Assembly: GCA_965203905.1 (NCBI GenBank)
Contig: CBDBDQ010000005.1
Coordinates: 5,984,001-6,048,000, forward strand
Source: Spirochaetia bacterium
GTDB lineage: Bacteria; Spirochaetota; Spirochaetia; SZUA-6; Bin103
Direction of reading: 5' to 3'
DNA: 64,000 bases
Part shown: in pieces, positions 1-64,000 of the stretch
Layout of the letters: the number at the start of each line of letters is the position of its first letter
Numbering within the stretch: position 1 is the first letter of the stretch
The notes under the pieces: model-generated
The model's database searches: none
Seen by the model: only the letters and a program-made list of their open reading frames with translations
What the model was told of the DNA's origin: nothing
Made by a program: the position numbers and the translations under genes

Positions 1-2
1 TC

Positions 3-1097
3 GGCAACAAGTTCTTCGAACGCAACCCCTACTACTACCGCATCGACATCGCCGGCAATCAGCTTCCCTACATCGACCGCCAGGACCGGATCCTGTTCTC
101 CAACAAGGAGGCGATCAACCTGGCGGCGATCTCGGGGGAGCTGGACTACGCGCAGCAGGACCTGGTGACGGAGAGCTACCAGCTCTACAAGGAGAACGAG
201 GAGCGCGGGCAGTACCGGGTGAGCATGTGGTACGACGGGCGCGGTTCGGTGCTGGTGGATCACAAGATCAACATGAACCACGCCGACCCCGCCAAGCGCG
301 AGCTGTTCGGCGATTTGCGGTTCCGCCAGGCCCTGTCGCTGGCGATCAACCGCGACGAGATCAACGAGGCGGTGTTCCAGGGGCTGGCCACGCCACGCGC
401 CGCCACGGTGCGCTCCGACGTGAGCTTCTTCGACCCAGCCTGGGAGACTCACTTCACTGCGTACGACCCGGATCGGGCCCGGGCGCTGCTCGACGAGATG
501 GGACTGCCGATGGGCGATCAGTACCGCAGCTATCCCGACGGCTCGGATCTGCAACTCGTGATCGAGTACGTGGAGATGGAGGGGCCGCGCGGCGACGTCG
601 AGCAACTGGTGAAGGACTACTTCGAGGACGTCGGACTGCAGGTGCAGCTCAAGCAGATCGAGCAGAGCCTGTGGGGGCAGCGCTCGCGCGCCGGCGAGCT
701 GGACATCGCCGTCTGGAACCTCGACGGCACCAATGAAAGCGGCTACCACTCCAACCCGTTCGCCATTCAGCCCTACGCGCGGGCGTGGATGGCCTGGCTG
801 AACTCGGGTGGCGCAACCGGCGAGGAGCCGCCGGAGGCGCTCAAGGAGTGGTACGCGCTGTCGGCCGAGGTGCAGCAGTACCCGATGGGCTCCGAGGAGT
901 ACCAGGAGGCCGCGCGGCGTGCCAACCAGATCCTGCTCGACAACCTGTGGCACGTCGGCATCATCGGCAACATGCCCAAGCCCACGATCCTCAAGACCGC
1001 CCTGAAGAACACCCCGACCGAGCCGGGGGTGCGCATCTACCAAGGCTATCGCTTCTGGATGATCTACAACGGCGACCAGTGGTACTGGGACGAGTAG
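3..1097 (+). CDS. ABC transporter substrate-binding protein, family 5 (OppA/DppA-like), 5'-truncated by window edge
   Basis: Frame is open from base 3 (GNKFFERNPYYYRIDIAGNQLPYIDR); motifs FRQALSLAINRDEINE and YDPDRARALLDEMGL. Confidence 0.9.
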   Translation, partial: GNKFFERNPYYYRIDIAGNQLPYIDRQDRILFSNKEAINLAAISGELDYAQQDLVTESYQLYKENEERGQYRVSMWYDGRGSVLVDHKINMNHADPAKRELFGDLRFRQALSLAINRDEINEAVFQGLATPRAATVRSDVSFFDPAWETHFTAYDPDRARALLDEMGLPMGDQYRSYPDGSDLQLVIEYVEMEGPRGDVEQLVKDYFEDVGLQVQLKQIEQSLWGQRSRAGELDIAVWNLDGTNESGYHSNPFAIQPYARAWMAWLNSGGATGEEPPEALKEWYALSAEVQQYPMGSEEYQEAARRANQILLDNLWHVGIIGNMPKPTILKTALKNTPTEPGVRIYQGYRFWMIYNGDQWYWDE

Positions 1098-1134
1098 GCT
1101 GAGCCACTGACCGCGCGCGAGCGAGTACCGGCCG

Positions 1135-2685
1135 ATGAAGCGCCCCGACATTGTGCTGTTCATGCTCGACCAGCTTGCCGCCAGGTGGCTGGAGTCGCCC
1201 GGCGATTCCGTGGTGCCGACTCCCCACCTGGACCGGCTGCGGGCGCGTGGCGTGACCTTCACCCGCTGCATCGCCGGCAACCCGATCTGCATGCCGGCGC
1301 GCGCCACCATCGCCACCGGGCTGTCGGCGCGCGGGCATGGCGTGCTGACCAACGGCTACCGGCTCGACCCCGAGCTGCCGACCTTCATGAGCCTGCTGCA
1401 GGGGTCCGGCTACCGGACGGGCGTGGCGGGCAAGGTGCATTTCCGGCCCCACTTCGCCGGCCTGTATCCGGACTACACCCGCTACGGGTTCGACGTCGCC
1501 CACGTCACCGAGGACGCGCGCGGCGGCGAGTGGCTGGACTGGGTCGCGGAGCGGCACCCGCAGCACTTCGAAGCGGTGTTGGCCACGATCTGGCCGAGCC
1601 ATATCCCGGAATACTCCGCCTACGGGCCGCGGCGCGAGAACCTGAAGCGGCGGATCGAGGCGATCCGCGAGTCGTTTCAGTGGGCCACGCCGGAGCACCC
1701 GCTCAACTCGCCGCGCGCCTACACGCTGCCGTTTCCGGCCGCGGTATCGCAGACCGAGTGGATCACCGGCCACGGCGTCGACTTCCTGCGCGACACCGCG
1801 CCCGATACGCCGCTGCTGCTGCAGGTCAGCTACGTGCAGCCGCACGGCCCGTTCTGTCCGCCGGCTGCCACCATGGACCGGGTGGCTGCGGACCGCATAC
1901 CGCCGCCGGCACCGGTGGAATGGGTGGACGATCCGCTGGCGCCGGAGTGCTTCGCCACCAGCGAGGGCGCGCACCGCTCCATCCCGGACGACTGGCGCCG
2001 CACCCGCCACTACTACTTCGCCGACCTGGGCCACCTCGACGACCAGCTCGGCCGCGTGATGGCCGCCCTGGAGCGGCGCGGCCGGCTCGATGACACCTGC
2101 TTCATCCTGATGGCCGACCACGGCGAGCTGCTGCTCGACCACGGCTTCACCGGCAAGGGCGAGCGCCACTACGACGCCGCGATACGGGTGCCGCTTACCA
2201 TCGCCGGCCCCGGCCTGCAGCGCGGCGCAACGGTGGACCGCTTCGTCCAGCACGAGGATCTGTTCCCCACCATCCTGGAGCTGGCCGGCGTGGTGCCACC
2301 GGAGCCGCGCACGATGGGCCCCTACCTGCGCGAGACGCCCGCCACCCTGACCGGACGCTCGCTGCTGCCGCTGTGCCGCGGCGCGCAGCCCGCCGCTTGG
2401 CGCGACGCCGCCTACATCGAAAGCTACAACAACATCTCCACCGCCACCCCGCGCAACTGGGCGCGCTCGGTACGCACCGCCGACTGGCGCTACACCCACT
2501 ACCCCAACGGCACCGGCGAGCAGCTCTTCCACCTCGCCGAGGACCCCGACGAGCAGCGCAACCTGGCGGCCGACCCGGCGCACGCCGCGACCCGCACCGA
2601 GCTGCGCGACCGGCTGCTCGACCTGGTCATCCTGCAGGACTACCCGCACACCCACCGCGACCTGTTCGCCCTCGGCGTGCACTGA
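1135..2685 (+). CDS. Formylglycine-dependent sulfatase
   Basis: N-terminal RPDIVLFMLDQ; CxPxR motif (CMPARATIATG); GYRTGVAGKVHF; MADHGE; C-terminal LFHLAEDPDEQRNLA. Confidence 0.92.
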   Translation: MKRPDIVLFMLDQLAARWLESPGDSVVPTPHLDRLRARGVTFTRCIAGNPICMPARATIATGLSARGHGVLTNGYRLDPELPTFMSLLQGSGYRTGVAGKVHFRPHFAGLYPDYTRYGFDVAHVTEDARGGEWLDWVAERHPQHFEAVLATIWPSHIPEYSAYGPRRENLKRRIEAIRESFQWATPEHPLNSPRAYTLPFPAAVSQTEWITGHGVDFLRDTAPDTPLLLQVSYVQPHGPFCPPAATMDRVAADRIPPPAPVEWVDDPLAPECFATSEGAHRSIPDDWRRTRHYYFADLGHLDDQLGRVMAALERRGRLDDTCFILMADHGELLLDHGFTGKGERHYDAAIRVPLTIAGPGLQRGATVDRFVQHEDLFPTILELAGVVPPEPRTMGPYLRETPATLTGRSLLPLCRGAQPAAWRDAAYIESYNNISTATPRNWARSVRTADWRYTHYPNGTGEQLFHLAEDPDEQRNLAADPAHAATRTELRDRLLDLVILQDYPHTHRDLFALGVH

Positions 2686-2690
2686 TCCAG

Positions 2691-3698
2691 ATGCCACCCG
2701 AACCGCTTGCCGGCCAGGTCGCCGTGGTCGCCGGGGCCACCCGCGGCGCCGGCCGGGGTATCGCGCGCATGCTGGGGGCGGCGGGAGCAACCGTCTACTG
2801 CACCGGCCGCAGCGTGAAGGGCCATCCTGCCAGCGCGGGGCGACCCGAGACGATCGAGGAGACAGCGGCGATGGTCACGGCGGAGGGCGGCCGCGGCATC
2901 GCCGTGCGGACCGACCACACCGTGGAGTCGGAGGTGGAACGCCTGTTCCAGCGGGTCCGTGCCGAGCAGGGGCGGCTCGACGTACTGGTCAACGACATCT
3001 GGGGCGGCGACGCGCTCACCGAGTGGGGAGCGCCGTTCTGGGAGCTCGCCACGGCCAAGGGGCTGGAAATGCTGGAGCACGCCGTGCACAGCCACATTAT
3101 CACCAGCCGCCACGGCGCGCCGCTGATGGTCGAACGCAACGCCGGCCTCATCGTCGAGGTGACCGACGGCGACACCCTCGGGTACCGCGGTAACCTGTTC
3201 TACGACCTGGCGAAGAACGCGGTCATCCGGCTCGCCTACGCGATGGCGGCGGACCTGCACGCGCACCGCGTGACCGCGCTGGCGATCACACCCGGGTTTC
3301 TGCGTTCCGAGGCGGTGCTCGGCGGCTTCGGCGTCTCCGAGGCGAACTGGCGGGACGGCATCGCTGCGGACCCCTACTTCGCCGAGTCCGAGACGCCCTG
3401 CTACGTCGGCCGAGCCGTGGCGGCGCTCGCCGCCGACCCGCGCGTCGCGAACAAGAGCGGCGGCCTGTTCTCGAGCTGGGCGCTGGCGAAGGAGTACGGC
3501 TTCACCGACCTGGACGGCCGCCGGCCCGACTGGGCCACCTTCTACGCCCGCAAGGTGCAGGAGATCGTCAACCGGAGCACACCGCCGGACGAGATGGACC
3601 GGTTCGTGGTCCGCTCCCGGCTCCACCAGGCCGAACTCGACCCGTCAGCCGCCGCGGAGGCCACCCGCCTGCGCGCCTGGCTCGACCGGCAGTCCTGA
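2691..3698 (+). CDS. SDR family NAD(P)-dependent oxidoreductase
   Basis: ATG 5 nt after the sulfatase stop; VAVVAGATRGAGRGIA Rossmann motif; YxxxK (YDLAK). Confidence 0.9.
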   Translation: MPPEPLAGQVAVVAGATRGAGRGIARMLGAAGATVYCTGRSVKGHPASAGRPETIEETAAMVTAEGGRGIAVRTDHTVESEVERLFQRVRAEQGRLDVLVNDIWGGDALTEWGAPFWELATAKGLEMLEHAVHSHIITSRHGAPLMVERNAGLIVEVTDGDTLGYRGNLFYDLAKNAVIRLAYAMAADLHAHRVTALAITPGFLRSEAVLGGFGVSEANWRDGIAADPYFAESETPCYVGRAVAALAADPRVANKSGGLFSSWALAKEYGFTDLDGRRPDWATFYARKVQEIVNRSTPPDEMDRFVVRSRLHQAELDPSAAAEATRLRAWLDRQS

Positions 3699-3888
3699 TC
3701 CGGAGTTGTGCGCGTTACTGCCCCGCCGGGCGTGGTACTGCTGCCAAGTCGGCCGCGACGAATGGCGGCGTGGCCCTCACCGGACTCAGCACTATCCCAC
3801 GCTACGCGACAAGCCGGCTGCAAGTCGTTGCTCCCGTTGCATTCGGACCGACACTCGACCGCCCAACTCGCGCCCCGGCGAGCGCCGA

Positions 3889-5460
3889 TCACGTGGCCCC
3901 GTCTGGCGACGATCCGTCCTCCCGATGCCGGAAGCGGTGGTGAGCAGAACAACGAAGCCTGAGATTATCCGGCTCAGCACCGCCGCCGAGGGCGAAGGGA
4001 ACGATGTGGTCGAGCTCCAGCAGGAAGCGGGATCCGCAGCGCCGTCCGCTGTGCGGATCGACGTAACTGCAGCAGCCGCCGTCGCGGCGCCACACCTCGC
4101 GCCGCACCGGTGCCGGAATGTAGCGGGATCGGCGCGCCCGTTGGGGCGGCTGCGCGCTGCCTCCGGACGGGCCGGCTGCCGCCGGCTGCGGCCGCGAACG
4201 GCCCTCGCGCTGCGCCGCCCCTGCGCGCTTCGCTGGCGAAGGAGCGCTGCGACCACGATCCGCCGCTGCCCGCGCAGTCGGCAAGCTCCGGTCCGCCGGA
4301 GGCGTCGGTACGGAGGCGCGGGACCCGCAACCAGCCACCAACTTCGACGCCGAAGTAGTGGTGCCGGGCGCCGCCGCCGCTGGCTTGGCACGCACCGGGG
4401 TGCTGCCGTCGCAAGTCTCGCGCCCCGACGGCGGCGCGGGCAGCGCTGCCACCGCCGAGGTGCCGACGCCGCCAATCCCGCGCGCCGGTTCCGCTACGGA
4501 CAACGCTGCCGGCGTCGTGGTGCTGCCACCGGCGCTCGTGCCCTCCGGCGTCGGTGGCACTCCGGGTTGCTCTTGCGCGCCCCGCTTCGCCGGCGAAGTC
4601 GCCCCGCCCGCCGGCCCTTCCTGCGCCTGCGGCTCCGGCGCCTGGCCCGCGCTTGCCTCCCGGCGCCCACCCCCGCGCCCGCGCGGCGGTCGCCCCGGGT
4701 CGTAGCGCTGCAGGCCGTCCTGCACCAGCCGCTCCACCAGTTGCCCCAGCGTCAGGTGCGGGTCCACGTGCGACAGCAGTGCCCGTAGCTGCTCGATCCC
4801 GCACTGACACGCAGAGTCGATCACCACCTTCAGCTCCCAGTGGCCCTCGCCCAGCGCCCGCATGAGATCAGCAGGGCGCGCCAGCTCGGGAGCCACCCCG
4901 GCCAGCAACTGCTTCACCTCGCGGGTGCTCTTGCCGCTCGCCTGCGCCACCAGCTCCTGCCGCTGCGCCGCGTCCAGCGCCGGCACCGGTCGCGCCGGTG
5001 CCGCTGCCCCGGCCCCCGAAGCCCCAGGCCCCGGCGCCGTCCCCGTGCCGCCCGGCAGCAGCTCGGGTGCCGCGGGTGCCGCGCCGGGGTCCGCGGCGGT
5101 GGTCGCCGTGCGCTGCAGGAGATCGAAGGTGTTCTGCAACTGCGCCGCCGCGCTCAGGGAGAGCGAGCCGTCCTGCAGCCGCTCGCGTGTCCCGGCGGTC
5201 TCGGAGCACAGGCGCATGGCCTTTATCCGGCGCCAGGCGGCGCCTTCGCTGTAGCCCAGCTCGCGCACCGCGTAGTCGAACAGGCTGGAGAACCCGAGGC
5301 GCAGGTGAAGGTGGCGGGCGTAGATCTCGCGCAGGTGGTCGAGGACGGCGAGCTGCAGCGCCTGCTCGTGCAGGACGAGGGACCTGGTATGCACCAGCAG
5401 CACCTGGTCGGGGAGCCCGGAGAGCGAGGAGCAGAAGCCGGTAGCGGTCGCGGAAGCCAT
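3889..5460 (-). CDS. HNH endonuclease with helical N-terminal region and low-complexity linker
   Basis: C-terminal RYIPAPVRREVWRRDGGCC…RCGSRFLLELDHIVPFALGG…NLRLRCSAHH zinc-finger HNH motif; N-terminal LGFSSLFDYAVRELGYSEGAAWRRI. Confidence 0.85.
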   Translation of the reverse strand: MASATATGFCSSLSGLPDQVLLVHTRSLVLHEQALQLAVLDHLREIYARHLHLRLGFSSLFDYAVRELGYSEGAAWRRIKAMRLCSETAGTRERLQDGSLSLSAAAQLQNTFDLLQRTATTAADPGAAPAAPELLPGGTGTAPGPGASGAGAAAPARPVPALDAAQRQELVAQASGKSTREVKQLLAGVAPELARPADLMRALGEGHWELKVVIDSACQCGIEQLRALLSHVDPHLTLGQLVERLVQDGLQRYDPGRPPRGRGGGRREASAGQAPEPQAQEGPAGGATSPAKRGAQEQPGVPPTPEGTSAGGSTTTPAALSVAEPARGIGGVGTSAVAALPAPPSGRETCDGSTPVRAKPAAAAPGTTTSASKLVAGCGSRASVPTPPADRSLPTARAAADRGRSAPSPAKRAGAAQREGRSRPQPAAAGPSGGSAQPPQRARRSRYIPAPVRREVWRRDGGCCSYVDPHSGRRCGSRFLLELDHIVPFALGGGAEPDNLRLRCSAHHRFRHREDGSSPDGAT

Positions 5461-5987
5461 GGCGTAAATATAATCATGGCTGAGAAATGACCGGTTTCGG
5501 CGAGTCCCGGACCGGCCCCGGGACGGGCTCAGGCCGGCGCTTGTGGGGTGCTGACGGGCCTGGAGGGCGTGGCGGGATGTTCGAAGGGTCGGAGGGGCCG
5601 GAACGTGCGGCAGGAGGCCGTTATGAGCAGCGCCAAACCCGTCAAGTGCTCAGCGCACTTTTTTGGCATTTTTCTGCAGAATGGCGGCGCCGACCTGCAC
5701 CTGCCCCGCAACGCAGCGGCGGAGACCTGCGCGTTGCGGGTGGCGGCTCCCCTTCTTATTCTGGACACGTTGTACAGCGAACGAACCACACAACCAGAAG
5801 GCGGCGATCTGGCAGGCGCCGCGCCGGGGCCATCACCGCAGCTCGCCCACACACGGGATGCAGACGTCGTTCAGCATGGGATGGCCCTGCACAGGACTCC
5901 TGACTGCTTGATCACCGCGGCCAAGTCAGGGGACTCTTACGCTTGCCCTGCACAAGGGCGGCAGTTGAAGAGCAGAGCCAATGATCG

Positions 5988-6209
5988 ATGGCTGATACCG
6001 TCTACCTTGAATACCAAGAGATGATAGCAGAGGTTCGGGAGAGCCGCGTACGGATGTCCGAGAAGTGCGGCCATGACGTGGAGAGATTGCTTGACTATCT
6101 CCAAGCCTTCGAACTGAAGCATGCAAAGCAAGTCGAGCAATTCGCCAGCAGTGCAGCTCCCGTACGGCCGTCGTCGTCGCCGTCCGGCATCCAACGAGGG
6201 CGCCATTGA
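5988..6209 (+). CDS. Small hypothetical protein (possible antitoxin-like)
   Basis: 73-aa charged helical ORF (EMIAEVRESRVRMSEKCGHDVERLLDYLQ) with less GC-biased codons. Confidence 0.5.
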   Translation: MADTVYLEYQEMIAEVRESRVRMSEKCGHDVERLLDYLQAFELKHAKQVEQFASSAAPVRPSSSPSGIQRGRH

Positions 6210-6409
6210 CGCGTATCAAGGCTCCTGTCAGCGCCTACGGCGCGGGCGCGCGGAGCGGCTCTTCCGGTACCGAATTCGAGTGGCACAATCGCATAATCGC
6301 ATAGTCGCCGGTGCTGACACTTCCACTGCGGAGAGGGCAAGTGCGTTGGTCAGACTGTACCCGGTGCCCGCTCCGAGTCCAGGCGATCCGGCCTCTCGTC
6401 GTCGTAGCA

Positions 6410-6520
6410 CGCGTGACGGCGCCGGCGATCACGCCTGGGGTTCTGCGCTCCGAAGCGGTGCTCGATGCCTTCGGCGGCAGCGCAGCGAACTGGCGGGACG
6501 GTATCGTGGCGGCCCCCTGC
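6410..6520 (+). pseudogene. Degenerate duplicate of an internal part of the upstream SDR gene
   Basis: Reads RVTAPAITPGVLRSEAVLDAFGGSAANWRDGIVAAP versus RVTALAITPGFLRSEAVLGGFGVSEANWRDGIAADP at 3267-3377. Confidence 0.85.
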
Positions 6521-6697
6521 CAAGTGCGATGCCCCGGGCCGCACACAGGCGCGCCAAGCGGGGCTCGCTGGGGCTGGCCGACTGGCGAGCGAAAGCGCAA
6601 CGCAACGGTGGGGCGTTGGTATCGCGTGAAACGGTGCAACGGCGTCCCGCGAGTGCGGGCTACGTGCTGCTCCCGGGGCCGTCCCGCCTCCGTGCTC

Positions 6698-7279
6698 TCA
6701 GCTCAGCCAGGTGGTGCGTTCGGCGGCCGGCGTTCGCTTCGAGACGGGCACGCGCTCGGCGAAGCCGGCGTACAGCAGGCCGACGACCCGTTCCCGCTCC
6801 GGATCGACGCCCAGCACCGACAGCGCCTCGGCATCCTCGATCAAGCCGCTGGTGCTCCACTGCATGCCGATACCATCTTCCCAAGCAGCGAGCATGATGT
6901 TCTGGATGGCGCAGCAGGTGGCGGCGTAATCCTCTCGATCGAGAAAGGCATCGCCTGACACGGCGCAGGTCACCGCCATGATCGACGGTTTGCTCATCAG
7001 CTTCCTGACCGTCTTGCGGCCGATCTCGCGGAGCGCCTCCGGACCGATGTCGCCTTTCACGCCTTGCTGCTTGATGCGCGCGTAGACACGGCTGAGCCGG
7101 TCCTTGGCCTCCGGTCCCACCACGATGAAGCGCCACGGCTCGGTGAGCTTGTGGTTGGGGGCCCAGACGGCCGCCTGCAGCGCGCGCTCGAGCCGTTCGC
7201 GCGGCACGGCCGTAGGCTGGAAGTCGAATATCGAACGCCGTGCGGCGATGGTTTCCAGTACTGACATGTGAGTCGCCAT
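6698..7279 (-). CDS. Nitroreductase family protein (YdjA-like)
   Basis: IAARRSIFDF; AAVWAPNHKLTEPWRF; CAIQNIMLAAWEDGIGMQWST. Confidence 0.9.
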   Translation of the reverse strand: MATHMSVLETIAARRSIFDFQPTAVPRERLERALQAAVWAPNHKLTEPWRFIVVGPEAKDRLSRVYARIKQQGVKGDIGPEALREIGRKTVRKLMSKPSIMAVTCAVSGDAFLDREDYAATCCAIQNIMLAAWEDGIGMQWSTSGLIEDAEALSVLGVDPERERVVGLLYAGFAERVPVSKRTPAAERTTWLS

Positions 7280-7423
7280 CCTAAATCGTTGCCGATACCC
7301 GTCGCCGACGACCGAACGCCGGCCTCACGACGGGCAAGCGTGCATTGGCAACGATCTTAATACACGTTAAGCAAGTGGTCCATAGGAACCAATAGCACGA
7401 TCGGCATATGGTGATGTTGCGCC

Positions 7424-7720
7424 ATGAAGACTACCATCGATCTGCCGGATGCTCTCTACCGGAGAGCGAAGATCCGCGCGGCCGAACGCGGCACTACGCT
7501 GCGTGCATTGCTCACCGAGTCGCTGGAGGCTCACCTGCTCGAACCAACGCCGGACCCGGAACCCCCGCAACGCGACCGGTTCCGCACCGATGAGCGCGGC
7601 TGGCCGATACTGCAACGGTAAGCAGACGACAGCCGAGTGATCACCGATGACTTCATCAACAAGCTTCGGGAAGAGGAAGGCGTGTAACCCGCCGTGGCGT
7701 TTCTGCTCGATGTGAATAGG
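7424..7720 (+). pseudogene. VapBC-type TA remnant: RHH antitoxin with premature TAA plus the first codons of a PIN toxin
   Basis: MKTTIDLPDALYRRAKIRAAERGTTL; frame continues after TAA 7619-7621 (ADDSRVITDDFINKLREEEGV*); then GTG-AFLLDVN, a PIN-like start that breaks off. Confidence 0.7.
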
Positions 7721-7749
7721 CGGGTGTTCTCGTTGCTTGCCGGCAATAC

Positions 7750-7818
7750 GCATCGCTTCCGTATTTCGCCGCCTCGCGCTGGCGAAAACGACACCCACCA
7801 CACCTCACCACGGTTCAT
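7750..7818 (-). pseudogene. MazF/PemK toxin N-terminal remnant
   Basis: MNRGEVWWVSFSPARGGEIRKR, after which similarity is lost; start overlaps the antitoxin stop. Confidence 0.75.
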
Positions 7819-8054
7819 CTCCGCTCGTTGACGTCGGGCGTCACCTCGTCCAGCGTCGCGTCCGACCACTCCTTGGCGTCCCGCTCCCGCATCTCGTCGC
7901 GGGCCATTTCTTCGTACTCCGAGTCGAGGTTGGCGTCGAGCACGTGCGGGCGCACGATCTCTTCGATGAACCGGGCAATCTTCCCCGGCCCGATCTCGTG
8001 GTACAGGCCCTCGTAGACAGCTTCGTCGATCGTTATGGTGAGCTTGCGCTGCAT
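7815..8054 (-). CDS. Addiction-module antitoxin (partner of the truncated MazF)
   Basis: MQRKLTITIDEAVYEGL… with acidic tail EYEEMARDEMRERDAKEWSDA. Confidence 0.75.
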   Translation of the reverse strand: MQRKLTITIDEAVYEGLYHEIGPGKIARFIEEIVRPHVLDANLDSEYEEMARDEMRERDAKEWSDATLDEVTPDVNERR

Positions 8055-8138
8055 GGCGTACACGTATGTGGCACGTGCGGTGTCCGTTGTCCACCCGGTC
8101 ACGCCCGTGGTTCACCGAGACGCGCCCGTCCGCGACGG

Positions 8139-9245
8139 CTACTTGTAGGGGTCGGCGGCATCGCGCAGCCCGTCGCCGACGAAGTTGAAGGCGATCACCA
8201 CCGCCACCACGTACATGCCGGGGATCAGCAGCCACGGGTTGACCGCCACCGTGCGCACGTTCTGCGCCTCCTTGAGCAGCACGCCCCAGCTCAGCACCGG
8301 CGGCCGCAGGCCCAGCCCGAGGAAGCTCAGCGCGGTCTCGCCCAGGATCATGTTGGGGATGGAGATGGTCAGGCTGACGATCAGGTAGCTCACGAACGAA
8401 GGCAGCAGGTGGCGCACGATGATGGTCCCATTACGCACCCCCGCCAGTCGCGCCGCGGTGACGAAGTCCTCGCTGCGGGTGCTGATCACCTTGCCCCGCA
8501 CTACCCGCGCCAGGCCCGACCAGGCGACGATCGACAGGATCAGCGTGATGAAGAAGTAGACGCGCAGCGGGGTCCAGTGATGCGGCAACGAGGCGCTCAG
8601 CGCCATCCACAGCGGAATGGTCGGGATGGAGATCAGGAATTCGATCAGGCGTTGGATCAGCAGGTCGGCGGTGCCACCGAAGTACCCCGACACGCCTCCC
8701 AGGATGCAGCCCAGCACGAAGCTCATGGCGACGCCGATCAGCCCCACCGAGAGGGAGATGCGGCTAGCGTAGAGCAACCGCGAAAACAGGTCGCGCCCCA
8801 GCTTGTCGGTGCCGAACAGGAAAATCACCCCCGGCTGGTCCACCCCGAACAGGTGCCGGTCGGTCTCGAACAGGCCCCAGAAGCGGTAGCTGTGGCGGCG
8901 CGGGAACAGGCGCACCGGGTAACGGACGCTGCGGTCCTCGCTGTACAGCCGCCGCAGGCTGGTCATGTCGACGGTGCGGGTGATGCCGTAGACGAACGGC
9001 CGCAGATGCAGGCGGCCGTCGGCGTCGATGAAGTGCAGCCGCTGCGGTTGCGCGTAGAGGTACTCGGTGAAGCGCTCGTAGGGGTCGTGCGGCGAGAGAA
9101 ACTCGCAGAACAGGCCCATGCCGTAGAACAGCGCCAGCACCACCGAGCCGCCGATGGCCAGCCGGTGGCGCTTGAACTTGAGCCACATCAGCCGCCATTG
9201 GGTCGCCGACTCGTACTCGGGAGTAGCCCGCGACAGGATCCGCAT
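8139..9245 (-). CDS. Peptide/nickel ABC permease (DppC/OppC-like)
   Basis: WLKFKRHRLA; FGTDKLGRDLFSR; EAA loop EDFVTAARLAG; ETALSFLGLG; VGDGLRDAADP. Confidence 0.93.
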   Translation of the reverse strand: MRILSRATPEYESATQWRLMWLKFKRHRLAIGGSVVLALFYGMGLFCEFLSPHDPYERFTEYLYAQPQRLHFIDADGRLHLRPFVYGITRTVDMTSLRRLYSEDRSVRYPVRLFPRRHSYRFWGLFETDRHLFGVDQPGVIFLFGTDKLGRDLFSRLLYASRISLSVGLIGVAMSFVLGCILGGVSGYFGGTADLLIQRLIEFLISIPTIPLWMALSASLPHHWTPLRVYFFITLILSIVAWSGLARVVRGKVISTRSEDFVTAARLAGVRNGTIIVRHLLPSFVSYLIVSLTISIPNMILGETALSFLGLGLRPPVLSWGVLLKEAQNVRTVAVNPWLLIPGMYVVAVVIAFNFVGDGLRDAADPYK

Positions 9246-10243
9246 CACTGCTCGTAGCCCTGCTCGTAGCGGATGCGCGGGTCCACCTTCACCAGCAGCA
9301 GGTCGGACAGGAAGGTGCCGACCACCACCAGCATGCCGAGCACCATCACCAGGCTGCCGGCCAGGAACATGTCCTGCCACAGCAGCGCTTCGTAGAGCAG
9401 CGGGCCGACCGTGGGCAGGCTCAGCACGATCGCCGTGATGGTCTCACCGGAGACTATGGTGGGCAGCAGCCAGCCGACGGTGCTGACGATCGGGTTGATC
9501 GCCATGCGCACCGGGTACTTGAACAGCACGGTGCGTTCCGCCAGCCCCTTGGTGCGCGCGGTGATCACGTACTGTTTCTGCAGCTCGTCCAGCAGGGTGG
9601 CGCGCATCACCCGGATCAGCGCCGCGGTGCCCGCCACGCCGTTGATCACGATGGGTATCGGCAGGTGTTTCAGCAGATCGACGAACTTGGCCCAGCTCCA
9701 GGGCGCATCCATGTACTCGGGCGAGAACAGGCCCACCGTGCTCATGTCGAACGCCTTGAAGAACAGGAACATCAGGATCAGGGCGAGCAGAAACGGCGGG
9801 ATGGCCAGGCCCACGAAGCCCACCACGGTGAACGTGTAGTCGGCGAAGGAGTACTGATGGGTGGCGGAGTAGATGCCGATCGGGATCGCCATCAGGTAGG
9901 TGAACAGCAGCGCCGCGGCGGAGATCACCAGGGTCAGCGGCAGGCGTTCGGCCACCAGCCCGGAAACCGGCCGGTTCCACTGGAAGGAGCGGCCCAGGTC
10001 GCCGCGCAGCAGGTTGCCCGCCCACTTGAGGTACTGGCGGTGCAGGGGAAGTCCGAGTCCGTACATCTGCTGCAGGGCGTCCCGCTCCGCCTGGGTCATC
10101 TCGCCCCCGGCGAGCTGCCGGCGCGCCACCAGCGTCGTCAGGTAGTCGCCGGGGGGAAGCTGGATCAGAATGAACGATACGACCGAGAGCAGCACCAGGA
10201 GGACCAGCATGAACCCCAGCCGGCGGCCGATGTAGGCTAGCAT
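9245..10243 (-). CDS. Peptide/nickel ABC permease (DppB/OppB-like)
   Basis: MLAYIGRRL; GDLGRSF; QYVITARTKGL; DPRIRY. Confidence 0.93.
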   Translation of the reverse strand: MLAYIGRRLGFMLVLLVLLSVVSFILIQLPPGDYLTTLVARRQLAGGEMTQAERDALQQMYGLGLPLHRQYLKWAGNLLRGDLGRSFQWNRPVSGLVAERLPLTLVISAAALLFTYLMAIPIGIYSATHQYSFADYTFTVVGFVGLAIPPFLLALILMFLFFKAFDMSTVGLFSPEYMDAPWSWAKFVDLLKHLPIPIVINGVAGTAALIRVMRATLLDELQKQYVITARTKGLAERTVLFKYPVRMAINPIVSTVGWLLPTIVSGETITAIVLSLPTVGPLLYEALLWQDMFLAGSLVMVLGMLVVVGTFLSDLLLVKVDPRIRYEQGYEQ

Positions 10244-10299
10244 TGGTCGCTCCCGGTGCGGTTACGGAACGGCAGTGGTGCGCTCGCGGCCGCTGCGCA

Positions 10300-12363
10300 C
10301 TACTCCTTCCAGAACATCACTTCGGGACGATGGCTCTTGGTGCCGTCGGAAGCGTGCGAGAACCCGTACACCGTGAGTGCGTCCACGTTGCCGAGCTTGT
10401 TCTTCACCACCGTCGGATAGCGCATGTACGCGATGGTGCCGATGGTAGACAGGTCCTCCGCCTGGAAATCCATCATCACGTTGGCGATGTCGCGGGTGAA
10501 CTCCTCGTCGTCCACGAACGGCTTGCGCTCGGCCAGGGCGAACAGCTCCTGGATCTCGGCGGGAGGCTCCAGGCCTTCCTCGCCCTTGGTGCGCCACCAG
10601 CTCCACCACAGCGGCATGGTCCATCCCGGCCGCAGGGGGTCGATCGGGTTGGGATCGATGCGCGACGACAGGGCGTCGACGCCGTCGATCGGCCAGGTGA
10701 TGATCATGAATTCGCCGGTGCCGATGCGTTGCGACATGGCGCTCCACTGCGGCGACTTCACCAGGGTGCGGATGCCGACGTTGTCCCAGTATTCCTTCAG
10801 CAGCTCTCCGGTCTAGGTCAGCACCGCGACCTGGACCGGGAACTCGGCTACCAGGGTGAACGGCTCGCCGTTCGGCAGGAGCCGGAAACCCTCTCCGTCG
10901 CGTTCGTCCATGCCCATCTCGTCGAGCAGTTGGTTGGCTCGCTCGGGATCGTACTCGACGTACGACTGGGCCCACTTTTCCTGGTAGAAACTGTTCTTGG
11001 GATAGGTCGTGGCCTGCACCGGATCGGCGAGCCCGAAGGCCACCACCTCGTTGATCTCGGCGCGGTTCATGGCCAGCGACAGCGCCTGCTTGAAGTTGCG
11101 GTTGCGCAGCACCTCGGCGATCGCGGGATCCTGCTGGTCATAGGTCTGGTTGATGAATATGCCGCACTCGGCCGCGTATACCCCCGGCGTCATGATGATC
11201 CGGAAATCGCTCTGCTCGGCACTCTCGGTGAGCACCGGCACGTCGCTGGTGGACATGCCCCACGGCACGTAGTCGAAGTCTCCGGCCAGCGCGCGGATCT
11301 TCAGGGTCTCCACGTCGGTGACCCAGATGCTGCGCAGCTCGTCGATATAGGGAAGCTGGCTGCCCTCTACGTCCACCTTGAAGTAGTAGGGATTGCGCTG
11401 CCAGGAGACCCCGTCCATGCGCACGTTCTTGAGAATCCAGGGCCCCATGTAGGGAACCTCGGGGAACGTGGGAGAGTCGCGCGTATAGCGGGCGCGGTTG
11501 TAGAACAGTTGTGACCAGGAGTCGAAACCTTCGTCCTTGGCGAGCTGGTTGGCGTCCTCGTTGTACTTGATGTGGAACCTGGTGAGGGCGTGTCGGGGCA
11601 GAAAGCTGAAGCTCTGCATCCCCTTGTTGGCCCACTGACTGAAATAGAACTGCACCGTGGTGTAGGGCACCGCGAACTGGAACTGGACGGTGACGTCGTC
11701 GACCTTGATCACCTCCATCACCTGCCCCTGCGGCTCCCAGTACTTGGGGATGGTCGGGGTGACCTCCTCGTTGAGGATGTAATCCTCCCACCAGAACAGC
11801 ACGTCGTCGCTGCTGAACGGTTCGCCGTCGGACCATTTGAGGCCCTTGCGGAAGGTCAGGGTGAAGGTCTTGCCGTCCTCAGACATGCCCCACGCCTCCG
11901 CCAGGCCCGGAAGCAGGGTGTTGGGCCAGCGCATGTCGCGGGTCATCGGATACTCGGGCGTAGCCTGGGAGGCCGGCCACCAGCTCGCAGCCGACATCGA
12001 CGGGATCGTCAGCGAGCCGCCGTAGCGGCCTACCTCGGCGAACGGCACCACCACCACCGGCTCTTCGGGAAGCCGTTCGTCAACGGGCGGCAACTCGCCG
12101 GCCTGCACCCTGGCGGCCAGGATCGGCGCTTCCTTGAAGGTGAGCGTGCGCCCGGTCAGGGCCTCGTAGTCGGACAGGTTGTAGTGCGCCTGGCCCGCTC
12201 GTGGTAGCTCGACGGAGGCCGCCATCGCGGTGGCCGCGGGCGCGGCGTCGCTGTCGGCGGCGGCACTGTCCTCCTGGCCACCGGCCCAGATGCCCGGTCC
12301 CGCCAGCAGCAGAAGTGCGGCCGCAAACATACCGGTCGCGAAAAGTGAACGATTCCCTCTCAT
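10300..12363 (-). pseudogene. Family-5 ABC substrate-binding protein interrupted by one in-frame TAG (10813-10815)
   Basis: Signal peptide, GELPPVDERLP, GSQLPYIDE; the same frame continues past the stop (QVAVLT*TGELLKEYWDNVGI) to 10300. Confidence 0.85.
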
Positions 12364-12406
12364 CTGTCTCCTCCTCGATAGAGACGCTGCGCTCGGCCGG
12401 GTCGTA

Positions 12407-13369
12407 CTAGCCGGCCTCCGTCGCTTTCAGGTACGTGCCGGGGGTCCGGTTCCAGACTGCGGGCTCGGTCCCGCCTGCGTAGTCGGGCAGCAGGTGGCTG
12501 ATGCGGTCCAACTCCTCCACCGGCAGGTCCGCCGGTGGGGGCGCGTAGAGCCGGGTCTGAAACGCCGCCCGCATCGGTTCGCTCAACTCGTCATAGCGCG
12601 GCAGGTACCACATGGTGATCACGGTGCGGCGCCGGTCGCTGCTGTTGCCGTGGGCGGCGTGCAGCAGGCGGGCGTCGCCGATCACCAGGTCGCCGGCCCA
12701 TACCGGCACGTCCACCTCGTCCGGATGGCGCTGGTAGGCGGGCGAGGTAGCCGGATCCTGGTGCCGCACCGTGTCGTCATGTCCGGTGCCGATGGCGTCG
12801 TGCACGTCGCAGCGCAGGCGATGGGAGCGCGGCAGCAGCCGCAGGCAGCCGTTCTCGGGCCGGGTGTCGACCAGGTACCACATCAGGAACAGTTGGTGCG
12901 GGAGCGGGTCGGCGCTGACGGCATCATCCCAGAACGGCCAGTCCTGGTGCCAGTAGAGCGGGCCCGAGTGCGGCTCCTTGGCGATCACGTAACCGCTCCA
13001 GTAGCGCGGCCGGGCAAAGCCGAGCCCGTGCAGCGCCCGCCATGCCTCCGGCAGGGCGATCAACTCCGAGAACACCGGATCCTGGTGCTCCATGGCGAAG
13101 ATGCTCCCCTGCCCTCCCGAGCGCTGCTTCTGTTCGTCGGTGTAGGCGTCGAGCAGGCGGTCGGTGACCACCCGCAGCCGTGCCAGCAGCTCCGCGGGCA
13201 GCAGCCCCGGCAGCACGCAGAACCCCCGGTCAACCAGTCGGCTCCGCTCCGCGGCCAGCACTACCGGTGCATCGGACCGGGTCTCGGTCGCTGTCCCCAC
13301 CATCTCCTCTCCCGCGGGCGGACCGCTGACGCGCCGGTCCCGCTCGAGCATGCTCCCATGATGACGCAA
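12407..13369 (-). CDS. Phytanoyl-CoA dioxygenase (PhyH) family Fe(II)/2OG oxygenase; true start may be downstream
   Basis: HxD (WHQDW); ENGCLRLLPRSH; distal His in LLHAAHGN. Confidence 0.88.
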   Translation of the reverse strand: MRHHGSMLERDRRVSGPPAGEEMVGTATETRSDAPVVLAAERSRLVDRGFCVLPGLLPAELLARLRVVTDRLLDAYTDEQKQRSGGQGSIFAMEHQDPVFSELIALPEAWRALHGLGFARPRYWSGYVIAKEPHSGPLYWHQDWPFWDDAVSADPLPHQLFLMWYLVDTRPENGCLRLLPRSHRLRCDVHDAIGTGHDDTVRHQDPATSPAYQRHPDEVDVPVWAGDLVIGDARLLHAAHGNSSDRRRTVITMWYLPRYDELSEPMRAAFQTRLYAPPPADLPVEELDRISHLLPDYAGGTEPAVWNRTPGTYLKATEAG

Positions 13370-13410
13370 CCGAGCCGGCGCTGCAAACAGCGCTGTCTCG
13401 TCTCCGGGTC

Positions 13411-13611
13411 TCAGAGGACGTTGCGGAGCTGGTTCGCACTCAGTTCTGTGTCGCGCAGGATCTTGGCCATCAGCCCGCGGCCTACAACGGTTGCGCGACC
13501 GTCCGCGTGGCGCAGAAACGAGTGGCTGCCCTTGGTGCGAACGACCTCAAAGGCGAGGTGCTTCAGCGCAGCAATGAGCTGTCGGCCGCTCGTGGCAGGC
13601 AGTCGGCTCAC
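13411..13611 (-). CDS. hicA: HicA family toxin, apparently with a short in-frame deletion
   Basis: LIAALKHLAFEVVRTKGSHSFLRHADGRATVV|GRGLMAKILRD; the usual PxH segment after TVV is missing. Confidence 0.75.
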   Translation of the reverse strand: MSRLPATSGRQLIAALKHLAFEVVRTKGSHSFLRHADGRATVVGRGLMAKILRDTELSANQLRNVL

Positions 13612-13826
13612 TCGTGGACTGTGACTCGCTGGACGCCGACGAACTCCAGGTCCGGCTCTTCCGCGGTCCCCTCTACCTCAAGACAGAGCTCAATCGACTC
13701 TCGTATCCGCTCCATGAGGTCATCGAGCGATGTGGCCTGAGTGTGACATCCACGCAGAGCGGGCACCGATGCGACATAGAGCCCGTCCCGGTCGCGCTCC
13801 ACGACCACGTCGAAGCATCGACTCAT
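13608..13826 (-). CDS. hicB: HicB family antitoxin
   Basis: FDVVVERDRDGLYVASVPALRGCHTQATSLDDLMERIRESIEL; stop overlaps the hicA start. Confidence 0.88.
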   Translation of the reverse strand: MSRCFDVVVERDRDGLYVASVPALRGCHTQATSLDDLMERIRESIELCLEVEGTAEEPDLEFVGVQRVTVHE

Positions 13827-14017
13827 ATCGACATCGTATCGCACCCACTGCCTCGAACCAGCCGTCGAATGCAAGCGTCAGGAGAGTGAGCGGGTCCTGC
13901 AGCCCGCACCGCCGCGAGTCCGGCGTCGGCACTGCAAACCGGCGGAGCTCCAGTGGTTCGGGCAGATCGCCCGGCCGGTTGGTCGGGCTCGGCGGGCTGG
14001 GCTGGGCTCTGCCCGAT

Positions 14018-14046
14018 TTGACAGCTCGTTGCGCGTGGATTACGAT
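14018..14046 (+). promoter_or_regulatory. Sigma70-type promoter of transporter unit 1
   Basis: TTGACA-gctcgttgcgcgtggat(17)-TACGAT; identical copies at 26096 and 33249. Confidence 0.8.
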
Positions 14047-14052
14047 GCCCCT

Positions 14053-14087
14053 TTGTCGCAATCCCGAATTCGGGATTATTGCGACAA
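14053..14087. promoter_or_regulatory. Near-perfect palindrome at the expected +1 (operator or 5' hairpin)
   Basis: TTGTCGCAAT-CCCGAATTCGGG-ATT-ATTGCGACAA. Confidence 0.6.
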
Positions 14088-14199
14088 CCGACACATCTGT
14101 GCCCGACCAGAGTTGTCGACGACAGATGCGCGCTAGCCGCGGCACCGGCTGGTCCGATGGCCGAGCCACCGTCCTATCAGAGCACCCAATAGCTCAAAG

Positions 14200-14370
14200 A
14201 GGAGGTGCAAAATGATACTCAAAGAGCCGTTGGCGCGCGCGGCGTGAGCCGGGGTGAACCCGGTGAGTCACACGCCGCGCGCTTTTCGTGTATTGGACTC
14301 AGACTGGCAGAGCCCGCGTTGCGGGCGCGAGAGTAGCCCGGGAGCGGCAGGCCGCTACGCAATACTCTCA
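14200..14370 (+). promoter_or_regulatory. Structured leader with 11-codon uORF MILKEPLARAA (14212-14247); putative attenuator
   Basis: SD AGGAGGT; 12-bp stem 14235-14246/14271-14282 followed by TTTT; conserved copy at 19490-19680. Confidence 0.6.
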
Positions 14371-14393
14371 AGATCAAAATGATGGACAAAACA

Positions 14394-16238
14394 ATGAAAA
14401 TCTTTTTTGGAAGGACCTTCGCGATTGCGTTGGTCCTGATTCAGAGCGCGACCGGCCTCTGGGCCACTGGCGCAGATGAAGAGGGGGCGGCAGCGGCCGC
14501 CGCCGCTGACAAGAAGTATGTCACCGACCCCTCCACCGGCATGGTGGTCGAGGCTCCGCGCTACGGCGGGTCAATCACCTTCGCCACAAAAGTCGCCGAT
14601 GACAACCTGCTCGTTGACGCCTGGGTCTCCGGAGGTGCCGGCTGGATTATCGGCATCGTCAACGAGAAACTCGGGATCATTGACTGGGCCATCGACCGGA
14701 ACAAACACCCGTATTTTACTGGCTACGTGGCGCCGGCGTTCGCACTGCGTGGAGCGCTGGCTGAAAGCTGGGAGATTTCCGGGGACGGCCTCACCTATAC
14801 CTTCAACATCCGCAAGGGCGTGCGCTGGCATAACAAGGCACCGATGAACGGTCGGGAGCTCACTGCCAAGGATATCGAATACAACTTTCACCGCAATATG
14901 GGGATGGGCAAGTTCACCGAGCCCTCGACTTCCCGAGGCGCCCTCGCCGATCTGGGAATTGCATCGATCGAGGCCACCGACGACATGACGGTTGTGTTCA
15001 AGCTCAGCCGGCCACACTACCAAGCCTTTCAGTTTATCATGGACTGGTACAATACGTGGATCCTGCCGCCCGAGGTCATCGATGAACACGGCTCGATCGA
15101 CAACTGGCAGGACCTGGTAGGCACCGGACCCTACATGCTGGTCGACTGGGTCAGAGGCACCTCGACTTCCTACGAGAAGAACCCGGACTATTGGGGGTTC
15201 GACGAGAAGTTCCCGCAGAACCGACTGCCCTATATCGACACCATCACGAGGCTGGTGATCCTGGACGACGCAACCCGGATGGCCGCTCTGCGTTCGGGCC
15301 AGGTCGACTACATTGGGGGGCCAGCCGGCGGGTCGCAGCTGCGATCGGTCGACCAGGCCGACGGTGTGCGTCGAACCAACCCCGAGCTGGTCATCCACAC
15401 CTTTTCGGAACGCTCGAACACCGTTGTTCGACTGGACACAACCAAGCCGCCGTTTAACGACATCCGGGTGCGTCAGGCGATGCAGAACGCGCTCGATCTC
15501 GAGACCATGAACCTCACCTACTACAAGGGGCAGGGCGAATGGACCCCGCGCGGTGCGGTGGCGCCCGAGTACGCGGCCCAGGGCATGACGGTCCTCTACG
15601 AGGAGTGGAGCCCAGAGCTCAAGGCCAAGTATGCCTATGACCCGGAGCTGGCCGAGCGGTTGCTGGATGAGGCCGGATTACCTCGCGGCGCGGACGGCGT
15701 CAGATTCCGGGTCAAGTATACCGTCCACCAAAACGCTGATCTGAGCTTTGCGGAGCTACAAGCCGCATACTGGGCTGAAATCGGCGTCCAGGTCGACGTC
15801 GTCAACACCCCTGCTGCCCAAGTGTCCGCGCTACTGGCCAACGGCCCTGACGGCACGGCTAAGTATGACATGGTCATGTGGCTTGGCGGCGTCAAGGCCG
15901 ATCCGATGATCGCGATCATGGGCTGGCCGGCTGGCTGGTGCTACGGCCCCGACTGTGAAGGGAACCCCGCCATTGCGAGCGCCGAGTATGACGCCCTGTA
16001 CGAGAGGGCCCGGCTCGGCGCGACTTTGGACGAGGTGGCCCCATTGGTCAAACAGATGGACATGATGATCATCGAGAACGTGTGGGCACTATGGGGACCG
16101 ATCGATCCGCTGTTCAACGTCCAATGGCCGTGGGTCAAGGGCTACACCAATGAAGGCGACCTCGGCGGCGCGCAGCGCGGCCAGCAGTTCGTGCGCATGT
16201 GGATCGACCAGGAGCTCAAGGCGGCGATGGGCTTCTAG
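14394..16238 (+). CDS. Family-5 ABC substrate-binding protein (unit 1)
   Basis: Signal peptide; APRYGG; LAESWEIS; GTGPYML; NRLPYID; PPFNDIRVRQA; YDPELAERLLDEAG. Confidence 0.93.
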   Translation: MKIFFGRTFAIALVLIQSATGLWATGADEEGAAAAAAADKKYVTDPSTGMVVEAPRYGGSITFATKVADDNLLVDAWVSGGAGWIIGIVNEKLGIIDWAIDRNKHPYFTGYVAPAFALRGALAESWEISGDGLTYTFNIRKGVRWHNKAPMNGRELTAKDIEYNFHRNMGMGKFTEPSTSRGALADLGIASIEATDDMTVVFKLSRPHYQAFQFIMDWYNTWILPPEVIDEHGSIDNWQDLVGTGPYMLVDWVRGTSTSYEKNPDYWGFDEKFPQNRLPYIDTITRLVILDDATRMAALRSGQVDYIGGPAGGSQLRSVDQADGVRRTNPELVIHTFSERSNTVVRLDTTKPPFNDIRVRQAMQNALDLETMNLTYYKGQGEWTPRGAVAPEYAAQGMTVLYEEWSPELKAKYAYDPELAERLLDEAGLPRGADGVRFRVKYTVHQNADLSFAELQAAYWAEIGVQVDVVNTPAAQVSALLANGPDGTAKYDMVMWLGGVKADPMIAIMGWPAGWCYGPDCEGNPAIASAEYDALYERARLGATLDEVAPLVKQMDMMIIENVWALWGPIDPLFNVQWPWVKGYTNEGDLGGAQRGQQFVRMWIDQELKAAMGF

Positions 16239-16352
16239 CCGGGCAACGCCAGGGTAGAGCATCCGTCGACCGTTCGGTATCCGATTGGTCTGTGGGGCGG
16301 CAGTGCCACTGTCGTCCCACAGATCTCGTCTTCCTGCCTTTAGAGGTCCCAC

Positions 16353-17318
16353 ATGAGAGCTTACGTCATCAGGAGACTGCTGCTCGTAATCCCCACGCTG
16401 CTCATCCTGAGCATGCTGGTCTTCCTGCTGGTCCGCTTCATTCCGGGCGACGTCATCGACAAGATGGAGGACCAGATAGACGTGGCCGGTGGCGGGTCGT
16501 TCGTGATCGACCGCGAGGAGATGGAACGTCGGCTGGGATTGGACGTGCCGGTCCCCGTGCAGTATGGACGCTGGGTAGGTGACATTCTCCTGCGTGGCTC
16601 TCTCGGCAAATCGCTGTACACCCGTGAAGCGGTGGAGCAGCAGATCCTGGCCAGACTGCCGGTGACCGTCGAGCTTGGCGTCATGGCAATCGTTATCGGG
16701 CTCTTGATAGCCCTGCCGGTCGGTGTGTACTCGGCGATTCGCCAGGACACGCTGGCCGACTACGCCGGGCGCTCGGCTGCCATCATCGGTCTGTCGACGC
16801 CGAATTTCTGGTTGGGCACCCTGGTCATGATCTTCCCTGCGATCTGGTGGAGCTGGGCGCCGCCCATGCGTCTGATTACTTTCACCGAAGACCCGCTCGG
16901 ACATCTCGGGATGTTCCTGATTCCCAGCGTGATTCTGGGGACGGCCTTGGCTGCAGGCACGATGCGGATGACGCGCACCATGATGCTGGAGGTGCTCAGG
17001 CAAGACTATATCAGGACCGCCTGGGCCAAGGGTCTCAAGGAGAGGGTAGTTATTATGAGACACGCCCTCAAGAATGCCTTCATCCCGGTAGTTACCCTGA
17101 TCGGCATGCAGTTGCCACTGCTGGTAGGCGGCGCCGTTATCATGGAGAACATATTTAACCTGCCGGGGATAGGTCGCCTCATGGTGAATGCCCTCAATAA
17201 CAGAGAGTACCCGGTGGTCTCCGGAATCAACCTGGTTTTCGCCACCATGGTTGTAGGCGTCAATCTAATGATAGACCTGATTTATCCGTACTTAGACCCC
17301 AGGGTCCGTTATAGCTAA
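16353..17318 (+). CDS. DppB-like ABC permease (unit 1)
   Basis: MRAYVIRRLL; QDYIRTAWAKGL; LDPRVRY. Confidence 0.93.
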   Translation: MRAYVIRRLLLVIPTLLILSMLVFLLVRFIPGDVIDKMEDQIDVAGGGSFVIDREEMERRLGLDVPVPVQYGRWVGDILLRGSLGKSLYTREAVEQQILARLPVTVELGVMAIVIGLLIALPVGVYSAIRQDTLADYAGRSAAIIGLSTPNFWLGTLVMIFPAIWWSWAPPMRLITFTEDPLGHLGMFLIPSVILGTALAAGTMRMTRTMMLEVLRQDYIRTAWAKGLKERVVIMRHALKNAFIPVVTLIGMQLPLLVGGAVIMENIFNLPGIGRLMVNALNNREYPVVSGINLVFATMVVGVNLMIDLIYPYLDPRVRYS

Positions 17319-17336
17319 AGGGGAGAAATCGGGGAT

Positions 17337-18266
17337 ATGAGCGACGCCACAGGGATACGATCAGTAGAAATTGCGCCAAAGAGACGTTCACGGCTGGCTG
17401 ATTTCTTTAACAGGCTGGTCAGGGAGAAGCCGCTGGGTACTATCAGCGGCATTATCATATTGATATTGATTCTTGTCAGTATCTTTGCCGATGCTCTGGC
17501 CCCTTATCCATATTCTGAAGTTCACATGCTAGACAGGATGCAGGCCCCATCGGCCCAGTATCTGCTGGGTACCGACCAGTTGGGGCGAGACTTCTTGAGT
17601 CGCCTCATCTTCGGGGCTCGTCTCTCGTTGGGTGTCGGTCTGGCCGCGACCGCTCTTAATGTTGTCGTCGCTGTGCTGATAGGCGGAACCTCAGGATTCC
17701 TTGGTGGTAAATTGGACTTGGCGGTGCAGAGATTTGTCGATGCCTGGATGGCTCTCCCCGGCTTGCTGATACTGCTGGCCGTGATGTCGCTTACCGGACC
17801 GGGTGTGTTGCAGATAATCGTGGTGCTGGGCGTGACCGGGGGGATTACCGGCTCGCGGGTGGTCAGGGGCGCGGTCATCGGCATCAAGGAAAGCGACTAC
17901 TTCACCGCGGCGCAGGCGGTCGGCACGCCGACCCGGGTGACGCTGGTGCGGCACCTGCTGCCCAACATCATGGCGCCGATCATCATCATCTTCAGCATCA
18001 ACGTCGGCGGCGTCATCATCGCCGAGGCCAGCTTGAGCTTCCTCGGTTTCGGTCTGCCGGCGGGTGTGCCGAGCTGGGGCGGCATGCTCAGCAGGGAAGG
18101 CCGCAGCTACATGGAGATCGCGCCGTGGCTGGCGATCTGGCCCGGCGTATTCCTTACCATCACCGTCTACAGCCTCAACATGTTCGGTGACGCGCTCAGG
18201 GACCTGCTGGACCCGCGGCTCCGGGGCGCCAGCCGCGTCGGTGCCGCTGCCGCCAAGTCGGTCTAA
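17337..18266 (+). CDS. DppC-like ABC permease (unit 1)
   Basis: LGTDQLGRD; EASLSFLGFG; FGDALRDLLDPR. Confidence 0.93.
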   Translation: MSDATGIRSVEIAPKRRSRLADFFNRLVREKPLGTISGIIILILILVSIFADALAPYPYSEVHMLDRMQAPSAQYLLGTDQLGRDFLSRLIFGARLSLGVGLAATALNVVVAVLIGGTSGFLGGKLDLAVQRFVDAWMALPGLLILLAVMSLTGPGVLQIIVVLGVTGGITGSRVVRGAVIGIKESDYFTAAQAVGTPTRVTLVRHLLPNIMAPIIIIFSINVGGVIIAEASLSFLGFGLPAGVPSWGGMLSREGRSYMEIAPWLAIWPGVFLTITVYSLNMFGDALRDLLDPRLRGASRVGAAAAKSV

Positions 18267-18275
18267 GAAAGCGCG

Positions 18276-18866
18276 GTGCGTTCCTCGGCCAACGCGGAAG
18301 ACCTGCCGGATCTGTCGTTCGCCGGGCAGCAGGACACCTATCTCAACATACGCGGCCTCGCTGAGGTGTTTGAGGCGGTGCGCAACTGCTGGGCGTCTTT
18401 GTGGACGCCCCGGGCCCTCAGTTATCGGCATGAACATGCCATCGCCCAGGGGGCGGTTGCCATGGCGGTGGTGGTGCAGAAATTGGTGCCCTCGGAAGTC
18501 TCCGGCATCCTCTTTACCGCCAACCCGGCGACCGGGGAGCGCTCCGAGATGATCGTCAGTGCCAGTTTCGGGTTGGGAGAAGCGATTGTCGGCGGCGAGA
18601 TCACCCCCGATACCTACATCATCGACCGGGACACGTTGGCAGTCAGGGAGACCATCATCGGCAGCAAGGAGCACATGCTGGTGCCCGCTGCCGGGCAGGG
18701 CACCGAGAACCGGGAGTTGAGCGCGGCGGAGCGCGAACAGTCGTCGCTGGCGGAGCCGGTGTTGCGGGAACTGGCGCAACTCGCCATCGCCGTGGAGCGG
18801 CACTTCGGCCAGCCCCAGGATATCGAGTGGGCAGTCGTCAATGGGACTCGGACGGATCGGAGATGA
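18276..18866 (+). pseudogene. Internal fragment of a PEP/pyruvate-binding (PEP synthase/PPDK N-terminal) domain gene
   Basis: VRSSANAEDLPDLSFAGQQDTYLN; GLGEAIVGGEITPD; PQDIEWA; lacks the N-terminus and all downstream domains. Confidence 0.85.
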
Positions 18867-19165
18867 AGCGCCATGACGACAGTCAGCGCAGTGGCCGGTG
18901 GCCGGTCATGTTCGGTGACCTGACCTCCGAGTGGTTGACAGGGTGGTCGCGCCCACGCTATCATGCTTGGCTTGGGCCGACGGATGCCGATGAAGCGCCA
19001 TGATGACAGGCAGCGCAGTGACGGGTTGCCGGTGACCTTCGCTCACCCCGGTGACCCCCACGAGTCGTTGACGGCGCGCCGCGCCTATGCTAGCGTGCCT
19101 CACTTGGGGTTCGACGGATGGTCATGAAGCGTCACGATGACAGGCAGCGCAGTGACCGGTTCGCT
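18851..19165 (+). repeat. About 2.4 imperfect tandem copies of a ~130-bp unit containing promoter-like boxes
   Basis: GACGGAT…ATGAAGCGYCAYGAYGACAGKCAGCGCAGTG at 18851, 18979 and 19113; TTGACA-18-TATCAT and TTGACG-17-TAGCGT inside the units. Confidence 0.8.
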
Positions 19166-19489
19166 GTGACGCGACCAGTGCATCATACCCCCCACTTTTT
19201 CAAACCGAGAAACAACTAACCGCTCGGGCTGATCGCCCCCTACGCGACCCCGCGCACACCGTCGCCTTCACCACCGCCGTAACTATCGGTGGCGCCCGCT
19301 CGGTCCATCGCCGAACCGGCATGCTGGCCGCCCGCGTCCTTCCAGGCGACCGCAACCGTCCCGGATCCCCGCCCGCGACTAACTGCGCGCAAAACCCTCC
19401 GCCTGCGTTGGCGGCCATTCAGACTCACTGCTGCTCAGACCACCGCCACGCGTGGCGTTGTAACGCAGATCCCGACGTAGATCTAGAAA

Positions 19490-19680
19490 AAGGAGGTTCA
19501 CATGGCACTCAAAGAACCGCACGCGCGCGCGGCGTGAGCCGGGGTGAACTACGGGCCTGGTTCCCGCTCACCCGGTGAGTCACACGCCGCGCGCTTCAGC
19601 CATTTGACTCAGACTGGCCGTCCGCGTTGCGGGCCCGAGAGTAGCTAGGGAGCGCCAATCCGCTACGCAATACTCTCGAA
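19490..19680 (+). promoter_or_regulatory. Structured leader with uORF MALKEPHARAA (19502-19537); putative attenuator
   Basis: SD AAGGAGGT; same stems as the unit 1 leader, with an insertion confined to the hairpin interior. Confidence 0.6.
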
Positions 19681-19701
19681 ATAACACTCAAGGAAGAAAC
19701 G

Positions 19702-21513
19702 ATGATGAAAATCTTATTTCGAATGACCTTCGCGATTGCGTTGGTCCTCGTAATGACCGCGACCGGCGTCTGGGCCACCGGCAGCAGCGACAGCGATGGG
19801 TCAGCCGCGGCCGAAAAGGAAAAGGTGCGCGACCCCTCCACCGGCAAGATGGTGACCGCGCCCGAGTATGGCGGAACAATAACCTATCCCTACAATGTAA
19901 TTCTTGAGACTACTGACCCCCATGCTAGCGGCCACTTTGCGAGTGACATCGACAGCGTTAATCAGAAGCTTGCCGTCCCGGACTGGGGAATAGATAGGGA
20001 CAAACTTGACTATAAAAGCGGTTACGTCAGTATGGAGTTCTATGTAGGGCAGTTGGCTGAAAGCTGGGAACAGCCTGACCCACTGACTTACATCTTCCAC
20101 ATCCGCCAGGGCGTTCACTACGCCCTTGATCCAGACAGTGAGGCCAGCCGCTTAGTAAACGGACGGGAGCTCACAGCCGATGATGTCGTATATTCCATTC
20201 AGCGTCATACCGCTCAGGGCGACTTCACCGAACGTCCCGTCCGGACTTACGAGATGATCAACCTGCCATGGGAATCGATAGAGGCCACCGACAAATTTAC
20301 GGTTGTTATCAAGATGAAGGAGTTCTCCCTCATTGCGCTAAGGGCCATCATCACCGAAGACACAGGTTGGATATTACCCCCCGAGGTAATCGAGAAATAC
20401 GGGAACTATGAGGATTGGAAGAACGTGGTCGGCACCGGGCCCCTTATGCTGACTGACTGGACCGAAGGGGTCTCCAAAACCTGGACCAAGAATCCTGACT
20501 ACTGGGGCTACGACCCCAAATACCCGCAGAACCTCGTGCCCTATGTTGACGAGATAAGGGCCCTGTATATGCCAGAAAGAGCAACAGCTCTGTCGGCACT
20601 ACGTACGGGTAAGATTGATTTTAGCGGCAACGTTCCCCTTCTCAAAACTCTCGACGACGTAATGAGCCTCCAGCGGACCAACCCCGAAATCACGGTGACC
20701 ACTACTTTCGGGACTGCTACGACTGTTTTTACTATGAACACGCACAAGCCTCCCTTTGACGACATCAGGGTACGCCGCGCAATGCAGATGGCACTGGACC
20801 TTGAGGAGATTAGCGATACCTACTATGGCGGTTTGGCAAGGTGGGAACCTCAGGGGGGGGTAGGGAAAGCCGTCGTGGGGTATAACACCTCATTTGATGA
20901 GTATCCCGAAGAGGTCAAGCAATACTATATCTATGACCCGGAGGGTGCCGAGAAGCTGCTTGATGAGGCTGGATATGCGCGCGGCGCGGACGGCGTTCGA
21001 CTCAAGGTTCACCTGCACCACCGCGACGTTTCGGATCTCGGCTATACAGAAATAGCTGTCAGCTACTGGCGTGAGATTGGCATTGATGTAGATGTTGGTA
21101 TATACGACACGCCTTCTTGGGTAGCAGCCAGAGCAGACACTACTTTGTATGAGCTAGCCACTAGCTACCAGGCCTTTACTTTTAACCCTGAAACCTGGGT
21201 AACCTATTATCGCACGGATTACAAACATCGGAGCGAATACATAGGCGGATACCAGAGCCCTGAGATGACCGCCCTGTATGACGCCTTTTTCGCCGCTAAA
21301 ACCGTTGAGGAGCAGCAGAGGATATTTAAAGAGTTTGATATGGAGGTCGGCATAAGGCGGCACAATCAAGTATGGGGTCCTATAGCCCCAGGGTTTGTGC
21401 AGGCCCAGCCGTGGGTTATAGGCTATAACGGTGAAGTCACTGGAAATCGTCCTCGTCTCGCCCTCGTCCACCTTTGGATTGACCAGGAGATGAAGGAAGC
21501 AATGGGTCGTTAG
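19702..21513 (+). CDS. Family-5 ABC substrate-binding protein (unit 2)
   Basis: DPSTGKMVTAPEYGG; LAESWEQPD; GTGPLML; PPFDDIRVRRAMQMALD. Confidence 0.93.
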   Translation: MMKILFRMTFAIALVLVMTATGVWATGSSDSDGSAAAEKEKVRDPSTGKMVTAPEYGGTITYPYNVILETTDPHASGHFASDIDSVNQKLAVPDWGIDRDKLDYKSGYVSMEFYVGQLAESWEQPDPLTYIFHIRQGVHYALDPDSEASRLVNGRELTADDVVYSIQRHTAQGDFTERPVRTYEMINLPWESIEATDKFTVVIKMKEFSLIALRAIITEDTGWILPPEVIEKYGNYEDWKNVVGTGPLMLTDWTEGVSKTWTKNPDYWGYDPKYPQNLVPYVDEIRALYMPERATALSALRTGKIDFSGNVPLLKTLDDVMSLQRTNPEITVTTTFGTATTVFTMNTHKPPFDDIRVRRAMQMALDLEEISDTYYGGLARWEPQGGVGKAVVGYNTSFDEYPEEVKQYYIYDPEGAEKLLDEAGYARGADGVRLKVHLHHRDVSDLGYTEIAVSYWREIGIDVDVGIYDTPSWVAARADTTLYELATSYQAFTFNPETWVTYYRTDYKHRSEYIGGYQSPEMTALYDAFFAAKTVEEQQRIFKEFDMEVGIRRHNQVWGPIAPGFVQAQPWVIGYNGEVTGNRPRLALVHLWIDQEMKEAMGR

Positions 21514-21554
21514 GGGTTTTGAGCAGCCGACAAGACTGCATTTTAGTCGGGGAA

Positions 21555-21705
21555 GGACCGGCCGTACCAATTGCCCGTCCGGGATGAGAGGGGGGCTTCG
21601 CGGAACGTGGACTATGGTGGAACTAGGATCCTGCCTCGCAATCGAAAGAGCGAGGTGGTTATGAATCTCTGCCTAAGGCTTGCGCGCGCCGCGATTCTAC
21701 CCGGC
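21555..21705 (+). mobile_element. Group II intron 3' remnant (degenerate domain V, domain VI); no RT ORF
   Basis: …gcccgtccgg-gatgagagggggg…ggaacgtggactatggtggaac…cctcgcaatcgaaagagcgagg…cgcgccgcgattctacccggc resembles bacterial group II intron 3' ends; recognised from memory of the family. Confidence 0.6.
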
Positions 21706-21785
21706 CACCCCTTGTGGCTGACTTAGGGAAAAGGGAGCTGGGGGGGCAAACCTCCCGGCTCCCATACTCCTAGTGAGGGCAATTT

Positions 21786-21918
21786 GTCATTTCTGGCGAA
21801 GACTCGGAATCCAGAAAACGCAACCATTTGAAATTACTCTGGATTCCCGCTTTCAGGGGGATGACGTGGAAGGTGGATTGCGGGTTTCACCGCAATGACG
21901 GGGGAAATGGGAATGACG
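21786..21918. repeat. GTCATTCC…GGAATGAC-type REP-like palindromic element (degenerate)
   Basis: gtcatttctggcgaagactcggaatccag…ctggattcccgctttcaggggatgac plus extra right arms (gcaatgac, gggaatgac). Confidence 0.65.
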
Positions 21919-21953
21919 AGAGAGGGGTTGCAAATCACAAGGAGTAGTGTGAC

Positions 21954-22916
21954 ATGAGAGCCTATATCATCAGGCGGTTGTTGCTCATCATCCCCACCCT
22001 GTTTATCCTCAGCATCCTCGTCTTTCTCTCGGTCCGCTTCATCCCCGGCGATGTAATAGACGTAATGGTGGGTAGGATGGAAGCCGAGGGGGGTGGCGGC
22101 GAGCTTGACCGTGAAGCTATGGAGCATATGCTGGGATTAGACCTGCCTGTGCACGTGCAGTATGGACGCTGGATCGGCGGCATCCTCCTGCACGGCACCC
22201 TTGGAGAATCACTGTTTCGCGGTTGGCGCATCGAGGAGCGCATGCTGGGACGACTGCCGGTCACCGCCGAGCTCGGGCTGCTGGCCATCCTCATCGGCCT
22301 GGTCATCGCCCTGCCGGTGGGCATCTACTCGGCGGTGCGCCAGTACACGGCCGCCGACTACGTGGGACGGTCGGTCGCCATCATGGGGCTGGCGACGCCC
22401 AATTTCTGGCTGGGAACGATGGTGATGATCTACCCGGCCATCTGGTGGGCATGGTCGCCGCCGATGGAGCTGATCCCGTTCGCCCAGGACCCGCTGGGCA
22501 ACCTCGGCATGTTCCTCATCCCCAGCCTGATCCTGGGCACCTACCTGGCGGCCAGCACCATGCGCATGACGCGCACCATGATGTTAGAGGTGCTGCGTCA
22601 GGACTATATTCGCACCGCCTGGGCCAAGGGTCTGCTGGAGCGGTCGGTGATCCTGCGCCACGCGCTCAAGAACGCCATCATCCCGGTGGTGACGCTGGTG
22701 GGTATGCAGCTGCCGATTCTGGTGGGCGGCTCGGTCATCATCGAGAACATCTTCAACCTGCCGGGGCTTGGGCGGCTGATGCTGGCTGCGCTCAACAACC
22801 GCGACTACCCGGTGGTATCGGGGGTGAATCTGTTCTTCGCCACGGTCGTCGTCTTCGTCAATCTCTTGACTGATCTGCTGTACGCGTCGCTGGACCCGCG
22901 GATTCGCTACGAATGA
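21954..22916 (+). CDS. DppB-like ABC permease (unit 2)
   Basis: MRAYIIRRLL; QDYIRTAWAKGL; LDPRIRYE. Confidence 0.93.
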   Translation: MRAYIIRRLLLIIPTLFILSILVFLSVRFIPGDVIDVMVGRMEAEGGGGELDREAMEHMLGLDLPVHVQYGRWIGGILLHGTLGESLFRGWRIEERMLGRLPVTAELGLLAILIGLVIALPVGIYSAVRQYTAADYVGRSVAIMGLATPNFWLGTMVMIYPAIWWAWSPPMELIPFAQDPLGNLGMFLIPSLILGTYLAASTMRMTRTMMLEVLRQDYIRTAWAKGLLERSVILRHALKNAIIPVVTLVGMQLPILVGGSVIIENIFNLPGLGRLMLAALNNRDYPVVSGVNLFFATVVVFVNLLTDLLYASLDPRIRYE

Positions 22917-22949
22917 GCCAATGAGGCAGTGAGGCAATGGCGGAAGCCC

Positions 22950-23927
22950 ATGGGTGACGTATCACCGCTGACGCCGGCCGTCGCCGAGCCGGCTGCGGGC
23001 GCGGCTGGCGCTGCGGCCGGCCAGGCCGGGCTGAGGAAGTTCTTCGGGCGACTGGTCCGCGAGCAGCCGTTGGGGACCGCCGGCGGCATCGTCATCCTGA
23101 TCCTGGTGCTGGTGAGCATCTTCGCCGATGGGCTGGCGCCCTATCGCTTCGAGGAGATCCACCTGCGCGACCGCCTGCAGGCTCCCTCGGCCCAGTACCT
23201 GCTGGGCACCGACCATGTGGGGCGCGACCTGCTGAGCCGCCTCATCCACGGGGCGCGGCTGTCGCTGACGGTGGGGCTGGCCGCCACCGCGCTCACCGTC
23301 GTGGTGGCGGTGCTGATCGGCGGCACCACCGGCTTCATCGGCGGCCGGCTGGACCTGGTGACGCAGCGCTTCGTCGACGCCTGGATGGCGTTCCCGGGGC
23401 TGCTGTTGCTGCTCACCATCATGTCGATAGCCGGCCGCGGCATGCTGCAGATCATCATCGTGCTGGGGGTGTCGGGCGGCATCCCGGCCTCGCGGGTGGT
23501 GCGAGGTGCGGTGCTGGGAGTCAAGGAGAACGTCTACTTCCAGGCGGCGCAGGCGATCGGCAGCTCGCGCCGGCGCTCGCTGCTGCGCCATGTGCTGCCC
23601 AACATCGCGGCGCCGATCATCATCATCTTCAGCATCAACGTGGGCGGGGTGATCATGTCGGAGGCGGCGCTGAGCTTTCTCGGCTTCGGCCTGCCACCGG
23701 ACATCCCGAGCTGGGGCGGGATGCTGAGCCGCGAGGGACGGCAGTACATGGAGATCGCGCCGCACCTGGCGCTGTGGCCGGGCGTGTGCCTGACCGTGGT
23801 GGTGTACAGCCTCAACATGTTCGGTGACGCGGTGCGCGACCTGCTGGACCCCCGCCTGCGCGGCCGCCTCGGGCGCTACGGCGCCGGCCGGGACCGGCGT
23901 GGTGAACGCCCACAGCAACGGGGTTGA
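22950..23927 (+). CDS. DppC-like ABC permease (unit 2)
   Basis: LGTDHVGRD; EAALSFLGFG; FGDAVRDLLDPR. Confidence 0.93.
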   Translation: MGDVSPLTPAVAEPAAGAAGAAAGQAGLRKFFGRLVREQPLGTAGGIVILILVLVSIFADGLAPYRFEEIHLRDRLQAPSAQYLLGTDHVGRDLLSRLIHGARLSLTVGLAATALTVVVAVLIGGTTGFIGGRLDLVTQRFVDAWMAFPGLLLLLTIMSIAGRGMLQIIIVLGVSGGIPASRVVRGAVLGVKENVYFQAAQAIGSSRRRSLLRHVLPNIAAPIIIIFSINVGGVIMSEAALSFLGFGLPPDIPSWGGMLSREGRQYMEIAPHLALWPGVCLTVVVYSLNMFGDAVRDLLDPRLRGRLGRYGAGRDRRGERPQQRG

Positions 23928-24092
23928 CCTCGGCCTGATGGCCCAGGCCATGAGTCACTCATGAATCACTTGGATGGGCTCGAATTGCGGGATTCTGAAA
24001 GGCGCTGATACCCGCCCCCATGCGGGGGCAGCTCCGGGGGGTGCGTGGTCTGACATCCGCATGTTTGGGTCGCACGCGCAGCATGATTGTGT

Positions 24093-24121
24093 TTGACAGC
24101 GCTTCGTGGCGCCACTACGGT
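24093..24121 (+). promoter_or_regulatory. Sigma70-type promoter of the Rpn gene
   Basis: TTGACA-17-TACGGT, 14 nt before the ATG at 24136. Confidence 0.6.
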
Positions 24122-24135
24122 GGCGGCCTCCTGGC

Positions 24136-25128
24136 ATGGCGCGCGAGTTGTATCAGCCGCACGACAACCTGTTTCGCAAGGTGTTCTCCGAAGAGGGCGA
24201 GGCGGCCGGCTTGCTGCGCCCGAATCTCCCGGAGTGGCTGAGCAGCACGCTGGACTGGTCGACGTTGACCCTGCAGGATCGCAGCTACGTGGACGAAGAG
24301 CTGGAGGCCAGCCAGTCCGACCTGCTGTTCGAGGTGCAGTGGCAAGCAGGCGCCGGCCAGGCGGGCGCCGGTGAGGCGGGAGGCGCGCCGCAGCGGCTGT
24401 TGCTGTACGTGCTGTTCGAGCATCAATCGACGCCGAACCGCTGGATGAGGTTCCGGTTGTTGGAGTACTGTTGCCGTATCTGGGCGGATGCCCTGCGGGC
24501 CGACGACAAGCGACCGGAGTTGCCGCCGATCGTGCCGGTGGTGTTCTACCAGGGGAAGCGGCGCTGGCGGCACGCGCGTGAGTTCGGGGAGTTGTTTGTG
24601 GAGGTGGTGCGGGAGTGGCCGTGGACGCCGCGCTTTGAGCACCTGCTGGTGGACCAGTCGCAGGCGCCGGTGGGAGAGGTGCGCGGGGGAGCGCTGGGGC
24701 GTGTCGCGCAGCTTGCGCTGATGGCGGCGGCGCGACGGCGGGTGAGTCAGGCGCGTGCGGCGCTGCTGATGGCGGCGCAGTACATGGGCGAGTTGGCAAA
24801 GGGCGGACGGACGGAACGGTTCAGAGCCATCGTGAGGTATGTCATCACGACGCAGGACAAGCAAACCGTGAGGGCGTTCGGCGAGGCGTTGCGACGGCAC
24901 GTGCCAGGACCGGGAGGAGACATGAAGACCTATGCAGAAGAATTGCTCCAGGAGGGACTCCGGAAGGGTCGCCAGGAGGGTCGCCAAGAGGGTCAGCTTG
25001 GCACGATCGAGAGCTTCCTACGGGCCGGAATCGAGTGGTCGATCATCGAGGAAGCTACCGGTATAGATCAGGAAGCCTTCCAGGCACTTCGCCAGCGGCT
25101 CGGAGAGTCGGATCGGACGACCAAGTAA
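24136..25128 (+). CDS. Rpn/YhgA family PD-(D/E)XK nuclease (putative transposase-31 family)
   Basis: QPHDNLFRKVF; LDWSTL; SDLLF; YVLFEHQS; LPPIVPVVFYQG; C-terminal EGRQEG repeats. Confidence 0.9.
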   Translation: MARELYQPHDNLFRKVFSEEGEAAGLLRPNLPEWLSSTLDWSTLTLQDRSYVDEELEASQSDLLFEVQWQAGAGQAGAGEAGGAPQRLLLYVLFEHQSTPNRWMRFRLLEYCCRIWADALRADDKRPELPPIVPVVFYQGKRRWRHAREFGELFVEVVREWPWTPRFEHLLVDQSQAPVGEVRGGALGRVAQLALMAAARRRVSQARAALLMAAQYMGELAKGGRTERFRAIVRYVITTQDKQTVRAFGEALRRHVPGPGGDMKTYAEELLQEGLRKGRQEGRQEGQLGTIESFLRAGIEWSIIEEATGIDQEAFQALRQRLGESDRTTK

Positions 25129-25277
25129 CCCCCCTTCTCGACGAGCCGTACCACTGGAAACTCCCCCCGTATTACACTCCGTTTGACACCACCGGCTGCC
25201 ACACGCCTGGCGCACCTCCGGCCCCGCGCCCCGAGCACCTGTCGGAACGCGAACTGGGCCGCCGGCGGCAGTCCGCC

Positions 25278-25365
25278 ATGCCGCCGGAGATCGTGGATAT
25301 CTTCACGCCGTTTTTCAACACCACGCCGGCCGGCAAGGGCACCGGCCTCGGCTTGACGATGTCCG
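25278..25365 (+). pseudogene. Histidine kinase HATPase_c F/G2-box fragment
   Basis: MPPEIVDIFTPFFNTTPAGKGTGLGLTMS. Confidence 0.65.
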
Positions 25366-25450
25366 CCGAGGACAGCCGCCGGCGCGCCGGCCGGGAGTAG
25401 CGGGATCAACACCCGATTGATCGCTCTACATCTGCACGTGCTATGGTAAC

Positions 25451-25789
25451 GTGGCTGGTGGCAGCCACGCAGATAATGAAGACGGGTGTCGACAAGGTCA
25501 GATTGAACACGCAGCGCTGGTTCGCGCAAAGCTCGGCGATCATGTCAAACAAATCGTGTTGTTCGGTTCGCAGGAGCGCGGCGATGGCACGGAGCATTCC
25601 GACTACGACTTTCTGGTCGTAGTTGACACCCGCACGCGAACTGTTCGCGACGCCATTCTGGACGTCGGATTTCAGATGCTGAACGACGACCAACTGTTTG
25701 CGGCACTGGTGTACAGCGAGGACGAGTGGCGCGAGCTTCGCCGATTTCCGCTCGGCTGGAACATTCAGCACGAAGGCACACGGGTATGA
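25451..25789 (+). CDS. Minimal nucleotidyltransferase (MNT) antitoxin; start uncertain
   Basis: KQIVLFGSQERGDGTEHSDYDFLVVV (GS…DxD). Confidence 0.85.
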   Translation: MAGGSHADNEDGCRQGQIEHAALVRAKLGDHVKQIVLFGSQERGDGTEHSDYDFLVVVDTRTRTVRDAILDVGFQMLNDDQLFAALVYSEDEWRELRRFPLGWNIQHEGTRV

Positions 25790-25950
25790 GCGCATTCGAG
25801 CCAACCGGGCAGGTGCTCGACGCCATGCATCACATCGAAGAAGCTGACGCTGGAGTGGCTGTCAGCGACGCTGAGAGCATCGTGTCCCAGTGCAGGCAAC
25901 AGGTCGCCAACTGGCAGCGGGAGCACCGGCGCGAGGATAGCCGCTCGTGA
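25786..25950 (+). pseudogene. HEPN partner of the MNT with its central region deleted
   Basis: ATG overlaps the MNT stop; 3' part almost identical to the HEPN fragment at 32967-33089; the RxxxDY motif is absent. Confidence 0.75.
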
Positions 25951-26095
25951 TGAACACACGGCACCTGCCATGGCTTGCTCCAATCGTCGGTCTCGGCATG
26001 GTCGATCACCTCCACGGCGGCGAGCAGCCGGAGCTGAATCAACCGCCGGCCGTCGCGGCTGTACCGGTCGGGATGGGCTCCGGCTCCAGCCCGAT

Positions 26096-26124
26096 TTGAC
26101 AGCTCGTTGCGCGTGGATTACGAT
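26096..26124 (+). promoter_or_regulatory. Sigma70-type promoter of unit 3
   Basis: TTGACA-17-TACGAT, identical to units 1 and 4. Confidence 0.8.
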
Positions 26125-26551
26125 GCCCCTTTGTCGGAGAACAGGCTTATGTGGACGACGCAATACCATAGGCACTTGAGGACGCCACCGGTTCACGGGA
26201 TTGATGTGTCCTATCTCCCCCCCCCCCCAAGTATTTACACGAGATACACTAGCTCCTCGCGCTGAGCGCGCGGGACGCCCCGCGCGCCGCTTCGCCCGCC
26301 TCACGGCTCCTCCGACCGCCTGCATACCGCACCGCCGGCGTTGCCGGTCACTCACTTTCGCTGCGCCACAGAACACCGCCCCAACCGGTGCTCCAGGCTC
26401 AGGTCCGCGCCCGCGTCAAGGGAGGTCCCGTATGTAGACTCGGGGCTGTGGCCATCGCTTGCCGGGCACCAGCGACTGACTGTGGGTGTACCTCGAGAGT
26501 GGGCGAAGGATGCACAGGGAAACCAGCACTCTCGATTGCAAGGAGCCAAAG
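26125..26551 (+). promoter_or_regulatory. ~430-nt leader with Pro-rich uORF (26149-26265), C12 tract, SD-ATG-TAG (26432-26437) and terminal stem
   Basis: Collinear with 33278-33697; stem TCGAGAGTG/CACTCTCGA at 26493-26535. Confidence 0.55.
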
Positions 26552-28366
26552 ATGCATTATGCATTCTTGAGAACGTTCCTCGCGGTACTGTTCGGATTCG
26601 TCCTGACGGCGACCGGCGTGTGGGCGAGTCCGGCCGGGGAAGAGGAGCCGGCAGCCGCCATGGAGAAGGAAATGGTGACCGACCCCACCACCGGCAAGAT
26701 GGTGACAGCGCCGGAGTACGGCGGGACATTAACCTATCCCCATAATAGAGTAAGCACTAATGTAGACCCCTTTACTGTTGGGTTTGAAGCGGGCTGGCTC
26801 ATAGACGGTGTCAATGAGAGACTCGCCTACGGGAACTGGGGACTAGATAGGGAAGAATTTGACTTTAAGGCTATGTACGTCCCCTTGTCTGCGTACACGG
26901 GGAACCTGGCGGAAAGCTGGGAAACGCCTGACGACACAACCTATGTCTTCAACATCCGCAAGGGCGTTCACTACGCCCTTGATCTAGACAGTGAGGCCAG
27001 CCGCTTGGTAAACGGTCGGGAGCTAACTGCCAAGGATGTAGAATATTCCTTTCACCGTTTGTTGGGTCTGGGCAGCGGCTTCACCGAACCTAGCCCCCGT
27101 CCCGCCACACTCATCTCCATACCATTCGAATCGATAGAGGCCACCGACAAATGGACAGTTGTTGTGAAGCTGACGGAGCCAAGCGTCGGTGCATTAAGGA
27201 CTATCATCGCCGCAGCTGAGTTGTGGATATTACCCGCCGAGGTAATCGAGAAATACGGCGACTATAGTGATTGGAAGAACGTGGTCGGCACCGGGCCCTT
27301 CATGCTGACCGACTACGTCGAAGGCGTCTCCAAGACCTTCGCCAAGAATCCTGAGTATTGGGGCTACGACGAAAAATACCCCGACAACCGCCTGCCCTAT
27401 ATTGACCAGCTAAGGGCTTTGTTGATGGCAGACGAAGCAACACGTATATCGGCACTACGAACGGGTAAGGTTGATATCATACAACACGCCGGAGTCGTTG
27501 ATATTAGATCAGTCGACGTGGGAATTAGCCTCATGAAGACCGACCCGGAAATCGAGGTGCACAGTCATTTCGAGCGGTCGTTTCAGAGCATTACTATGAA
27601 CATTCGCAAGCCGCCGTTCGACGACATCAGGGTGCGCCACGCACTGCAGATGGCGCTCGACCTCGAGACGATCAACGATGCGTACTACGGTGGTTTAGCT
27701 AAGTGGGAACCTATTGGGTTGCTCGGCGTAAAGGGGTATTACACCCCATTTGAAGAGTGGCCCGAAGAGCTCAAGCAATACTACAGGTATGACCCGCAGG
27801 GTGCCGAGCAGCTGCTTGATGAGGCAGGATATCCACGCGGCGAGGACGGCGTTAGATTCCAGACGAACTTGGAGCTCCGCCCCGGTGATTTGGGCTATTT
27901 TGAAATAGCTGCCGGCTACTTTGCTGATATTGGCGTTGATGTATCGATAAGTAATGTTGACGCGGCTACTTGGATCGCTAGTAGAGGAGAACATGATTAT
28001 GAGATGAGCCTTGGCGACATGGCCTTTCCTGGGAACCCGGTCTGGGCGGTAGGCATTTATCGCGAGCCCAACGTGTGGTTTCGCGAATGGGTGGGCGGAG
28101 TCGAGACCCCTGAGCTTACCGCCGCCTATGATGCCTTTCACGCCGCTACCACCGCTGAGGAGCAGAGGAAGGCGATTAGAGAGTACGATATGGAGGTGGT
28201 GAAGCAGCACAATCAGATATGGGGTCCCATGGCTCCAGGGTTTCAGGCGAACCAGCCGTGGGTCGAGGGTTATACGGGTGAATTCACGATGGGAGACATG
28301 CTGCATCATCCCATCCTCGCCCGCATCTGGATTGACCAAGATCTGAAGCGAGAAATGGGGTTCTGA
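26552..28366 (+). CDS. Family-5 ABC substrate-binding protein (unit 3)
   Basis: SD AAGGAG; signal peptide; DPTTGKMVTAPEYGG; NRLPYIDQLRAL; WIDQDLKREMGF. Confidence 0.93.
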   Translation: MHYAFLRTFLAVLFGFVLTATGVWASPAGEEEPAAAMEKEMVTDPTTGKMVTAPEYGGTLTYPHNRVSTNVDPFTVGFEAGWLIDGVNERLAYGNWGLDREEFDFKAMYVPLSAYTGNLAESWETPDDTTYVFNIRKGVHYALDLDSEASRLVNGRELTAKDVEYSFHRLLGLGSGFTEPSPRPATLISIPFESIEATDKWTVVVKLTEPSVGALRTIIAAAELWILPAEVIEKYGDYSDWKNVVGTGPFMLTDYVEGVSKTFAKNPEYWGYDEKYPDNRLPYIDQLRALLMADEATRISALRTGKVDIIQHAGVVDIRSVDVGISLMKTDPEIEVHSHFERSFQSITMNIRKPPFDDIRVRHALQMALDLETINDAYYGGLAKWEPIGLLGVKGYYTPFEEWPEELKQYYRYDPQGAEQLLDEAGYPRGEDGVRFQTNLELRPGDLGYFEIAAGYFADIGVDVSISNVDAATWIASRGEHDYEMSLGDMAFPGNPVWAVGIYREPNVWFREWVGGVETPELTAAYDAFHAATTAEEQRKAIREYDMEVVKQHNQIWGPMAPGFQANQPWVEGYTGEFTMGDMLHHPILARIWIDQDLKREMGF

Positions 28367-28430
28367 GCCGGGCCGCACGCCTAGCGGCGGGGTCCCCGAG
28401 CGTTTTTTCGCGCTCGTTCCGCTTGCAGAG

Positions 28431-28469
28431 AATGGGCGCCGGGAGCATCAAGCTTCCCGGCGCCCATTT
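28431..28469 (+). other. Strong intercistronic hairpin before dppB
   Basis: AATGGGCGCCGGGAG-catcaag-CTTCCCGGCGCCCATT; same stem with a different loop at 35731-35777. Confidence 0.65.
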
Positions 28470-28481
28470 ACCGCAAAGAGT

Positions 28482-29438
28482 ATGAGAGCCTACATCATCC
28501 GGCGTCTGCTGCTGGTCATCCCCACCCTGTTCATCCTGAGCGTGTTGGTATTCCTGTCGGTCCGCTTCATTCCCGGCGACGTCATCGACATCATGGCCAG
28601 TCGCACGGAATACACGGCCGCCCCGCTCGACCGCGCGGCCATCGAACAGCGGCTCGGTCTGGACCTGCCGATGCACGTGCAGTACGGCCGCTGGATCAGT
28701 GGCATCCTCCTGCGCGGCACCTTCGGCGAGTCGCTGCTGGGAGGTTGGCGCATCGAGAAGCGCATGCTGGGACGACTGCCGGTCACCGTCGAACTCGGGC
28801 TGCTGGCCATCCTCATCGGCCTGGTCATCGCGCTGCCGGTGGGCATCTACTCGGCGGTGCGCCAGTACACCGCCGCCGACTACCTGGGACGGTCGGTCGC
28901 CATCATGGGGCTGGCCACGCCCAACTTCTGGCTGGGAACGATGGTGATGATCTACCCCGCCATCTGGTGGACGTGGTCGCCACCGATGGAGTTTTTCTCT
29001 CTCTCCGAAGACCCACTGGGGAACCTCGGCATGTTCCTGATCCCGAGCCTGATCCTGGGCACCTACCTGGCGGCCAGCACCATGCGCATGACGCGTACCA
29101 TGATGCTGGAGGTGCTGCGCCAGGACTACATCAGGACCGCCTGGTCCAAGGGGCTGCTGGAGCGGTCGGTGATCCTGCGCCACGCGCTCAAGAACGCGAT
29201 CATCCCGGTGGTGACGCTGGTGGGCATGCAGCTCCCGATTCTGGTAGGCGGGTCGGTGATCATCGAGAACATCTTCAACCTGCCGGGGCTGGGGCGGCTG
29301 ATGCTGGACGCGCTCAACGACCGCGACTACCCGGTGGTGTCGGCGGTGAACCTGTTCTTCGCCACGGTGGTGGTGTTCGTCAACCTGCTGACCGATCTGC
29401 TGTACGCGTCGCTGGACCCGCGGATCCGCTACGACTGA
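28482..29438 (+). CDS. DppB-like ABC permease (unit 3)
   Basis: Near-identical to units 2 and 4. Confidence 0.93.
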   Translation: MRAYIIRRLLLVIPTLFILSVLVFLSVRFIPGDVIDIMASRTEYTAAPLDRAAIEQRLGLDLPMHVQYGRWISGILLRGTFGESLLGGWRIEKRMLGRLPVTVELGLLAILIGLVIALPVGIYSAVRQYTAADYLGRSVAIMGLATPNFWLGTMVMIYPAIWWTWSPPMEFFSLSEDPLGNLGMFLIPSLILGTYLAASTMRMTRTMMLEVLRQDYIRTAWSKGLLERSVILRHALKNAIIPVVTLVGMQLPILVGGSVIIENIFNLPGLGRLMLDALNDRDYPVVSAVNLFFATVVVFVNLLTDLLYASLDPRIRYD

Positions 29439-29455
29439 GGCACTGAGGGAAGCCC

Positions 29456-30403
29456 GTGCGTGACGTATCCCGGTTGACACCGCCCGGCGCCGAGCCGGCC
29501 GCGGGCGCGGCTGCGGCCGGGCAGGCCGGGCTGAGGAAGTTCTGTGCGCGGCTGGTGCGCGAGCAGCCGCTGGGGACCGCCGGCGGCATCGTCATCCTGC
29601 TCCTGGTGCTGGTGAGCATCTTCGCCGACTCGCTGGCGCCCTACCGCTACCAGGAGATCCACCTGCGCGACCGCCTGCAGGCTCCCTCGGCCCAGTACCT
29701 GCTGGGCACCGACCACGTCGGGCGCGACCTGTTGAGCCGCCTCATCCACGGGGCGCGGCTGTCGCTGACGGTGGGGCTGGCCGCCACCGCCCTCAACGTC
29801 GTGGTGGCGGTGCTGATCGGCGCCACCACCGGCTTCATCGGCGGCCGGCTGGACCTGGTGACGCAGCGCTTCGTCGACGCCTGGATGGCGTTCCCGGGGC
29901 TGCTGTTGCTGCTCACCATCATGTCGATTGCCGGCCGCGGCATGCTGCAGATCATCATCGTGCTGGGGGTTTCGGGCGGCATCCCGGCCTCGCGGGTAGT
30001 GCGCGGTGCGGTGCTGGGCGTGAAGGAGAACGTCTACTTCCAGGCGGCGCAGGCGATCGGCAGCTCGCGGCGGCGCTCGCTGCTGCGCCACGTGCTGCCC
30101 AACATCGCGGCGCCGATCATCATCATCTTCAGCATCAACGTGGGCGGGGTGATCATGGCGGAGGCGGCGCTGAGCTTTCTCGGCTTCGGCCTGCCGCCGG
30201 ACATCCCGAGCTGGGGCGGGATGCTGAGCCGCGAGGGGCGGCAGTACATGGAGATCGCGCCGCACCTGGCGCTGTGGCCGGGCGTGTGCCTGACCGTGGT
30301 GGTGTACAGCCTCAACATGTTCGGAGACGCCGTGCGCGATCTCCTGGATCCGCGGCTGCGTGGCCGGCTCGGCCGCTACGGCGCCGGCCGGGGCAAATCG
30401 TAG
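29456..30403 (+). CDS. DppC-like ABC permease (unit 3)
   Basis: Near-identical to unit 2. Confidence 0.93.
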   Translation: MRDVSRLTPPGAEPAAGAAAAGQAGLRKFCARLVREQPLGTAGGIVILLLVLVSIFADSLAPYRYQEIHLRDRLQAPSAQYLLGTDHVGRDLLSRLIHGARLSLTVGLAATALNVVVAVLIGATTGFIGGRLDLVTQRFVDAWMAFPGLLLLLTIMSIAGRGMLQIIIVLGVSGGIPASRVVRGAVLGVKENVYFQAAQAIGSSRRRSLLRHVLPNIAAPIIIIFSINVGGVIMAEAALSFLGFGLPPDIPSWGGMLSREGRQYMEIAPHLALWPGVCLTVVVYSLNMFGDAVRDLLDPRLRGRLGRYGAGRGKS

Positions 30404-30497
30404 CCGAACCGGAGCGCGACCGCGCGCACCACGACGCGATCATGAGCTTTGCCGGAACGCGCCGGCGGGCGCTATAATCGGATGAGCGAGCGTACCC

Positions 30498-31115
30498 ATG
30501 AGCGACGGCAACGGACACCGCGACCCGGCGACCCCGCAGGAGATCTGGGAGATTCTCCGCGAGGTCTCCGCAGCGCAGCAGGAGACCGAGCGGCGGTTGC
30601 AGGCGACCGGGGAGCTGATCACGCGACAGGCACGTGCAGCCGAGCGGCGCATGGACAAGCTGGACGAGCTGTTCAACGGGCAGTGGGGCAAGCTGATCGA
30701 GTCCCTGGTGGAAGGCGACCTCGCAGGGCTCCTCCAGCGGCGCGGCATCGCGGTACAGCACACGGTTACCAACCCGCGGCAGAACTACGGTGAACGGCGC
30801 TGGGAGTTCGACATCGTGGCGATCAACGGCGCAGAGGTCGTGGTCGTGGAAGTCAAGACCACCCTGAGGGTGCCGGATATAGATCGTTTCGTCCGGCGGT
30901 TGAACGAGTTTCCGGAACTGATGCCCGAGTACGCCGGGCGGCGGATCTACGGGGCGGTTGCCTATCTGAAGGCACATCAGCAGTCGGACGTGCGTGCCGA
31001 GCGGCTGGGCCTGTTCGTGATTCGTGCCACCGGCAGTAGTGCCAGCATCACCAACCGGGAGGGGTTTACGCCGCGCACTTTCGGCCACCCGAGCAGGGCA
31101 CCCAGCCGCCACTAG
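30498..31115 (+). CDS. Coiled-coil plus PD-(D/E)XK nuclease-fold protein (DUF3782-like)
   Basis: QQETERRLQAT coil; WGKLIESLV; EFDIVAINGAEVVVVEVKTTL; own promoter TTGCCG-18-TATAAT (30449-30478). Confidence 0.75.
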   Translation: MSDGNGHRDPATPQEIWEILREVSAAQQETERRLQATGELITRQARAAERRMDKLDELFNGQWGKLIESLVEGDLAGLLQRRGIAVQHTVTNPRQNYGERRWEFDIVAINGAEVVVVEVKTTLRVPDIDRFVRRLNEFPELMPEYAGRRIYGAVAYLKAHQQSDVRAERLGLFVIRATGSSASITNREGFTPRTFGHPSRAPSRH

Positions 31116-31127
31116 CGCGGTCGTACC

Positions 31128-31777
31128 GGGGGCGCGACCTGTTGAGCCGCCTCATCCACGGGGCGCGGCTGTCGCTGACGGTGGGGCTGGCCGCCACCGC
31201 CCTCAACGTCGTGGCGGCGGTGCTGATCGGCGGCACCGCCGGCTTCATCGGCGGCCGGCTGGACCTGGTGACGCAGCGCTTCGTCGACGCCTGGATGGCG
31301 TTCCCGGGGCTGCTGTTGCTGCTCACCATCATGTCGATTGCCGGCCGCGGCATGCTGCAGATCATCATCGTGCTGGGGGTGTCGGGCGGCATCCCGGCCT
31401 CGCGGGTAGTGCGGGGCGCGGTGCTGGGGGTGAAGGAGAACGTCTACTTCCAGGCCGCGCAGGCAATCGGCAGCTCACGCCGGCGCTCGCTGCTGCGCCA
31501 CGTGCTGCCCAACATCGCGGCGCCCATCATCATCATCTTCAGCATCAACGTGGGCGGGGTGATCATGTCGGAGGCGGCGCTGAGCTTTCTCGGCTTCGGA
31601 CTGCCACCGGACATTCCGAGTTGGGGCGGGATGCTGAGCCGCGAGGGGCGGCAGTACATGGAGATCGCGCCGCACCTGGCGCTGTGGCCGGGCGTGTGCC
31701 TGACCGTGGTGGTGTACAGCCTCAACATGTTCGGCGATGCGGTGCGCGACCTGCTGGACCCGCGGCTGCGTGGCCGG
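31128..31777 (+). pseudogene. 5'-truncated duplicate of dppC
   Basis: Begins abruptly at GRDLLSRLIHG; near-identical to 29720-30367. Confidence 0.9.
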
Positions 31778-31905
31778 TGCAGGATCACGACCGCGGCACC
31801 CGTGCCTAGCGTGAGCAATGCGGCAAATGCGCGCCCTTGCGAGCACGCCCGCGGTAGTGGTAGTGCATGCTGCGGACACCAGTTGAGCGCCAAGGAGAAC
31901 TGATC

Positions 31906-32169
31906 GTGGAACTTGCCTTGCACGAAGCGGAAACATGCCTCTCCGACCTCGTCATCGCCGTTCAGAACGGCGAACGGGTCGTCATAACGAGGAACGGAGA
32001 ACCAACCGTGGAGCTGGTCCGCTGTCGCGCGCAGCGAGGCGGTATCGACTTCGACAAGCTTGACACGGATCGCCGGCGGCTCGGAATCAAGGGCGACGAA
32101 GAGAGGTGGCCCAAGGAATTCGACGATCCGGCCTTCAGCCGCGCCGTGTTGGGACTCGACGACGAGTAG
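31906..32169 (+). CDS. Phd/YefM family antitoxin
   Basis: LHEAETCLSDLVIAVQNGERVVITRNGEPTVELV; SD AAGGAG. Confidence 0.85.
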   Translation: MELALHEAETCLSDLVIAVQNGERVVITRNGEPTVELVRCRAQRGGIDFDKLDTDRRRLGIKGDEERWPKEFDDPAFSRAVLGLDDE

Positions 32170-32179
32170 GCTGACGGCC

Positions 32180-32596
32180 ATGCGTGTTCTTCTCGATACA
32201 TCCTACCTCTACGATCTGATGGAAACGAGCGGCAAGTTTTCCGACAACGAACGCCGTTTCTTCGCCGAGCAAAAAGCTGAGCTCTTCGTGAGTGCCGTGT
32301 CCATCTGGGAGATGCGTCTGAAGTACCGTGCCCGTCATCCGTCCGGCAAACGCAAGAGTCCCTTCAATCCCGATTCCGTGGTAGCCATGGTCGAACGACA
32401 GGACGTGACTTCCTTGCCGATGACCATGCAGCACGCCGCGCGTGAACTCGAAGTCCCAATTCCGCACAAAGACCCGTTCGACGAACTCCTCCTCGTGCAG
32501 GCTCAGGAAGAAGGTCTCAAGTTTCTCACCGCAGACCGTCAGCTTATCGGACACCCCGCTGGCAATCACTGCGTAACATGGCCAGCGCCGCCCTGA
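32180..32596 (+). CDS. VapC/PIN toxin (possible +1 C frameshift near the 3' end)
   Basis: MRVLLDT; SAVSIWE; HKDPFDELL; LTADRQL; removing one C near 32553 gives GHPLAITA*. Confidence 0.85.
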   Translation: MRVLLDTSYLYDLMETSGKFSDNERRFFAEQKAELFVSAVSIWEMRLKYRARHPSGKRKSPFNPDSVVAMVERQDVTSLPMTMQHAARELEVPIPHKDPFDELLLVQAQEEGLKFLTADRQLIGHPAGNHCVTWPAPP

Positions 32597-32639
32597 AGAG
32601 GCCGGCGCTGGCTCACTCTGCGCATCGCCATCACGCGGG

Positions 32640-32842
32640 GACAGTAGTACCGCCGAGGTCTACCGCCCGAGCACGCTCGAGGAACTCGTCTTCCAGCCCG
32701 ACCCTGCCAACACGATGTCCAGCGGCATGCCGGTGGCCGAGTGAACGAACGGCATCACCCGAGTCCGCCGGATGAACTCCGGATCCTCGACACGCAACAC
32801 GAAGCCCGCCGCCTGCATGGCGGATGCGAACCGTTGCGGATC
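32640..32842 (-). pseudogene. Fragment of a second copy of the nucleotidyltransferase at 38678-39250
   Basis: DNA matches about 38885-39088 (ggcatcacccgagtccgccggatgaactccggatcctcgac…). Confidence 0.8.
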
Positions 32843-33089
32843 TCACTCGCAGACTATCGGCGGGTTCAATCGCGAGTTCGTGAAAACAGGCGTGTTTCCC
32901 CCTGACACGTCACGCAAGCTGCAACGATTATTCCAGGACCGTCAGACGGCAGACTATGACTGGTACCATCACATCGAAGAAGCTGACGCTGGAGTGGCTG
33001 TCAGCGATGCTGAGAGCATCGTGTCCCAGTGCAGGCAACAGGTCGCCAACTGGCAGCGGGAGCATCGGCGCGAGGATAGCCGCACGTGA
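32841..33089 (+). pseudogene. C-terminal half of a HEPN (UPF0332-like) gene
   Basis: SHSQTIGGFNREFVKTG…LFQDRQTADY; 5' end missing. Confidence 0.8.
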
Positions 33090-33248
33090 TGAACACACCG
33101 GCACCTGGCATGGCTTGCTCCAGTCGTCGGTCTCGGCATGGTCGATCACGTGCACGGCGGCGAGCAGCCGGACCTGAATCGATCGCCGGCCGTCAGGGGC
33201 TGTACCGGTCGGGATGGGCTCCATGGGCTCCATGGGCTCCAGTCCGAT

Positions 33249-33277
33249 TTGACAGCTCGTTGCGCGTGGATTACGAT
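33249..33277 (+). promoter_or_regulatory. Sigma70-type promoter of unit 4
   Basis: TTGACA-17-TACGAT. Confidence 0.8.
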
Positions 33278-33697
33278 GACTGTTTGTCGGAGAACAGGCT
33301 TATGTGGACGATGCAATACCACAAGCACTTGAGGACGCCACCGGTTGACCGGACCGGTGTGTCCTATCTCCCCCCCCCCAAGCATTTACACGAGATACAC
33401 TAGCTCTTCGCGCTGAGCGAGCGGGACGCACCGCGCACCGCATCGCCCGCACCACCGCTCCTCCGACCACCTACACACCGCACCGCCGGCGTTGCCGGTC
33501 ACTCACTTTCGCCGCGCCGCAGAACACTGCCCCACGCGCTGCTCCGGGCTCAGGTCTGTGTACGCGTTCAAGGGGGTGCCGTATGTAGCTCGGGGCTGTG
33601 GCCGTCGCTTTCCGGGCACCGGAAATTGCCGGTGCGCCTCGAGAGTGGGCGAAGGATGCACAGCGAAACCAGCACTCTCGAATTGCAGGAGGCAAAG
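33278..33697 (+). promoter_or_regulatory. Leader with uORF (33302-33403), C10 tract, SD-ATG-TAG (33583-33588) and terminal stem
   Basis: Paralogue of 26125-26551. Confidence 0.55.
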
Positions 33698-35518
33698 ATG
33701 CAATACGCAATCTTGCGAAAGATCCTGGCGGTACTGATCGGTCTCGGTCTGACCGCGACCGGCCTGTGGGCAAGCCCGGCCGCGGAAGAGGAGCCGGCAG
33801 CCGCCATGGAGAAGGAAATGGTGACCGACCCCACTACCGGCAAGATGGTGACCGCGCCGGAGTACGGGGGGACGCTAACCTACCCCTATAACAGGGTAGG
33901 CGAGATCACCGACCCCTTCTTCAATGGAATCGAAGCGGGCTGGCTCATAGACGGTGTCAACGAGAGACTCGCCGACGGGAACTGGGGACTCGATAGGGCC
34001 GAATATGACTTTAGGGACTCTTTCGTCCCGCTGTTTGCCTTCACCGGGAATCTCGCCGAAAGCTGGGAAACGCCCGACCCACTGACGTACGTCTTCCACA
34101 TCCGTGAGGGCGTTCGCTACGCTCTTAATCCAGACAGTGAGGCCAGCCGGCTCGTGAACGGTCGGGAACTCACCGCCGATGACGTCGTTTTTACGTATCA
34201 ACGGAATAACGGCCTCGGTGACTTCACGGAAAGCACCGAAATGACTCGCCCCTCTAACAACCTGCCGTGGCAATCGATCGAGGCTAGCGACAAATATACG
34301 GTTGTCATGAAGCTGAAGGAGCCGTCCCTCACCGCACTATTTGTTATCCTCCAGGAGGCTCAGGATTGGATATTGCCCGCGGAGGTAATCGAGCGATACG
34401 GCGACTATAAGGATTGGAGGAACGTAGTCGGCACCGGGCCGTGGATGCTGACCGACTACGTCGAAGGCGTATCCAAATCCTATATCAAGAATCCTGACTA
34501 CTGGGGCTTCGACGAGAAATATCCCGGGAACCGCCTGCCGTACAGCGACCAGTTAAGGGCCTTGCTAATGCCAGAAGAAGCAACACGTATCTCGGCGCTA
34601 CGCACTGGTCAGATTGATATCATACAACACGCCGGCGTCGTTGACATACAAAGCCTTGACGTGATCCGGAGCCTCCAGATGACCAATCCGGAAATCGAGG
34701 TGCATAGCTATTTCCAGGCGGCGTTTGCGTCTTTTAGTCTGAACATTCGCAACGCTCCATTTGACGACATCAGAGTGCGCCACGCCATGCAGATGGCGCT
34801 CGACCTAGAGACGATCAACGAGACCTACTATAGCGGTTTCGCCAAGGTGGAGCCCATCGGGTTGACCGCGGTCAAGGGGTATAACACCCCATTCGCAGAG
34901 TGGCCCGAGGAGCTCAAACGATACTACACCTACGACCCGGAAGGCGCTGAGAGACTCCTTGATCAAGCCGGATATCCGCGGGGGGCAGACGGCGTCCGAT
35001 TCAAGACGACCGTTCTGCATCGCGACGCCGCTGATTTGGGCTTTGTGGAAGTAGCTGCCGGGTACTGGTCTGATATCGGGGTTATAGCGGACATTAACGT
35101 TGTTGACACGCCGACATGGATCGCTGCCAGAGCAGAAGCTAATTATGAGATGAGCAACAGTCGCTGCGCAATGGCTACCGACCCCGCCTGGACAATTAGC
35201 CTTCACCGCGCGGAAGGCGGCAACAAATTCTTTCGTGAATGGGTGGGTGGGGGCGAGAACCCTGAGCTGATTGTTGCCTATGATGCGTTTCAGGCCGCTA
35301 CTACCATCGAGGGTCAAATGAAGGCCCATAGAGAGTATGATATGGCGTATTCGAGGGAGCACAGTCAGGTGTGCGGTCCTCTAGCTCCACTGTTTCAGGT
35401 AAACCAGCCGTGGGTCGGAGGTTTTAACGGTGAATTCGCGTTGAACAACGTGAGCCATCACACCATCCTCGCTCGCCTCTGGATAGACCAGGATCTGAAG
35501 CGAGAAATGGGATTCTAA
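33698..35518 (+). CDS. Family-5 ABC substrate-binding protein (unit 4)
   Basis: SD AGGAGG; termini shared with unit 3, interior diverged. Confidence 0.93.
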   Translation: MQYAILRKILAVLIGLGLTATGLWASPAAEEEPAAAMEKEMVTDPTTGKMVTAPEYGGTLTYPYNRVGEITDPFFNGIEAGWLIDGVNERLADGNWGLDRAEYDFRDSFVPLFAFTGNLAESWETPDPLTYVFHIREGVRYALNPDSEASRLVNGRELTADDVVFTYQRNNGLGDFTESTEMTRPSNNLPWQSIEASDKYTVVMKLKEPSLTALFVILQEAQDWILPAEVIERYGDYKDWRNVVGTGPWMLTDYVEGVSKSYIKNPDYWGFDEKYPGNRLPYSDQLRALLMPEEATRISALRTGQIDIIQHAGVVDIQSLDVIRSLQMTNPEIEVHSYFQAAFASFSLNIRNAPFDDIRVRHAMQMALDLETINETYYSGFAKVEPIGLTAVKGYNTPFAEWPEELKRYYTYDPEGAERLLDQAGYPRGADGVRFKTTVLHRDAADLGFVEVAAGYWSDIGVIADINVVDTPTWIAARAEANYEMSNSRCAMATDPAWTISLHRAEGGNKFFREWVGGGENPELIVAYDAFQAATTIEGQMKAHREYDMAYSREHSQVCGPLAPLFQVNQPWVGGFNGEFALNNVSHHTILARLWIDQDLKREMGF

Positions 35519-35788
35519 GCCACCGGCTTTGCCGTTGGCTTAAGGAGTCGCTGCGCGACTCCACGAAATCGCGAGAGGCGGTTCCATTACAGCAGCGCTT
35601 CGCGCGGCTGCAATGGGGAAGTCGCCATAGGGGAAATGCAATTGGCCCCGCCCGAGGGCGGGGTCCACGAATCAACTCGCCCCTTGGGCGATTGAAATGG
35701 CAGCAGCGCTACGCGCGGCTGCTCTGAGCAAGGGCGCCGGGAGAACGCTTCCGAGCGCCGCTTCCCGGCGCTCATTTGCCACGACGAT

Positions 35789-36745
35789 ATGAGAGCCTAC
35801 ATCATCCGGCGGCTGCTGCTGGTCGTCCCCACGCTGTTCATCTTGAGTGTGTTGGTGTTCCTATCAGTCCGCCTCATCCCCGGCGACGTCATCGACCTCA
35901 TGGCCAGTCGCACGGAATACACGGGCGGCCAGCTCGACCGCGCGGCCATCGAACAGCGGCTCGGACTGGACCTGCCGATTCACGTGCAGTACAGCCGCTG
36001 GATCGGCGGCATCCTTCTGCGCGGTACGCTCGGCGAGTCGCTGCTGGGAGGTTGGCGCATTGAGCAGCGCATGCTGGGACGACTGCCGGTCACCGTCGAG
36101 CTGGGCGTGCTGGCCATCGTCATCGGCCTGGTCATCGCCCTGCCGGTGGGCATCTACTCGGCGGTGCGCCAGTACACCGCCGCCGACTACCTGGGACGGT
36201 CGGTCGCCATCATGGGGCTGGCCACGCCCAACTTCTGGCTGGGAACGATGGTGATGATCTACCCGGCCATCTGGTGGGCGTGGTCGCCGCCGATGGAGCT
36301 GGTGCCATTCGCCCAGGACCCGCTGGGCAACCTCGGCATGTTCCTGATCCCCAGCCTGATCCTCGGCACCTACCTGGCGGCCAGCACCATGCGCATGACC
36401 CGCACCATGATGCTGGAGGTGCTGCGCCAGGACTACATCAGGACCGCCTGGTCCAAGGGTCTGCTGGAGCGGTCGGTGATCCTGCGCCACGCGGTCAAGA
36501 ACGCGATCATCCCGGTGGTGACGCTGGTGGGCATGCAGTTGCCGATCCTGGTGGGCGGCTCGGTGATCATCGAGAACATCTTCAACCTGCCGGGGCTGGG
36601 GCGGCTGATGCTGGACGCCCTCAACGACCGCGACTACCCGGTGGTGTCGGCGATAAACCTGTTCTTCGCCACGGTGGTGGTGTTGGTCAATCTGCTGACC
36701 GACCTGCTGTACGCGTCGCTGGACCCGCGGATTCGCTACGAATGA
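35789..36745 (+). CDS. DppB-like ABC permease (unit 4)
   Basis: Near-identical to unit 3. Confidence 0.93.
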   Translation: MRAYIIRRLLLVVPTLFILSVLVFLSVRLIPGDVIDLMASRTEYTGGQLDRAAIEQRLGLDLPIHVQYSRWIGGILLRGTLGESLLGGWRIEQRMLGRLPVTVELGVLAIVIGLVIALPVGIYSAVRQYTAADYLGRSVAIMGLATPNFWLGTMVMIYPAIWWAWSPPMELVPFAQDPLGNLGMFLIPSLILGTYLAASTMRMTRTMMLEVLRQDYIRTAWSKGLLERSVILRHAVKNAIIPVVTLVGMQLPILVGGSVIIENIFNLPGLGRLMLDALNDRDYPVVSAINLFFATVVVLVNLLTDLLYASLDPRIRYE

Positions 36746-37004
36746 GGCGGTACGGCCATTCCGTTACCCGGAACACCATGAAACCGCGCGGGCAGTGCGC
36801 GGTGGACGCCATCAGCAACGCGGTGATCTTGGCCCAACGCCGGTGAGATACCCACCGGCAGCACAAGCGGAGTTCATCCCTGGTAGCAGCAAACCGCCGA
36901 CTTCGATAGCATACCTGGACGAACCACGCTGCACCGCAGAACCCCACTTGAAGCTCGCGGTCACCGGGGGCGTTTTGGTGCGCACATTGCAAGGAGAAAC
37001 AGAC

Positions 37005-37283
37005 GTGCCGACGATATCGATGTTCTATGGCATCTTGATCCTACTATACTTCTATGACAACAAGAGGCACAATAGACCTCACATTCATGCGGAATACGCC
37101 GAACATACCGTTGTAGTGGCCATTGATGATGGCGCTGTTCTGGGCGGCAGTTTGCCGATAGCAAAGATGAAGCTCGTCCAGGCCTGGATTGAAATACACC
37201 GAGAGGATCTGCTTGCAGACTGGAAGCTAGCCGTTGCTGGCGAACCGGTTTTAAGATCGACCCATTGCGGTAGTAGGTGGTAG
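37005..37283 (+). CDS. DUF4160 domain protein (TA-like; possible -1 T near the 3' end)
   Basis: MPTISMFYGI…HNRPHIHAEY…LVQAWIEIHREDLLADW; adding one T near 37250 gives VFKIDPLR*. Confidence 0.85.
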   Translation: MPTISMFYGILILLYFYDNKRHNRPHIHAEYAEHTVVVAIDDGAVLGGSLPIAKMKLVQAWIEIHREDLLADWKLAVAGEPVLRSTHCGSRW

Positions 37284-37286
37284 ATT

Positions 37287-37547
37287 GTGGATACCATTGT
37301 TAAGGCTATTCCCCTTGATGACCACCGCATTGAGATTCTGACCAGTAGCGGTATTTCCGGGGTTTTCGATGTCAAGCCCTACTTGCAGGGCCACGCATTC
37401 AAAGAACTGGCGAATGAATCATATTTTCGCCTAGTTCGCCCTGCCCATCATGGCATCGTGTGGCCACATGAGCAGGACTTCAGTTCAGACACGATAATCT
37501 GGGACATCGTACACGCTCGATCGGCCAACACGCCCGAAACACCATGA
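37287..37547 (+). CDS. DUF2442 domain protein (partner of DUF4160)
   Basis: FDVKPYLQGHAFKELANESYF…GIVWPHEQDFS. Confidence 0.85.
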   Translation: MDTIVKAIPLDDHRIEILTSSGISGVFDVKPYLQGHAFKELANESYFRLVRPAHHGIVWPHEQDFSSDTIIWDIVHARSANTPETP

Positions 37548-37682
37548 AAACGGCGCATGGGGCAGTACGCGGTGGCCGCCTTTTGCGGTCCAGTCGACAC
37601 GGTCACTCGGTAACGCCAGAGAGCATGCACACCGATGCACCGGCACCGCGGGCTGGCCGCCATGGTCGGACGGGGCAGGCCC

Positions 37683-38631
37683 GTGGGTGACGTATCACCG
37701 CTGACGCCGGCCGGCGCCGAGCCGGCCGCGGGGGCGGCTGCGACTGGGCAGGCCGGACTGAGGAAGTTCTGCGGGCGCCTGGTGCGCGAGCAGCCGCTGG
37801 GGACCGCCAGCGGCATCGTCATCCTGCTCCTGGTGCTGGTGAGCATCTTCGCCGATTCGCTGGCGCCCTACCGCTACGAGGAGATCCACCTGCGCGACCG
37901 CCTGCAGGCCCCCTCCGCCGCGTACCTGCTGGGCACCGACCACGTGGGACGCGACCTGCTGAGCCGCCTCATCCACGGGGCGCGGCTGTCGCTGACGGTG
38001 GGGGCTGGCCGCCACCGCCCTCAACGTCGTGGTGGCGGTGCTGATCGGCGGCACCACCGGCTTCATCGGCGGCCGGCTGGACCTGGTGACGCAGCGCTTC
38101 GTCGACGCCTGGATGGCGTTCCCGGGGCTGCTGTTGCTGCTCACCATCATGTCGATTGCCGGCCGCGGCATGGCGCAGATCATCATCGTGCTGGGGGTGT
38201 CGGGCGGCATCCCGGCCTCGCGGGTGGTGCGGGGCGCCGTGCTGGGGGTCAAGGAGAACGTCTACTTCCAGGCGGCGCAGGCGATCGGCAGCTCGCGCCG
38301 GCGCTCGTTGCTGCGCCACGTGCTGCCCAACATCGCCGCGCCGATCATCATCATCTTCAGCATCAACGTGGGCGGGGTGATCATGGCAGAGGCGGCACTG
38401 AGCTTCCTGGGGTTCGGCCTGCCGCCGGACATCCCGAGCTGGGGCGGGATGCTGAGCCGGGAGGGGCGCCAGTACATGGAGATCGCGCCGCACCTGGCGC
38501 TGTGGCCGGGCGTGTGCCTGACGGTGGTGGTGTACAGCCTCAACATGTTCGGCGACGCGGTGCGCGATCTCCTGGACCCGCGGCTGCGTGGCCGGCTCGG
38601 CCGCTACGGCGCCGGCCGGGACAGAACCTGA
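37683..38631 (+). pseudogene. DppC-like permease (unit 4) with +1 G frameshift near 38000
   Basis: acggtgggggctggcc (G5) versus G4 in the paralogues; otherwise full length. Confidence 0.85.
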
Positions 38632-38677
38632 CAGCGACTGCAGGATGGCGCAGACACGTACTACTTTTACTTACTGA

Positions 38678-39250
38678 TCACGGGCCATCCCGCGCGATCG
38701 ATTCGAAGCCGGGCAGCAGGTCGCTTTGATCCAGCGCCTCCTCGAGCAACCGCAGTGTCCGGCGAATCGCACGCTCATCGAGGTTCTGCCCGTGGACGCG
38801 CCACAGGTTCTGCGCATCTGCGAGATCCTGCGGGGCGGCTCGCGAGGAGCTTGGCGATGATGAGGTCCTGGACAGCGATCAACGGGACGGCCGTGCCGCC
38901 GATGTCCACCGTCCGGGCACGCTCAAGGAACTCGTCCTCCAGTCCCGACCCTGCCAATACGATGTCCAGCGGCATCGCGGTAGCAGCGTGAACGAACGGC
39001 ATCACCCGAGTCCGCCGGATGAACTCCGGATCCTCGACGCGCAAGACGAACCCCGCGGCCTGCATGGCGGCTGCGAACCGCTGCGGATCGTCGTTGTCCA
39101 GCTTGACGGTGACGTCGACGTCGGCGCTCAAGCGCGGCACACCGTACGCGATGACTGCCTGCGCGCCGAACACGTACCAGCGCCCTCGGCCTGCGAGCAC
39201 CTTTGCCAGTGCGGTCAGGAGTTCAACTGCGGGCGGGCGGAAGCGGCACG
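38678..39250 (-). pseudogene. Nucleotidyltransferase (AbiEii/DUF6036-like) with single-base insertions
   Basis: WYVFGAQAVIAYGVPRLSADVDV; QDLIIAKLLASRP|QDLADA after removing one base near 38832. Confidence 0.75.
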
Positions 39251-39478
39251 CGTGAACAGCTCGGCCAAGCGCACGTGAGCGAGCAGGTCCTGCTTCCGGG
39301 CGGCGGCATCGGGCCACCCCGGATTGTGCAGCAGTGCTTGTCTGCGCAACTCGTCGGCGATGCGCAGCCCTTCCAGCGGTCCGTAACGGGCGATGCGCTC
39401 GGCCCAATACGCGTCCTTGGCAGCACGCGCCGTTCGCCACTCGCGAGCCATATAGTCGCGAATGCCACGGCTGATCAT
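39215..39478 (-). CDS. Small protein coupled upstream of the nucleotidyltransferase
   Basis: 87-aa ORF overlapping the NTase start; TGn-TACACT -10 box 6 nt before the ATG. Confidence 0.65.
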   Translation of the reverse strand: MISRGIRDYMAREWRTARAAKDAYWAERIARYGPLEGLRIADELRRQALLHNPGWPDAAARKQDLLAHVRLAELFTRAASARPQLNS

Positions 39479-39573
39479 GGTTGCAGTGTAGCATGGTGCG
39501 TCGAACAGCGCTTCGTCGACGCCTCGATCGGCAGTGGAAGATGAGGATCACCAGTCTCCCAACAGCCAACTGA

Positions 39574-39726
39574 AACGTCGGGGAGGATCACGACACGGCG
39601 GCGTTTGCGATGGAGACGCTGCGGCGGTGGTGGCTGAGGATGGGCAGTGTGGCGTATGCGAAGACCAAGCGGTTGCTGATCACGACCGCCGGCGGTGGTT
39701 CCAACGGCAGCCGCAGTCGGCTGTTC
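39574..39726 (+). mobile_element. ISAzo13-family transposase fragment
   Basis: Translates NVGEDHDTAAFAMETLRRWWLRMG…RLLITTAGGGSNGSRSRLF, matching the family motif DHDTxxFAxxxIRRWW…LLITADGGGSNGSR. Confidence 0.75.
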
Positions 39727-39729
39727 GCG

Positions 39730-40370
39730 GATACCCGAAGAACCTGCCCCATATTGACCAGTTAAGAGCTCTCCGCCCGCTGGTCCGCTTTTTCGGACCA
39801 GGCAATGAGGCAATGAGGGAAGCCCGTGGGTGACGTCTCCCAGCTGACGCCGGCTGTCGCCGAGCCGGCCACTGGGGCGGCTGCGGCTGGGCAGGCTGGA
39901 CCGCGGCGGTTCTTCGCGCGCCTGGTCCGCGAGCAGCCGTTGGGGACCGCCGGCGGCATCGCCATCCTATCCTGGTGCTGGTGAGCATCTTCGCCGACGG
40001 GCTGGCGCCGCCATCGCTACGAGGAGATCCACCTGCGCGACCGTCTGCAGGCCCCCTCGGCCCAGTACCTGCTGGACACCGATCACGTGGGGCGCGACCT
40101 CTTGAGCCGGCTCATCCACGGGGCGCGGGTTGTCGCTGACGGTGGGGCTGGCCGCAACGGTCTTCACCGTCGTGGTGGCAGTGTGATCGGCGGCATCACC
40201 GGCTTCATCGGCGGCCGGCTGGATCTGGTGACGCAGCGCTTCGTCGACGCCTGGATGGCGTTCCCGGGGCTGCTCCTGCTGCTGACCATCATTTTGATCA
40301 GCCGGCCGCGGCATGCTGCAGATCATCATCGTGCTGGGCGTGTCGGGCGGCATCCGTTCCCCGGCTCGAC
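39730..40370 (+). pseudogene. Collapsed transporter unit: ~45-bp SBP relic, dppB/dppC junction and multiply frameshifted dppC 5' half
   Basis: YPKNLPHIDQLRAL matches the SBPs; gcaatgaggcaatgagggaagcccgtg junction; dppC DNA from 39826 with several indels. Confidence 0.85.
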
Positions 40371-40421
40371 TTGACCCTGAGCAGTCCGTAGCGTACGGTA
40401 GGACGTACGGGAGGCAGCCCA

Positions 40422-40664
40422 ATGGGGACCTTGAATGTCACCACCGCACGGAAGAACCTGTACCGGCTCATCGATGAAGTGAATGAATCGCATGCTCCGG
40501 TCACGATTACGGGAAAAGAACGGTCGGCGGTCCTGGTGAGCGAAGAGGACTGGAATGCAATACAGGAGACGTTGTACCTGTCCGCCATCCCCGGCATGAC
40601 CGATTCGATACGGAAGGGACTCGAAACCCCCGTGGAGGAGTGCGACGCAGAGCCTGGGTGGTGA
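40422..40664 (+). CDS. yefM: Phd/YefM antitoxin
   Basis: ARKNLYRLIDEVNESHAPVTITGK…IQETLYLSAIPGM; promoter TTGACC-17-TACGGT with GTACG repeats. Confidence 0.9.
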   Translation: MGTLNVTTARKNLYRLIDEVNESHAPVTITGKERSAVLVSEEDWNAIQETLYLSAIPGMTDSIRKGLETPVEECDAEPGW

Positions 40665-40923
40665 CTATCGACTGGTGTTCACCCGACAAGCCCGAAAGGA
40701 CGCACAGAAGGTGGCTGCGTCCGGGCTCCGTACAAACGTGGAGCGCCTCCTTCAGGTGCTACGTGAGGATCCCTGGCGCAGCCCGCCACCGTTCGAGAAA
40801 CTGGTTGGCGATCTGACGGAAGCGTTTTCGCGTCGGATCAACATCCAGCACCGCATCGTGTACCAAGTCCTTGAACGCGAACGCGTCGTCAAGGTGCTCC
40901 GAATGTGGACGCACTACGAGTGA
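40661..40923 (+). CDS. yoeB: Txe/YoeB toxin; start and 5' frame uncertain
   Basis: PPPFEKLVGDLTEAFSRRINIQHRIVYQV…RMWTHYE. Confidence 0.85.
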
Positions 40924-41028
40924 GTCGGCCGGTTCGCCGTGCCAAGCAGCCGCTCCGGCCGACCGAGGCGCAAGGCGATCCCATGCTTCGGCTGAGTGAA
41001 GAGACGTCATTGGGCTGATTTGTCCGCC

Positions 41029-41400
41029 ATGGCGACTATCAGCGCAACAAGACTCCGGCAGAACCTCTACAACATTCTCGATTCGGTGGTGGGACACCGG
41101 TGTACCGGTGGAAGTAGAACGCCGGGGCCGGCTGTTGAGAATCGTGCCTGAGGAGCGGGCGTCGAAGTGGAACCGGCTGACCGCGCACAAGATCATGGTC
41201 GGCGATCCGGACGAACTCGTGCACATGGACTGGTCCCACGAGTGGCGCGGCAACCGTGTACCTTGATACTCACGTGGCTGTCTGGCTATACGAGAAGGAT
41301 GAGGAGCGCATCTCGCGCCTGGCACGGGAGCTGATCGAGAGTAGCGAACTCCTGGTGTCGCCGATGGTGCTCCTCGAAGTGGAGTACCTGTTCGAAACCG
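41029..41400 (+). pseudogene. Phd antitoxin (+1 G near 41091) and truncated PIN toxin
   Basis: MATISATRLRQNLYNILDSVV|DTGVPVEVERRGRLLRIVP; YLDTHVAVWLY…SPMVLLEVEYLFE then cut off. Confidence 0.75.
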
Positions 41401-41447
41401 GCATTGGCGAATGCTACGAGGAAGCCGGTATCGGCGATACCCATCAC
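41395..41447 (-). pseudogene. PIN toxin N-terminal remnant
   Basis: VMGIADTGFLVAFAN, overlapping the RHH antitoxin stop. Confidence 0.65.
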
Positions 41448-41659
41448 GACGACGGGAACCCTTTCCTGGTCGACAGGTCCTGGGCCAGTCGAACCGAACC
41501 GGCGAGGCGCATGTAACGGCGCGTCTGTACGTCTTCGCGCCGCGCCTTTTCCAACTGATCGCGGATCAGACGCCCCTGTGACACGCCCATTGCCCGCGCG
41601 GTCTGTTCCACCCACTCGGCGAGATCGTCTTGCAGCCGTATCGTCAATGTGTGACTCAT
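41444..41659 (-). CDS. RHH/CopG antitoxin
   Basis: MSHTLTIRLQDDLAEWVEQTARAMGVSQGRLIRDQLE…DLSTRKGF. Confidence 0.8.
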   Translation of the reverse strand: MSHTLTIRLQDDLAEWVEQTARAMGVSQGRLIRDQLEKARREDVQTRRYMRLAGSVRLAQDLSTRKGFPSS

Positions 41660-41771
41660 ACGGCAGACAGTTAATACACCCTGGAGGCACAGGACAAGCA
41701 GCAGCAGCAGGTCGCCGTTTTGACGGCCCAAGAGGCAGGGTGCTACTATCGCGGAACCACAGGAGGTATCC

Positions 41772-43421
41772 ATGACAGTAAACAAGAAACTTGGCTTGAC
41801 GGCATTCGTCGTCGTGCTGGTGTTGGCTCTGGCCGCGACGAGTGTCTCGGCCGGCGGCGAAGCGGATCAGGCGGCGGAGGGCAGCACCGCCGAGTCCGGC
41901 TACACGCTGCCGATCGCAGAACCAGGCAGCGTCACGCTGAGCTACGCCGGGTGGGAGCATCCGGTCGGCTTTGGTGAAGGGCCGGTCTGGCAGCAGATCC
42001 TGGAGGACACCGGCGTCACGATCGACTGGCAGGTGGTTCCGAGCAGCGAATATACCACCTTCATCAAGACCAGGATCGCGGCCGCGGCCGACCTGCCCGA
42101 CATGCTGAGCCTGGGCTGGAACTACGTGGTCGGCAGTCCGGTGGACCTGCACGCCCAGGGTGCGACCATCAAGCTCACCGAGCTGGTGAACCGTTTCGCG
42201 CCCCACACCAAGCGCCTGCTGGAGGAGTTCACGGAGATGCGCCCCGCCCTGGTGGCGCCGGACGGCGAGATCTACGCCACCGCCGCACGTACGGTGCCGC
42301 CGATCAGCAACTACAAGAACTGGTACCTCCGGGAGGACTGGCTGCAGAAGCTGGGGCTGGAGAAGCCGGAGACGCTGGAGGATTGGGTCACCGTAGCGAA
42401 GGCGTTCGCGACGCAGGATCCCAACGGCAATGGCGAGCAGGACGAGGTTGCGCTGAGCGCGCGGACGCTGTGGCAGCTTGAGTGGTTCGGCGCGTCCGGT
42501 CTCGACCTGGACATCTACTACAGCTTCGGTTTTTCGCTCGACAACGGCGTGCTCTCCTACGACTACATCAGTCCCGGGTATCGCGACTACCTGGCGTTCC
42601 TGCACGAGTTGTACGAGGCGGGCGCGTTGGCGCAGGAGATTACCCAGTCCGGTCAGATCCAGAACTCGCTCAACGCCGACGACCGCCTGGGCGGCTTCTG
42701 GACCGGCATCGGCGGGGTGTTGTTCAGGAACCGGCTGCTGCGCGAGTCCGACATCGCCGGCACGTACACGTGGACTCCCCTCCCAAAAAACGACATGGGA
42801 GTGTCACGTTACGTGCACGAGCCGCTGGTCGGCGCGGCGACGGTGATCACCAGCCAGAGCAAGAACCCCGAGGTCGCCATCAAGTGGCTCGACTACGTGT
42901 GGGCCAGCCCGCAGGGCTACCTGTACGCCAACTACGGCCTGGAGGGAGAGCACTACAACGTCAACCCGGAGAAGAGTTCCGCCTCGCCGTGGTTGAAGCA
43001 CTTCGGCGGCCTGCCCGAGTACAGCGACGCCATCCGCAACAACCCGGAGGGCAAGTCGGTGCAGTCGGTGCTGGCGGACATCGGTGCCTTCAACCATCCG
43101 CTGTACGCCGATGACGACGAGTCGTTTGCGGCGCGCTTCTCGGAGGATCCGTTCTCGTACGAGCTGACCCAGCTCGCCGCTCCGATCGCGGTCTCGCCGT
43201 TTCCGCGCTACCTCGGTTCGCCGGAACAGGACCGGCGCCTGCGCGCCCTGCGTGAAGAGATCAACCCGACCCAGGAAGAGTGGACCTTCAAGTTCATCAC
43301 CGGTCAGGAGTCGCTCGACCGGTTCGACGACTACGTCGCCACGATGAAGCGGGTCGGCGTCGACGAGTTGGTGGAAATCATCCAGCAACAGCACGACGAC
43401 TACACCGCGTCCATCAGGTAG
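41772..43421 (+). CDS. Carbohydrate ABC substrate-binding protein (LplA-like)
   Basis: SD AGGAGGT; signal peptide; REDWLQKLGLEKPETLED; QDPNGNGEQDE; NPEVAIKWLDY. Confidence 0.9.
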   Translation: MTVNKKLGLTAFVVVLVLALAATSVSAGGEADQAAEGSTAESGYTLPIAEPGSVTLSYAGWEHPVGFGEGPVWQQILEDTGVTIDWQVVPSSEYTTFIKTRIAAAADLPDMLSLGWNYVVGSPVDLHAQGATIKLTELVNRFAPHTKRLLEEFTEMRPALVAPDGEIYATAARTVPPISNYKNWYLREDWLQKLGLEKPETLEDWVTVAKAFATQDPNGNGEQDEVALSARTLWQLEWFGASGLDLDIYYSFGFSLDNGVLSYDYISPGYRDYLAFLHELYEAGALAQEITQSGQIQNSLNADDRLGGFWTGIGGVLFRNRLLRESDIAGTYTWTPLPKNDMGVSRYVHEPLVGAATVITSQSKNPEVAIKWLDYVWASPQGYLYANYGLEGEHYNVNPEKSSASPWLKHFGGLPEYSDAIRNNPEGKSVQSVLADIGAFNHPLYADDDESFAARFSEDPFSYELTQLAAPIAVSPFPRYLGSPEQDRRLRALREEINPTQEEWTFKFITGQESLDRFDDYVATMKRVGVDELVEIIQQQHDDYTASIR

Positions 43422-43669
43422 CCGCTCATCCTGCCTGTTCACCGCCCCGGGGCCGCATGGCCGAGCAGCCCGTGGCGGAACCCGGCGTCGCACCGAGAGC
43501 GGCGAGGCGCCCGGCTGGCAAGGCGCGACGAACGAGCATATCAAGGCATGTGTGAGCGAGGAGCAACGCAGCCAGCCGGGATGGCTCGCCGCTCGAATGC
43601 AGCCGGAGTTGCGCCACGGACTGCTCTGGGCGGGTCCGTAACCCACCCGCGGTACCCGGATTCCCGCCT

Positions 43670-44575
43670 GTGAATCGCTTGGCCAAGGCACTGTTCCAGG
43701 ACCGGTACCTGTGGCTGCTGGCGGTGCCGGCAATCATCTACTACGTCCTGTTCCACTACCTGCCGATGTACGGGCTGCTGATCGCGTTCAAGGACTTCAG
43801 CCCGTTTCTCGGCATCCTGCGCAGTCCGTGGGCCGGGTTCGTGTGGTTCGAGCAGTTCTTCACCTCGATTCACTTTGTGCGCACGGTGCGCAACACGCTG
43901 CTGCTCAACTTCTACGGCTTCTTCTTCAACTTCACGGTACCGATCATCTTCGCGCTGCTGCTGAACGAGGTGCACAACAGCCTGTTCCGGCGCTGGGTGC
44001 AGACCATCAGCTACATCCCGCACTTCGTTTCGATCGTGGTCGTGGTGGGGCTGATCAACGCCATGTTCAACACCGAGAACGGCCTGGTGAACACGGTGCT
44101 GGCGCGGCTGGGGATGGAGCCGGTGCCGTTCCTGATCATGCCCGGCTGGTTCCGGCCGCTGTACATCGGCTCCGACATCTGGCAGCACTTCGGCTGGCGC
44201 GCCATCATCTACCTGGCCGCGCTCACCGCCATCGACCAGGAACAGTACGACGCGGCCTGGGTGGACGGCGCCAACCGCTGGCAGCAGCTGCGCTTCATCA
44301 CGCTGCCGGGCATCGCGCCCACCATCATCATCCTGATGATCCTCTACGTCGGGCAGATGATGTCGGTGGGATTCGAGAAGATCCTGCTGATGTACGGTCC
44401 CGGCACCTACGAAACCGCAGACGTGATCGCCACCTTCGTGTATCGGCGCGGGATCGCCGGCGGCGACTACAGCTTCGCGGCGGCGGCCGGACTGTTCAAC
44501 TCGGTGATCAACCTGGGGCTGATCCTGCTGGTCAACCGGATGAGCCGGCAATTCACGGGGACCAGCCTGTGGTAA
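43670..44575 (+). CDS. Carbohydrate ABC permease (LplB-like)
   Basis: YLPMYGLLIAFKDF; IIYLAALTAID..YDAAWVDGANRWQQ. Confidence 0.92.
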   Translation: MNRLAKALFQDRYLWLLAVPAIIYYVLFHYLPMYGLLIAFKDFSPFLGILRSPWAGFVWFEQFFTSIHFVRTVRNTLLLNFYGFFFNFTVPIIFALLLNEVHNSLFRRWVQTISYIPHFVSIVVVVGLINAMFNTENGLVNTVLARLGMEPVPFLIMPGWFRPLYIGSDIWQHFGWRAIIYLAALTAIDQEQYDAAWVDGANRWQQLRFITLPGIAPTIIILMILYVGQMMSVGFEKILLMYGPGTYETADVIATFVYRRGIAGGDYSFAAAAGLFNSVINLGLILLVNRMSRQFTGTSLW

Positions 44576-44582
44576 ACGTGGC

Positions 44583-45461
44583 ATGAACGTCCGCTATCGC
44601 CGCAACCTGGCCGAGCGGCTCGCCGAGTACGCCATCGCCCTGGTGCTGGCGGTGGCCGCGCTGGTCACCATCTTCCCGATACTCTACGTGTTCAGCAACT
44701 CGATCAGCGGCAGCCGCGCGATTCTCGGCGGCACGGTGTGGCTGTGGCCCCAGGACGTCACCTGGGTCGGCTACCAGACCGTGGTGAAGTCGACCGAGGT
44801 GTGGCGCTCCTACTACAACACGCTCTGGTACACCGGCGTCGGCACCGCGCTCAATGTGTCGATCACCATGATGGTGTCCTATCCGCTGTCGCGGCGCTCC
44901 TTCAACGGGCGCGGACTGCTGATGTTCTTCATCGCCTTCACCATGTGGTTCAGCGGCGGCATCATTCCCACGTTCATCATCGTGCGCAACCTGGGGCTGT
45001 ACGCGACCCGCTGGGCGATGGTGCTGCCGACCGCCGCGGCGGCCTGGAACATCATCATCACCCGCACCTACCTGCAGAGCAACATCGACGACTCGATCCC
45101 GGAGTCGGCCAAGATCGACGGTGCCAACGACCTGACCATCTTCTTCCGCATCGTGGTACCGGTGTCGAGCACGATCATCGCCGTGAACGTGCTGTTCTAC
45201 GCGGTGGGGCACTGGAACGCATACTTCCCCGCCCTGATCTACCTGCCCGATCCCGACCTGCATCCGCTGCAGATGGTCCTGCGCAGGCTCCTGATCCTGC
45301 CGCCCGAGGAGGAGGAGCGGATGGCATTCGAGGCGATCGCCGGCGTCACCCGCAACCGCTTCGTGGTGATCATGGTGGGCACGCTGCCGATCCTCGCCGT
45401 GTACCCCTTCCTGCAGCGCTACTTCATCAAGGGCGTGATGATCGGCGCGCTGAAGGGCTGA
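44583..45461 (+). CDS. Carbohydrate ABC permease (LplC-like)
   Basis: FSGGIIP; ESAKIDGAND; YPFLQRYFIKGVMIGALKG. Confidence 0.92.
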   Translation: MNVRYRRNLAERLAEYAIALVLAVAALVTIFPILYVFSNSISGSRAILGGTVWLWPQDVTWVGYQTVVKSTEVWRSYYNTLWYTGVGTALNVSITMMVSYPLSRRSFNGRGLLMFFIAFTMWFSGGIIPTFIIVRNLGLYATRWAMVLPTAAAAWNIIITRTYLQSNIDDSIPESAKIDGANDLTIFFRIVVPVSSTIIAVNVLFYAVGHWNAYFPALIYLPDPDLHPLQMVLRRLLILPPEEEERMAFEAIAGVTRNRFVVIMVGTLPILAVYPFLQRYFIKGVMIGALKG

Positions 45462-45537
45462 CCGGCGGGCATGGATCTCCCACCATCGTCTCATCTTGGG
45501 GTATGGTGCGGTACGAAGTAGTGGACAGGAGGTTGTG

Positions 45538-46317
45538 ATGGCGGACAGGGAGGTGCCGGCGGGGCTGGCGGATCTGGAGCGGGACGGGTTCCTGCTGGTG
45601 CCCGGCGCGCTCGGCGGCGAGACGGTGGCGACGTGGAAGCACAAGCTCTACGACCTGCACCGCCGCGGCCTGAACGAAATCGACAACAGCGTCGGCAACG
45701 TGGCGTTCGAGAGCCTGCTGCGACTGGAGCCGGAGCTGTCGCGGGACCTGGTCGGCCACCCCAGCGTTGCGCCCTACCTGAAGACTTTCCTCGGCAAGCA
45801 GTGCCAGTTGCGCTCGCTGCGCGCGCACATCAACCCGCGCGCCTACCGCCAGGAGTGGCATATGGACTTCGCCGACTACCACTACCAGGAGCGCAAGGCC
45901 GGGGCGAGCCGTCCGCTGCGCGGGCTGTGCATGAACACCACCTTCTACCTGACCGACAACACCCCGGAGCGGGGCCGGCTGACGTTCCTGACGAACTACG
46001 TCGACCGCCTGCTGCCGGAGGAGGTGCTGCCGCACGTCTACTACACGGACGACCGCAGCAACCCGTTCCAGGCGTGGTGCGACGCGCAGCCGCAGGAGCA
46101 TCTCTACCCGCGCGCCGGCGACGCCATCGTGTTCTTCGCCCACATTCCCCACCAGGGGGTCAAGTTCGGCGACGACCCGGAGGACGACATCCGTGCCAAC
46201 CTGGTGCTGCACTTTCAGCAGAACCCCATGTACCCCGGCATCAAGTTCGTGAGCTCGCCCGACTTCACCCTGCAAACCCTCGGCTACGCCGGCACCTTCC
46301 CGTTCGCGAAGCCGTAA
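45538..46317 (+). CDS. PhyH family dioxygenase
   Basis: SD AGGAGGT; WHMDF; AGDAIVFFAHIPHQG. Confidence 0.8.
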   Translation: MADREVPAGLADLERDGFLLVPGALGGETVATWKHKLYDLHRRGLNEIDNSVGNVAFESLLRLEPELSRDLVGHPSVAPYLKTFLGKQCQLRSLRAHINPRAYRQEWHMDFADYHYQERKAGASRPLRGLCMNTTFYLTDNTPERGRLTFLTNYVDRLLPEEVLPHVYYTDDRSNPFQAWCDAQPQEHLYPRAGDAIVFFAHIPHQGVKFGDDPEDDIRANLVLHFQQNPMYPGIKFVSSPDFTLQTLGYAGTFPFAKP

Positions 46318-46390
46318 CCCGCCGGCAGCAGCAGCAACCACGATCAGGCCCTTGCCAGTGGCCGTCCGCTCGCGCTATGACGCCAGGCGT

Positions 46391-47908
46391 ATGGCTGACA
46401 ACAGTTCCCTCCACGAGCCGGAGTTTCGGCCCGTGGCGCTCGGTGCGGTCACCCCGCAGGGCTGGCTGGCCGAGCAGCTCCGCATCCAGGCACGCGGCCT
46501 CAGCGGCCACCTCGACCGGTTCTGGCCCGACATCAAGGACAGCGCCTGGATCGGTGGTGCGGCCGCGGGATGGGAGCGGATGCCGTACTGGCTCGACGGC
46601 GTCATTCCCCTGGCCTGGCTGCTGCGCGACCAGCCCCTGCAGCAACGTACGCCGGCTATCTCGACTACATCATCGGGCATCAGCATGGCGACGGCTGGCT
46701 CGGGCCGTGGGTCGAGGACAACCCGGTGGCGGCCGACCTCTGGTCGCAGGCACTGGCCCTCAAGGTGCTGGTGGGGTACCAGGACGCCACGGGTGACGAC
46801 CGGGTCGCGGCCTGCGTCGAGCGAGCGCTCGCCATGCTCGACCGCCACCTCGACCGCAACCCGCTGTCGCAGTGGGGCCAGTACCGGTGGTTCGAATTCC
46901 TGGTCTCGGTCTGGTGGCTCTACGAGCGCAGGGGCGAACGCTGGCTGATCGATCTCGCCAGGCGCCTGCGCGCCCAGGGCTTCAACTGGCAGCTTTACTT
47001 CGAGCAGTGGCCACGCACCGGCCCCACCGCCAAGGGGCGCTACCAACGGCCCCGATTCCAACGTCTTCGGCCTGGAGCCCAACTACGGTTGCTGCACCGC
47101 CAACCTCAGCCAGGGGTGGCCCAAGTTCGCGGCCCATCAGTGGATGCGCTCGCGCGACGGCGGCATCGTGGCCGCGGCTTACGCGCCCTCCGCGCTGGAG
47201 GCGGCGGTCGGAGGCGTACCGGTGCGCGTCGAGCTGCGGACCGAATACCCGTTCCGAGAGGAGCTGCGGTTCACGGTTCGGGCGCCGCGGCCGGTGCGCT
47301 TCCCACTGCGGCTGCGCATTCCCGGCTGGGCGCAGGGAGCGACGCTCACGGTCGACGGCCGCCCCACCCCGGTGGCAGGCGCCGGCACGTTCCACACCAT
47401 CGAGCGGGACTGGACCGGCTCCGCCGAGGTCTTGCTGTCGCTGCCGATGACGCCACGCCTGCTGCAGCGGCCGGGGGGCGCCGTTTCGCTGGCGCGCGGT
47501 CCGCTGCTGTACGCACTGCGGATCGGTGAACGCTGGCGTCGTATCAACCAGGACCAGCCGCACCGCGAGCCACCGCACGCCGACTGGGAGATCTACCCCA
47601 CTACGCCCTGGAACTACGCGCTGGAGTTGGACGAAGGCGAGTTGAACGAGGTAGTCCGGTTCACCGAGCACTCGCTCGGTTCGCCGGTGTTCGCCCCCGA
47701 TACGCCGTCTGTCAGCGCTACCGTCAAGGGCCGCCGGGTGCCCGAATGGGGCGCGGTAGGCGGCTCGGCCGCTCCGCCGCCGGCCGACGCGGCACGGCAC
47801 GCGGGGACCGCCGAGGACCTTACGCTGATCCCCTACGGCTGCAGCAACCTGCGCATCGCGGAGTTCCCGGTGCTGCAGGGGGGCAGTCCACGAGCACCGA
47901 CCGCCTAA
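46391..47908 (+). pseudogene. GH127/GH146-like beta-L-arabinofuranosidase with a frameshift (~46648) and an out-of-frame internal deletion (~47040)
   Basis: GWERMPYWLDG; FGLEPNYGCCTANLSQGWPKF; TEYPF; LRIPGW; LIPYGCSNLRIAEFP spread over three frames. Confidence 0.82.
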
Positions 47909-48747
47909 TAGCTCGGCGTAGTCGCGAACGGGGTGAGCTGCAGCTCGTGGGTCCAGCAGGAGCGGTCCTGCGAGTGCAGGTAGTAGAACGCCTCGGCGAT
48001 CTTGACCGGATCCATCACCACCTCGGGCCGTTCCTGCGCCAGCGGCAGCGCACGCGTGCCGGGTGAGTCGATGAGGCCGTCGATCACGACGTTCGCCACG
48101 TGCACGCCGTGCACCGAGTATTCCTCCGTGAGCACCTGGGCGAGGGTGCGCATCATGACCCGCGGGTAGTACAGCGACTGGCCGGTCAACCGCTTGCGCC
48201 CGCGCAGCGACGACGCATTGTTGGTCAGGAGGAACGATCCCGAGCCGCGCTCGCGCATCGCCGGCAGCACTTCCCTGGCGACCAGGAACGGGCCACGGCT
48301 GGCCAGGTGCTGGGCGGTCTCGAACATCTCGGTCGGGATGTACTCCAGCAGCTCCTGGTCGGGCGGCAGCTCGCGGCCCTCCAGGTAGCCGGCGTTGTAG
48401 ACCACCACCTCCGGCTCGCCGGCCGCGCGGCGGACGGTGGCGAACGCCTGCGCGATCGACTGCTCGGAGACCAGGTCAAGCTCCACGATCATGCAGGCGC
48501 CTCCCCGGGCCTCGATCGCCTCCTTGAGCGCGACCGCGTTGGCTGCCGCGCGCGTGGTGAGCACGGTGAAAAAGCCCTCGGCGGCGAACTTCTGCGCCAC
48601 CGCGCCGCCCACGCCCCAGCGCTTCCCGACCGGCAGCCCGCTGTCGTCCAGTGTGCCGCCGTGCACCAGCCTGGTGTTGCGTCCATCCGCCTGCCACTTG
48701 GAGGTCGCCCCGATCACGACCGCAACCTGTCGAGAGCTGCAATTCAT
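47905..48747 (-). CDS. SDR family oxidoreductase (atypical)
   Basis: VVIGAT…WGVGGAVAQKF; VVYNAG; HGVHVANVVIDG; WTHELQLTP. Confidence 0.85.
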   Translation of the reverse strand: MNCSSRQVAVVIGATSKWQADGRNTRLVHGGTLDDSGLPVGKRWGVGGAVAQKFAAEGFFTVLTTRAAANAVALKEAIEARGGACMIVELDLVSEQSIAQAFATVRRAAGEPEVVVYNAGYLEGRELPPDQELLEYIPTEMFETAQHLASRGPFLVAREVLPAMRERGSGSFLLTNNASSLRGRKRLTGQSLYYPRVMMRTLAQVLTEEYSVHGVHVANVVIDGLIDSPGTRALPLAQERPEVVMDPVKIAEAFYYLHSQDRSCWTHELQLTPFATTPSY

Positions 48748-48904
48748 GGTCCCGTACCATAGCCTCAGGCGACGCCCTCGGTCGCGGCAGCGAATTCACG
48801 CCGAGCCGGCAAGCCCGAATCCCCGAGCCGCGCCTGCCGAGTCCAGCCGAGCATCATCGAGCGCGCGGTTGCAGCGGGCCGGTGGAATGCCGTACCGTGC
48901 CGGC

Positions 48905-49930
48905 ATGGCTGCGGTACGCACGCTCGGTTCTCAGGTCGAGGCGCCGGCCCCGGGAACGGCTCAGCCCGTGGACAAGGAGCCCGGCGTCCAGCCGCCCACG
49001 GCGGCGGACTTCCCCGGCTGCAAGCCGGTCCGCCTGCCGCGCGAGGAACTCGACGACTGCGAGGTCAGGCTGGAGTACTGGGACACCGTCTCCGAGACCG
49101 CCTGGATCTGCGATCCGGTCAGTTCGTACCATGAGGGCCCCACGCAGCGCTTGGGGAGGTTGGCCGAACGCATCGCCGCGGTGCGCGGTGGGCCCGTAGA
49201 GTGCTTCGGCAGCACCGATCTCACCGAACGCGACGCGCACGGTGAGCCGCGCCTCATCATGCAGGCGGACGAGATGGTGTACCTGCACCCGGCGCGCGCG
49301 CGGTTGCCGCGTCCGGTGCTGACGGTCGGCGAGCACGACTTCCCGGAGGTGGTGCTGGAAGTGGACCACAGCACCGACGCGCGCCGGCGCAAGCTGCCGC
49401 AGTACGAGGCGTGGGGGTTTCCGGAAGTGTGGATCGAGGTGCCCGATGCGGGTGCGCCGAGCCGGCCGCGCAGCCGGCGCTCGGGGCTGACCATCCACCT
49501 GCTGGAGGATGGAGCGTATCGGCAGGTGGGGCAGAGCCGGGCGTTTCCCGGCTGGACGGCGGCGGAGATCCACGCGGCGCTGAACGAGGACACGCTTTCG
49601 GTGCCGACCAGCGCGGTACTGGAGCGGGTGGGAGCGGCGCTCGGGGAGCGGGAGGGCACCGGCCCGGACGACGACCCCCTGCTGGGCGCGCAGCGCCGCC
49701 GCAGCCGCGCGGAAGGTCATGCCGAAGGCCATGCGGAAGGTCGCGCCGAAGGCCATGCGGATGAACGCGTCGAGTTTGCACGAGCGCTGTTGGCGGCGCG
49801 TGGCATCGTGGTCTCGCCCGGACTCCCCGGCGTGCCCGGCTTCGCCGAGTTGCCCCGCCCGTCCATCGTCGCGGCCGCCACCGCCTGCGTCAGCGAGGCC
49901 GACTTCCGGAAGCGTCTGCGCAGCCGGTAG
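48905..49930 (+). CDS. Uma2/DUF820-like PD-(D/E)XK endonuclease with AEGH repeats
   Basis: MQADE; PEVVLEVDHST; KLPQYEAWGFPEVW; SRAFPGW; AEGHAEGHAEGRAEGH; promoter TTGCAG-18-TACCGT. Confidence 0.8.
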   Translation: MAAVRTLGSQVEAPAPGTAQPVDKEPGVQPPTAADFPGCKPVRLPREELDDCEVRLEYWDTVSETAWICDPVSSYHEGPTQRLGRLAERIAAVRGGPVECFGSTDLTERDAHGEPRLIMQADEMVYLHPARARLPRPVLTVGEHDFPEVVLEVDHSTDARRRKLPQYEAWGFPEVWIEVPDAGAPSRPRSRRSGLTIHLLEDGAYRQVGQSRAFPGWTAAEIHAALNEDTLSVPTSAVLERVGAALGEREGTGPDDDPLLGAQRRRSRAEGHAEGHAEGRAEGHADERVEFARALLAARGIVVSPGLPGVPGFAELPRPSIVAAATACVSEADFRKRLRSR

Positions 49931-50038
49931 CCGGCCGGGAGCCGCCTGCCGCCCTACCCGCCGCGCGCATCATCGAGGCCAAGTTGAGGCCGAGCCCTCC
50001 TCTTGACACGCGTGCCGGCGTGTGGCACGAGAGGCGCA

Positions 50039-50956
50039 ATGCAGACATCCACCGGCACCACAACGGCAACCGGTAGCCTCGATGCGGCCAAGGCGCACCT
50101 GGACGAGCACGGCTACTGCGTGGTCGCGGGTGCGGTCAGTGCCGCTGGCGCGACGGCGCTCCGCGAGCGGCTCGTCGATCAGGCCGCGGCGGAAGCCCAG
50201 CTTGGCGAGACCCACGAGCTTCCAGACAAGAAGCAGCTCATCTACTTTCTCCTGAACAAGGGCCAGGGCTTCCGCGACCTGCTGTTCCATCCCACCATGC
50301 GTGCGCTGGTGGAGCACGTGGTCGGACCGCGCTACCTGCTGTCCTCCTACAACGGCCATCTCGCCCTCCCCGGCGGCACCACCAGGTTCCACACCGACCA
50401 GTGGTGGATGCCGCCCCCGACTACGCCTGCCAGAAAGACACTGCTGCGGCCGGGAGCGATCGCCCGCGACGCCCATCGCGGCCATTACCAGCTTGGCGAG
50501 GAAGGCATGAATCCGGTCGCCATCGCCCCGGCCTGCGTCTGCAACGTGATGTGGACCATCGACGATTTCACCGCCGAGAACGGTGCCACCATCGTGGTGC
50601 CGGGCAGCCACCTGTCCGGACGCGAACCGGACCAGAAGCTCGATGCGAACGCCGGCTGGATGCCTGCCGTCGCTCCGGCGGGAAGCTTCATCGTGCTCGA
50701 CGGACGCATATGGCACTCCACCGGCGAGAACCGCACCGACCGCCCGCGCATCGGCCTGACCACCAACTTTTGCGCCTGGCAGTTCCGCCAGCAGGAGAAT
50801 CTCGCAATGGGGGTTTCCGCCGAAGTCCTGGCCGCTGCCCCGCCCGAGCTGCTGGACCTTATCGGCTTCCGCCCCGACTTCGGCTACGGCGGCATCGAGG
50901 CCCGCGAACGCATCGCCCGCGGCCGGTACGCGCTGGGAGAGCTGAAGTCCAGGTAG
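50039..50956 (+). CDS. PhyH family dioxygenase
   Basis: FHTDQ; DDFTAENGATIVVPGSH; DGRIWHSTGEN; FRQQEN. Confidence 0.9.
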   Translation: MQTSTGTTTATGSLDAAKAHLDEHGYCVVAGAVSAAGATALRERLVDQAAAEAQLGETHELPDKKQLIYFLLNKGQGFRDLLFHPTMRALVEHVVGPRYLLSSYNGHLALPGGTTRFHTDQWWMPPPTTPARKTLLRPGAIARDAHRGHYQLGEEGMNPVAIAPACVCNVMWTIDDFTAENGATIVVPGSHLSGREPDQKLDANAGWMPAVAPAGSFIVLDGRIWHSTGENRTDRPRIGLTTNFCAWQFRQQENLAMGVSAEVLAAAPPELLDLIGFRPDFGYGGIEARERIARGRYALGELKSR

Positions 50957-51004
50957 CGATCGCGGCCCACCAAGCCGCGCCCGAAGGCGGCCGGCTACGA
51001 TGAC

Positions 51005-51046
51005 GTAACTACGATCCGTTGTAACTACGAACGGTTGCAACTACAA
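51005..51046. repeat. Three direct repeats G(T/C)AACTAC at 16-bp period
   Basis: Copies at 51005, 51021 and 51037. Confidence 0.6.
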
Positions 51047-51087
51047 GGCATTGTGGCATTGTGACTAACATTCCACCGGAGTAACGA

Positions 51088-51414
51088 TCGCAGTATGCTC
51101 GCACCGCTCGTGAATCGGACCGTGGAGAACTCCCGGCGGACCTCGTCGTCGGACGGTGGTGGTCCCAACGCGGTACCAGCGTAGAGGTCGACGCGCTCGG
51201 TCTGCGCGGCAGCCGTACGGCGCTCCTGGGCGAGGCCCGCTGGCAGCCGGCATCGCTCGGCAGGCGAGACCTGGAGACGCTGCGCCGGAAGGTACCGTTC
51301 GTCCCCAATCCGGTGGATGAACCGACGCTGGTGCTCTGGGGCCGCGGCGGAGTCGACCCGGAGGTCCGCAACGCCGGAGCCCTGGGCTTCAGCGTCGACG
51401 ACCTAGTGACCTGA
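51088..51414 (+). pseudogene. C-terminal DUF234-like nuclease-fold remnant of an AAA ATPase gene
   Basis: VVGRWWSQRGTSVEVDALG…LLGEARW…LRRKV; no start codon or ATPase domain. Confidence 0.65.
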
Positions 51415-51441
51415 GCCGCCGCGGCGCGGGGCGATCCCGAG

Positions 51442-51496
51442 TGTTTCACTAATATGCTTGTTTTCCATGAAGCGAAACATTATGTTTGGTGAAACA
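51442..51496. promoter_or_regulatory. Inverted-repeat operator upstream of the AbiEi-like gene
   Basis: TGTTTCAC(taatat)…(atgtttg)GTGAAACA, plus an internal GCGAAACA. Confidence 0.55.
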
Positions 51497-51518
51497 AGAT
51501 TCAATCAAGGGGAGATCC

Positions 51519-52598
51519 ATGGCTCTAAGGGACAAACAGCCACCGACAGGGACTCGAGTGGCGCATCACGTTGAACGCGCTCTGGCAGAACGGATACCGT
51601 CTGGCTGGGCACTTCATACGCGAACGGAAGTGCCTGCCGGTCGTTACCACGTGGATCTGCTCGCCGAGATCGCGTCACCCGCAGGCGCGACCGCAGTCCT
51701 TGCCGTCGAGATCAAACGCACTCTGGAGCCACGAGGCGTCCTCCAGGCGGTTGAACAGATCTCCAAGATCACCGCCGGTGCGTTGCCTCAGGCGGTGCCT
51801 GTAGTGGCGTCGTCCTACCTCTCCCCGCGCGCCCGTGCCCTCCTTAGCGACTGCGGTGTCAGCTACATCGACACCACGGGCAATGTTCGTATCGAAGTCT
51901 CTACGCCGGGACTGTTCATTTCTGCCGCGGGAGTCGATCGTGATCCCTGGCCAAGGGATCATAAGCTCCAGTCTCTGCGAGGCCGGGGTGCAGCACGTGC
52001 CGTGAGGGCCGTCATCGACACATACCCCCCGTACGGTGTCCGCGAGCTGGCCCAGTCGACCCACGTGTCGGCTCCAACCTTGTCGCGCGTGTTGGACTTA
52101 CTTGAACGGGAAGCCATCGTGACCCGTATACGTGGAGCCGTGTCGGCCGTCGATTGGCAGGGTGCGATTCGGCGGTGGACTGAGGATTACGACCAAACGG
52201 AATCGAACACGTCCACACTGGCTCTCGAGCCTAGGGGGCTCCAGGCTCTGCAGAAAAAACTCCGCGCGACGAAGCTCGCGTACGTCGCCACGGGGGCGTT
52301 CGCCGCCCAGCGATTCGATCCCATCGCACCCGCACGACTCGCGGCCATCTACGTCTCTGACGCAATCGAGTTTATCGATCATATGGATCTCCGCGAGACC
52401 GAAGCCGGGGCAAACGTGCTAATTCTAGAGCCTCTCGATCCCGTCGTCTTCGATCGGGTGATCCATCGCGACGGCCTTCGTTGCGTCGCTCCCAGCCATC
52501 TTGCCGCAGACCTTCTGACTGGGCCAGGTCGGGAACCGTCGCAGGGTGAGGAAGTACTGAACTGGATGGAGAAGAACGAGCATGTCTGGCGATCCTGA
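51519..52598 (+). CDS. Type IV TA AbiEi-like antitoxin/regulator (nuclease-like N-terminus, HTH, AbiEi_2-like C-terminus)
   Basis: VLAVEIKR; GVSYIDTTGN; GVRELAQSTHVSAPTLSRVLDLL; AADLLTGPGREP. Confidence 0.7.
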   Translation: MALRDKQPPTGTRVAHHVERALAERIPSGWALHTRTEVPAGRYHVDLLAEIASPAGATAVLAVEIKRTLEPRGVLQAVEQISKITAGALPQAVPVVASSYLSPRARALLSDCGVSYIDTTGNVRIEVSTPGLFISAAGVDRDPWPRDHKLQSLRGRGAARAVRAVIDTYPPYGVRELAQSTHVSAPTLSRVLDLLEREAIVTRIRGAVSAVDWQGAIRRWTEDYDQTESNTSTLALEPRGLQALQKKLRATKLAYVATGAFAAQRFDPIAPARLAAIYVSDAIEFIDHMDLRETEAGANVLILEPLDPVVFDRVIHRDGLRCVAPSHLAADLLTGPGREPSQGEEVLNWMEKNEHVWRS

Positions 52599-53429
52599 TC
52601 TGTACGTACGCGCCCGCACCGCGCTACTCGATGCCGCCGAGGCGCTGGCCGAACAGCTCGACGCCGTCGTGCTCGTCGGCGCTCAGGCCGTCTATTTGCA
52701 CACTGGCGATGCGGATTTCGCGACCGCCCCGTACACGACCGACGCTGACTTCTGCATAGCGCCAGCACATCTGAACAACACGCCGCTCCTGAACGAATTG
52801 CTATCGGCGCGCGGGTTCTCGCCCGGAGAGCATCCCGGTGCCTGGCTCAGCCCGGACCGGATTTCCGTCGACCTCATGGTCCCCGAAGCGCTCGCCGGAG
52901 CCGGTTCCGGAGGAGCCGCCTCGGGCCTCATGGCAACAGAGTCGCAAGGCGAACCAAGGGCCTCGAGGGAGCGCTCGTGGATCGCAAGCCCACGAAAACT
53001 ACTTCACTCACGCCAGGCGTCGAGCGATCAGTGACGATGCTCGTCGCTGGCGCGGCGGCCCTGCTCGTGTCCAAAGTCCACAAAGTCGATGAACGCACCA
53101 GTGCCGGTGCCCGAATCAGCGACAAGGACGCACTCGATATCATGCGTCTCCTCCAGGCCACTGACACAGTGGCCCTCGCGCAGGACTTAGTATCACTTAC
53201 GGCCCATGAGGATTGCGCCGAGGTTGCGGCCGAGGCCGTGTCCCAGCTCACGCCGTTGTTCGGTAGCCCAGTTGCGCCGGGCATAGAAATGGCGGTCCGT
53301 GCGGCTGGCCCCACCGTCGAACCGGACGAGGTTCGCGCTTCTTTCGCTGCACTCATTTCAGATCTCGTTGCCGAAGCCGATAGCCTGCGTGGCGACCGCC
53401 ACCAAGGAAGAACCAGGAATGCTCAATAG
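52582..53429 (+). pseudogene. AbiEii-like nucleotidyltransferase with a 1-nt deletion near 52918
   Basis: VLVGAQAVYLH; TTDAD; restoring one base gives GARLGPHGNRVARRTKGLEGALVD; LLVSKVHK…DKDALD. Confidence 0.75.
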
Positions 53430-56394
53430 AGGATCTCAATGGAACCGATGGGACCCACATGTCCACACCCCTGGCACGTTACTTAACGACCAGTTCCGTG
53501 GCTCCGACCGCTGGATAAAATATTTCGACAACCTTGAAGGAAAAACCCCACCGATTCGTGCAGTTGGGATCACCGACTACTACTTGACCGAGAATTATGA
53601 GAGAGTCCTTGAATTCGAAGCGGCAGGACGCCTTCCTGGTGTCCAGCTCATCTTCCCCAACGTTGAGATGCGTCTCGATGCTGCGGCAAAGTCCGGATTC
53701 ATCAACATTCATCTCCTAGTCAGTCCCGAAGATCCAAACCATGTACAAGAACTCGTGCGAATTCTTTCACGGCTGACGTTTTCTGCATATGACGATCGCT
53801 TCATGTGTACACGGGACGAACTGATACGACTCGGGCGACGTGTGGAGCCAAGAATTGGAGATGAACACGCAGCACTTCGCGACGGTGTCACTCAATTCAA
53901 GGTGAACTTTGCACAGTTACGGGAAGTGATGCGTGAAAGTGATTGGGCGAAGCAGAACATCCTTGTAGCGGTTGCTGGAGGAGGTGGAGACGGAACGTCA
54001 GGGATGCGGGCTGGAGCGGATGCGACGCTACGGAAAGAAATTGAGAAGTTCTCCCACGTTATTCTCAGCGGTAACCCAGCGCAACGTGAGTTCTGGCTCG
54101 GCCATGGTAGCGCGTCCGAGGCGGAACTTCGAACGAACTACGGTGGACTGAAGCCGTGCCTTCACGGATCTGATGCTCACTCGATGTCTGACGTGGAAGA
54201 ACCAACAGAAGACCGCTTCTCTTGGATAAAAGGCGAGATCGACTTTGACTCTCTGCGGCAAGCCTGTATATATCCAGGCGGCCGCGTATATGTGGGCTCC
54301 AAACCACCCGTAACAACGATTCCGTCTCAGGTTATTTCCTCATTGGAAGTAGACGGTGCTGATTGGATTGGCACCAGCAAGATTCCTCTCAACCCGGGCC
54401 TTGTCGCCATCATCGGTGCGCGGGGTTCTGGTAAAACTGCACTTGCCGAGATGATCGCAACAGGCTGTGACGGCGTCCCTGAAGCCGTCTGGGCCACCGA
54501 GTCTACCCACAACTCCTCGTTCCTGACGCGTGCACGTAGCTATCTCGGTGGAGCAAAGGTTCGCCTAGTCTAGGGAGGTGGTGATGAGGTTACCCGACAC
54601 CTGGATGGCGCTGATTCTGACGGACCCACCTCATTCGCACGCGTTCGCTATCTGTCTCAGCAATTCGTGGAAGAACTGTGTTCCGCTCGCGGACCGACGG
54701 ATGGTCTCATCACAGAGATCGAGCGAGTAGTATTCGAAGCTCATCCCCATGAGGCACGAGACGGTGCATTAGACTTCGATGAGTTACGGGAACGACGCAC
54801 TCAGCGCTTTCGCCAAGGCCGCGCAAGGGAGGCTGAGGCGATTCTCCAGGTTTCTCGGCGTATTAGCGAGGAGTTTGAGAAAGAACGTCTCGTTGAACCA
54901 CTGGGGCGTCAAGTAGAGCAGAAAAAGAGGCAGATCGAAGGCTATAGGGCCGACCTCCGAAAGCTTGCCATTAAGGGCTCCGATAGTGTACTCAAACGCT
55001 ACCAACAGATACAGACGGCCGCCAACGCCGTACGTAAGAAGATCGACGGTTTCAAGGGACAGCGCCGCGCTTTCGAGGGCTTGCGAGACGAGGTAGTCAG
55101 TATGCGCGCCACCATTGCTCCGGAAATGCTTCGACAATCTCAGGCGCGCCATCAGGGCAGCGGGATGACGGATAAACATTGGGCCGAATTCCTGCTCGAT
55201 TACACGGGCCCGGTTGATACGAGCATTGTCAGTTACATCAATTGGGTAGACACGAAAATTGCGGAGCTGGAAGGTAGTCCCCCGCAGAGAGAACCGCAGG
55301 AATCACGCTATATACGAGACGACGAAGATCTTGATGACGTGAAGCTCGCTACCCTAAATGCCGAAATCGAACGGCTAGAGCGCCGATTGAATGCGGACAA
55401 GCTCGTTCGCGACAAGTACTTGGCGCTATCGCGGCGAATTGGTCGGGAGGAGAGCACGCTTCAGACGCTTCAAGTCCGACTAGAAGACGCAAGAGGTGCA
55501 GTCCAACGTCGACGTCAGTTGCAGAATGAGCGCGACGACGCCTATGAACGCGTGTTTGATGCGATTGTTTCGGAGCAGGAGGCACTCGAAGAACTCTATG
55601 CGCCACTTCAAGGACGTCTTGAGGCTGCTGGTGGGACGCTCAGGAAACTTCGGTTCTCGATCTCTCGGGTGGCAGACGCCACAAATTGGGCAGACTACGC
55701 TGAAGAGAATCTACTTGATCGTCGGTTGGAGGGTCCCTTTAGGGGTCGCGGTGCACTTGTGGAACGCGCGGAGCGAGAGTTGATGCCATGCTGGGAGAGT
55801 GGGAACGCCGCTTCAGTCAGGAAGGCAATGGGAGAGTTCATTTCGGCATATCAAGGCGATTTTCTCGTCCATGCTCCCGTACCTCGCGAGCAGCGTGAAG
55901 CCTTTCGAACATGGCTCGGGCGCTTCGCGGAGTGGATCTTCAATACAGATCATATAAGCGTGAGATACGGTATCACGTACGACGGTGTTGATATCGAGAA
56001 ACTTTCGCCAGGGACCCGTGGCATAGTTCTTCTGCTGTTGTACCTCGCTCTTGACGACGACGACGACCGCCCACTAATTATCGATCAGCCGGAGGAGAAT
56101 CTGGACCCACAGTCGGTATTCGCCGAACTTGTCCCAACCTTTATGGATGCGAAGGCGCGTCGGCAAGTCGTGATGGTGACGCACAATGCGAATCTCGTTA
56201 TCAATACGGATGCAGACCAGATCATCATTGCTGACGCGAATCCACGGCCAAACGGCGGGCTCCCTGTACTCACGTATCAGGCGGGTGGCCTAGACAACGC
56301 GGGGATTCGAAAGGTGGTCTGTGAGATTCTTGAGGGTGGGGAACTTGCGTTCCAAGAACGTACGCGGCGATTGCGGGTACGGTTAGAGCGCTAA
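53419..56394 (+). pseudogene. TrlF-like PHP-domain plus SMC-type ABC ATPase with one in-frame TAG (54571-54573)
   Basis: WDPHVHTP, ITDYY, HGSDAH (PHP); GARGSGKT; YLSQQF; LSPGTRG; IIDQPEENLD; VTHNANLV; frame unchanged across the stop. Confidence 0.85.
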
Positions 56395-56919
56395 GCTAGT
56401 GCTAATAGTAGTGCTGTCCTGATACCAATGAGCGACCCTGGAATCTACTTTCGATGCGGTTACCCGTCGCCCCGCTTCGGTAGACACGACTGTTGGCACG
56501 AGTTGAGCATGCGCTGTGGCATTCTTCCCGAGATGTCTTGCGGGGTGTCAGACGGCAGAATTGATGTCGAATGAGCCCATTGCAAAACGCTGACACGTCG
56601 ATATGGGACGGGACGGAGATAGGCATGTTATTCGATAGGAGACGCGTCACGTAACGCAGCCTATCGGGGCGCAGTGATACTGCTTCAGTCCCGCAGCGTA
56701 CGGGACGACGTTGTTGAGATCGGCGATGGACAGTTTCAGTGTAGGAATCGACGATGTCGTTCTGCGACATACCGTGAACACGGGCCGCGAGTGTGCTCAA
56801 CACTGAGCCGCGCGCCCTCCAGGATTATGGCCTTCCGCCAAGAGTCTCTGGAGTCGCAACAAGACGGCGCACTGCCCCACTCCTCCAGAGAGGTTGCTAC
56901 GGCTCGGCGCCCGTGACCT

Positions 56920-58029
56920 TCAGTCCTGGGCGTTCCAGAAGGCGGTGATGAGGCGGTTGACGTCGGAGGCGCGTTCCATCTGCACCATGTGACCGGTGTT
57001 GTCGAAGATGTGCACCCGGTCCTGGTTCGGCAGCTCGCGGGCGTATCCGGCCGGGATGATGCGGTCGTCGGCGCCCCATATCACCAGGGTGGGAACCTCG
57101 GCGATGGTGCGACGCGCGTCGTCGGTCTGCGCGGAAGTATCGGTGAGCTGGTACGCCAGCGCCTCCAGGCACTCCTGGACACCGTCGAGCCGCTTGTACT
57201 TGAGAAGGTCCGCGACCAGTTGGCGGGTGACCAGAGCAGGGTCGGCGAAGAGCTGCCGCAGCAACGGTCTGAGCTCACGCCGGTTGCGGCTGCGGGCGAA
57301 GCCCTCCAGGTAGTCGGCATTGATCTCCGGGCCCAGGCCGGCACTCGCGAGCAGGGTCAGCGAGCGGACCAGTTGCGGGCTGGATTGCGCGAGGTGCAGG
57401 GCGATCGCCCCTCCCATCGAGTGGCCCACCCAGTCCGCCTCGGCCACGCCCAGCTCCTCCATCACGTTCTCCAGGACATGCACCATGCAGAGCAAGCTGC
57501 CGTTGGCAACTTTCTTGGTGGACAGCCCATGCCCCGGCAGGTCGAGCGCGATGACCGTGCGGTCGGCGATCAGCGCCGGCTGATTGAACAGCCAGTTGTT
57601 GAGATCACCGCCGAAGCCGTGCAGCAGGACCGCGGTTTTGTCGGCTGATCCCTGCCGCAGGTAGTTGATCGACAGCTCGCCGACCTGGACCGTCTCGGTC
57701 TCGTCAGCGCCCTCTTCGGCGCTCACTTCCGCGGGAACGAAGTTTTCCTGGAACTGCACAACGAAGGCGTCTATCTCCGTGTCCGACACCTCGGCGTCGC
57801 CGAGCACGCCCAGCAGCGCGCCTACCGGCAGGGTGTCGCCGGTCACGGCCACGGCGCGGCGCAGGGTGCCGGCAGCGGCAACCTCGACGGCACCGGCGAT
57901 CTTTTCCGTTTCGACCAGCACCACCTCGGTGCCGGACTCTACCGCTGCGCCCTCCGCCACCATCCAGTCACCCACCACTCCCTCGGTCATGCTCAGCCCC
58001 CACTTGGGCATGGTGATCGCCTTAATCAT
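56920..58029 (-). CDS. acoC: Acetoin dehydrogenase E2-like subunit (lipoyl domain plus alpha/beta hydrolase)
   Basis: MPKWGLSMTEG; VETEKIA; LHGFGGDLNNWLFN; GHSMGG. Confidence 0.88.
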   Translation of the reverse strand: MIKAITMPKWGLSMTEGVVGDWMVAEGAAVESGTEVVLVETEKIAGAVEVAAAGTLRRAVAVTGDTLPVGALLGVLGDAEVSDTEIDAFVVQFQENFVPAEVSAEEGADETETVQVGELSINYLRQGSADKTAVLLHGFGGDLNNWLFNQPALIADRTVIALDLPGHGLSTKKVANGSLLCMVHVLENVMEELGVAEADWVGHSMGGAIALHLAQSSPQLVRSLTLLASAGLGPEINADYLEGFARSRNRRELRPLLRQLFADPALVTRQLVADLLKYKRLDGVQECLEALAYQLTDTSAQTDDARRTIAEVPTLVIWGADDRIIPAGYARELPNQDRVHIFDNTGHMVQMERASDVNRLITAFWNAQD

Positions 58030-59026
58030 CGACGGTCTCGCGCACGCAGGCGGCGATCTTCTCGGCCGAGGGGATGAAGTGCTTCTCCAGTTCCGGCGCG
58101 AACGGCACCGGGGTGTGCGGCGCCGTCACCATGCCGACCGGAGCCTTCAGGTCCCCGAATCCCTCGCGGGCCACGGATGCCGCTACGTCGGCGGCGATGC
58201 CGCAGCGTGGACTGGCCTCGTCCACCACTACCAGGTGGCCGCTGTTCTCCACGCTCTCGAGCACGGTGTCGGTGTCGATGGGAGACAGCGTGCGCAGGTC
58301 GATCACCTCGCATTCGAGCCCGGCCCCGGCCAGTTGCTCCGCCGCCTCGAGCGCCCGGTGCACCATCATCCCGTACCCGACGATCGTGCAGTCGTCCCCC
58401 TCGCGGACGATGTTCGCCTCGCCGAACGGGATCGCGTACAGCTCGTCGGGGACGTCGCCGGTGACGTCGTAGATCTTCTTGTGCTCGCAGAAGATCACCG
58501 GGTCGTTGTCGCGAATCGACTCGATCATCAGCCCCTTGGCGTCATATGGCGAAGAGGGGCACACCACCTTGATGCCGGGAACGTGGGTGAAGATGGAAGT
58601 CAGAGTCTGCGAATGCTGGGCGGCGGCGGAGAGTCCCGCGCCGTACATGGTGCGGATGACCACCGGTGTTTCCGCCTTGCCGCCGAACATGTAGCGGAAC
58701 TTGGCCGCCTGGTTGAAGATCTGATCGAAGCACACGCCCAGGAAATCGATGAACATCAACTCGGCGACCGGGCGCATGCCGCAGGTCGCCGCGCCGATGG
58801 CGGCGCCGACGAACGCGGCCTCGGACAGCGGCGTATCGAGTACCCGGTCGCCGTACTTCTTGTAGAGGCCCTTGTAGAGCCCCATGGCGCCGCCCCAGGC
58901 TTCGTCTTCACCCGGGCTGCCGGTGCCACCGGCAATATCCTCGCCCATCAGGATCACGCGGGAGTCCCGCTCCATCTCCTGGTCGAAGGCCTGGTTGATC
59001 GCCTCGCGAATCGATAGCTGTGCCAT
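58022..59026 (-). CDS. acoB: Acetoin dehydrogenase E1 beta subunit
   Basis: GEDIAGG; LDTPLSE; NQAAKFRYMFGGKA; AAQHSQ. Confidence 0.9.
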   Translation of the reverse strand: MAQLSIREAINQAFDQEMERDSRVILMGEDIAGGTGSPGEDEAWGGAMGLYKGLYKKYGDRVLDTPLSEAAFVGAAIGAATCGMRPVAELMFIDFLGVCFDQIFNQAAKFRYMFGGKAETPVVIRTMYGAGLSAAAQHSQTLTSIFTHVPGIKVVCPSSPYDAKGLMIESIRDNDPVIFCEHKKIYDVTGDVPDELYAIPFGEANIVREGDDCTIVGYGMMVHRALEAAEQLAGAGLECEVIDLRTLSPIDTDTVLESVENSGHLVVVDEASPRCGIAADVAASVAREGFGDLKAPVGMVTAPHTPVPFAPELEKHFIPSAEKIAACVRETVDD

Positions 59027-59035
59027 GGTATCCCC

Positions 59036-60019
59036 CTAATAACTCACGTACACGTCGGTGAGGAGGTCTTCCGCAGTGGGATGCGGCGCCTCTCGCGCTT
59101 CGGTCACTGCCTGCTCGATCAACGCCCCAACCTCCCGGTCGACGCCCTCGAGATCGTCCTTCCCGAGCGTTCCCGCCTGCGTCACCTGCTGCACGAACTT
59201 TGTCAGGCAGTCGCGGTTGGCACGGATCTCCTCCACCTCTCCTGGCGCGCGGTAGGTCTGCGAATCGCCCTCGTAGTGGCCGTAGAAGCGGATCATGCTG
59301 CACTCCAGCAGCCCCGGACCGCCTCCCTCGCGGGCGCGCCCGATCATCGCGCCGGCGGCCTCGTGGACGGCGAAGAAGTCGGTGCCGTCCACCGTGACCC
59401 CCGGCATGCCGAACCCGGAAGCGCGGTCCACATAGCTGTCCACCGCCACGGCGTAGTCGCGCGACGTGGACTGGGCGTAGGCATTGTTCTCCACCACGAA
59501 GATGGCCGGGAGGTCCCACACCGCGGCCAGGTTGAGGCTCTCCAGGAAATTGCCCGCGTTGGAAGCGCCGTCGCCGATGAAACTGACGGCCACCCCACCG
59601 TTCTTCTTGTACTTGGATGCCAGTGCCGCTCCGCAGACCAACGGCGCGCCGGCGCCGAGGATGCCGTTGGCCCCCATCATGCCCAGGTCCAGGTCGGCGA
59701 TGTGCATGGAGCCGCCCTTGCCGTGGCAGGTGCCGGTAGCGCGCCCGTACAGCTCGGCGAACATGCCGCTGACGTCGACCCCCTTGGCGATGCAGTGGCC
59801 ATGCCCGCGATGGGTGCTGGCGATGTGGTCGTCCGGCCCCAGGTGCATCATGATGCCGGTGGCGGCGGCTTCCTCCCCGGCGTAGAGGTGGACGAAGCCG
59901 GGCAGGTCGCCGGTGGCGAACTCCACGTGCACCCGTTCCTCGAACTCCCGGATCGTCTTCATGGTCCGGTAGGCCCGGAGCAGCTCCTCCCGGCCCAGCG
60001 GAACGTTGTCGTTGCTCAT
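59036..60019 (-). CDS. acoA: Acetoin dehydrogenase E1 alpha subunit (TPP-dependent)
   Basis: GFVHLYAGEEA; STHRGHGH; GKGGSMH; GDGA; DLLTDVYVSY. Confidence 0.9.
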   Translation of the reverse strand: MSNDNVPLGREELLRAYRTMKTIREFEERVHVEFATGDLPGFVHLYAGEEAAATGIMMHLGPDDHIASTHRGHGHCIAKGVDVSGMFAELYGRATGTCHGKGGSMHIADLDLGMMGANGILGAGAPLVCGAALASKYKKNGGVAVSFIGDGASNAGNFLESLNLAAVWDLPAIFVVENNAYAQSTSRDYAVAVDSYVDRASGFGMPGVTVDGTDFFAVHEAAGAMIGRAREGGGPGLLECSMIRFYGHYEGDSQTYRAPGEVEEIRANRDCLTKFVQQVTQAGTLGKDDLEGVDREVGALIEQAVTEAREAPHPTAEDLLTDVYVSY

Positions 60020-60141
60020 CGCTTCTCCCGTAACGGGTAGCGCATCACGCGCTCCCCTGTCGACTATATCCCATAAGGGTTGAGCGCGTGGACTAGCAGC
60101 CCGTGGCGGGCACCGGCCCTCGATGATACGATGTCGCCGCT

Positions 60142-61044
60142 ATGGTACACGGCGAGCCGACTGTTCTCAGAGACGGGCTGTTCTTTCCCGAGGGACCGCG
60201 CTGGCGGGGCGACCGGCTGTTCTTTTCCGACATCCTGGGCGGCACGGTGCACAGCCTCGCCCTGGACGGCACCCTGGAGACCATCGTCGCGGTAGCGGAG
60301 CTGCCCTCCGGGCTGGGCTGGGTGCCGGACGGCACGCTGCAGGTGGTCTCGGTGAACGACGGCAAGCTGCACGCCTGCCGTGACGGCAGGACCGCCGTGG
60401 TGGCCGACATGCAGCAGCGCAGCGGCTTCCCCTGCAACGACATGGTGGTGGACGCGGCGGGCCGGGCCTACGTCGGCAGCCCCGATACCGGGTTCGACGA
60501 GGAGCAGCTCCCGATGCCGGGCAACATGCCGCGCCTCAGCAGCATCGTGCTGGTGGAGCCGCCGGCCGCCGGCGCCGCCTGGGACGCGCCGCGCACGGCG
60601 CGCATCGTCGCCGACCGGGTGACCTTCCCCAACGGCATGGTGGTCACCCCCGACGGCGGCACCCTGATCGCGGCCGAGAGCTTCGCCGGCCGTCTGACCG
60701 CGTTCGACATCCAGGCCGACGGCTCGCTGGCGAACCGCCGGGTGTGGGCCGACCTCGGCGTGCCGCCGGACGGCATCACCCTGGACCGGGAGGGCTGCGT
60801 GTGGGTGGCGGTCCCTTACTACCGTTACGGCGAGAGCGGCGGCTACCTGCGGCTGGCCGAGGGCGGCGCATTGCGGGACCGCATCGACGTGAGCGGCTAC
60901 AGCGCCTACGCCTGTACCCTGGGCGGCGCGAACGGGACCACGCTGTTCCTGTGCGAATCGGCGGTGCTGGGGCTGCCGCGGCGGCCGGGCGACGGCCGCA
61001 TCCGCACCGTGGAGGTGGACGTGCCCGGGGTGGGCACCCCGTAG
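60142..61044 (+). CDS. SMP-30/gluconolactonase/LRE family protein
   Basis: FPEGPRW; CNDMVVD; FPNGM; PDGITLD. Confidence 0.9.
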   Translation: MVHGEPTVLRDGLFFPEGPRWRGDRLFFSDILGGTVHSLALDGTLETIVAVAELPSGLGWVPDGTLQVVSVNDGKLHACRDGRTAVVADMQQRSGFPCNDMVVDAAGRAYVGSPDTGFDEEQLPMPGNMPRLSSIVLVEPPAAGAAWDAPRTARIVADRVTFPNGMVVTPDGGTLIAAESFAGRLTAFDIQADGSLANRRVWADLGVPPDGITLDREGCVWVAVPYYRYGESGGYLRLAEGGALRDRIDVSGYSAYACTLGGANGTTLFLCESAVLGLPRRPGDGRIRTVEVDVPGVGTP

Positions 61045-61081
61045 CGGCGGCAGAGCCGCGGCGACGCAAGAGGAGGACACG

Positions 61082-62161
61082 ATGGCACGCTTGTTTGGAC
61101 GCGACTACACCCGGAGCGAGTTGCTGCGGATGGTGGGGGACATGAGCCAGGTGGCCGGCATCCGCCGCGCCGAGCTGGTGGAGGGCAACGAGCGCGGTGC
61201 CGGCCTGGTGGAGGTCAGCAACGCTTCCGGGCTCAGCTTCTCGGTGCTCCCCGGGCGCGCCCTGGACATCGCCAGTGCCTTCTACCGGGGCCGCTCGCTG
61301 TGCTTCCGCAGCGCCACCGGCGACGTCGGGCCGGCGTTCTTCGAGCCGCAGGGCTACGGCTGGATGCGCAGCTTCTACGGCGGCCTGCTGATCAGTTGCG
61401 GCATGACCTTCGTCGGCCACCCCGAGACCGATCCGGAGGAGGAGAACGAGGAGCTGGGCCTGCACGGCCGCCTCTCCGCCATTCCCGCCCGCGAGGTGAG
61501 CGCCGGGGGCAGCTGGGAGGGCGACGACTACCACCTGCGGGTCGCCGGCACCGTGCGCGAGGCGGTGGCCCTCGGCACCACGCTGGAGCTGCGGCGCGAG
61601 ATCATCACCACGCTCGGGGAACGCAGCATCCGCATCCACGACCGGGTGGAGAACCGGGGCGGCCTGCCCTCCCCGCTGATGTTCCTGTACCACACCAACC
61701 CCGGCTTCCCGTTGCTGGACGAGGGCACCCGCTTCCTGGTCAACAGCCGGCTCAGCACCGAGTGGCTGCAGGACCGCGAGGTGGGACCCGACGTGTACGA
61801 GCGGGCGGGCGCGCCACGGCCGGGCGCCGGCGACGACGTCTACGTGCACCGGCCGGTGCCGGCGGCGGACGGCAGCGTGACCGTGGCCCTGATCAACGAC
61901 GGGCTGGCCTTCGGCCTGCAGTGGCGCATGACGGCCGCCGAGCTGCCCATCGTCACCCAGTGGCAACACTTCGCCGACGCCGGCTACGTCACCGGCATCG
62001 AGCCGGGCAACTGCAGCCCCCTCGGCCGCGCCTGGAATCGCAAGCATGGCTCGCTGGAGTACCTGCAGCCGGGCGCCACGCGCGAGTTCCACCTGGAGCT
62101 CGCGGTGCTCGACGGCGCAAAGGAGATCACCGCCGCCGAACAACGGGTGCGCGCATCCTGA
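61082..62161 (+). CDS. Aldose 1-epimerase family protein (DUF4432-like)
   Basis: PGRALDI; GLHGRLS; FLYHTNPGFPLL; GIEPGN. Confidence 0.85.
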   Translation: MARLFGRDYTRSELLRMVGDMSQVAGIRRAELVEGNERGAGLVEVSNASGLSFSVLPGRALDIASAFYRGRSLCFRSATGDVGPAFFEPQGYGWMRSFYGGLLISCGMTFVGHPETDPEEENEELGLHGRLSAIPAREVSAGGSWEGDDYHLRVAGTVREAVALGTTLELRREIITTLGERSIRIHDRVENRGGLPSPLMFLYHTNPGFPLLDEGTRFLVNSRLSTEWLQDREVGPDVYERAGAPRPGAGDDVYVHRPVPAADGSVTVALINDGLAFGLQWRMTAAELPIVTQWQHFADAGYVTGIEPGNCSPLGRAWNRKHGSLEYLQPGATREFHLELAVLDGAKEITAAEQRVRAS

Positions 62162-62317
62162 TCTGCTCGTATTTTCTCGGCATTAGAGCAGTGGTCGCCA
62201 TGCAGGTTCCGCGTTATCTTAATACTTTACACGCTCGCCCACCGTCTGAGGCGTTTGAGGATTTTGTGGCCGTAAGCAAGGGACGAGTTAGCCGGAACAA
62301 TGAAAGGGCGATTACGT

Positions 62318-63370
62318 ATGATCACGCGGATAGCACTGTTCAACCACAAGGGTAGCGTCAGCAAGACTACTACTACGTTCAATTTAGGATGGCGCCTAGC
62401 ACAGATTGGGAAACGCGTGGTTCTGGTGGATGCAGACCCGCAGTGCAACCTTACAGGACTGGTCCTTGGCTATAAGGGGCCGTCAGAGCTCGAGACGTTT
62501 TACGCTTCTGAAGCCAAGCGAAACCTCAAGTCTGGACTATCCTCCGCATTCGAATCCAAGCCAATCCCGATAAAGGCAGTCGATTGTGTCCCCATAGAAG
62601 ACCAGGATGGACTCTTCTTACTCCCCGGGCACATCGCGTTGTCCGAGTACGAGGTAACATTAGGTATCGCACAGGAGTTGTCCGGATCGATACAGACACT
62701 GCAGAATCTCCCTGGGTCTATTTCGCAACTACTGACGAAGACCGCGTCCACCATTGATGCTGACTACGTGCTTATCGATATGAATCCTAGTTTGAGCGCT
62801 TTCAATCAGAACCTCCTCATGACTAGTGACTACTTCATTGTCCCTACTACACCGGACTACTACTCCGTCATGGCAATAGACTCTCTGACACGTGTCATCC
62901 CTTCTTGGTACAGGTGGTCACAGCGAGCGCAAGAACACCCCGTGTTGCAGCAAGCGACATATCCATTTCCTCGTATTACACCTAAGTTCCTAGGAACCAT
63001 CATCCAGAATTATCGACCGCGGCGCGGCAGACCCACGGCAGGCTTCCAACAGTGGATCGACCAAATCAACGACAAAGTCACCAACCAGCTTGTTCCCGCT
63101 CTAAGGAATATCGGGATGGTACTCACCGACGAACAGTACCTATCGGCCGGGCTTGACCAGTATTGTTTGGAGACCATCCCCGACTTCAACTCACTAATCG
63201 CGCGCTCCCAGGAAGCTCAGACTCCGATTTATGATCTCACTGACGAGCAACTACAGCAATCGGGAACCGTGCTAGCACAAACTAAGAAGTTGCAAAAAAG
63301 ATTCCGAATGGTGTTTTCCAAGATTGCCAAAGAGGTCGTCACATTGACACAAGATGCAGGAAGCAATTGA
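62318..63370 (+). CDS. ParA/Soj-family ATPase (long form)
   Basis: FNHKGSVSKTTT; VDADPQCNLT; LLPGH; LIDMNPSL. Confidence 0.88.
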   Translation: MITRIALFNHKGSVSKTTTTFNLGWRLAQIGKRVVLVDADPQCNLTGLVLGYKGPSELETFYASEAKRNLKSGLSSAFESKPIPIKAVDCVPIEDQDGLFLLPGHIALSEYEVTLGIAQELSGSIQTLQNLPGSISQLLTKTASTIDADYVLIDMNPSLSAFNQNLLMTSDYFIVPTTPDYYSVMAIDSLTRVIPSWYRWSQRAQEHPVLQQATYPFPRITPKFLGTIIQNYRPRRGRPTAGFQQWIDQINDKVTNQLVPALRNIGMVLTDEQYLSAGLDQYCLETIPDFNSLIARSQEAQTPIYDLTDEQLQQSGTVLAQTKKLQKRFRMVFSKIAKEVVTLTQDAGSN

Positions 63371-63947
63371 TCAGTTCATCGCTAACCTTGGTCGCGTCCG
63401 AAACCTCGGTGCGCTTGTCGACGCACTAGAGTCCCAGACTACGAATGCTTTGGATCTCTCCGACATACTGAGAGCGGAGCTTGTCTTGTCCGTCAGCGCA
63501 CTCGATCACTACGTTCATGAGATCGTACGAATAGGCATGCTCGAGGCCTATCGAGGAGCTCGGCAGAAGACGCCGCAATTCCTCAACTTCAATGTGTCGC
63601 TTGAGAGTGCATTATATAGTGTCGCTGGCGGGGAAACCTGGATCGATAATGAGATAAGAGCTCGTAACGGTTATCGCAGCTTCCAAACCCCAGAAAACAT
63701 TGCGTCCGCACTCCGTCTTGTCTCAGAAATTGGTCTGTGGAACCAAGTAGCGATAGTCATGGGCATGCCCGCCAAGGACATTAGAGACACGCTGTCACTC
63801 ATTGTGGATCGACGAAACAAGATCGCTCATGAAGCCGACATGGATCCATCTCCATATATAGCACGTTATCCGATTGACAAAGCTGAAGTCAACGACTCTA
63901 TCGATTTCATAGAGCGAGTAGCACGTGCGATTCACCAATCGTCGTGA
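63354..63947 (+). CDS. HEPN domain protein (RiboL-PSP-HEPN-like)
   Basis: DILRAELVLSVSALDHYVHE; SFQTPENI; Rx4H motif in RRNKIAHEAD; overlaps the ParA stop. Confidence 0.8.
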   Translation: MQEAIDQFIANLGRVRNLGALVDALESQTTNALDLSDILRAELVLSVSALDHYVHEIVRIGMLEAYRGARQKTPQFLNFNVSLESALYSVAGGETWIDNEIRARNGYRSFQTPENIASALRLVSEIGLWNQVAIVMGMPAKDIRDTLSLIVDRRNKIAHEADMDPSPYIARYPIDKAEVNDSIDFIERVARAIHQSS

Positions 63948-64000
63948 CACCACCTACGTCACAAGTGCAAGCAGTCTCCCTGACCGCCGCCCGGCGGCTG

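Follow-up and report, generated by a model that had tools for sequence, protein, structure and literature searches.

A probable hypervariable tandem array of PepT-type ABC importer cassettes in a large bacterial genome related to Spirochaetia

Open reading frames and Pfam matches reveal a row of four SBP5-dppB-dppC units and two dppC remnants on the plus strand at 13852-41715 of the window (the whole 64 kb stretch of DNA analysed here). The genome is a large bacterial one, with relatives that are labelled Spirochaetia. The explanation that we consider probable, taken as a whole, is that of a hypervariable tandem array of PepT-type (SBP5-DppB-DppC) ABC importer cassettes, flanked by a PhyH gene on one side and an operon for a sugar-type importer on the other (Table 1). 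A first-pass annotation had described four units and two collapsed ones, and the reading frames, Pfam matches and identities agree with this. It had also called unit 4 complete: SBP4, dppB4 and dppC4 are all present, but dppC4 is frameshifted, with its OppC_N and BPD_transp_1 matches in different frames, and a DUF4160/DUF2442 pair lies inside the unit (the DUF4160 gene scores 94 bits against NF048015, whose cut-off is 100). No such piece was found between dppB and dppC in the orthologous unit of L004. The extra G makes dppC4 a pseudogene unless it is a mistake of the assembly, and this frameshift together with the splitting of unit 4 by an insertion points to possible decay in part of the array. 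The frames of S1-S4, B1-B4 and C1-C3 (the SBP, dppB and dppC genes by unit number) are intact.

Table 1. Features of the array and its flanks, in window coordinates
Feature	Position	Strand	Evidence or remark
PhyH-family dioxygenase gene, left flank	12407-13369	-	Pfam; kept in congeners
Whole variable array, indel versus congeners	13852-41715	+	Bounds (~13852/~41715) judged against congeners' empty sites
Promoter-bearing leader element, unit 1	13993-14058	+	Common to units 3 and 4
SBP1 (family 5 solute-binding protein), unit 1	14379-16238	+	SBP_bac_5 5e-73
dppB1	16353-17318	+	BPD_transp_1 + BPD_transp_1_N
dppC1	17337-18266	+	OppC_N + BPD_transp_1
PPDK_N (PEP-utilising enzyme) gene fragment, U1-U2 spacer	18276-18866	+	Pfam
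SBP2, unit 2	19702-21513	+	SBP_bac_5 1e-60
dppB2	21954-22916	+	Mosaic
dppC2	22929-23927	+	Homogenised
Rpn-family PD-(D/E)XK nuclease gene	24106-25128	+	Transposase_31 1e-38; TIGR01784 Rpn family
MNT-type nucleotidyltransferase (antitoxin-like)	25451-25789	+	NTP_transf_2 8e-9; weak MntA match
HEPN remnant, C-terminal 44 residues only	25816-25947	+	Sequence comparison
Constant leader, unit 3	25828-26551	+	88.8% identical to 32967-33697
SBP3, unit 3	26552-28366	+	SBP_bac_5
dppB3	28482-29438	+	Pfam
dppC3	29456-30403	+	Pfam; clusters with own-genome copies
PD-(D/E)XK (Hjc/YraN-like) gene	30498-31115	+	Weak Hjc match, 2.8e-4
Collapsed unit C3b, 5'-truncated dppC	31129-31777	+	95-96% identical to C2/C3/C4
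Phd-like antitoxin	31867-32169	+	Phd 2e-5, under Pfam cut-off
PIN toxin	32060-32596	+	PIN 2.8e-12; listed ORF overlaps Phd ORF
HEPN gene, full length, without adjoining MNT partner	32772-33089	+	HEPN 5e-4, weak
Constant leader, unit 4	32967-33697	+	Sequence comparison, promoter scan
SBP4, unit 4	33698-35518	+	SBP_bac_5
dppB4	35789-36745	+	Pfam
DUF4160 (DhiT-like toxin) + DUF2442 pair, between dppB4 and dppC4	36795-37547	+	Pfam
dppC4, frameshifted	37635-38631	+	Alignment: +1 G in G-run near 38000
Small ORFs, the first-pass 'NTase pair'	38755-39833	+	91% nt copy in L002 behind truncated dppC
Collapsed unit (C5 fragment), broken 5' part of dppC	39800-40355	+	89% identical to C2
YefM antitoxin	40422-40664	+	7.7e-18
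YoeB/ParE-type toxin	40675-40923	+	1.9e-8
PIN fragment, N-terminal 47 profile positions only	41256-41516	+	Pfam
SBP_bac_1 gene + two permease genes without ATPase, right flank	41772-45461	+	Pfam

Between units the binding proteins share only 43-69% of their residues (43-44% for SBP1 against S2-S4), and as the annotation had read them their translations combine differing interiors with common termini, DP[ST]TGKMVTAPEYGG ... WIDQ. Identity rises along the unit, from 71% for the SBPs of units 2 and 3 and 79% for the block from leader to SBP end of units 3 and 4, to 87-93% for dppB and 93-96% for dppC, with unit 1 at 72-75% to the other units. Since dppB1 has about 73% nucleotide identity to B2-B4 it has not been homogenised with them, and dppC1 is about 70% identical to C2/C3. 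The dppC2 and dppC3 genes are 94% identical (dS 0.15) and dppB3 and dppB4 93% (dS 0.17), while dS between S3 and S4 is 0.67. A breakpoint was found within dppB2, a mosaic with 62-77% identity to B3/B4 over its initial ~260 nt and 85-96% over the remainder, in keeping with the proposed recombination.

Separate trees of the three genes, suggested as a check, gave a divided answer. The SBP tree pairs S3 with L001_6565, S4 with L004_6625 and S5 with L001_3, each at 100% SH-aLRT, and the dppB tree recovers the same unit-orthologue pairs; the dppC tree departs from both, setting 5 own copies apart from 11 copies of relatives (support 81/96). Approximately unbiased (AU) tests, on groups taken from the SBP tree though after sight of a quick dppC tree, rejected orthology of C3 with L001_9992 (p 2.4e-4) and of C4 with L004_9992 (p 1.6e-14). 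Between orthologous units dS is 0.115-0.134 for SBP, 0.128-0.144 for dppB and 0.197-0.225 for dppC, and dppC paralogues of one genome are closer to each other, with 0.145-0.154 in this genome and 0.084-0.110 in its sister. The orthologues of SBP3 in L001 and SBP4 in L004 are both 95% identical in nucleotides, with dN/dS of 0.21 and 0.28 respectively, and the binding proteins are thus old and under purifying selection, as expected of functional proteins; no close orthologue of SBP2 was found among the fetched loci of relatives. A similarity gradient was also drawn over 14 unit pairs, picked by dppC identity, which biases it. GC3 steps from 0.62-0.68 in SBP2-4 (0.62 in SBP2) to 0.85-0.95 in the permeases, and when GC-biased conversion was considered as its cause, data from the whole genome did not support this (Spearman rho 0.13, p 0.11 for dppC).

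The 5' ends behave in a similar manner. The leader element of unit 1 shows 92.6% identity with 26069-26136 and 81% with 33207-33289, and the copies of units 3 and 4 carry TTGACA-17-TACGAT, with promoter-like sites at 26096-26124 and 33249-33277 in a promoter scan. As the annotation had noted, the sequence shared by units 3 and 4 begins within a HEPN frame, at 25828/32967. Over positions -300 to -1 the unit 3 leader is 73% identical to its orthologue and 84% to its unit 4 paralogue; in the sister genome identity between paralogues is 82-96% for the leaders and 87-100% for most of the signal-peptide codons, such that leaders and signal peptides cluster by genome. Trees, AU tests and dS together support, at the level of sequence, the claim that the constant parts (dppC, leaders) evolve in concert and that the SBP cores stay distinct.

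Comparison of congeners shows that the array is an indel. The site is empty in G007/G014, where window position ~13851 is joined to ~41716, and in G001/G013, where the PhyH and SBP_bac_1 genes lie ~770 bp apart; other arrays occupy it in G004/G015 (~21 kb) and G006 (~13 kb). Two units are common to these two arrays; their SBPs agree at 97.5% and none of them is an orthologue of S1-S4, and orthologues of S3 and S4 are located elsewhere in a genome with an empty site. Unit number and content are thus not fixed, as had been expected. Both flanks are kept, PhyH at 86-87% nucleotide identity in G001, G004 and G007 and the SBP_bac_1 operon at 89-94% in five congeners.

Remnants are scattered through the array and those of relatives. 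The PPDK_N fragment matches only profile positions 105-295 of 328, the frame of the dppC remnant at 39800-40355 is broken, and of the HEPN gene upstream of unit 3 only a C-terminal piece is left, which matches residues 62-105 of the full-length HEPN (32772-33089) at 91% protein identity. The supposed NTase pair could not be upheld, as neither Pfam nor NCBIfam gave a match for the ORFs at 38755-39544. Copies resembling C3b in relatives are truncated at differing points clustered within ~80 nt. The deletion products include a B-C chimera (L004) and an SBP fused directly to a truncated dppC (L007), joints which cannot stem from homologous crossing-over alone. Copies of the PD-(D/E)XK gene (88-91% nt) lie 3' of dppC in L007, L002, L003 and G004, the Phd-PIN module lies 3' of dppC in L001 and L004 (83%), and the PIN fragment recurs in the G004 and G006 arrays (93-96% nt).

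The annotation had reported no dppD/F ATPase, and indeed ORFs and Pfam yielded no ABC ATPase gene in the whole 64 kb window. This absence is not special to the array, because genome-wide a DppD/F gene lies within 5 kb of 24 out of 173 dppB genes; the ATPase-less cassette is the rule in this genome. In the subfamily the figure is 1 of 49, that gene being the neighbouring operon's, and a DppD/F-type gene occurs in 1 of 71 loci of relatives. The genome has at least 149 OppC_N matches versus 63 oligo_HPY matches. A search for orphan dppDF found 17 DppD/F ORFs without a permease gene within 3 kb, with about seven DppDF pairs standing alone. Precedents exist: Opp of Borrelia burgdorferi combines two pairs of permeases with a single NBD pair (PMC5736914), and sugar importers are served by multitask ATPases (PMC7658222).

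The annotation had further likened the array to a superintegron, a store of specificities in which toxin-antitoxin (TA) modules are kept as a penalty on unit loss. The array is dense in such genes (6 of 137 PIN/Phd/NTase/DUF4160 matches in its 27.9 kb versus 0.48 expected), YefM-YoeB and DUF4160/DUF2442 are full-length, the PIN gene has a full domain match, and dppC-Phd-PIN and dppC-PD-(D/E)XK adjacencies repeat in relatives' arrays. We nevertheless consider this protection unlikely, given that HEPN 25816-25947 and PIN 41256-41516 are fragments, MNT and HEPN partners lie apart, both collapsed units directly adjoin TA genes, and the whole array is lost or was never present in two congeners. Genome-wide there is no enrichment of PIN/Phd modules at cassettes, 16 of 88 lying within 1 kb of one versus 12.7 expected, a count reached in 0.196 of simulations. 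Neither a tyrosine integrase nor attC-like repeats were found at the array, which bears out its description as integrase-independent. Comparably doubtful is a homing-like drive, in which breaks made by Rpn and/or PD-(D/E)XK nucleases beside dppC start conversion and cassette transfer. Homogenisation does peak at the dppC end beside these genes, the PD-(D/E)XK gene repeatedly follows dppC in relatives, of the ~14 places with an Rpn match, 5 have the Rpn gene or fragment no more than ~1.1 kb from a cassette gene, and the G004 array holds Rpn fragments. However, that Rpn enrichment is marginal, the PD-(D/E)XK gene is placed in its catalytic family by a weak match (Hjc 2.8e-4), one of five loci of this family in the genome is near a cassette with the others more than 12 kb off, and dppC copies megabases apart without an adjoining nuclease gene are still 96-97% alike.

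Somewhat less likely again is a graveyard of redundant transporters without a current role, their permeases alike through recent duplication. The frameshifted dppC4, two dppC remnants and the PPDK_N, HEPN and PIN fragments would suit it, as would the IS elements present at U5, a related locus; the constrained S3/S4 orthologues and the intact frames would not. Recent duplication of whole units would moreover leave SBP, dppB and dppC equally alike. The only genuine example, the pair at 7.03/7.73 Mb, shows just this (99% in all parts), and the array differs. That strain variants of a single locus were strung together in assembly we regard as very improbable. The contamination estimate of the genome is 7.9%, the repeats are 93-96% alike and Logan contigs end inside them, but SBPs with such divergent proteins are not strain variants. 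In addition, exact Logan contigs of run X15 span the C2-Rpn-MNT, C3-PD-(D/E)XK-C3b and C3b-Phd/PIN junctions, contigs of run X1, from another study, cover several of these with 0-2 other letters, and in two congeners, assembled independently, arrays built in the same way occupy the corresponding position.

The hypervariable array that we favour would work as follows. The variable core of each unit is the mature binding protein, which would set the substrate taken up, held between a constant 5' arm (promoter, leader and signal peptide) and a constant 3' arm (dppC and the last two thirds of dppB). Gene conversion between arms of different units keeps these alike within the genome, and conversion into the SBP core is presumably purged because the core is an old specificity under purifying selection. 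Units would be added, removed, truncated and relocated by crossing-over, unequal or ectopic, and in part by illegitimate deletion, so that congeners come to differ, as observed, in how many units they have, what these contain and where they lie. The TA, Rpn and PD-(D/E)XK genes would most simply be selfish passengers in a recombination-prone, non-essential region, copied together with the adjoining dppC ends. TA density in the array exceeds what pure passengers would give unless a further assumption is made. Of the annotation's 'accordion', homogenisation and variable units stand, the manner of unit gain and loss is probable, and protection from collapse by TA genes is not supported. With an ATPase-less norm, concerted arms and an array that is an indel, a recombination-driven accordion is largely supported, for which ATP hydrolysis would be supplied in trans by DppD/DppF pairs from other parts of the genome, of which several stand alone.

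Between ~13.85 and 41.7 kb of the window, the genome studied (G000; 7.99 Mb, 66% GC) carries four units (U1-U4), all on the forward strand, in each of which a gene for an SBP_bac_5 binding protein (S1-S4) is joined by genes for a DppB-type (BPD_transp_1_N + BPD_transp_1) and a DppC-type (OppC_N + BPD_transp_1) permease, as defined by Pfam. Open reading frames, Pfam matches and self-comparison agreed, with small corrections, with the four complete and two collapsed units of the first-pass annotation; its ‘NTase pair’ at 38755-39544 had no match in Pfam or NCBIfam. S1-S4 match SBP_bac_5 at 1e-60 to 5e-73 and have signal-peptide-like N termini, and the permeases hit the NCBIfam Opp/Nik/Gsi B and C models at 1e-60 to 1e-86, every one below the equivalog cut-off. 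The solved structure closest to the SBPs is HbpA (PDB ID 3m8u; E 8.5e-24), a match too remote to suggest which ligand they bind. Promoter-like sites of their own were seen for U3 and U4, and since a scan of the window with Rfam models, at their gathering thresholds, gave 0 matches, the ~430-nt leader holds no known riboswitch. One additional G in a G-run near 38000 of dppC4 is either a real frameshift or an assembly error. The spacer between SBP and dppB measures 440 nt in U2 and 270 nt in U4, the two being unlike each other, versus ~115 nt in U1 and U3. Neighbouring genes include a sulfatase, three PhyH-family genes, a GH127 piece and SDRs.

Features of the array and its surroundings (window coordinates)
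Feature	Position	Strand	Remarks
Partial SBP_bac_5 ORF	165-1097		At window start, adjoining sulfatase gene
SBP5-dppB-dppC operon	8139-12363	minus	Another ATPase-less operon, just left of PhyH flank
Left flank, PhyH gene	12407-13369	minus	Kept in congeners
U1, SBP gene	14379-16238	plus	
PPDK_N (PEP-utilising enzyme) gene fragment	18276-18866		Directly after dppC1
Short tandem duplication	18851-19036 and 18979-19170		Behind PPDK_N fragment; copies 77% identical
U2	19702-23927	plus	
SBP-dppB spacer of U2	21513-21954		
U3	26552-30403	plus	
dppC remnant	31129-31777	plus	5' end missing
U4	33698-38631	plus	
SBP-dppB spacer of U4	35518-35789		
DUF4160/DUF2442 (DhiT-like)			Inside U4, between dppB and dppC
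dppC remnant	39800-40355	plus	Broken 5' part
Rpn-family nuclease gene			Array spacer
MNT-type nucleotidyltransferase gene			Array spacer
HEPN remnant and full HEPN gene			Array spacers
PD-(D/E)XK gene			Array spacer; weakly Hjc/YraN-like
Phd-PIN			Array spacer
YefM-YoeB			Array spacer
PIN fragment	41256		Array spacer
Right flank, SBP_bac_1 operon	from 41772		Kept in congeners
Dispersed ~160-nt repeat	43464-43625		Between SBP_bac_1 gene and its permease

ABC importers are usually pictured as self-contained operons. No ABC ATPase ORF was found in the 64-kb window, confirming the lack of dppD/F noted at first pass; the two oligo_HPY ATPases by which PepT importers are recognised are not encoded with these permeases, and the closest DppD/F-type ORF ends ~84 kb before the window. 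Across the genome there are 63 matches to Pfam oligo_HPY, which marks the C terminus of DppD/F, and at least 149 to OppC_N (150 of 248 candidates scored). Profiles built on the window's own proteins gave a chromosomal count of ~190 SBP5, 173 dppB and 190 dppC versus 58 DppD/F-type ORFs, and a DppD/F gene lies within 5 kb of only 24 of the 173 dppB genes. For the subfamily that includes the window units (~50 cassettes) such a gene is nearby in 1 of 49, and belongs to an adjacent operon. ATPase absence is the rule in G000 and not the exception, the lone SBP-dppB-dppC set being the commonest layout (63 loci). A genome search for orphan dppDF returned 17 ORFs of DppD/F type, some single and the others making up about seven pairs, with no dppB or dppC within 3 kb. 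As for relatives, a DppD/F-type gene is carried by one of 71 loci of ~20 kb each, fetched around dppC relatives in MAGs labelled Spirochaetia, Dehalococcoidia, Aggregatilineales or ‘bacterium’. Given this genome-wide shortage of ATPase genes, the stand-alone DppD/F genes and the precedents discussed below, supply in trans is a reasonable reading, and it is plausible that few DppDF pairs encoded elsewhere energise many permease pairs. The sugar-type SBP_bac_1 importer of the right flank (41772-45461), which a PhyH-family gene follows, is also without an ATPase gene.

In the self-comparison, dppB and dppC of U2-U4 were alike at 87-93% and 93-96%, respectively. Identity was 71% between the SBP genes of U2 and U3, 75% between the S3 and S4 coding sequences and 79% between U3 and U4 from the leader through the SBP end. 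The U1 permeases are 72-75% identical to those of the other units, and U1 (~26% divergent) lies outside the homogenisation. We compared the window units, and a fifth unit of the group at 5.12 Mb of the same contig (G000:C5), with units of related genomes. The SBP tree pairs S3, S4 and the SBP of the fifth unit (S5) with single genes of relatives (L001_6565, L004_6625 and L001_3, respectively), each at 100% SH-aLRT, and the dppB tree retains these three pairs. In the dppC tree one branch separates the five G000 copies from 11 copies of relatives (support 81/96). The AU test rejects the dppC pairs predicted from the SBP tree (p 2.4e-4 and 1.6e-14), its groups having been drawn from the SBP tree but named after a quick dppC tree had been seen.

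Synonymous divergence (NG86) between orthologous units of different genomes was 0.115-0.134 for SBP, 0.128-0.144 for dppB and 0.197-0.225 for dppC, versus 0.67 (S3/S4), 0.17 (B3/B4) and 0.145-0.154 (dppC) for paralogues inside G000, and 0.65, 0.12 and 0.084-0.110, respectively, for paralogues inside the sister genome from which the orthologues were taken. Within-genome paralogues are therefore closer than orthologues at dppC while other parts of the units keep their orthology. Over the 300 nt that precede S3, identity is 73% to the leader of its orthologue versus 84% to that of its paralogue in U4. Leaders of paralogues in the sister genome show 82-96% identity to one another, and the first 60 nt of most SBP genes there are 87-100% alike regardless of SBP lineage. 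dppB2 is a mosaic, with 62-77% identity to B3 and B4 over its first ~260 nt and 85-96% over the remainder. Conversion between units has occurred in both arms, and the homogenised permeases and differing SBPs proposed earlier are borne out by the separate trees, the AU test and dS. The residual amino-acid differences among B2, B3 and B4, read from the sequences, cluster at residues ~36-100 and ~165-175, and our guess is that these might be periplasmic loops facing the SBP.

Between species the SBP cores show a dN/dS of 0.21-0.28; they are old, maintained specificities under purifying selection and not fast-evolving, the high ratio of 0.77 for S2/S3 coming from a comparison of long-diverged paralogues. 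Genome-wide, we found 14 pairs of complete units whose dppC genes are at least 85% identical, and in 13 of these, some of them megabases apart, identity rises from SBP (68-80%) through dppB (77-93%) to dppC (85-97%). Because this set was picked on dppC identity, it is the contrast with orthologues that constitutes unbiased evidence. The fourteenth pair is a true recent duplication, 99% identical throughout; its copies, at G000:C5:7028395-7032464 and 7732771-7736373 (~0.7 Mb apart), provide a control for unconverted young copies.

Both flanks of the array are 86-94% identical in congeners, and what lies between them differs, in keeping with the variable unit content that had been predicted. The site is empty in two pairs of genomes: in G007 and G014 window position ~13851 is joined to ~41716, and in G001 and G013 the flanking genes are ~770 bp apart. 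G004 and G015 hold an array of ~21 kb there, and G006 one of ~13 kb. Units of the G004 and G006 arrays are 91% identical to those of the window in dppB and 84-88% over the dppB-dppC block, and the same arrays hold the MNT gene (93-94%), the HEPN-leader piece (92%), the PIN fragment (93-96%), Rpn fragments and collapsed units. Both, however, contain two SBPs (97.5% alike) orthologous to none of S1-S4, and for one of the two an orthologue (95.7%) lies elsewhere in G013. In G013 itself, where the site is empty, orthologues of S3 and S4 nevertheless sit in arrays at other places, one of these arrays being a run of five units that spans two fetched loci (L007 and L001) adjoining on the contig. The flanks of those relatives' arrays map to scattered places in G000, so that no reciprocal empty site is definable. 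The empty, ~21-kb and ~13-kb sites and the orthologues at other places show that members of a single genus differ in how many units they have, which ones, and where. Near the empty site of G001, an Rpn gene 90% identical to that of the window array lies ~1.6 kb left of the PhyH flank (locus L087, 1-1086; G001:C1:1977000-1978086). The ~160-nt repeat in the right flank has ~10 near-full copies in G000 at 90-95% and many in congeners; one copy directly follows a subfamily dppC (G000:C5:2769985), and the repeat may be a MITE-like element.

An array of this kind could be an assembly product, strain variants having been strung together. The SBPs are 43-69% identical in protein across units and are therefore not strain variants, and two congeners, each assembled independently, have arrays of the same build at this site. 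Logan contigs of one sequencing run (X15) are exact across the unique junctions 23865-25783, 30295-31158, 31741-32912 and 39232-39951, and those of a run from another study (X1) cover 23859-24501, 24832-25715 and 40326-40657 with 0-2 other letters; the order of the units is that given by the assembly, reads not extending from one end of the array to the other. In contigs of X15 and a further run (X16), window position 25828 is joined, with a side of 49 nt, to 32840, where MNT would meet the full HEPN as in G004, and this join may represent a co-occurring relative or a variant that lacks U3. In all such joints one side is short, 21-49 nt at 90% likeness, and co-occurring relatives may be their source; they are thus no sign that units are lost within a population. 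Pieces of the window are also present in sponge and coral metagenome runs; contigs of four runs (X15, X1, X2 and X16) were placed on the window, and the small shares in the remaining runs have no bearing on habitat. Site-specific insertion was rejected: comparison of the array ends with the empty site revealed neither direct repeats nor att-like sites, just 2 inverted repeats of at least 18 nt occur in 13500-42000, neither at a unit boundary as attC-like repeats would be, and IntI was not found next to the array. The genome has 28 Phage_integrase matches, 0 of them in the window, and the closest tyrosine recombinase is ~265 kb off (G000:C5:6312749). The integrase-independence claimed at first pass therefore stands. 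GC3 is 0.62-0.68 in the SBP genes of U2-U4 versus 0.85-0.95 in their own permeases, a step that GC-biased gene conversion might have caused; a close paralogue does not predict GC3 genome-wide (dppB rho 0.03, p 0.73; dppC rho 0.13, p 0.11), which argues against this cause, and cores and arms possibly have different origins.

The toxin-antitoxin (TA) and nuclease genes offer another explanation, namely that addiction modules protect the array against collapse. The array (27.9 kb) does contain 6 of the genome's 137 PIN, Phd, NTase and DUF4160 matches versus 0.48 expected, for a region chosen after the fact. Genome-wide, however, 16 of 88 PIN/Phd modules lie near cassettes versus 12.7 expected, with a null that counted random points inside genes as near and so was slightly favoured; a general association was rejected, being not significant at 1, 2 or 3 kb. 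YefM-YoeB and DUF4160-DUF2442 have both partners adjacent and at full length, and Phd-PIN, whose Phd scores below the Pfam cut-off, is a plausible type II TA pair. The MNT-HEPN partners are split or truncated and the PIN gene at 41256 is a fragment, neither forming a full-length pair. With genes fragmented or partnerless, collapse beside them, arrays absent in congeners and PIN/Phd not enriched, protection by TA modules did not hold up. Phd-PIN and the PD-(D/E)XK gene recur straight after dppC in several genomes, which fits copying along with the dppC arm, and we read the TA and nuclease genes as passengers. Rpn proteins are recombination-promoting nucleases. The Rpn gene inside the array is a YhgA/Transposase_31 PD-(D/E)XK (NCBIfam TIGR01784) with fragments in relatives' arrays; its association with cassettes is weak, and the Rpn or PD-(D/E)XK protein might just conceivably start recombination. 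A homing role for the PD-(D/E)XK nuclease was rejected, only one of its five family loci in G000 being near a cassette.

We infer instead that recombination from arm to arm, as unequal or ectopic crossing-over, would add, delete and relocate units, and that selection would halt conversion at the mature-SBP boundaries; with few DppDF pairs presumably serving many permease pairs, uniform permeases would be harmless or useful. Homology between units stops at the dppC stop codon. The ~7-kb piece 25828-32840 starts with a repeat of the HEPN-3'/leader block, and the same block also follows the piece, a layout that unequal or ectopic crossing-over leaves. The first-pass interpretation is borne out in part: its accordion holds, with homogenised arms, variable units and a missing integrase observed and crossing-over as the presumed step. 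Some products would require illegitimate joins too, among them a dppB-dppC chimera, an SBP gene fused directly to a truncated dppC, and dppC truncation points that fall within ~80 nt of one another without coinciding. The chimera is at ~20416-20800 of a relative's locus (L004), where a deletion fuses dppB to dppC sequence. Around the fifth unit (L072; G000:C5:5117000-5133000) we saw a lone full dppC, DUF4160 on the opposite strand, the SBP5 gene with dppB5, and an N-terminal dppC fragment, with Y2_Tnp, rve_3 and IS66 transposase genes close by.

Chromosomal (super)integrons are cassette arrays with toxin-antitoxin cassettes. The present array resembles them as a long series of swappable units, interspersed with TA genes, that varies between close relatives; unlike in integrons, its units are whole three-gene operons and its homology arms are coding and leader DNA. 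DppABCDF and OppABCDF of E. coli (TC 3.A.1.5) are built from the same three families, SBP_bac_5, DppB-type and DppC-type, but their classic operon includes dppD and dppF, which the array units lack. Opp of Borrelia burgdorferi, as set out in the available part of PMC5736914, combines several binding proteins with two permease heterodimers and one NBD heterodimer; it is likewise a PepT importer of a spirochaete, and it shows that ATPase sharing occurs in this transporter family. That system has five binding proteins and two permease pairs (PMC5736914), whereas G000 has well over 100 permease pairs and ~31 DppDF pairs, with a separate permease pair for each binding protein and concerted evolution of the permease genes. 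The multitask ATPases MsmX, MsmK and MsiK energise CUT1 sugar importers, where a binding protein and two permeases are similarly encoded in an operon without an NBD gene and the orphan ATPase lies elsewhere, although these belong to another ABC family and, for the most part in Gram-positives, have one homodimeric ATPase that serves six or seven systems (PMC7658222, available part). The words ‘oligopeptide’, ‘Opp’ and ‘Dpp’ are absent from that paper, and neither of its two uses of ‘peptide’ concerns a peptide importer. Bacterial concerted evolution by gene conversion has been described for rRNA operons (PMC6002687) and RF1/RF2 (PMC4530459), in the available parts of which paralogues within a genome are likewise closer than orthologues and breakpoints are mosaic; unlike there, conversion in the array is confined to two arms around a protected core and accompanied by unit gain and loss. 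Searches of Creative-Commons PMC papers and bioRxiv preprints brought up no account of PepT cassette arrays that lack ATPases, nor of ABC permease arrays evolving in concert. Three known features, namely shared ATPases, several binding proteins and concerted evolution, are here combined in a form and on a scale that the searched literature did not show.

Although speculative, and in our judgement improbable as a complete picture, the cassettes might form an integrase-free, homology-guided exchange system analogous to integrons, in which SBP cores would move between arrays and chromosomal sites via constant leader and permease arms, Rpn or PD-(D/E)XK nucleases would supply the breaks, TA modules would bias unit retention, the host would re-tool >100 cassettes on ~31 motors over short evolutionary times, and the format would spread between phyla.

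In G000, its relatives and genomes of other phyla with the same cassette family, the binding protein and its permease pair are a free-standing module, and such modules exceed ATPase pairs several-fold; for annotation, ‘incomplete’ transporters of this type should not be counted as broken. The contrast of orthologues with paralogues offers an unusually clean natural case of conversion limited by selection on a specificity domain. These findings raise the questions of how so few DppDF motors can serve >100 permease pairs, whether a constant permease face toward the ATPase explains why conversion is tolerated, and whether the layout of a variable core between two constant arms lets plain homologous recombination evolve substrate range.
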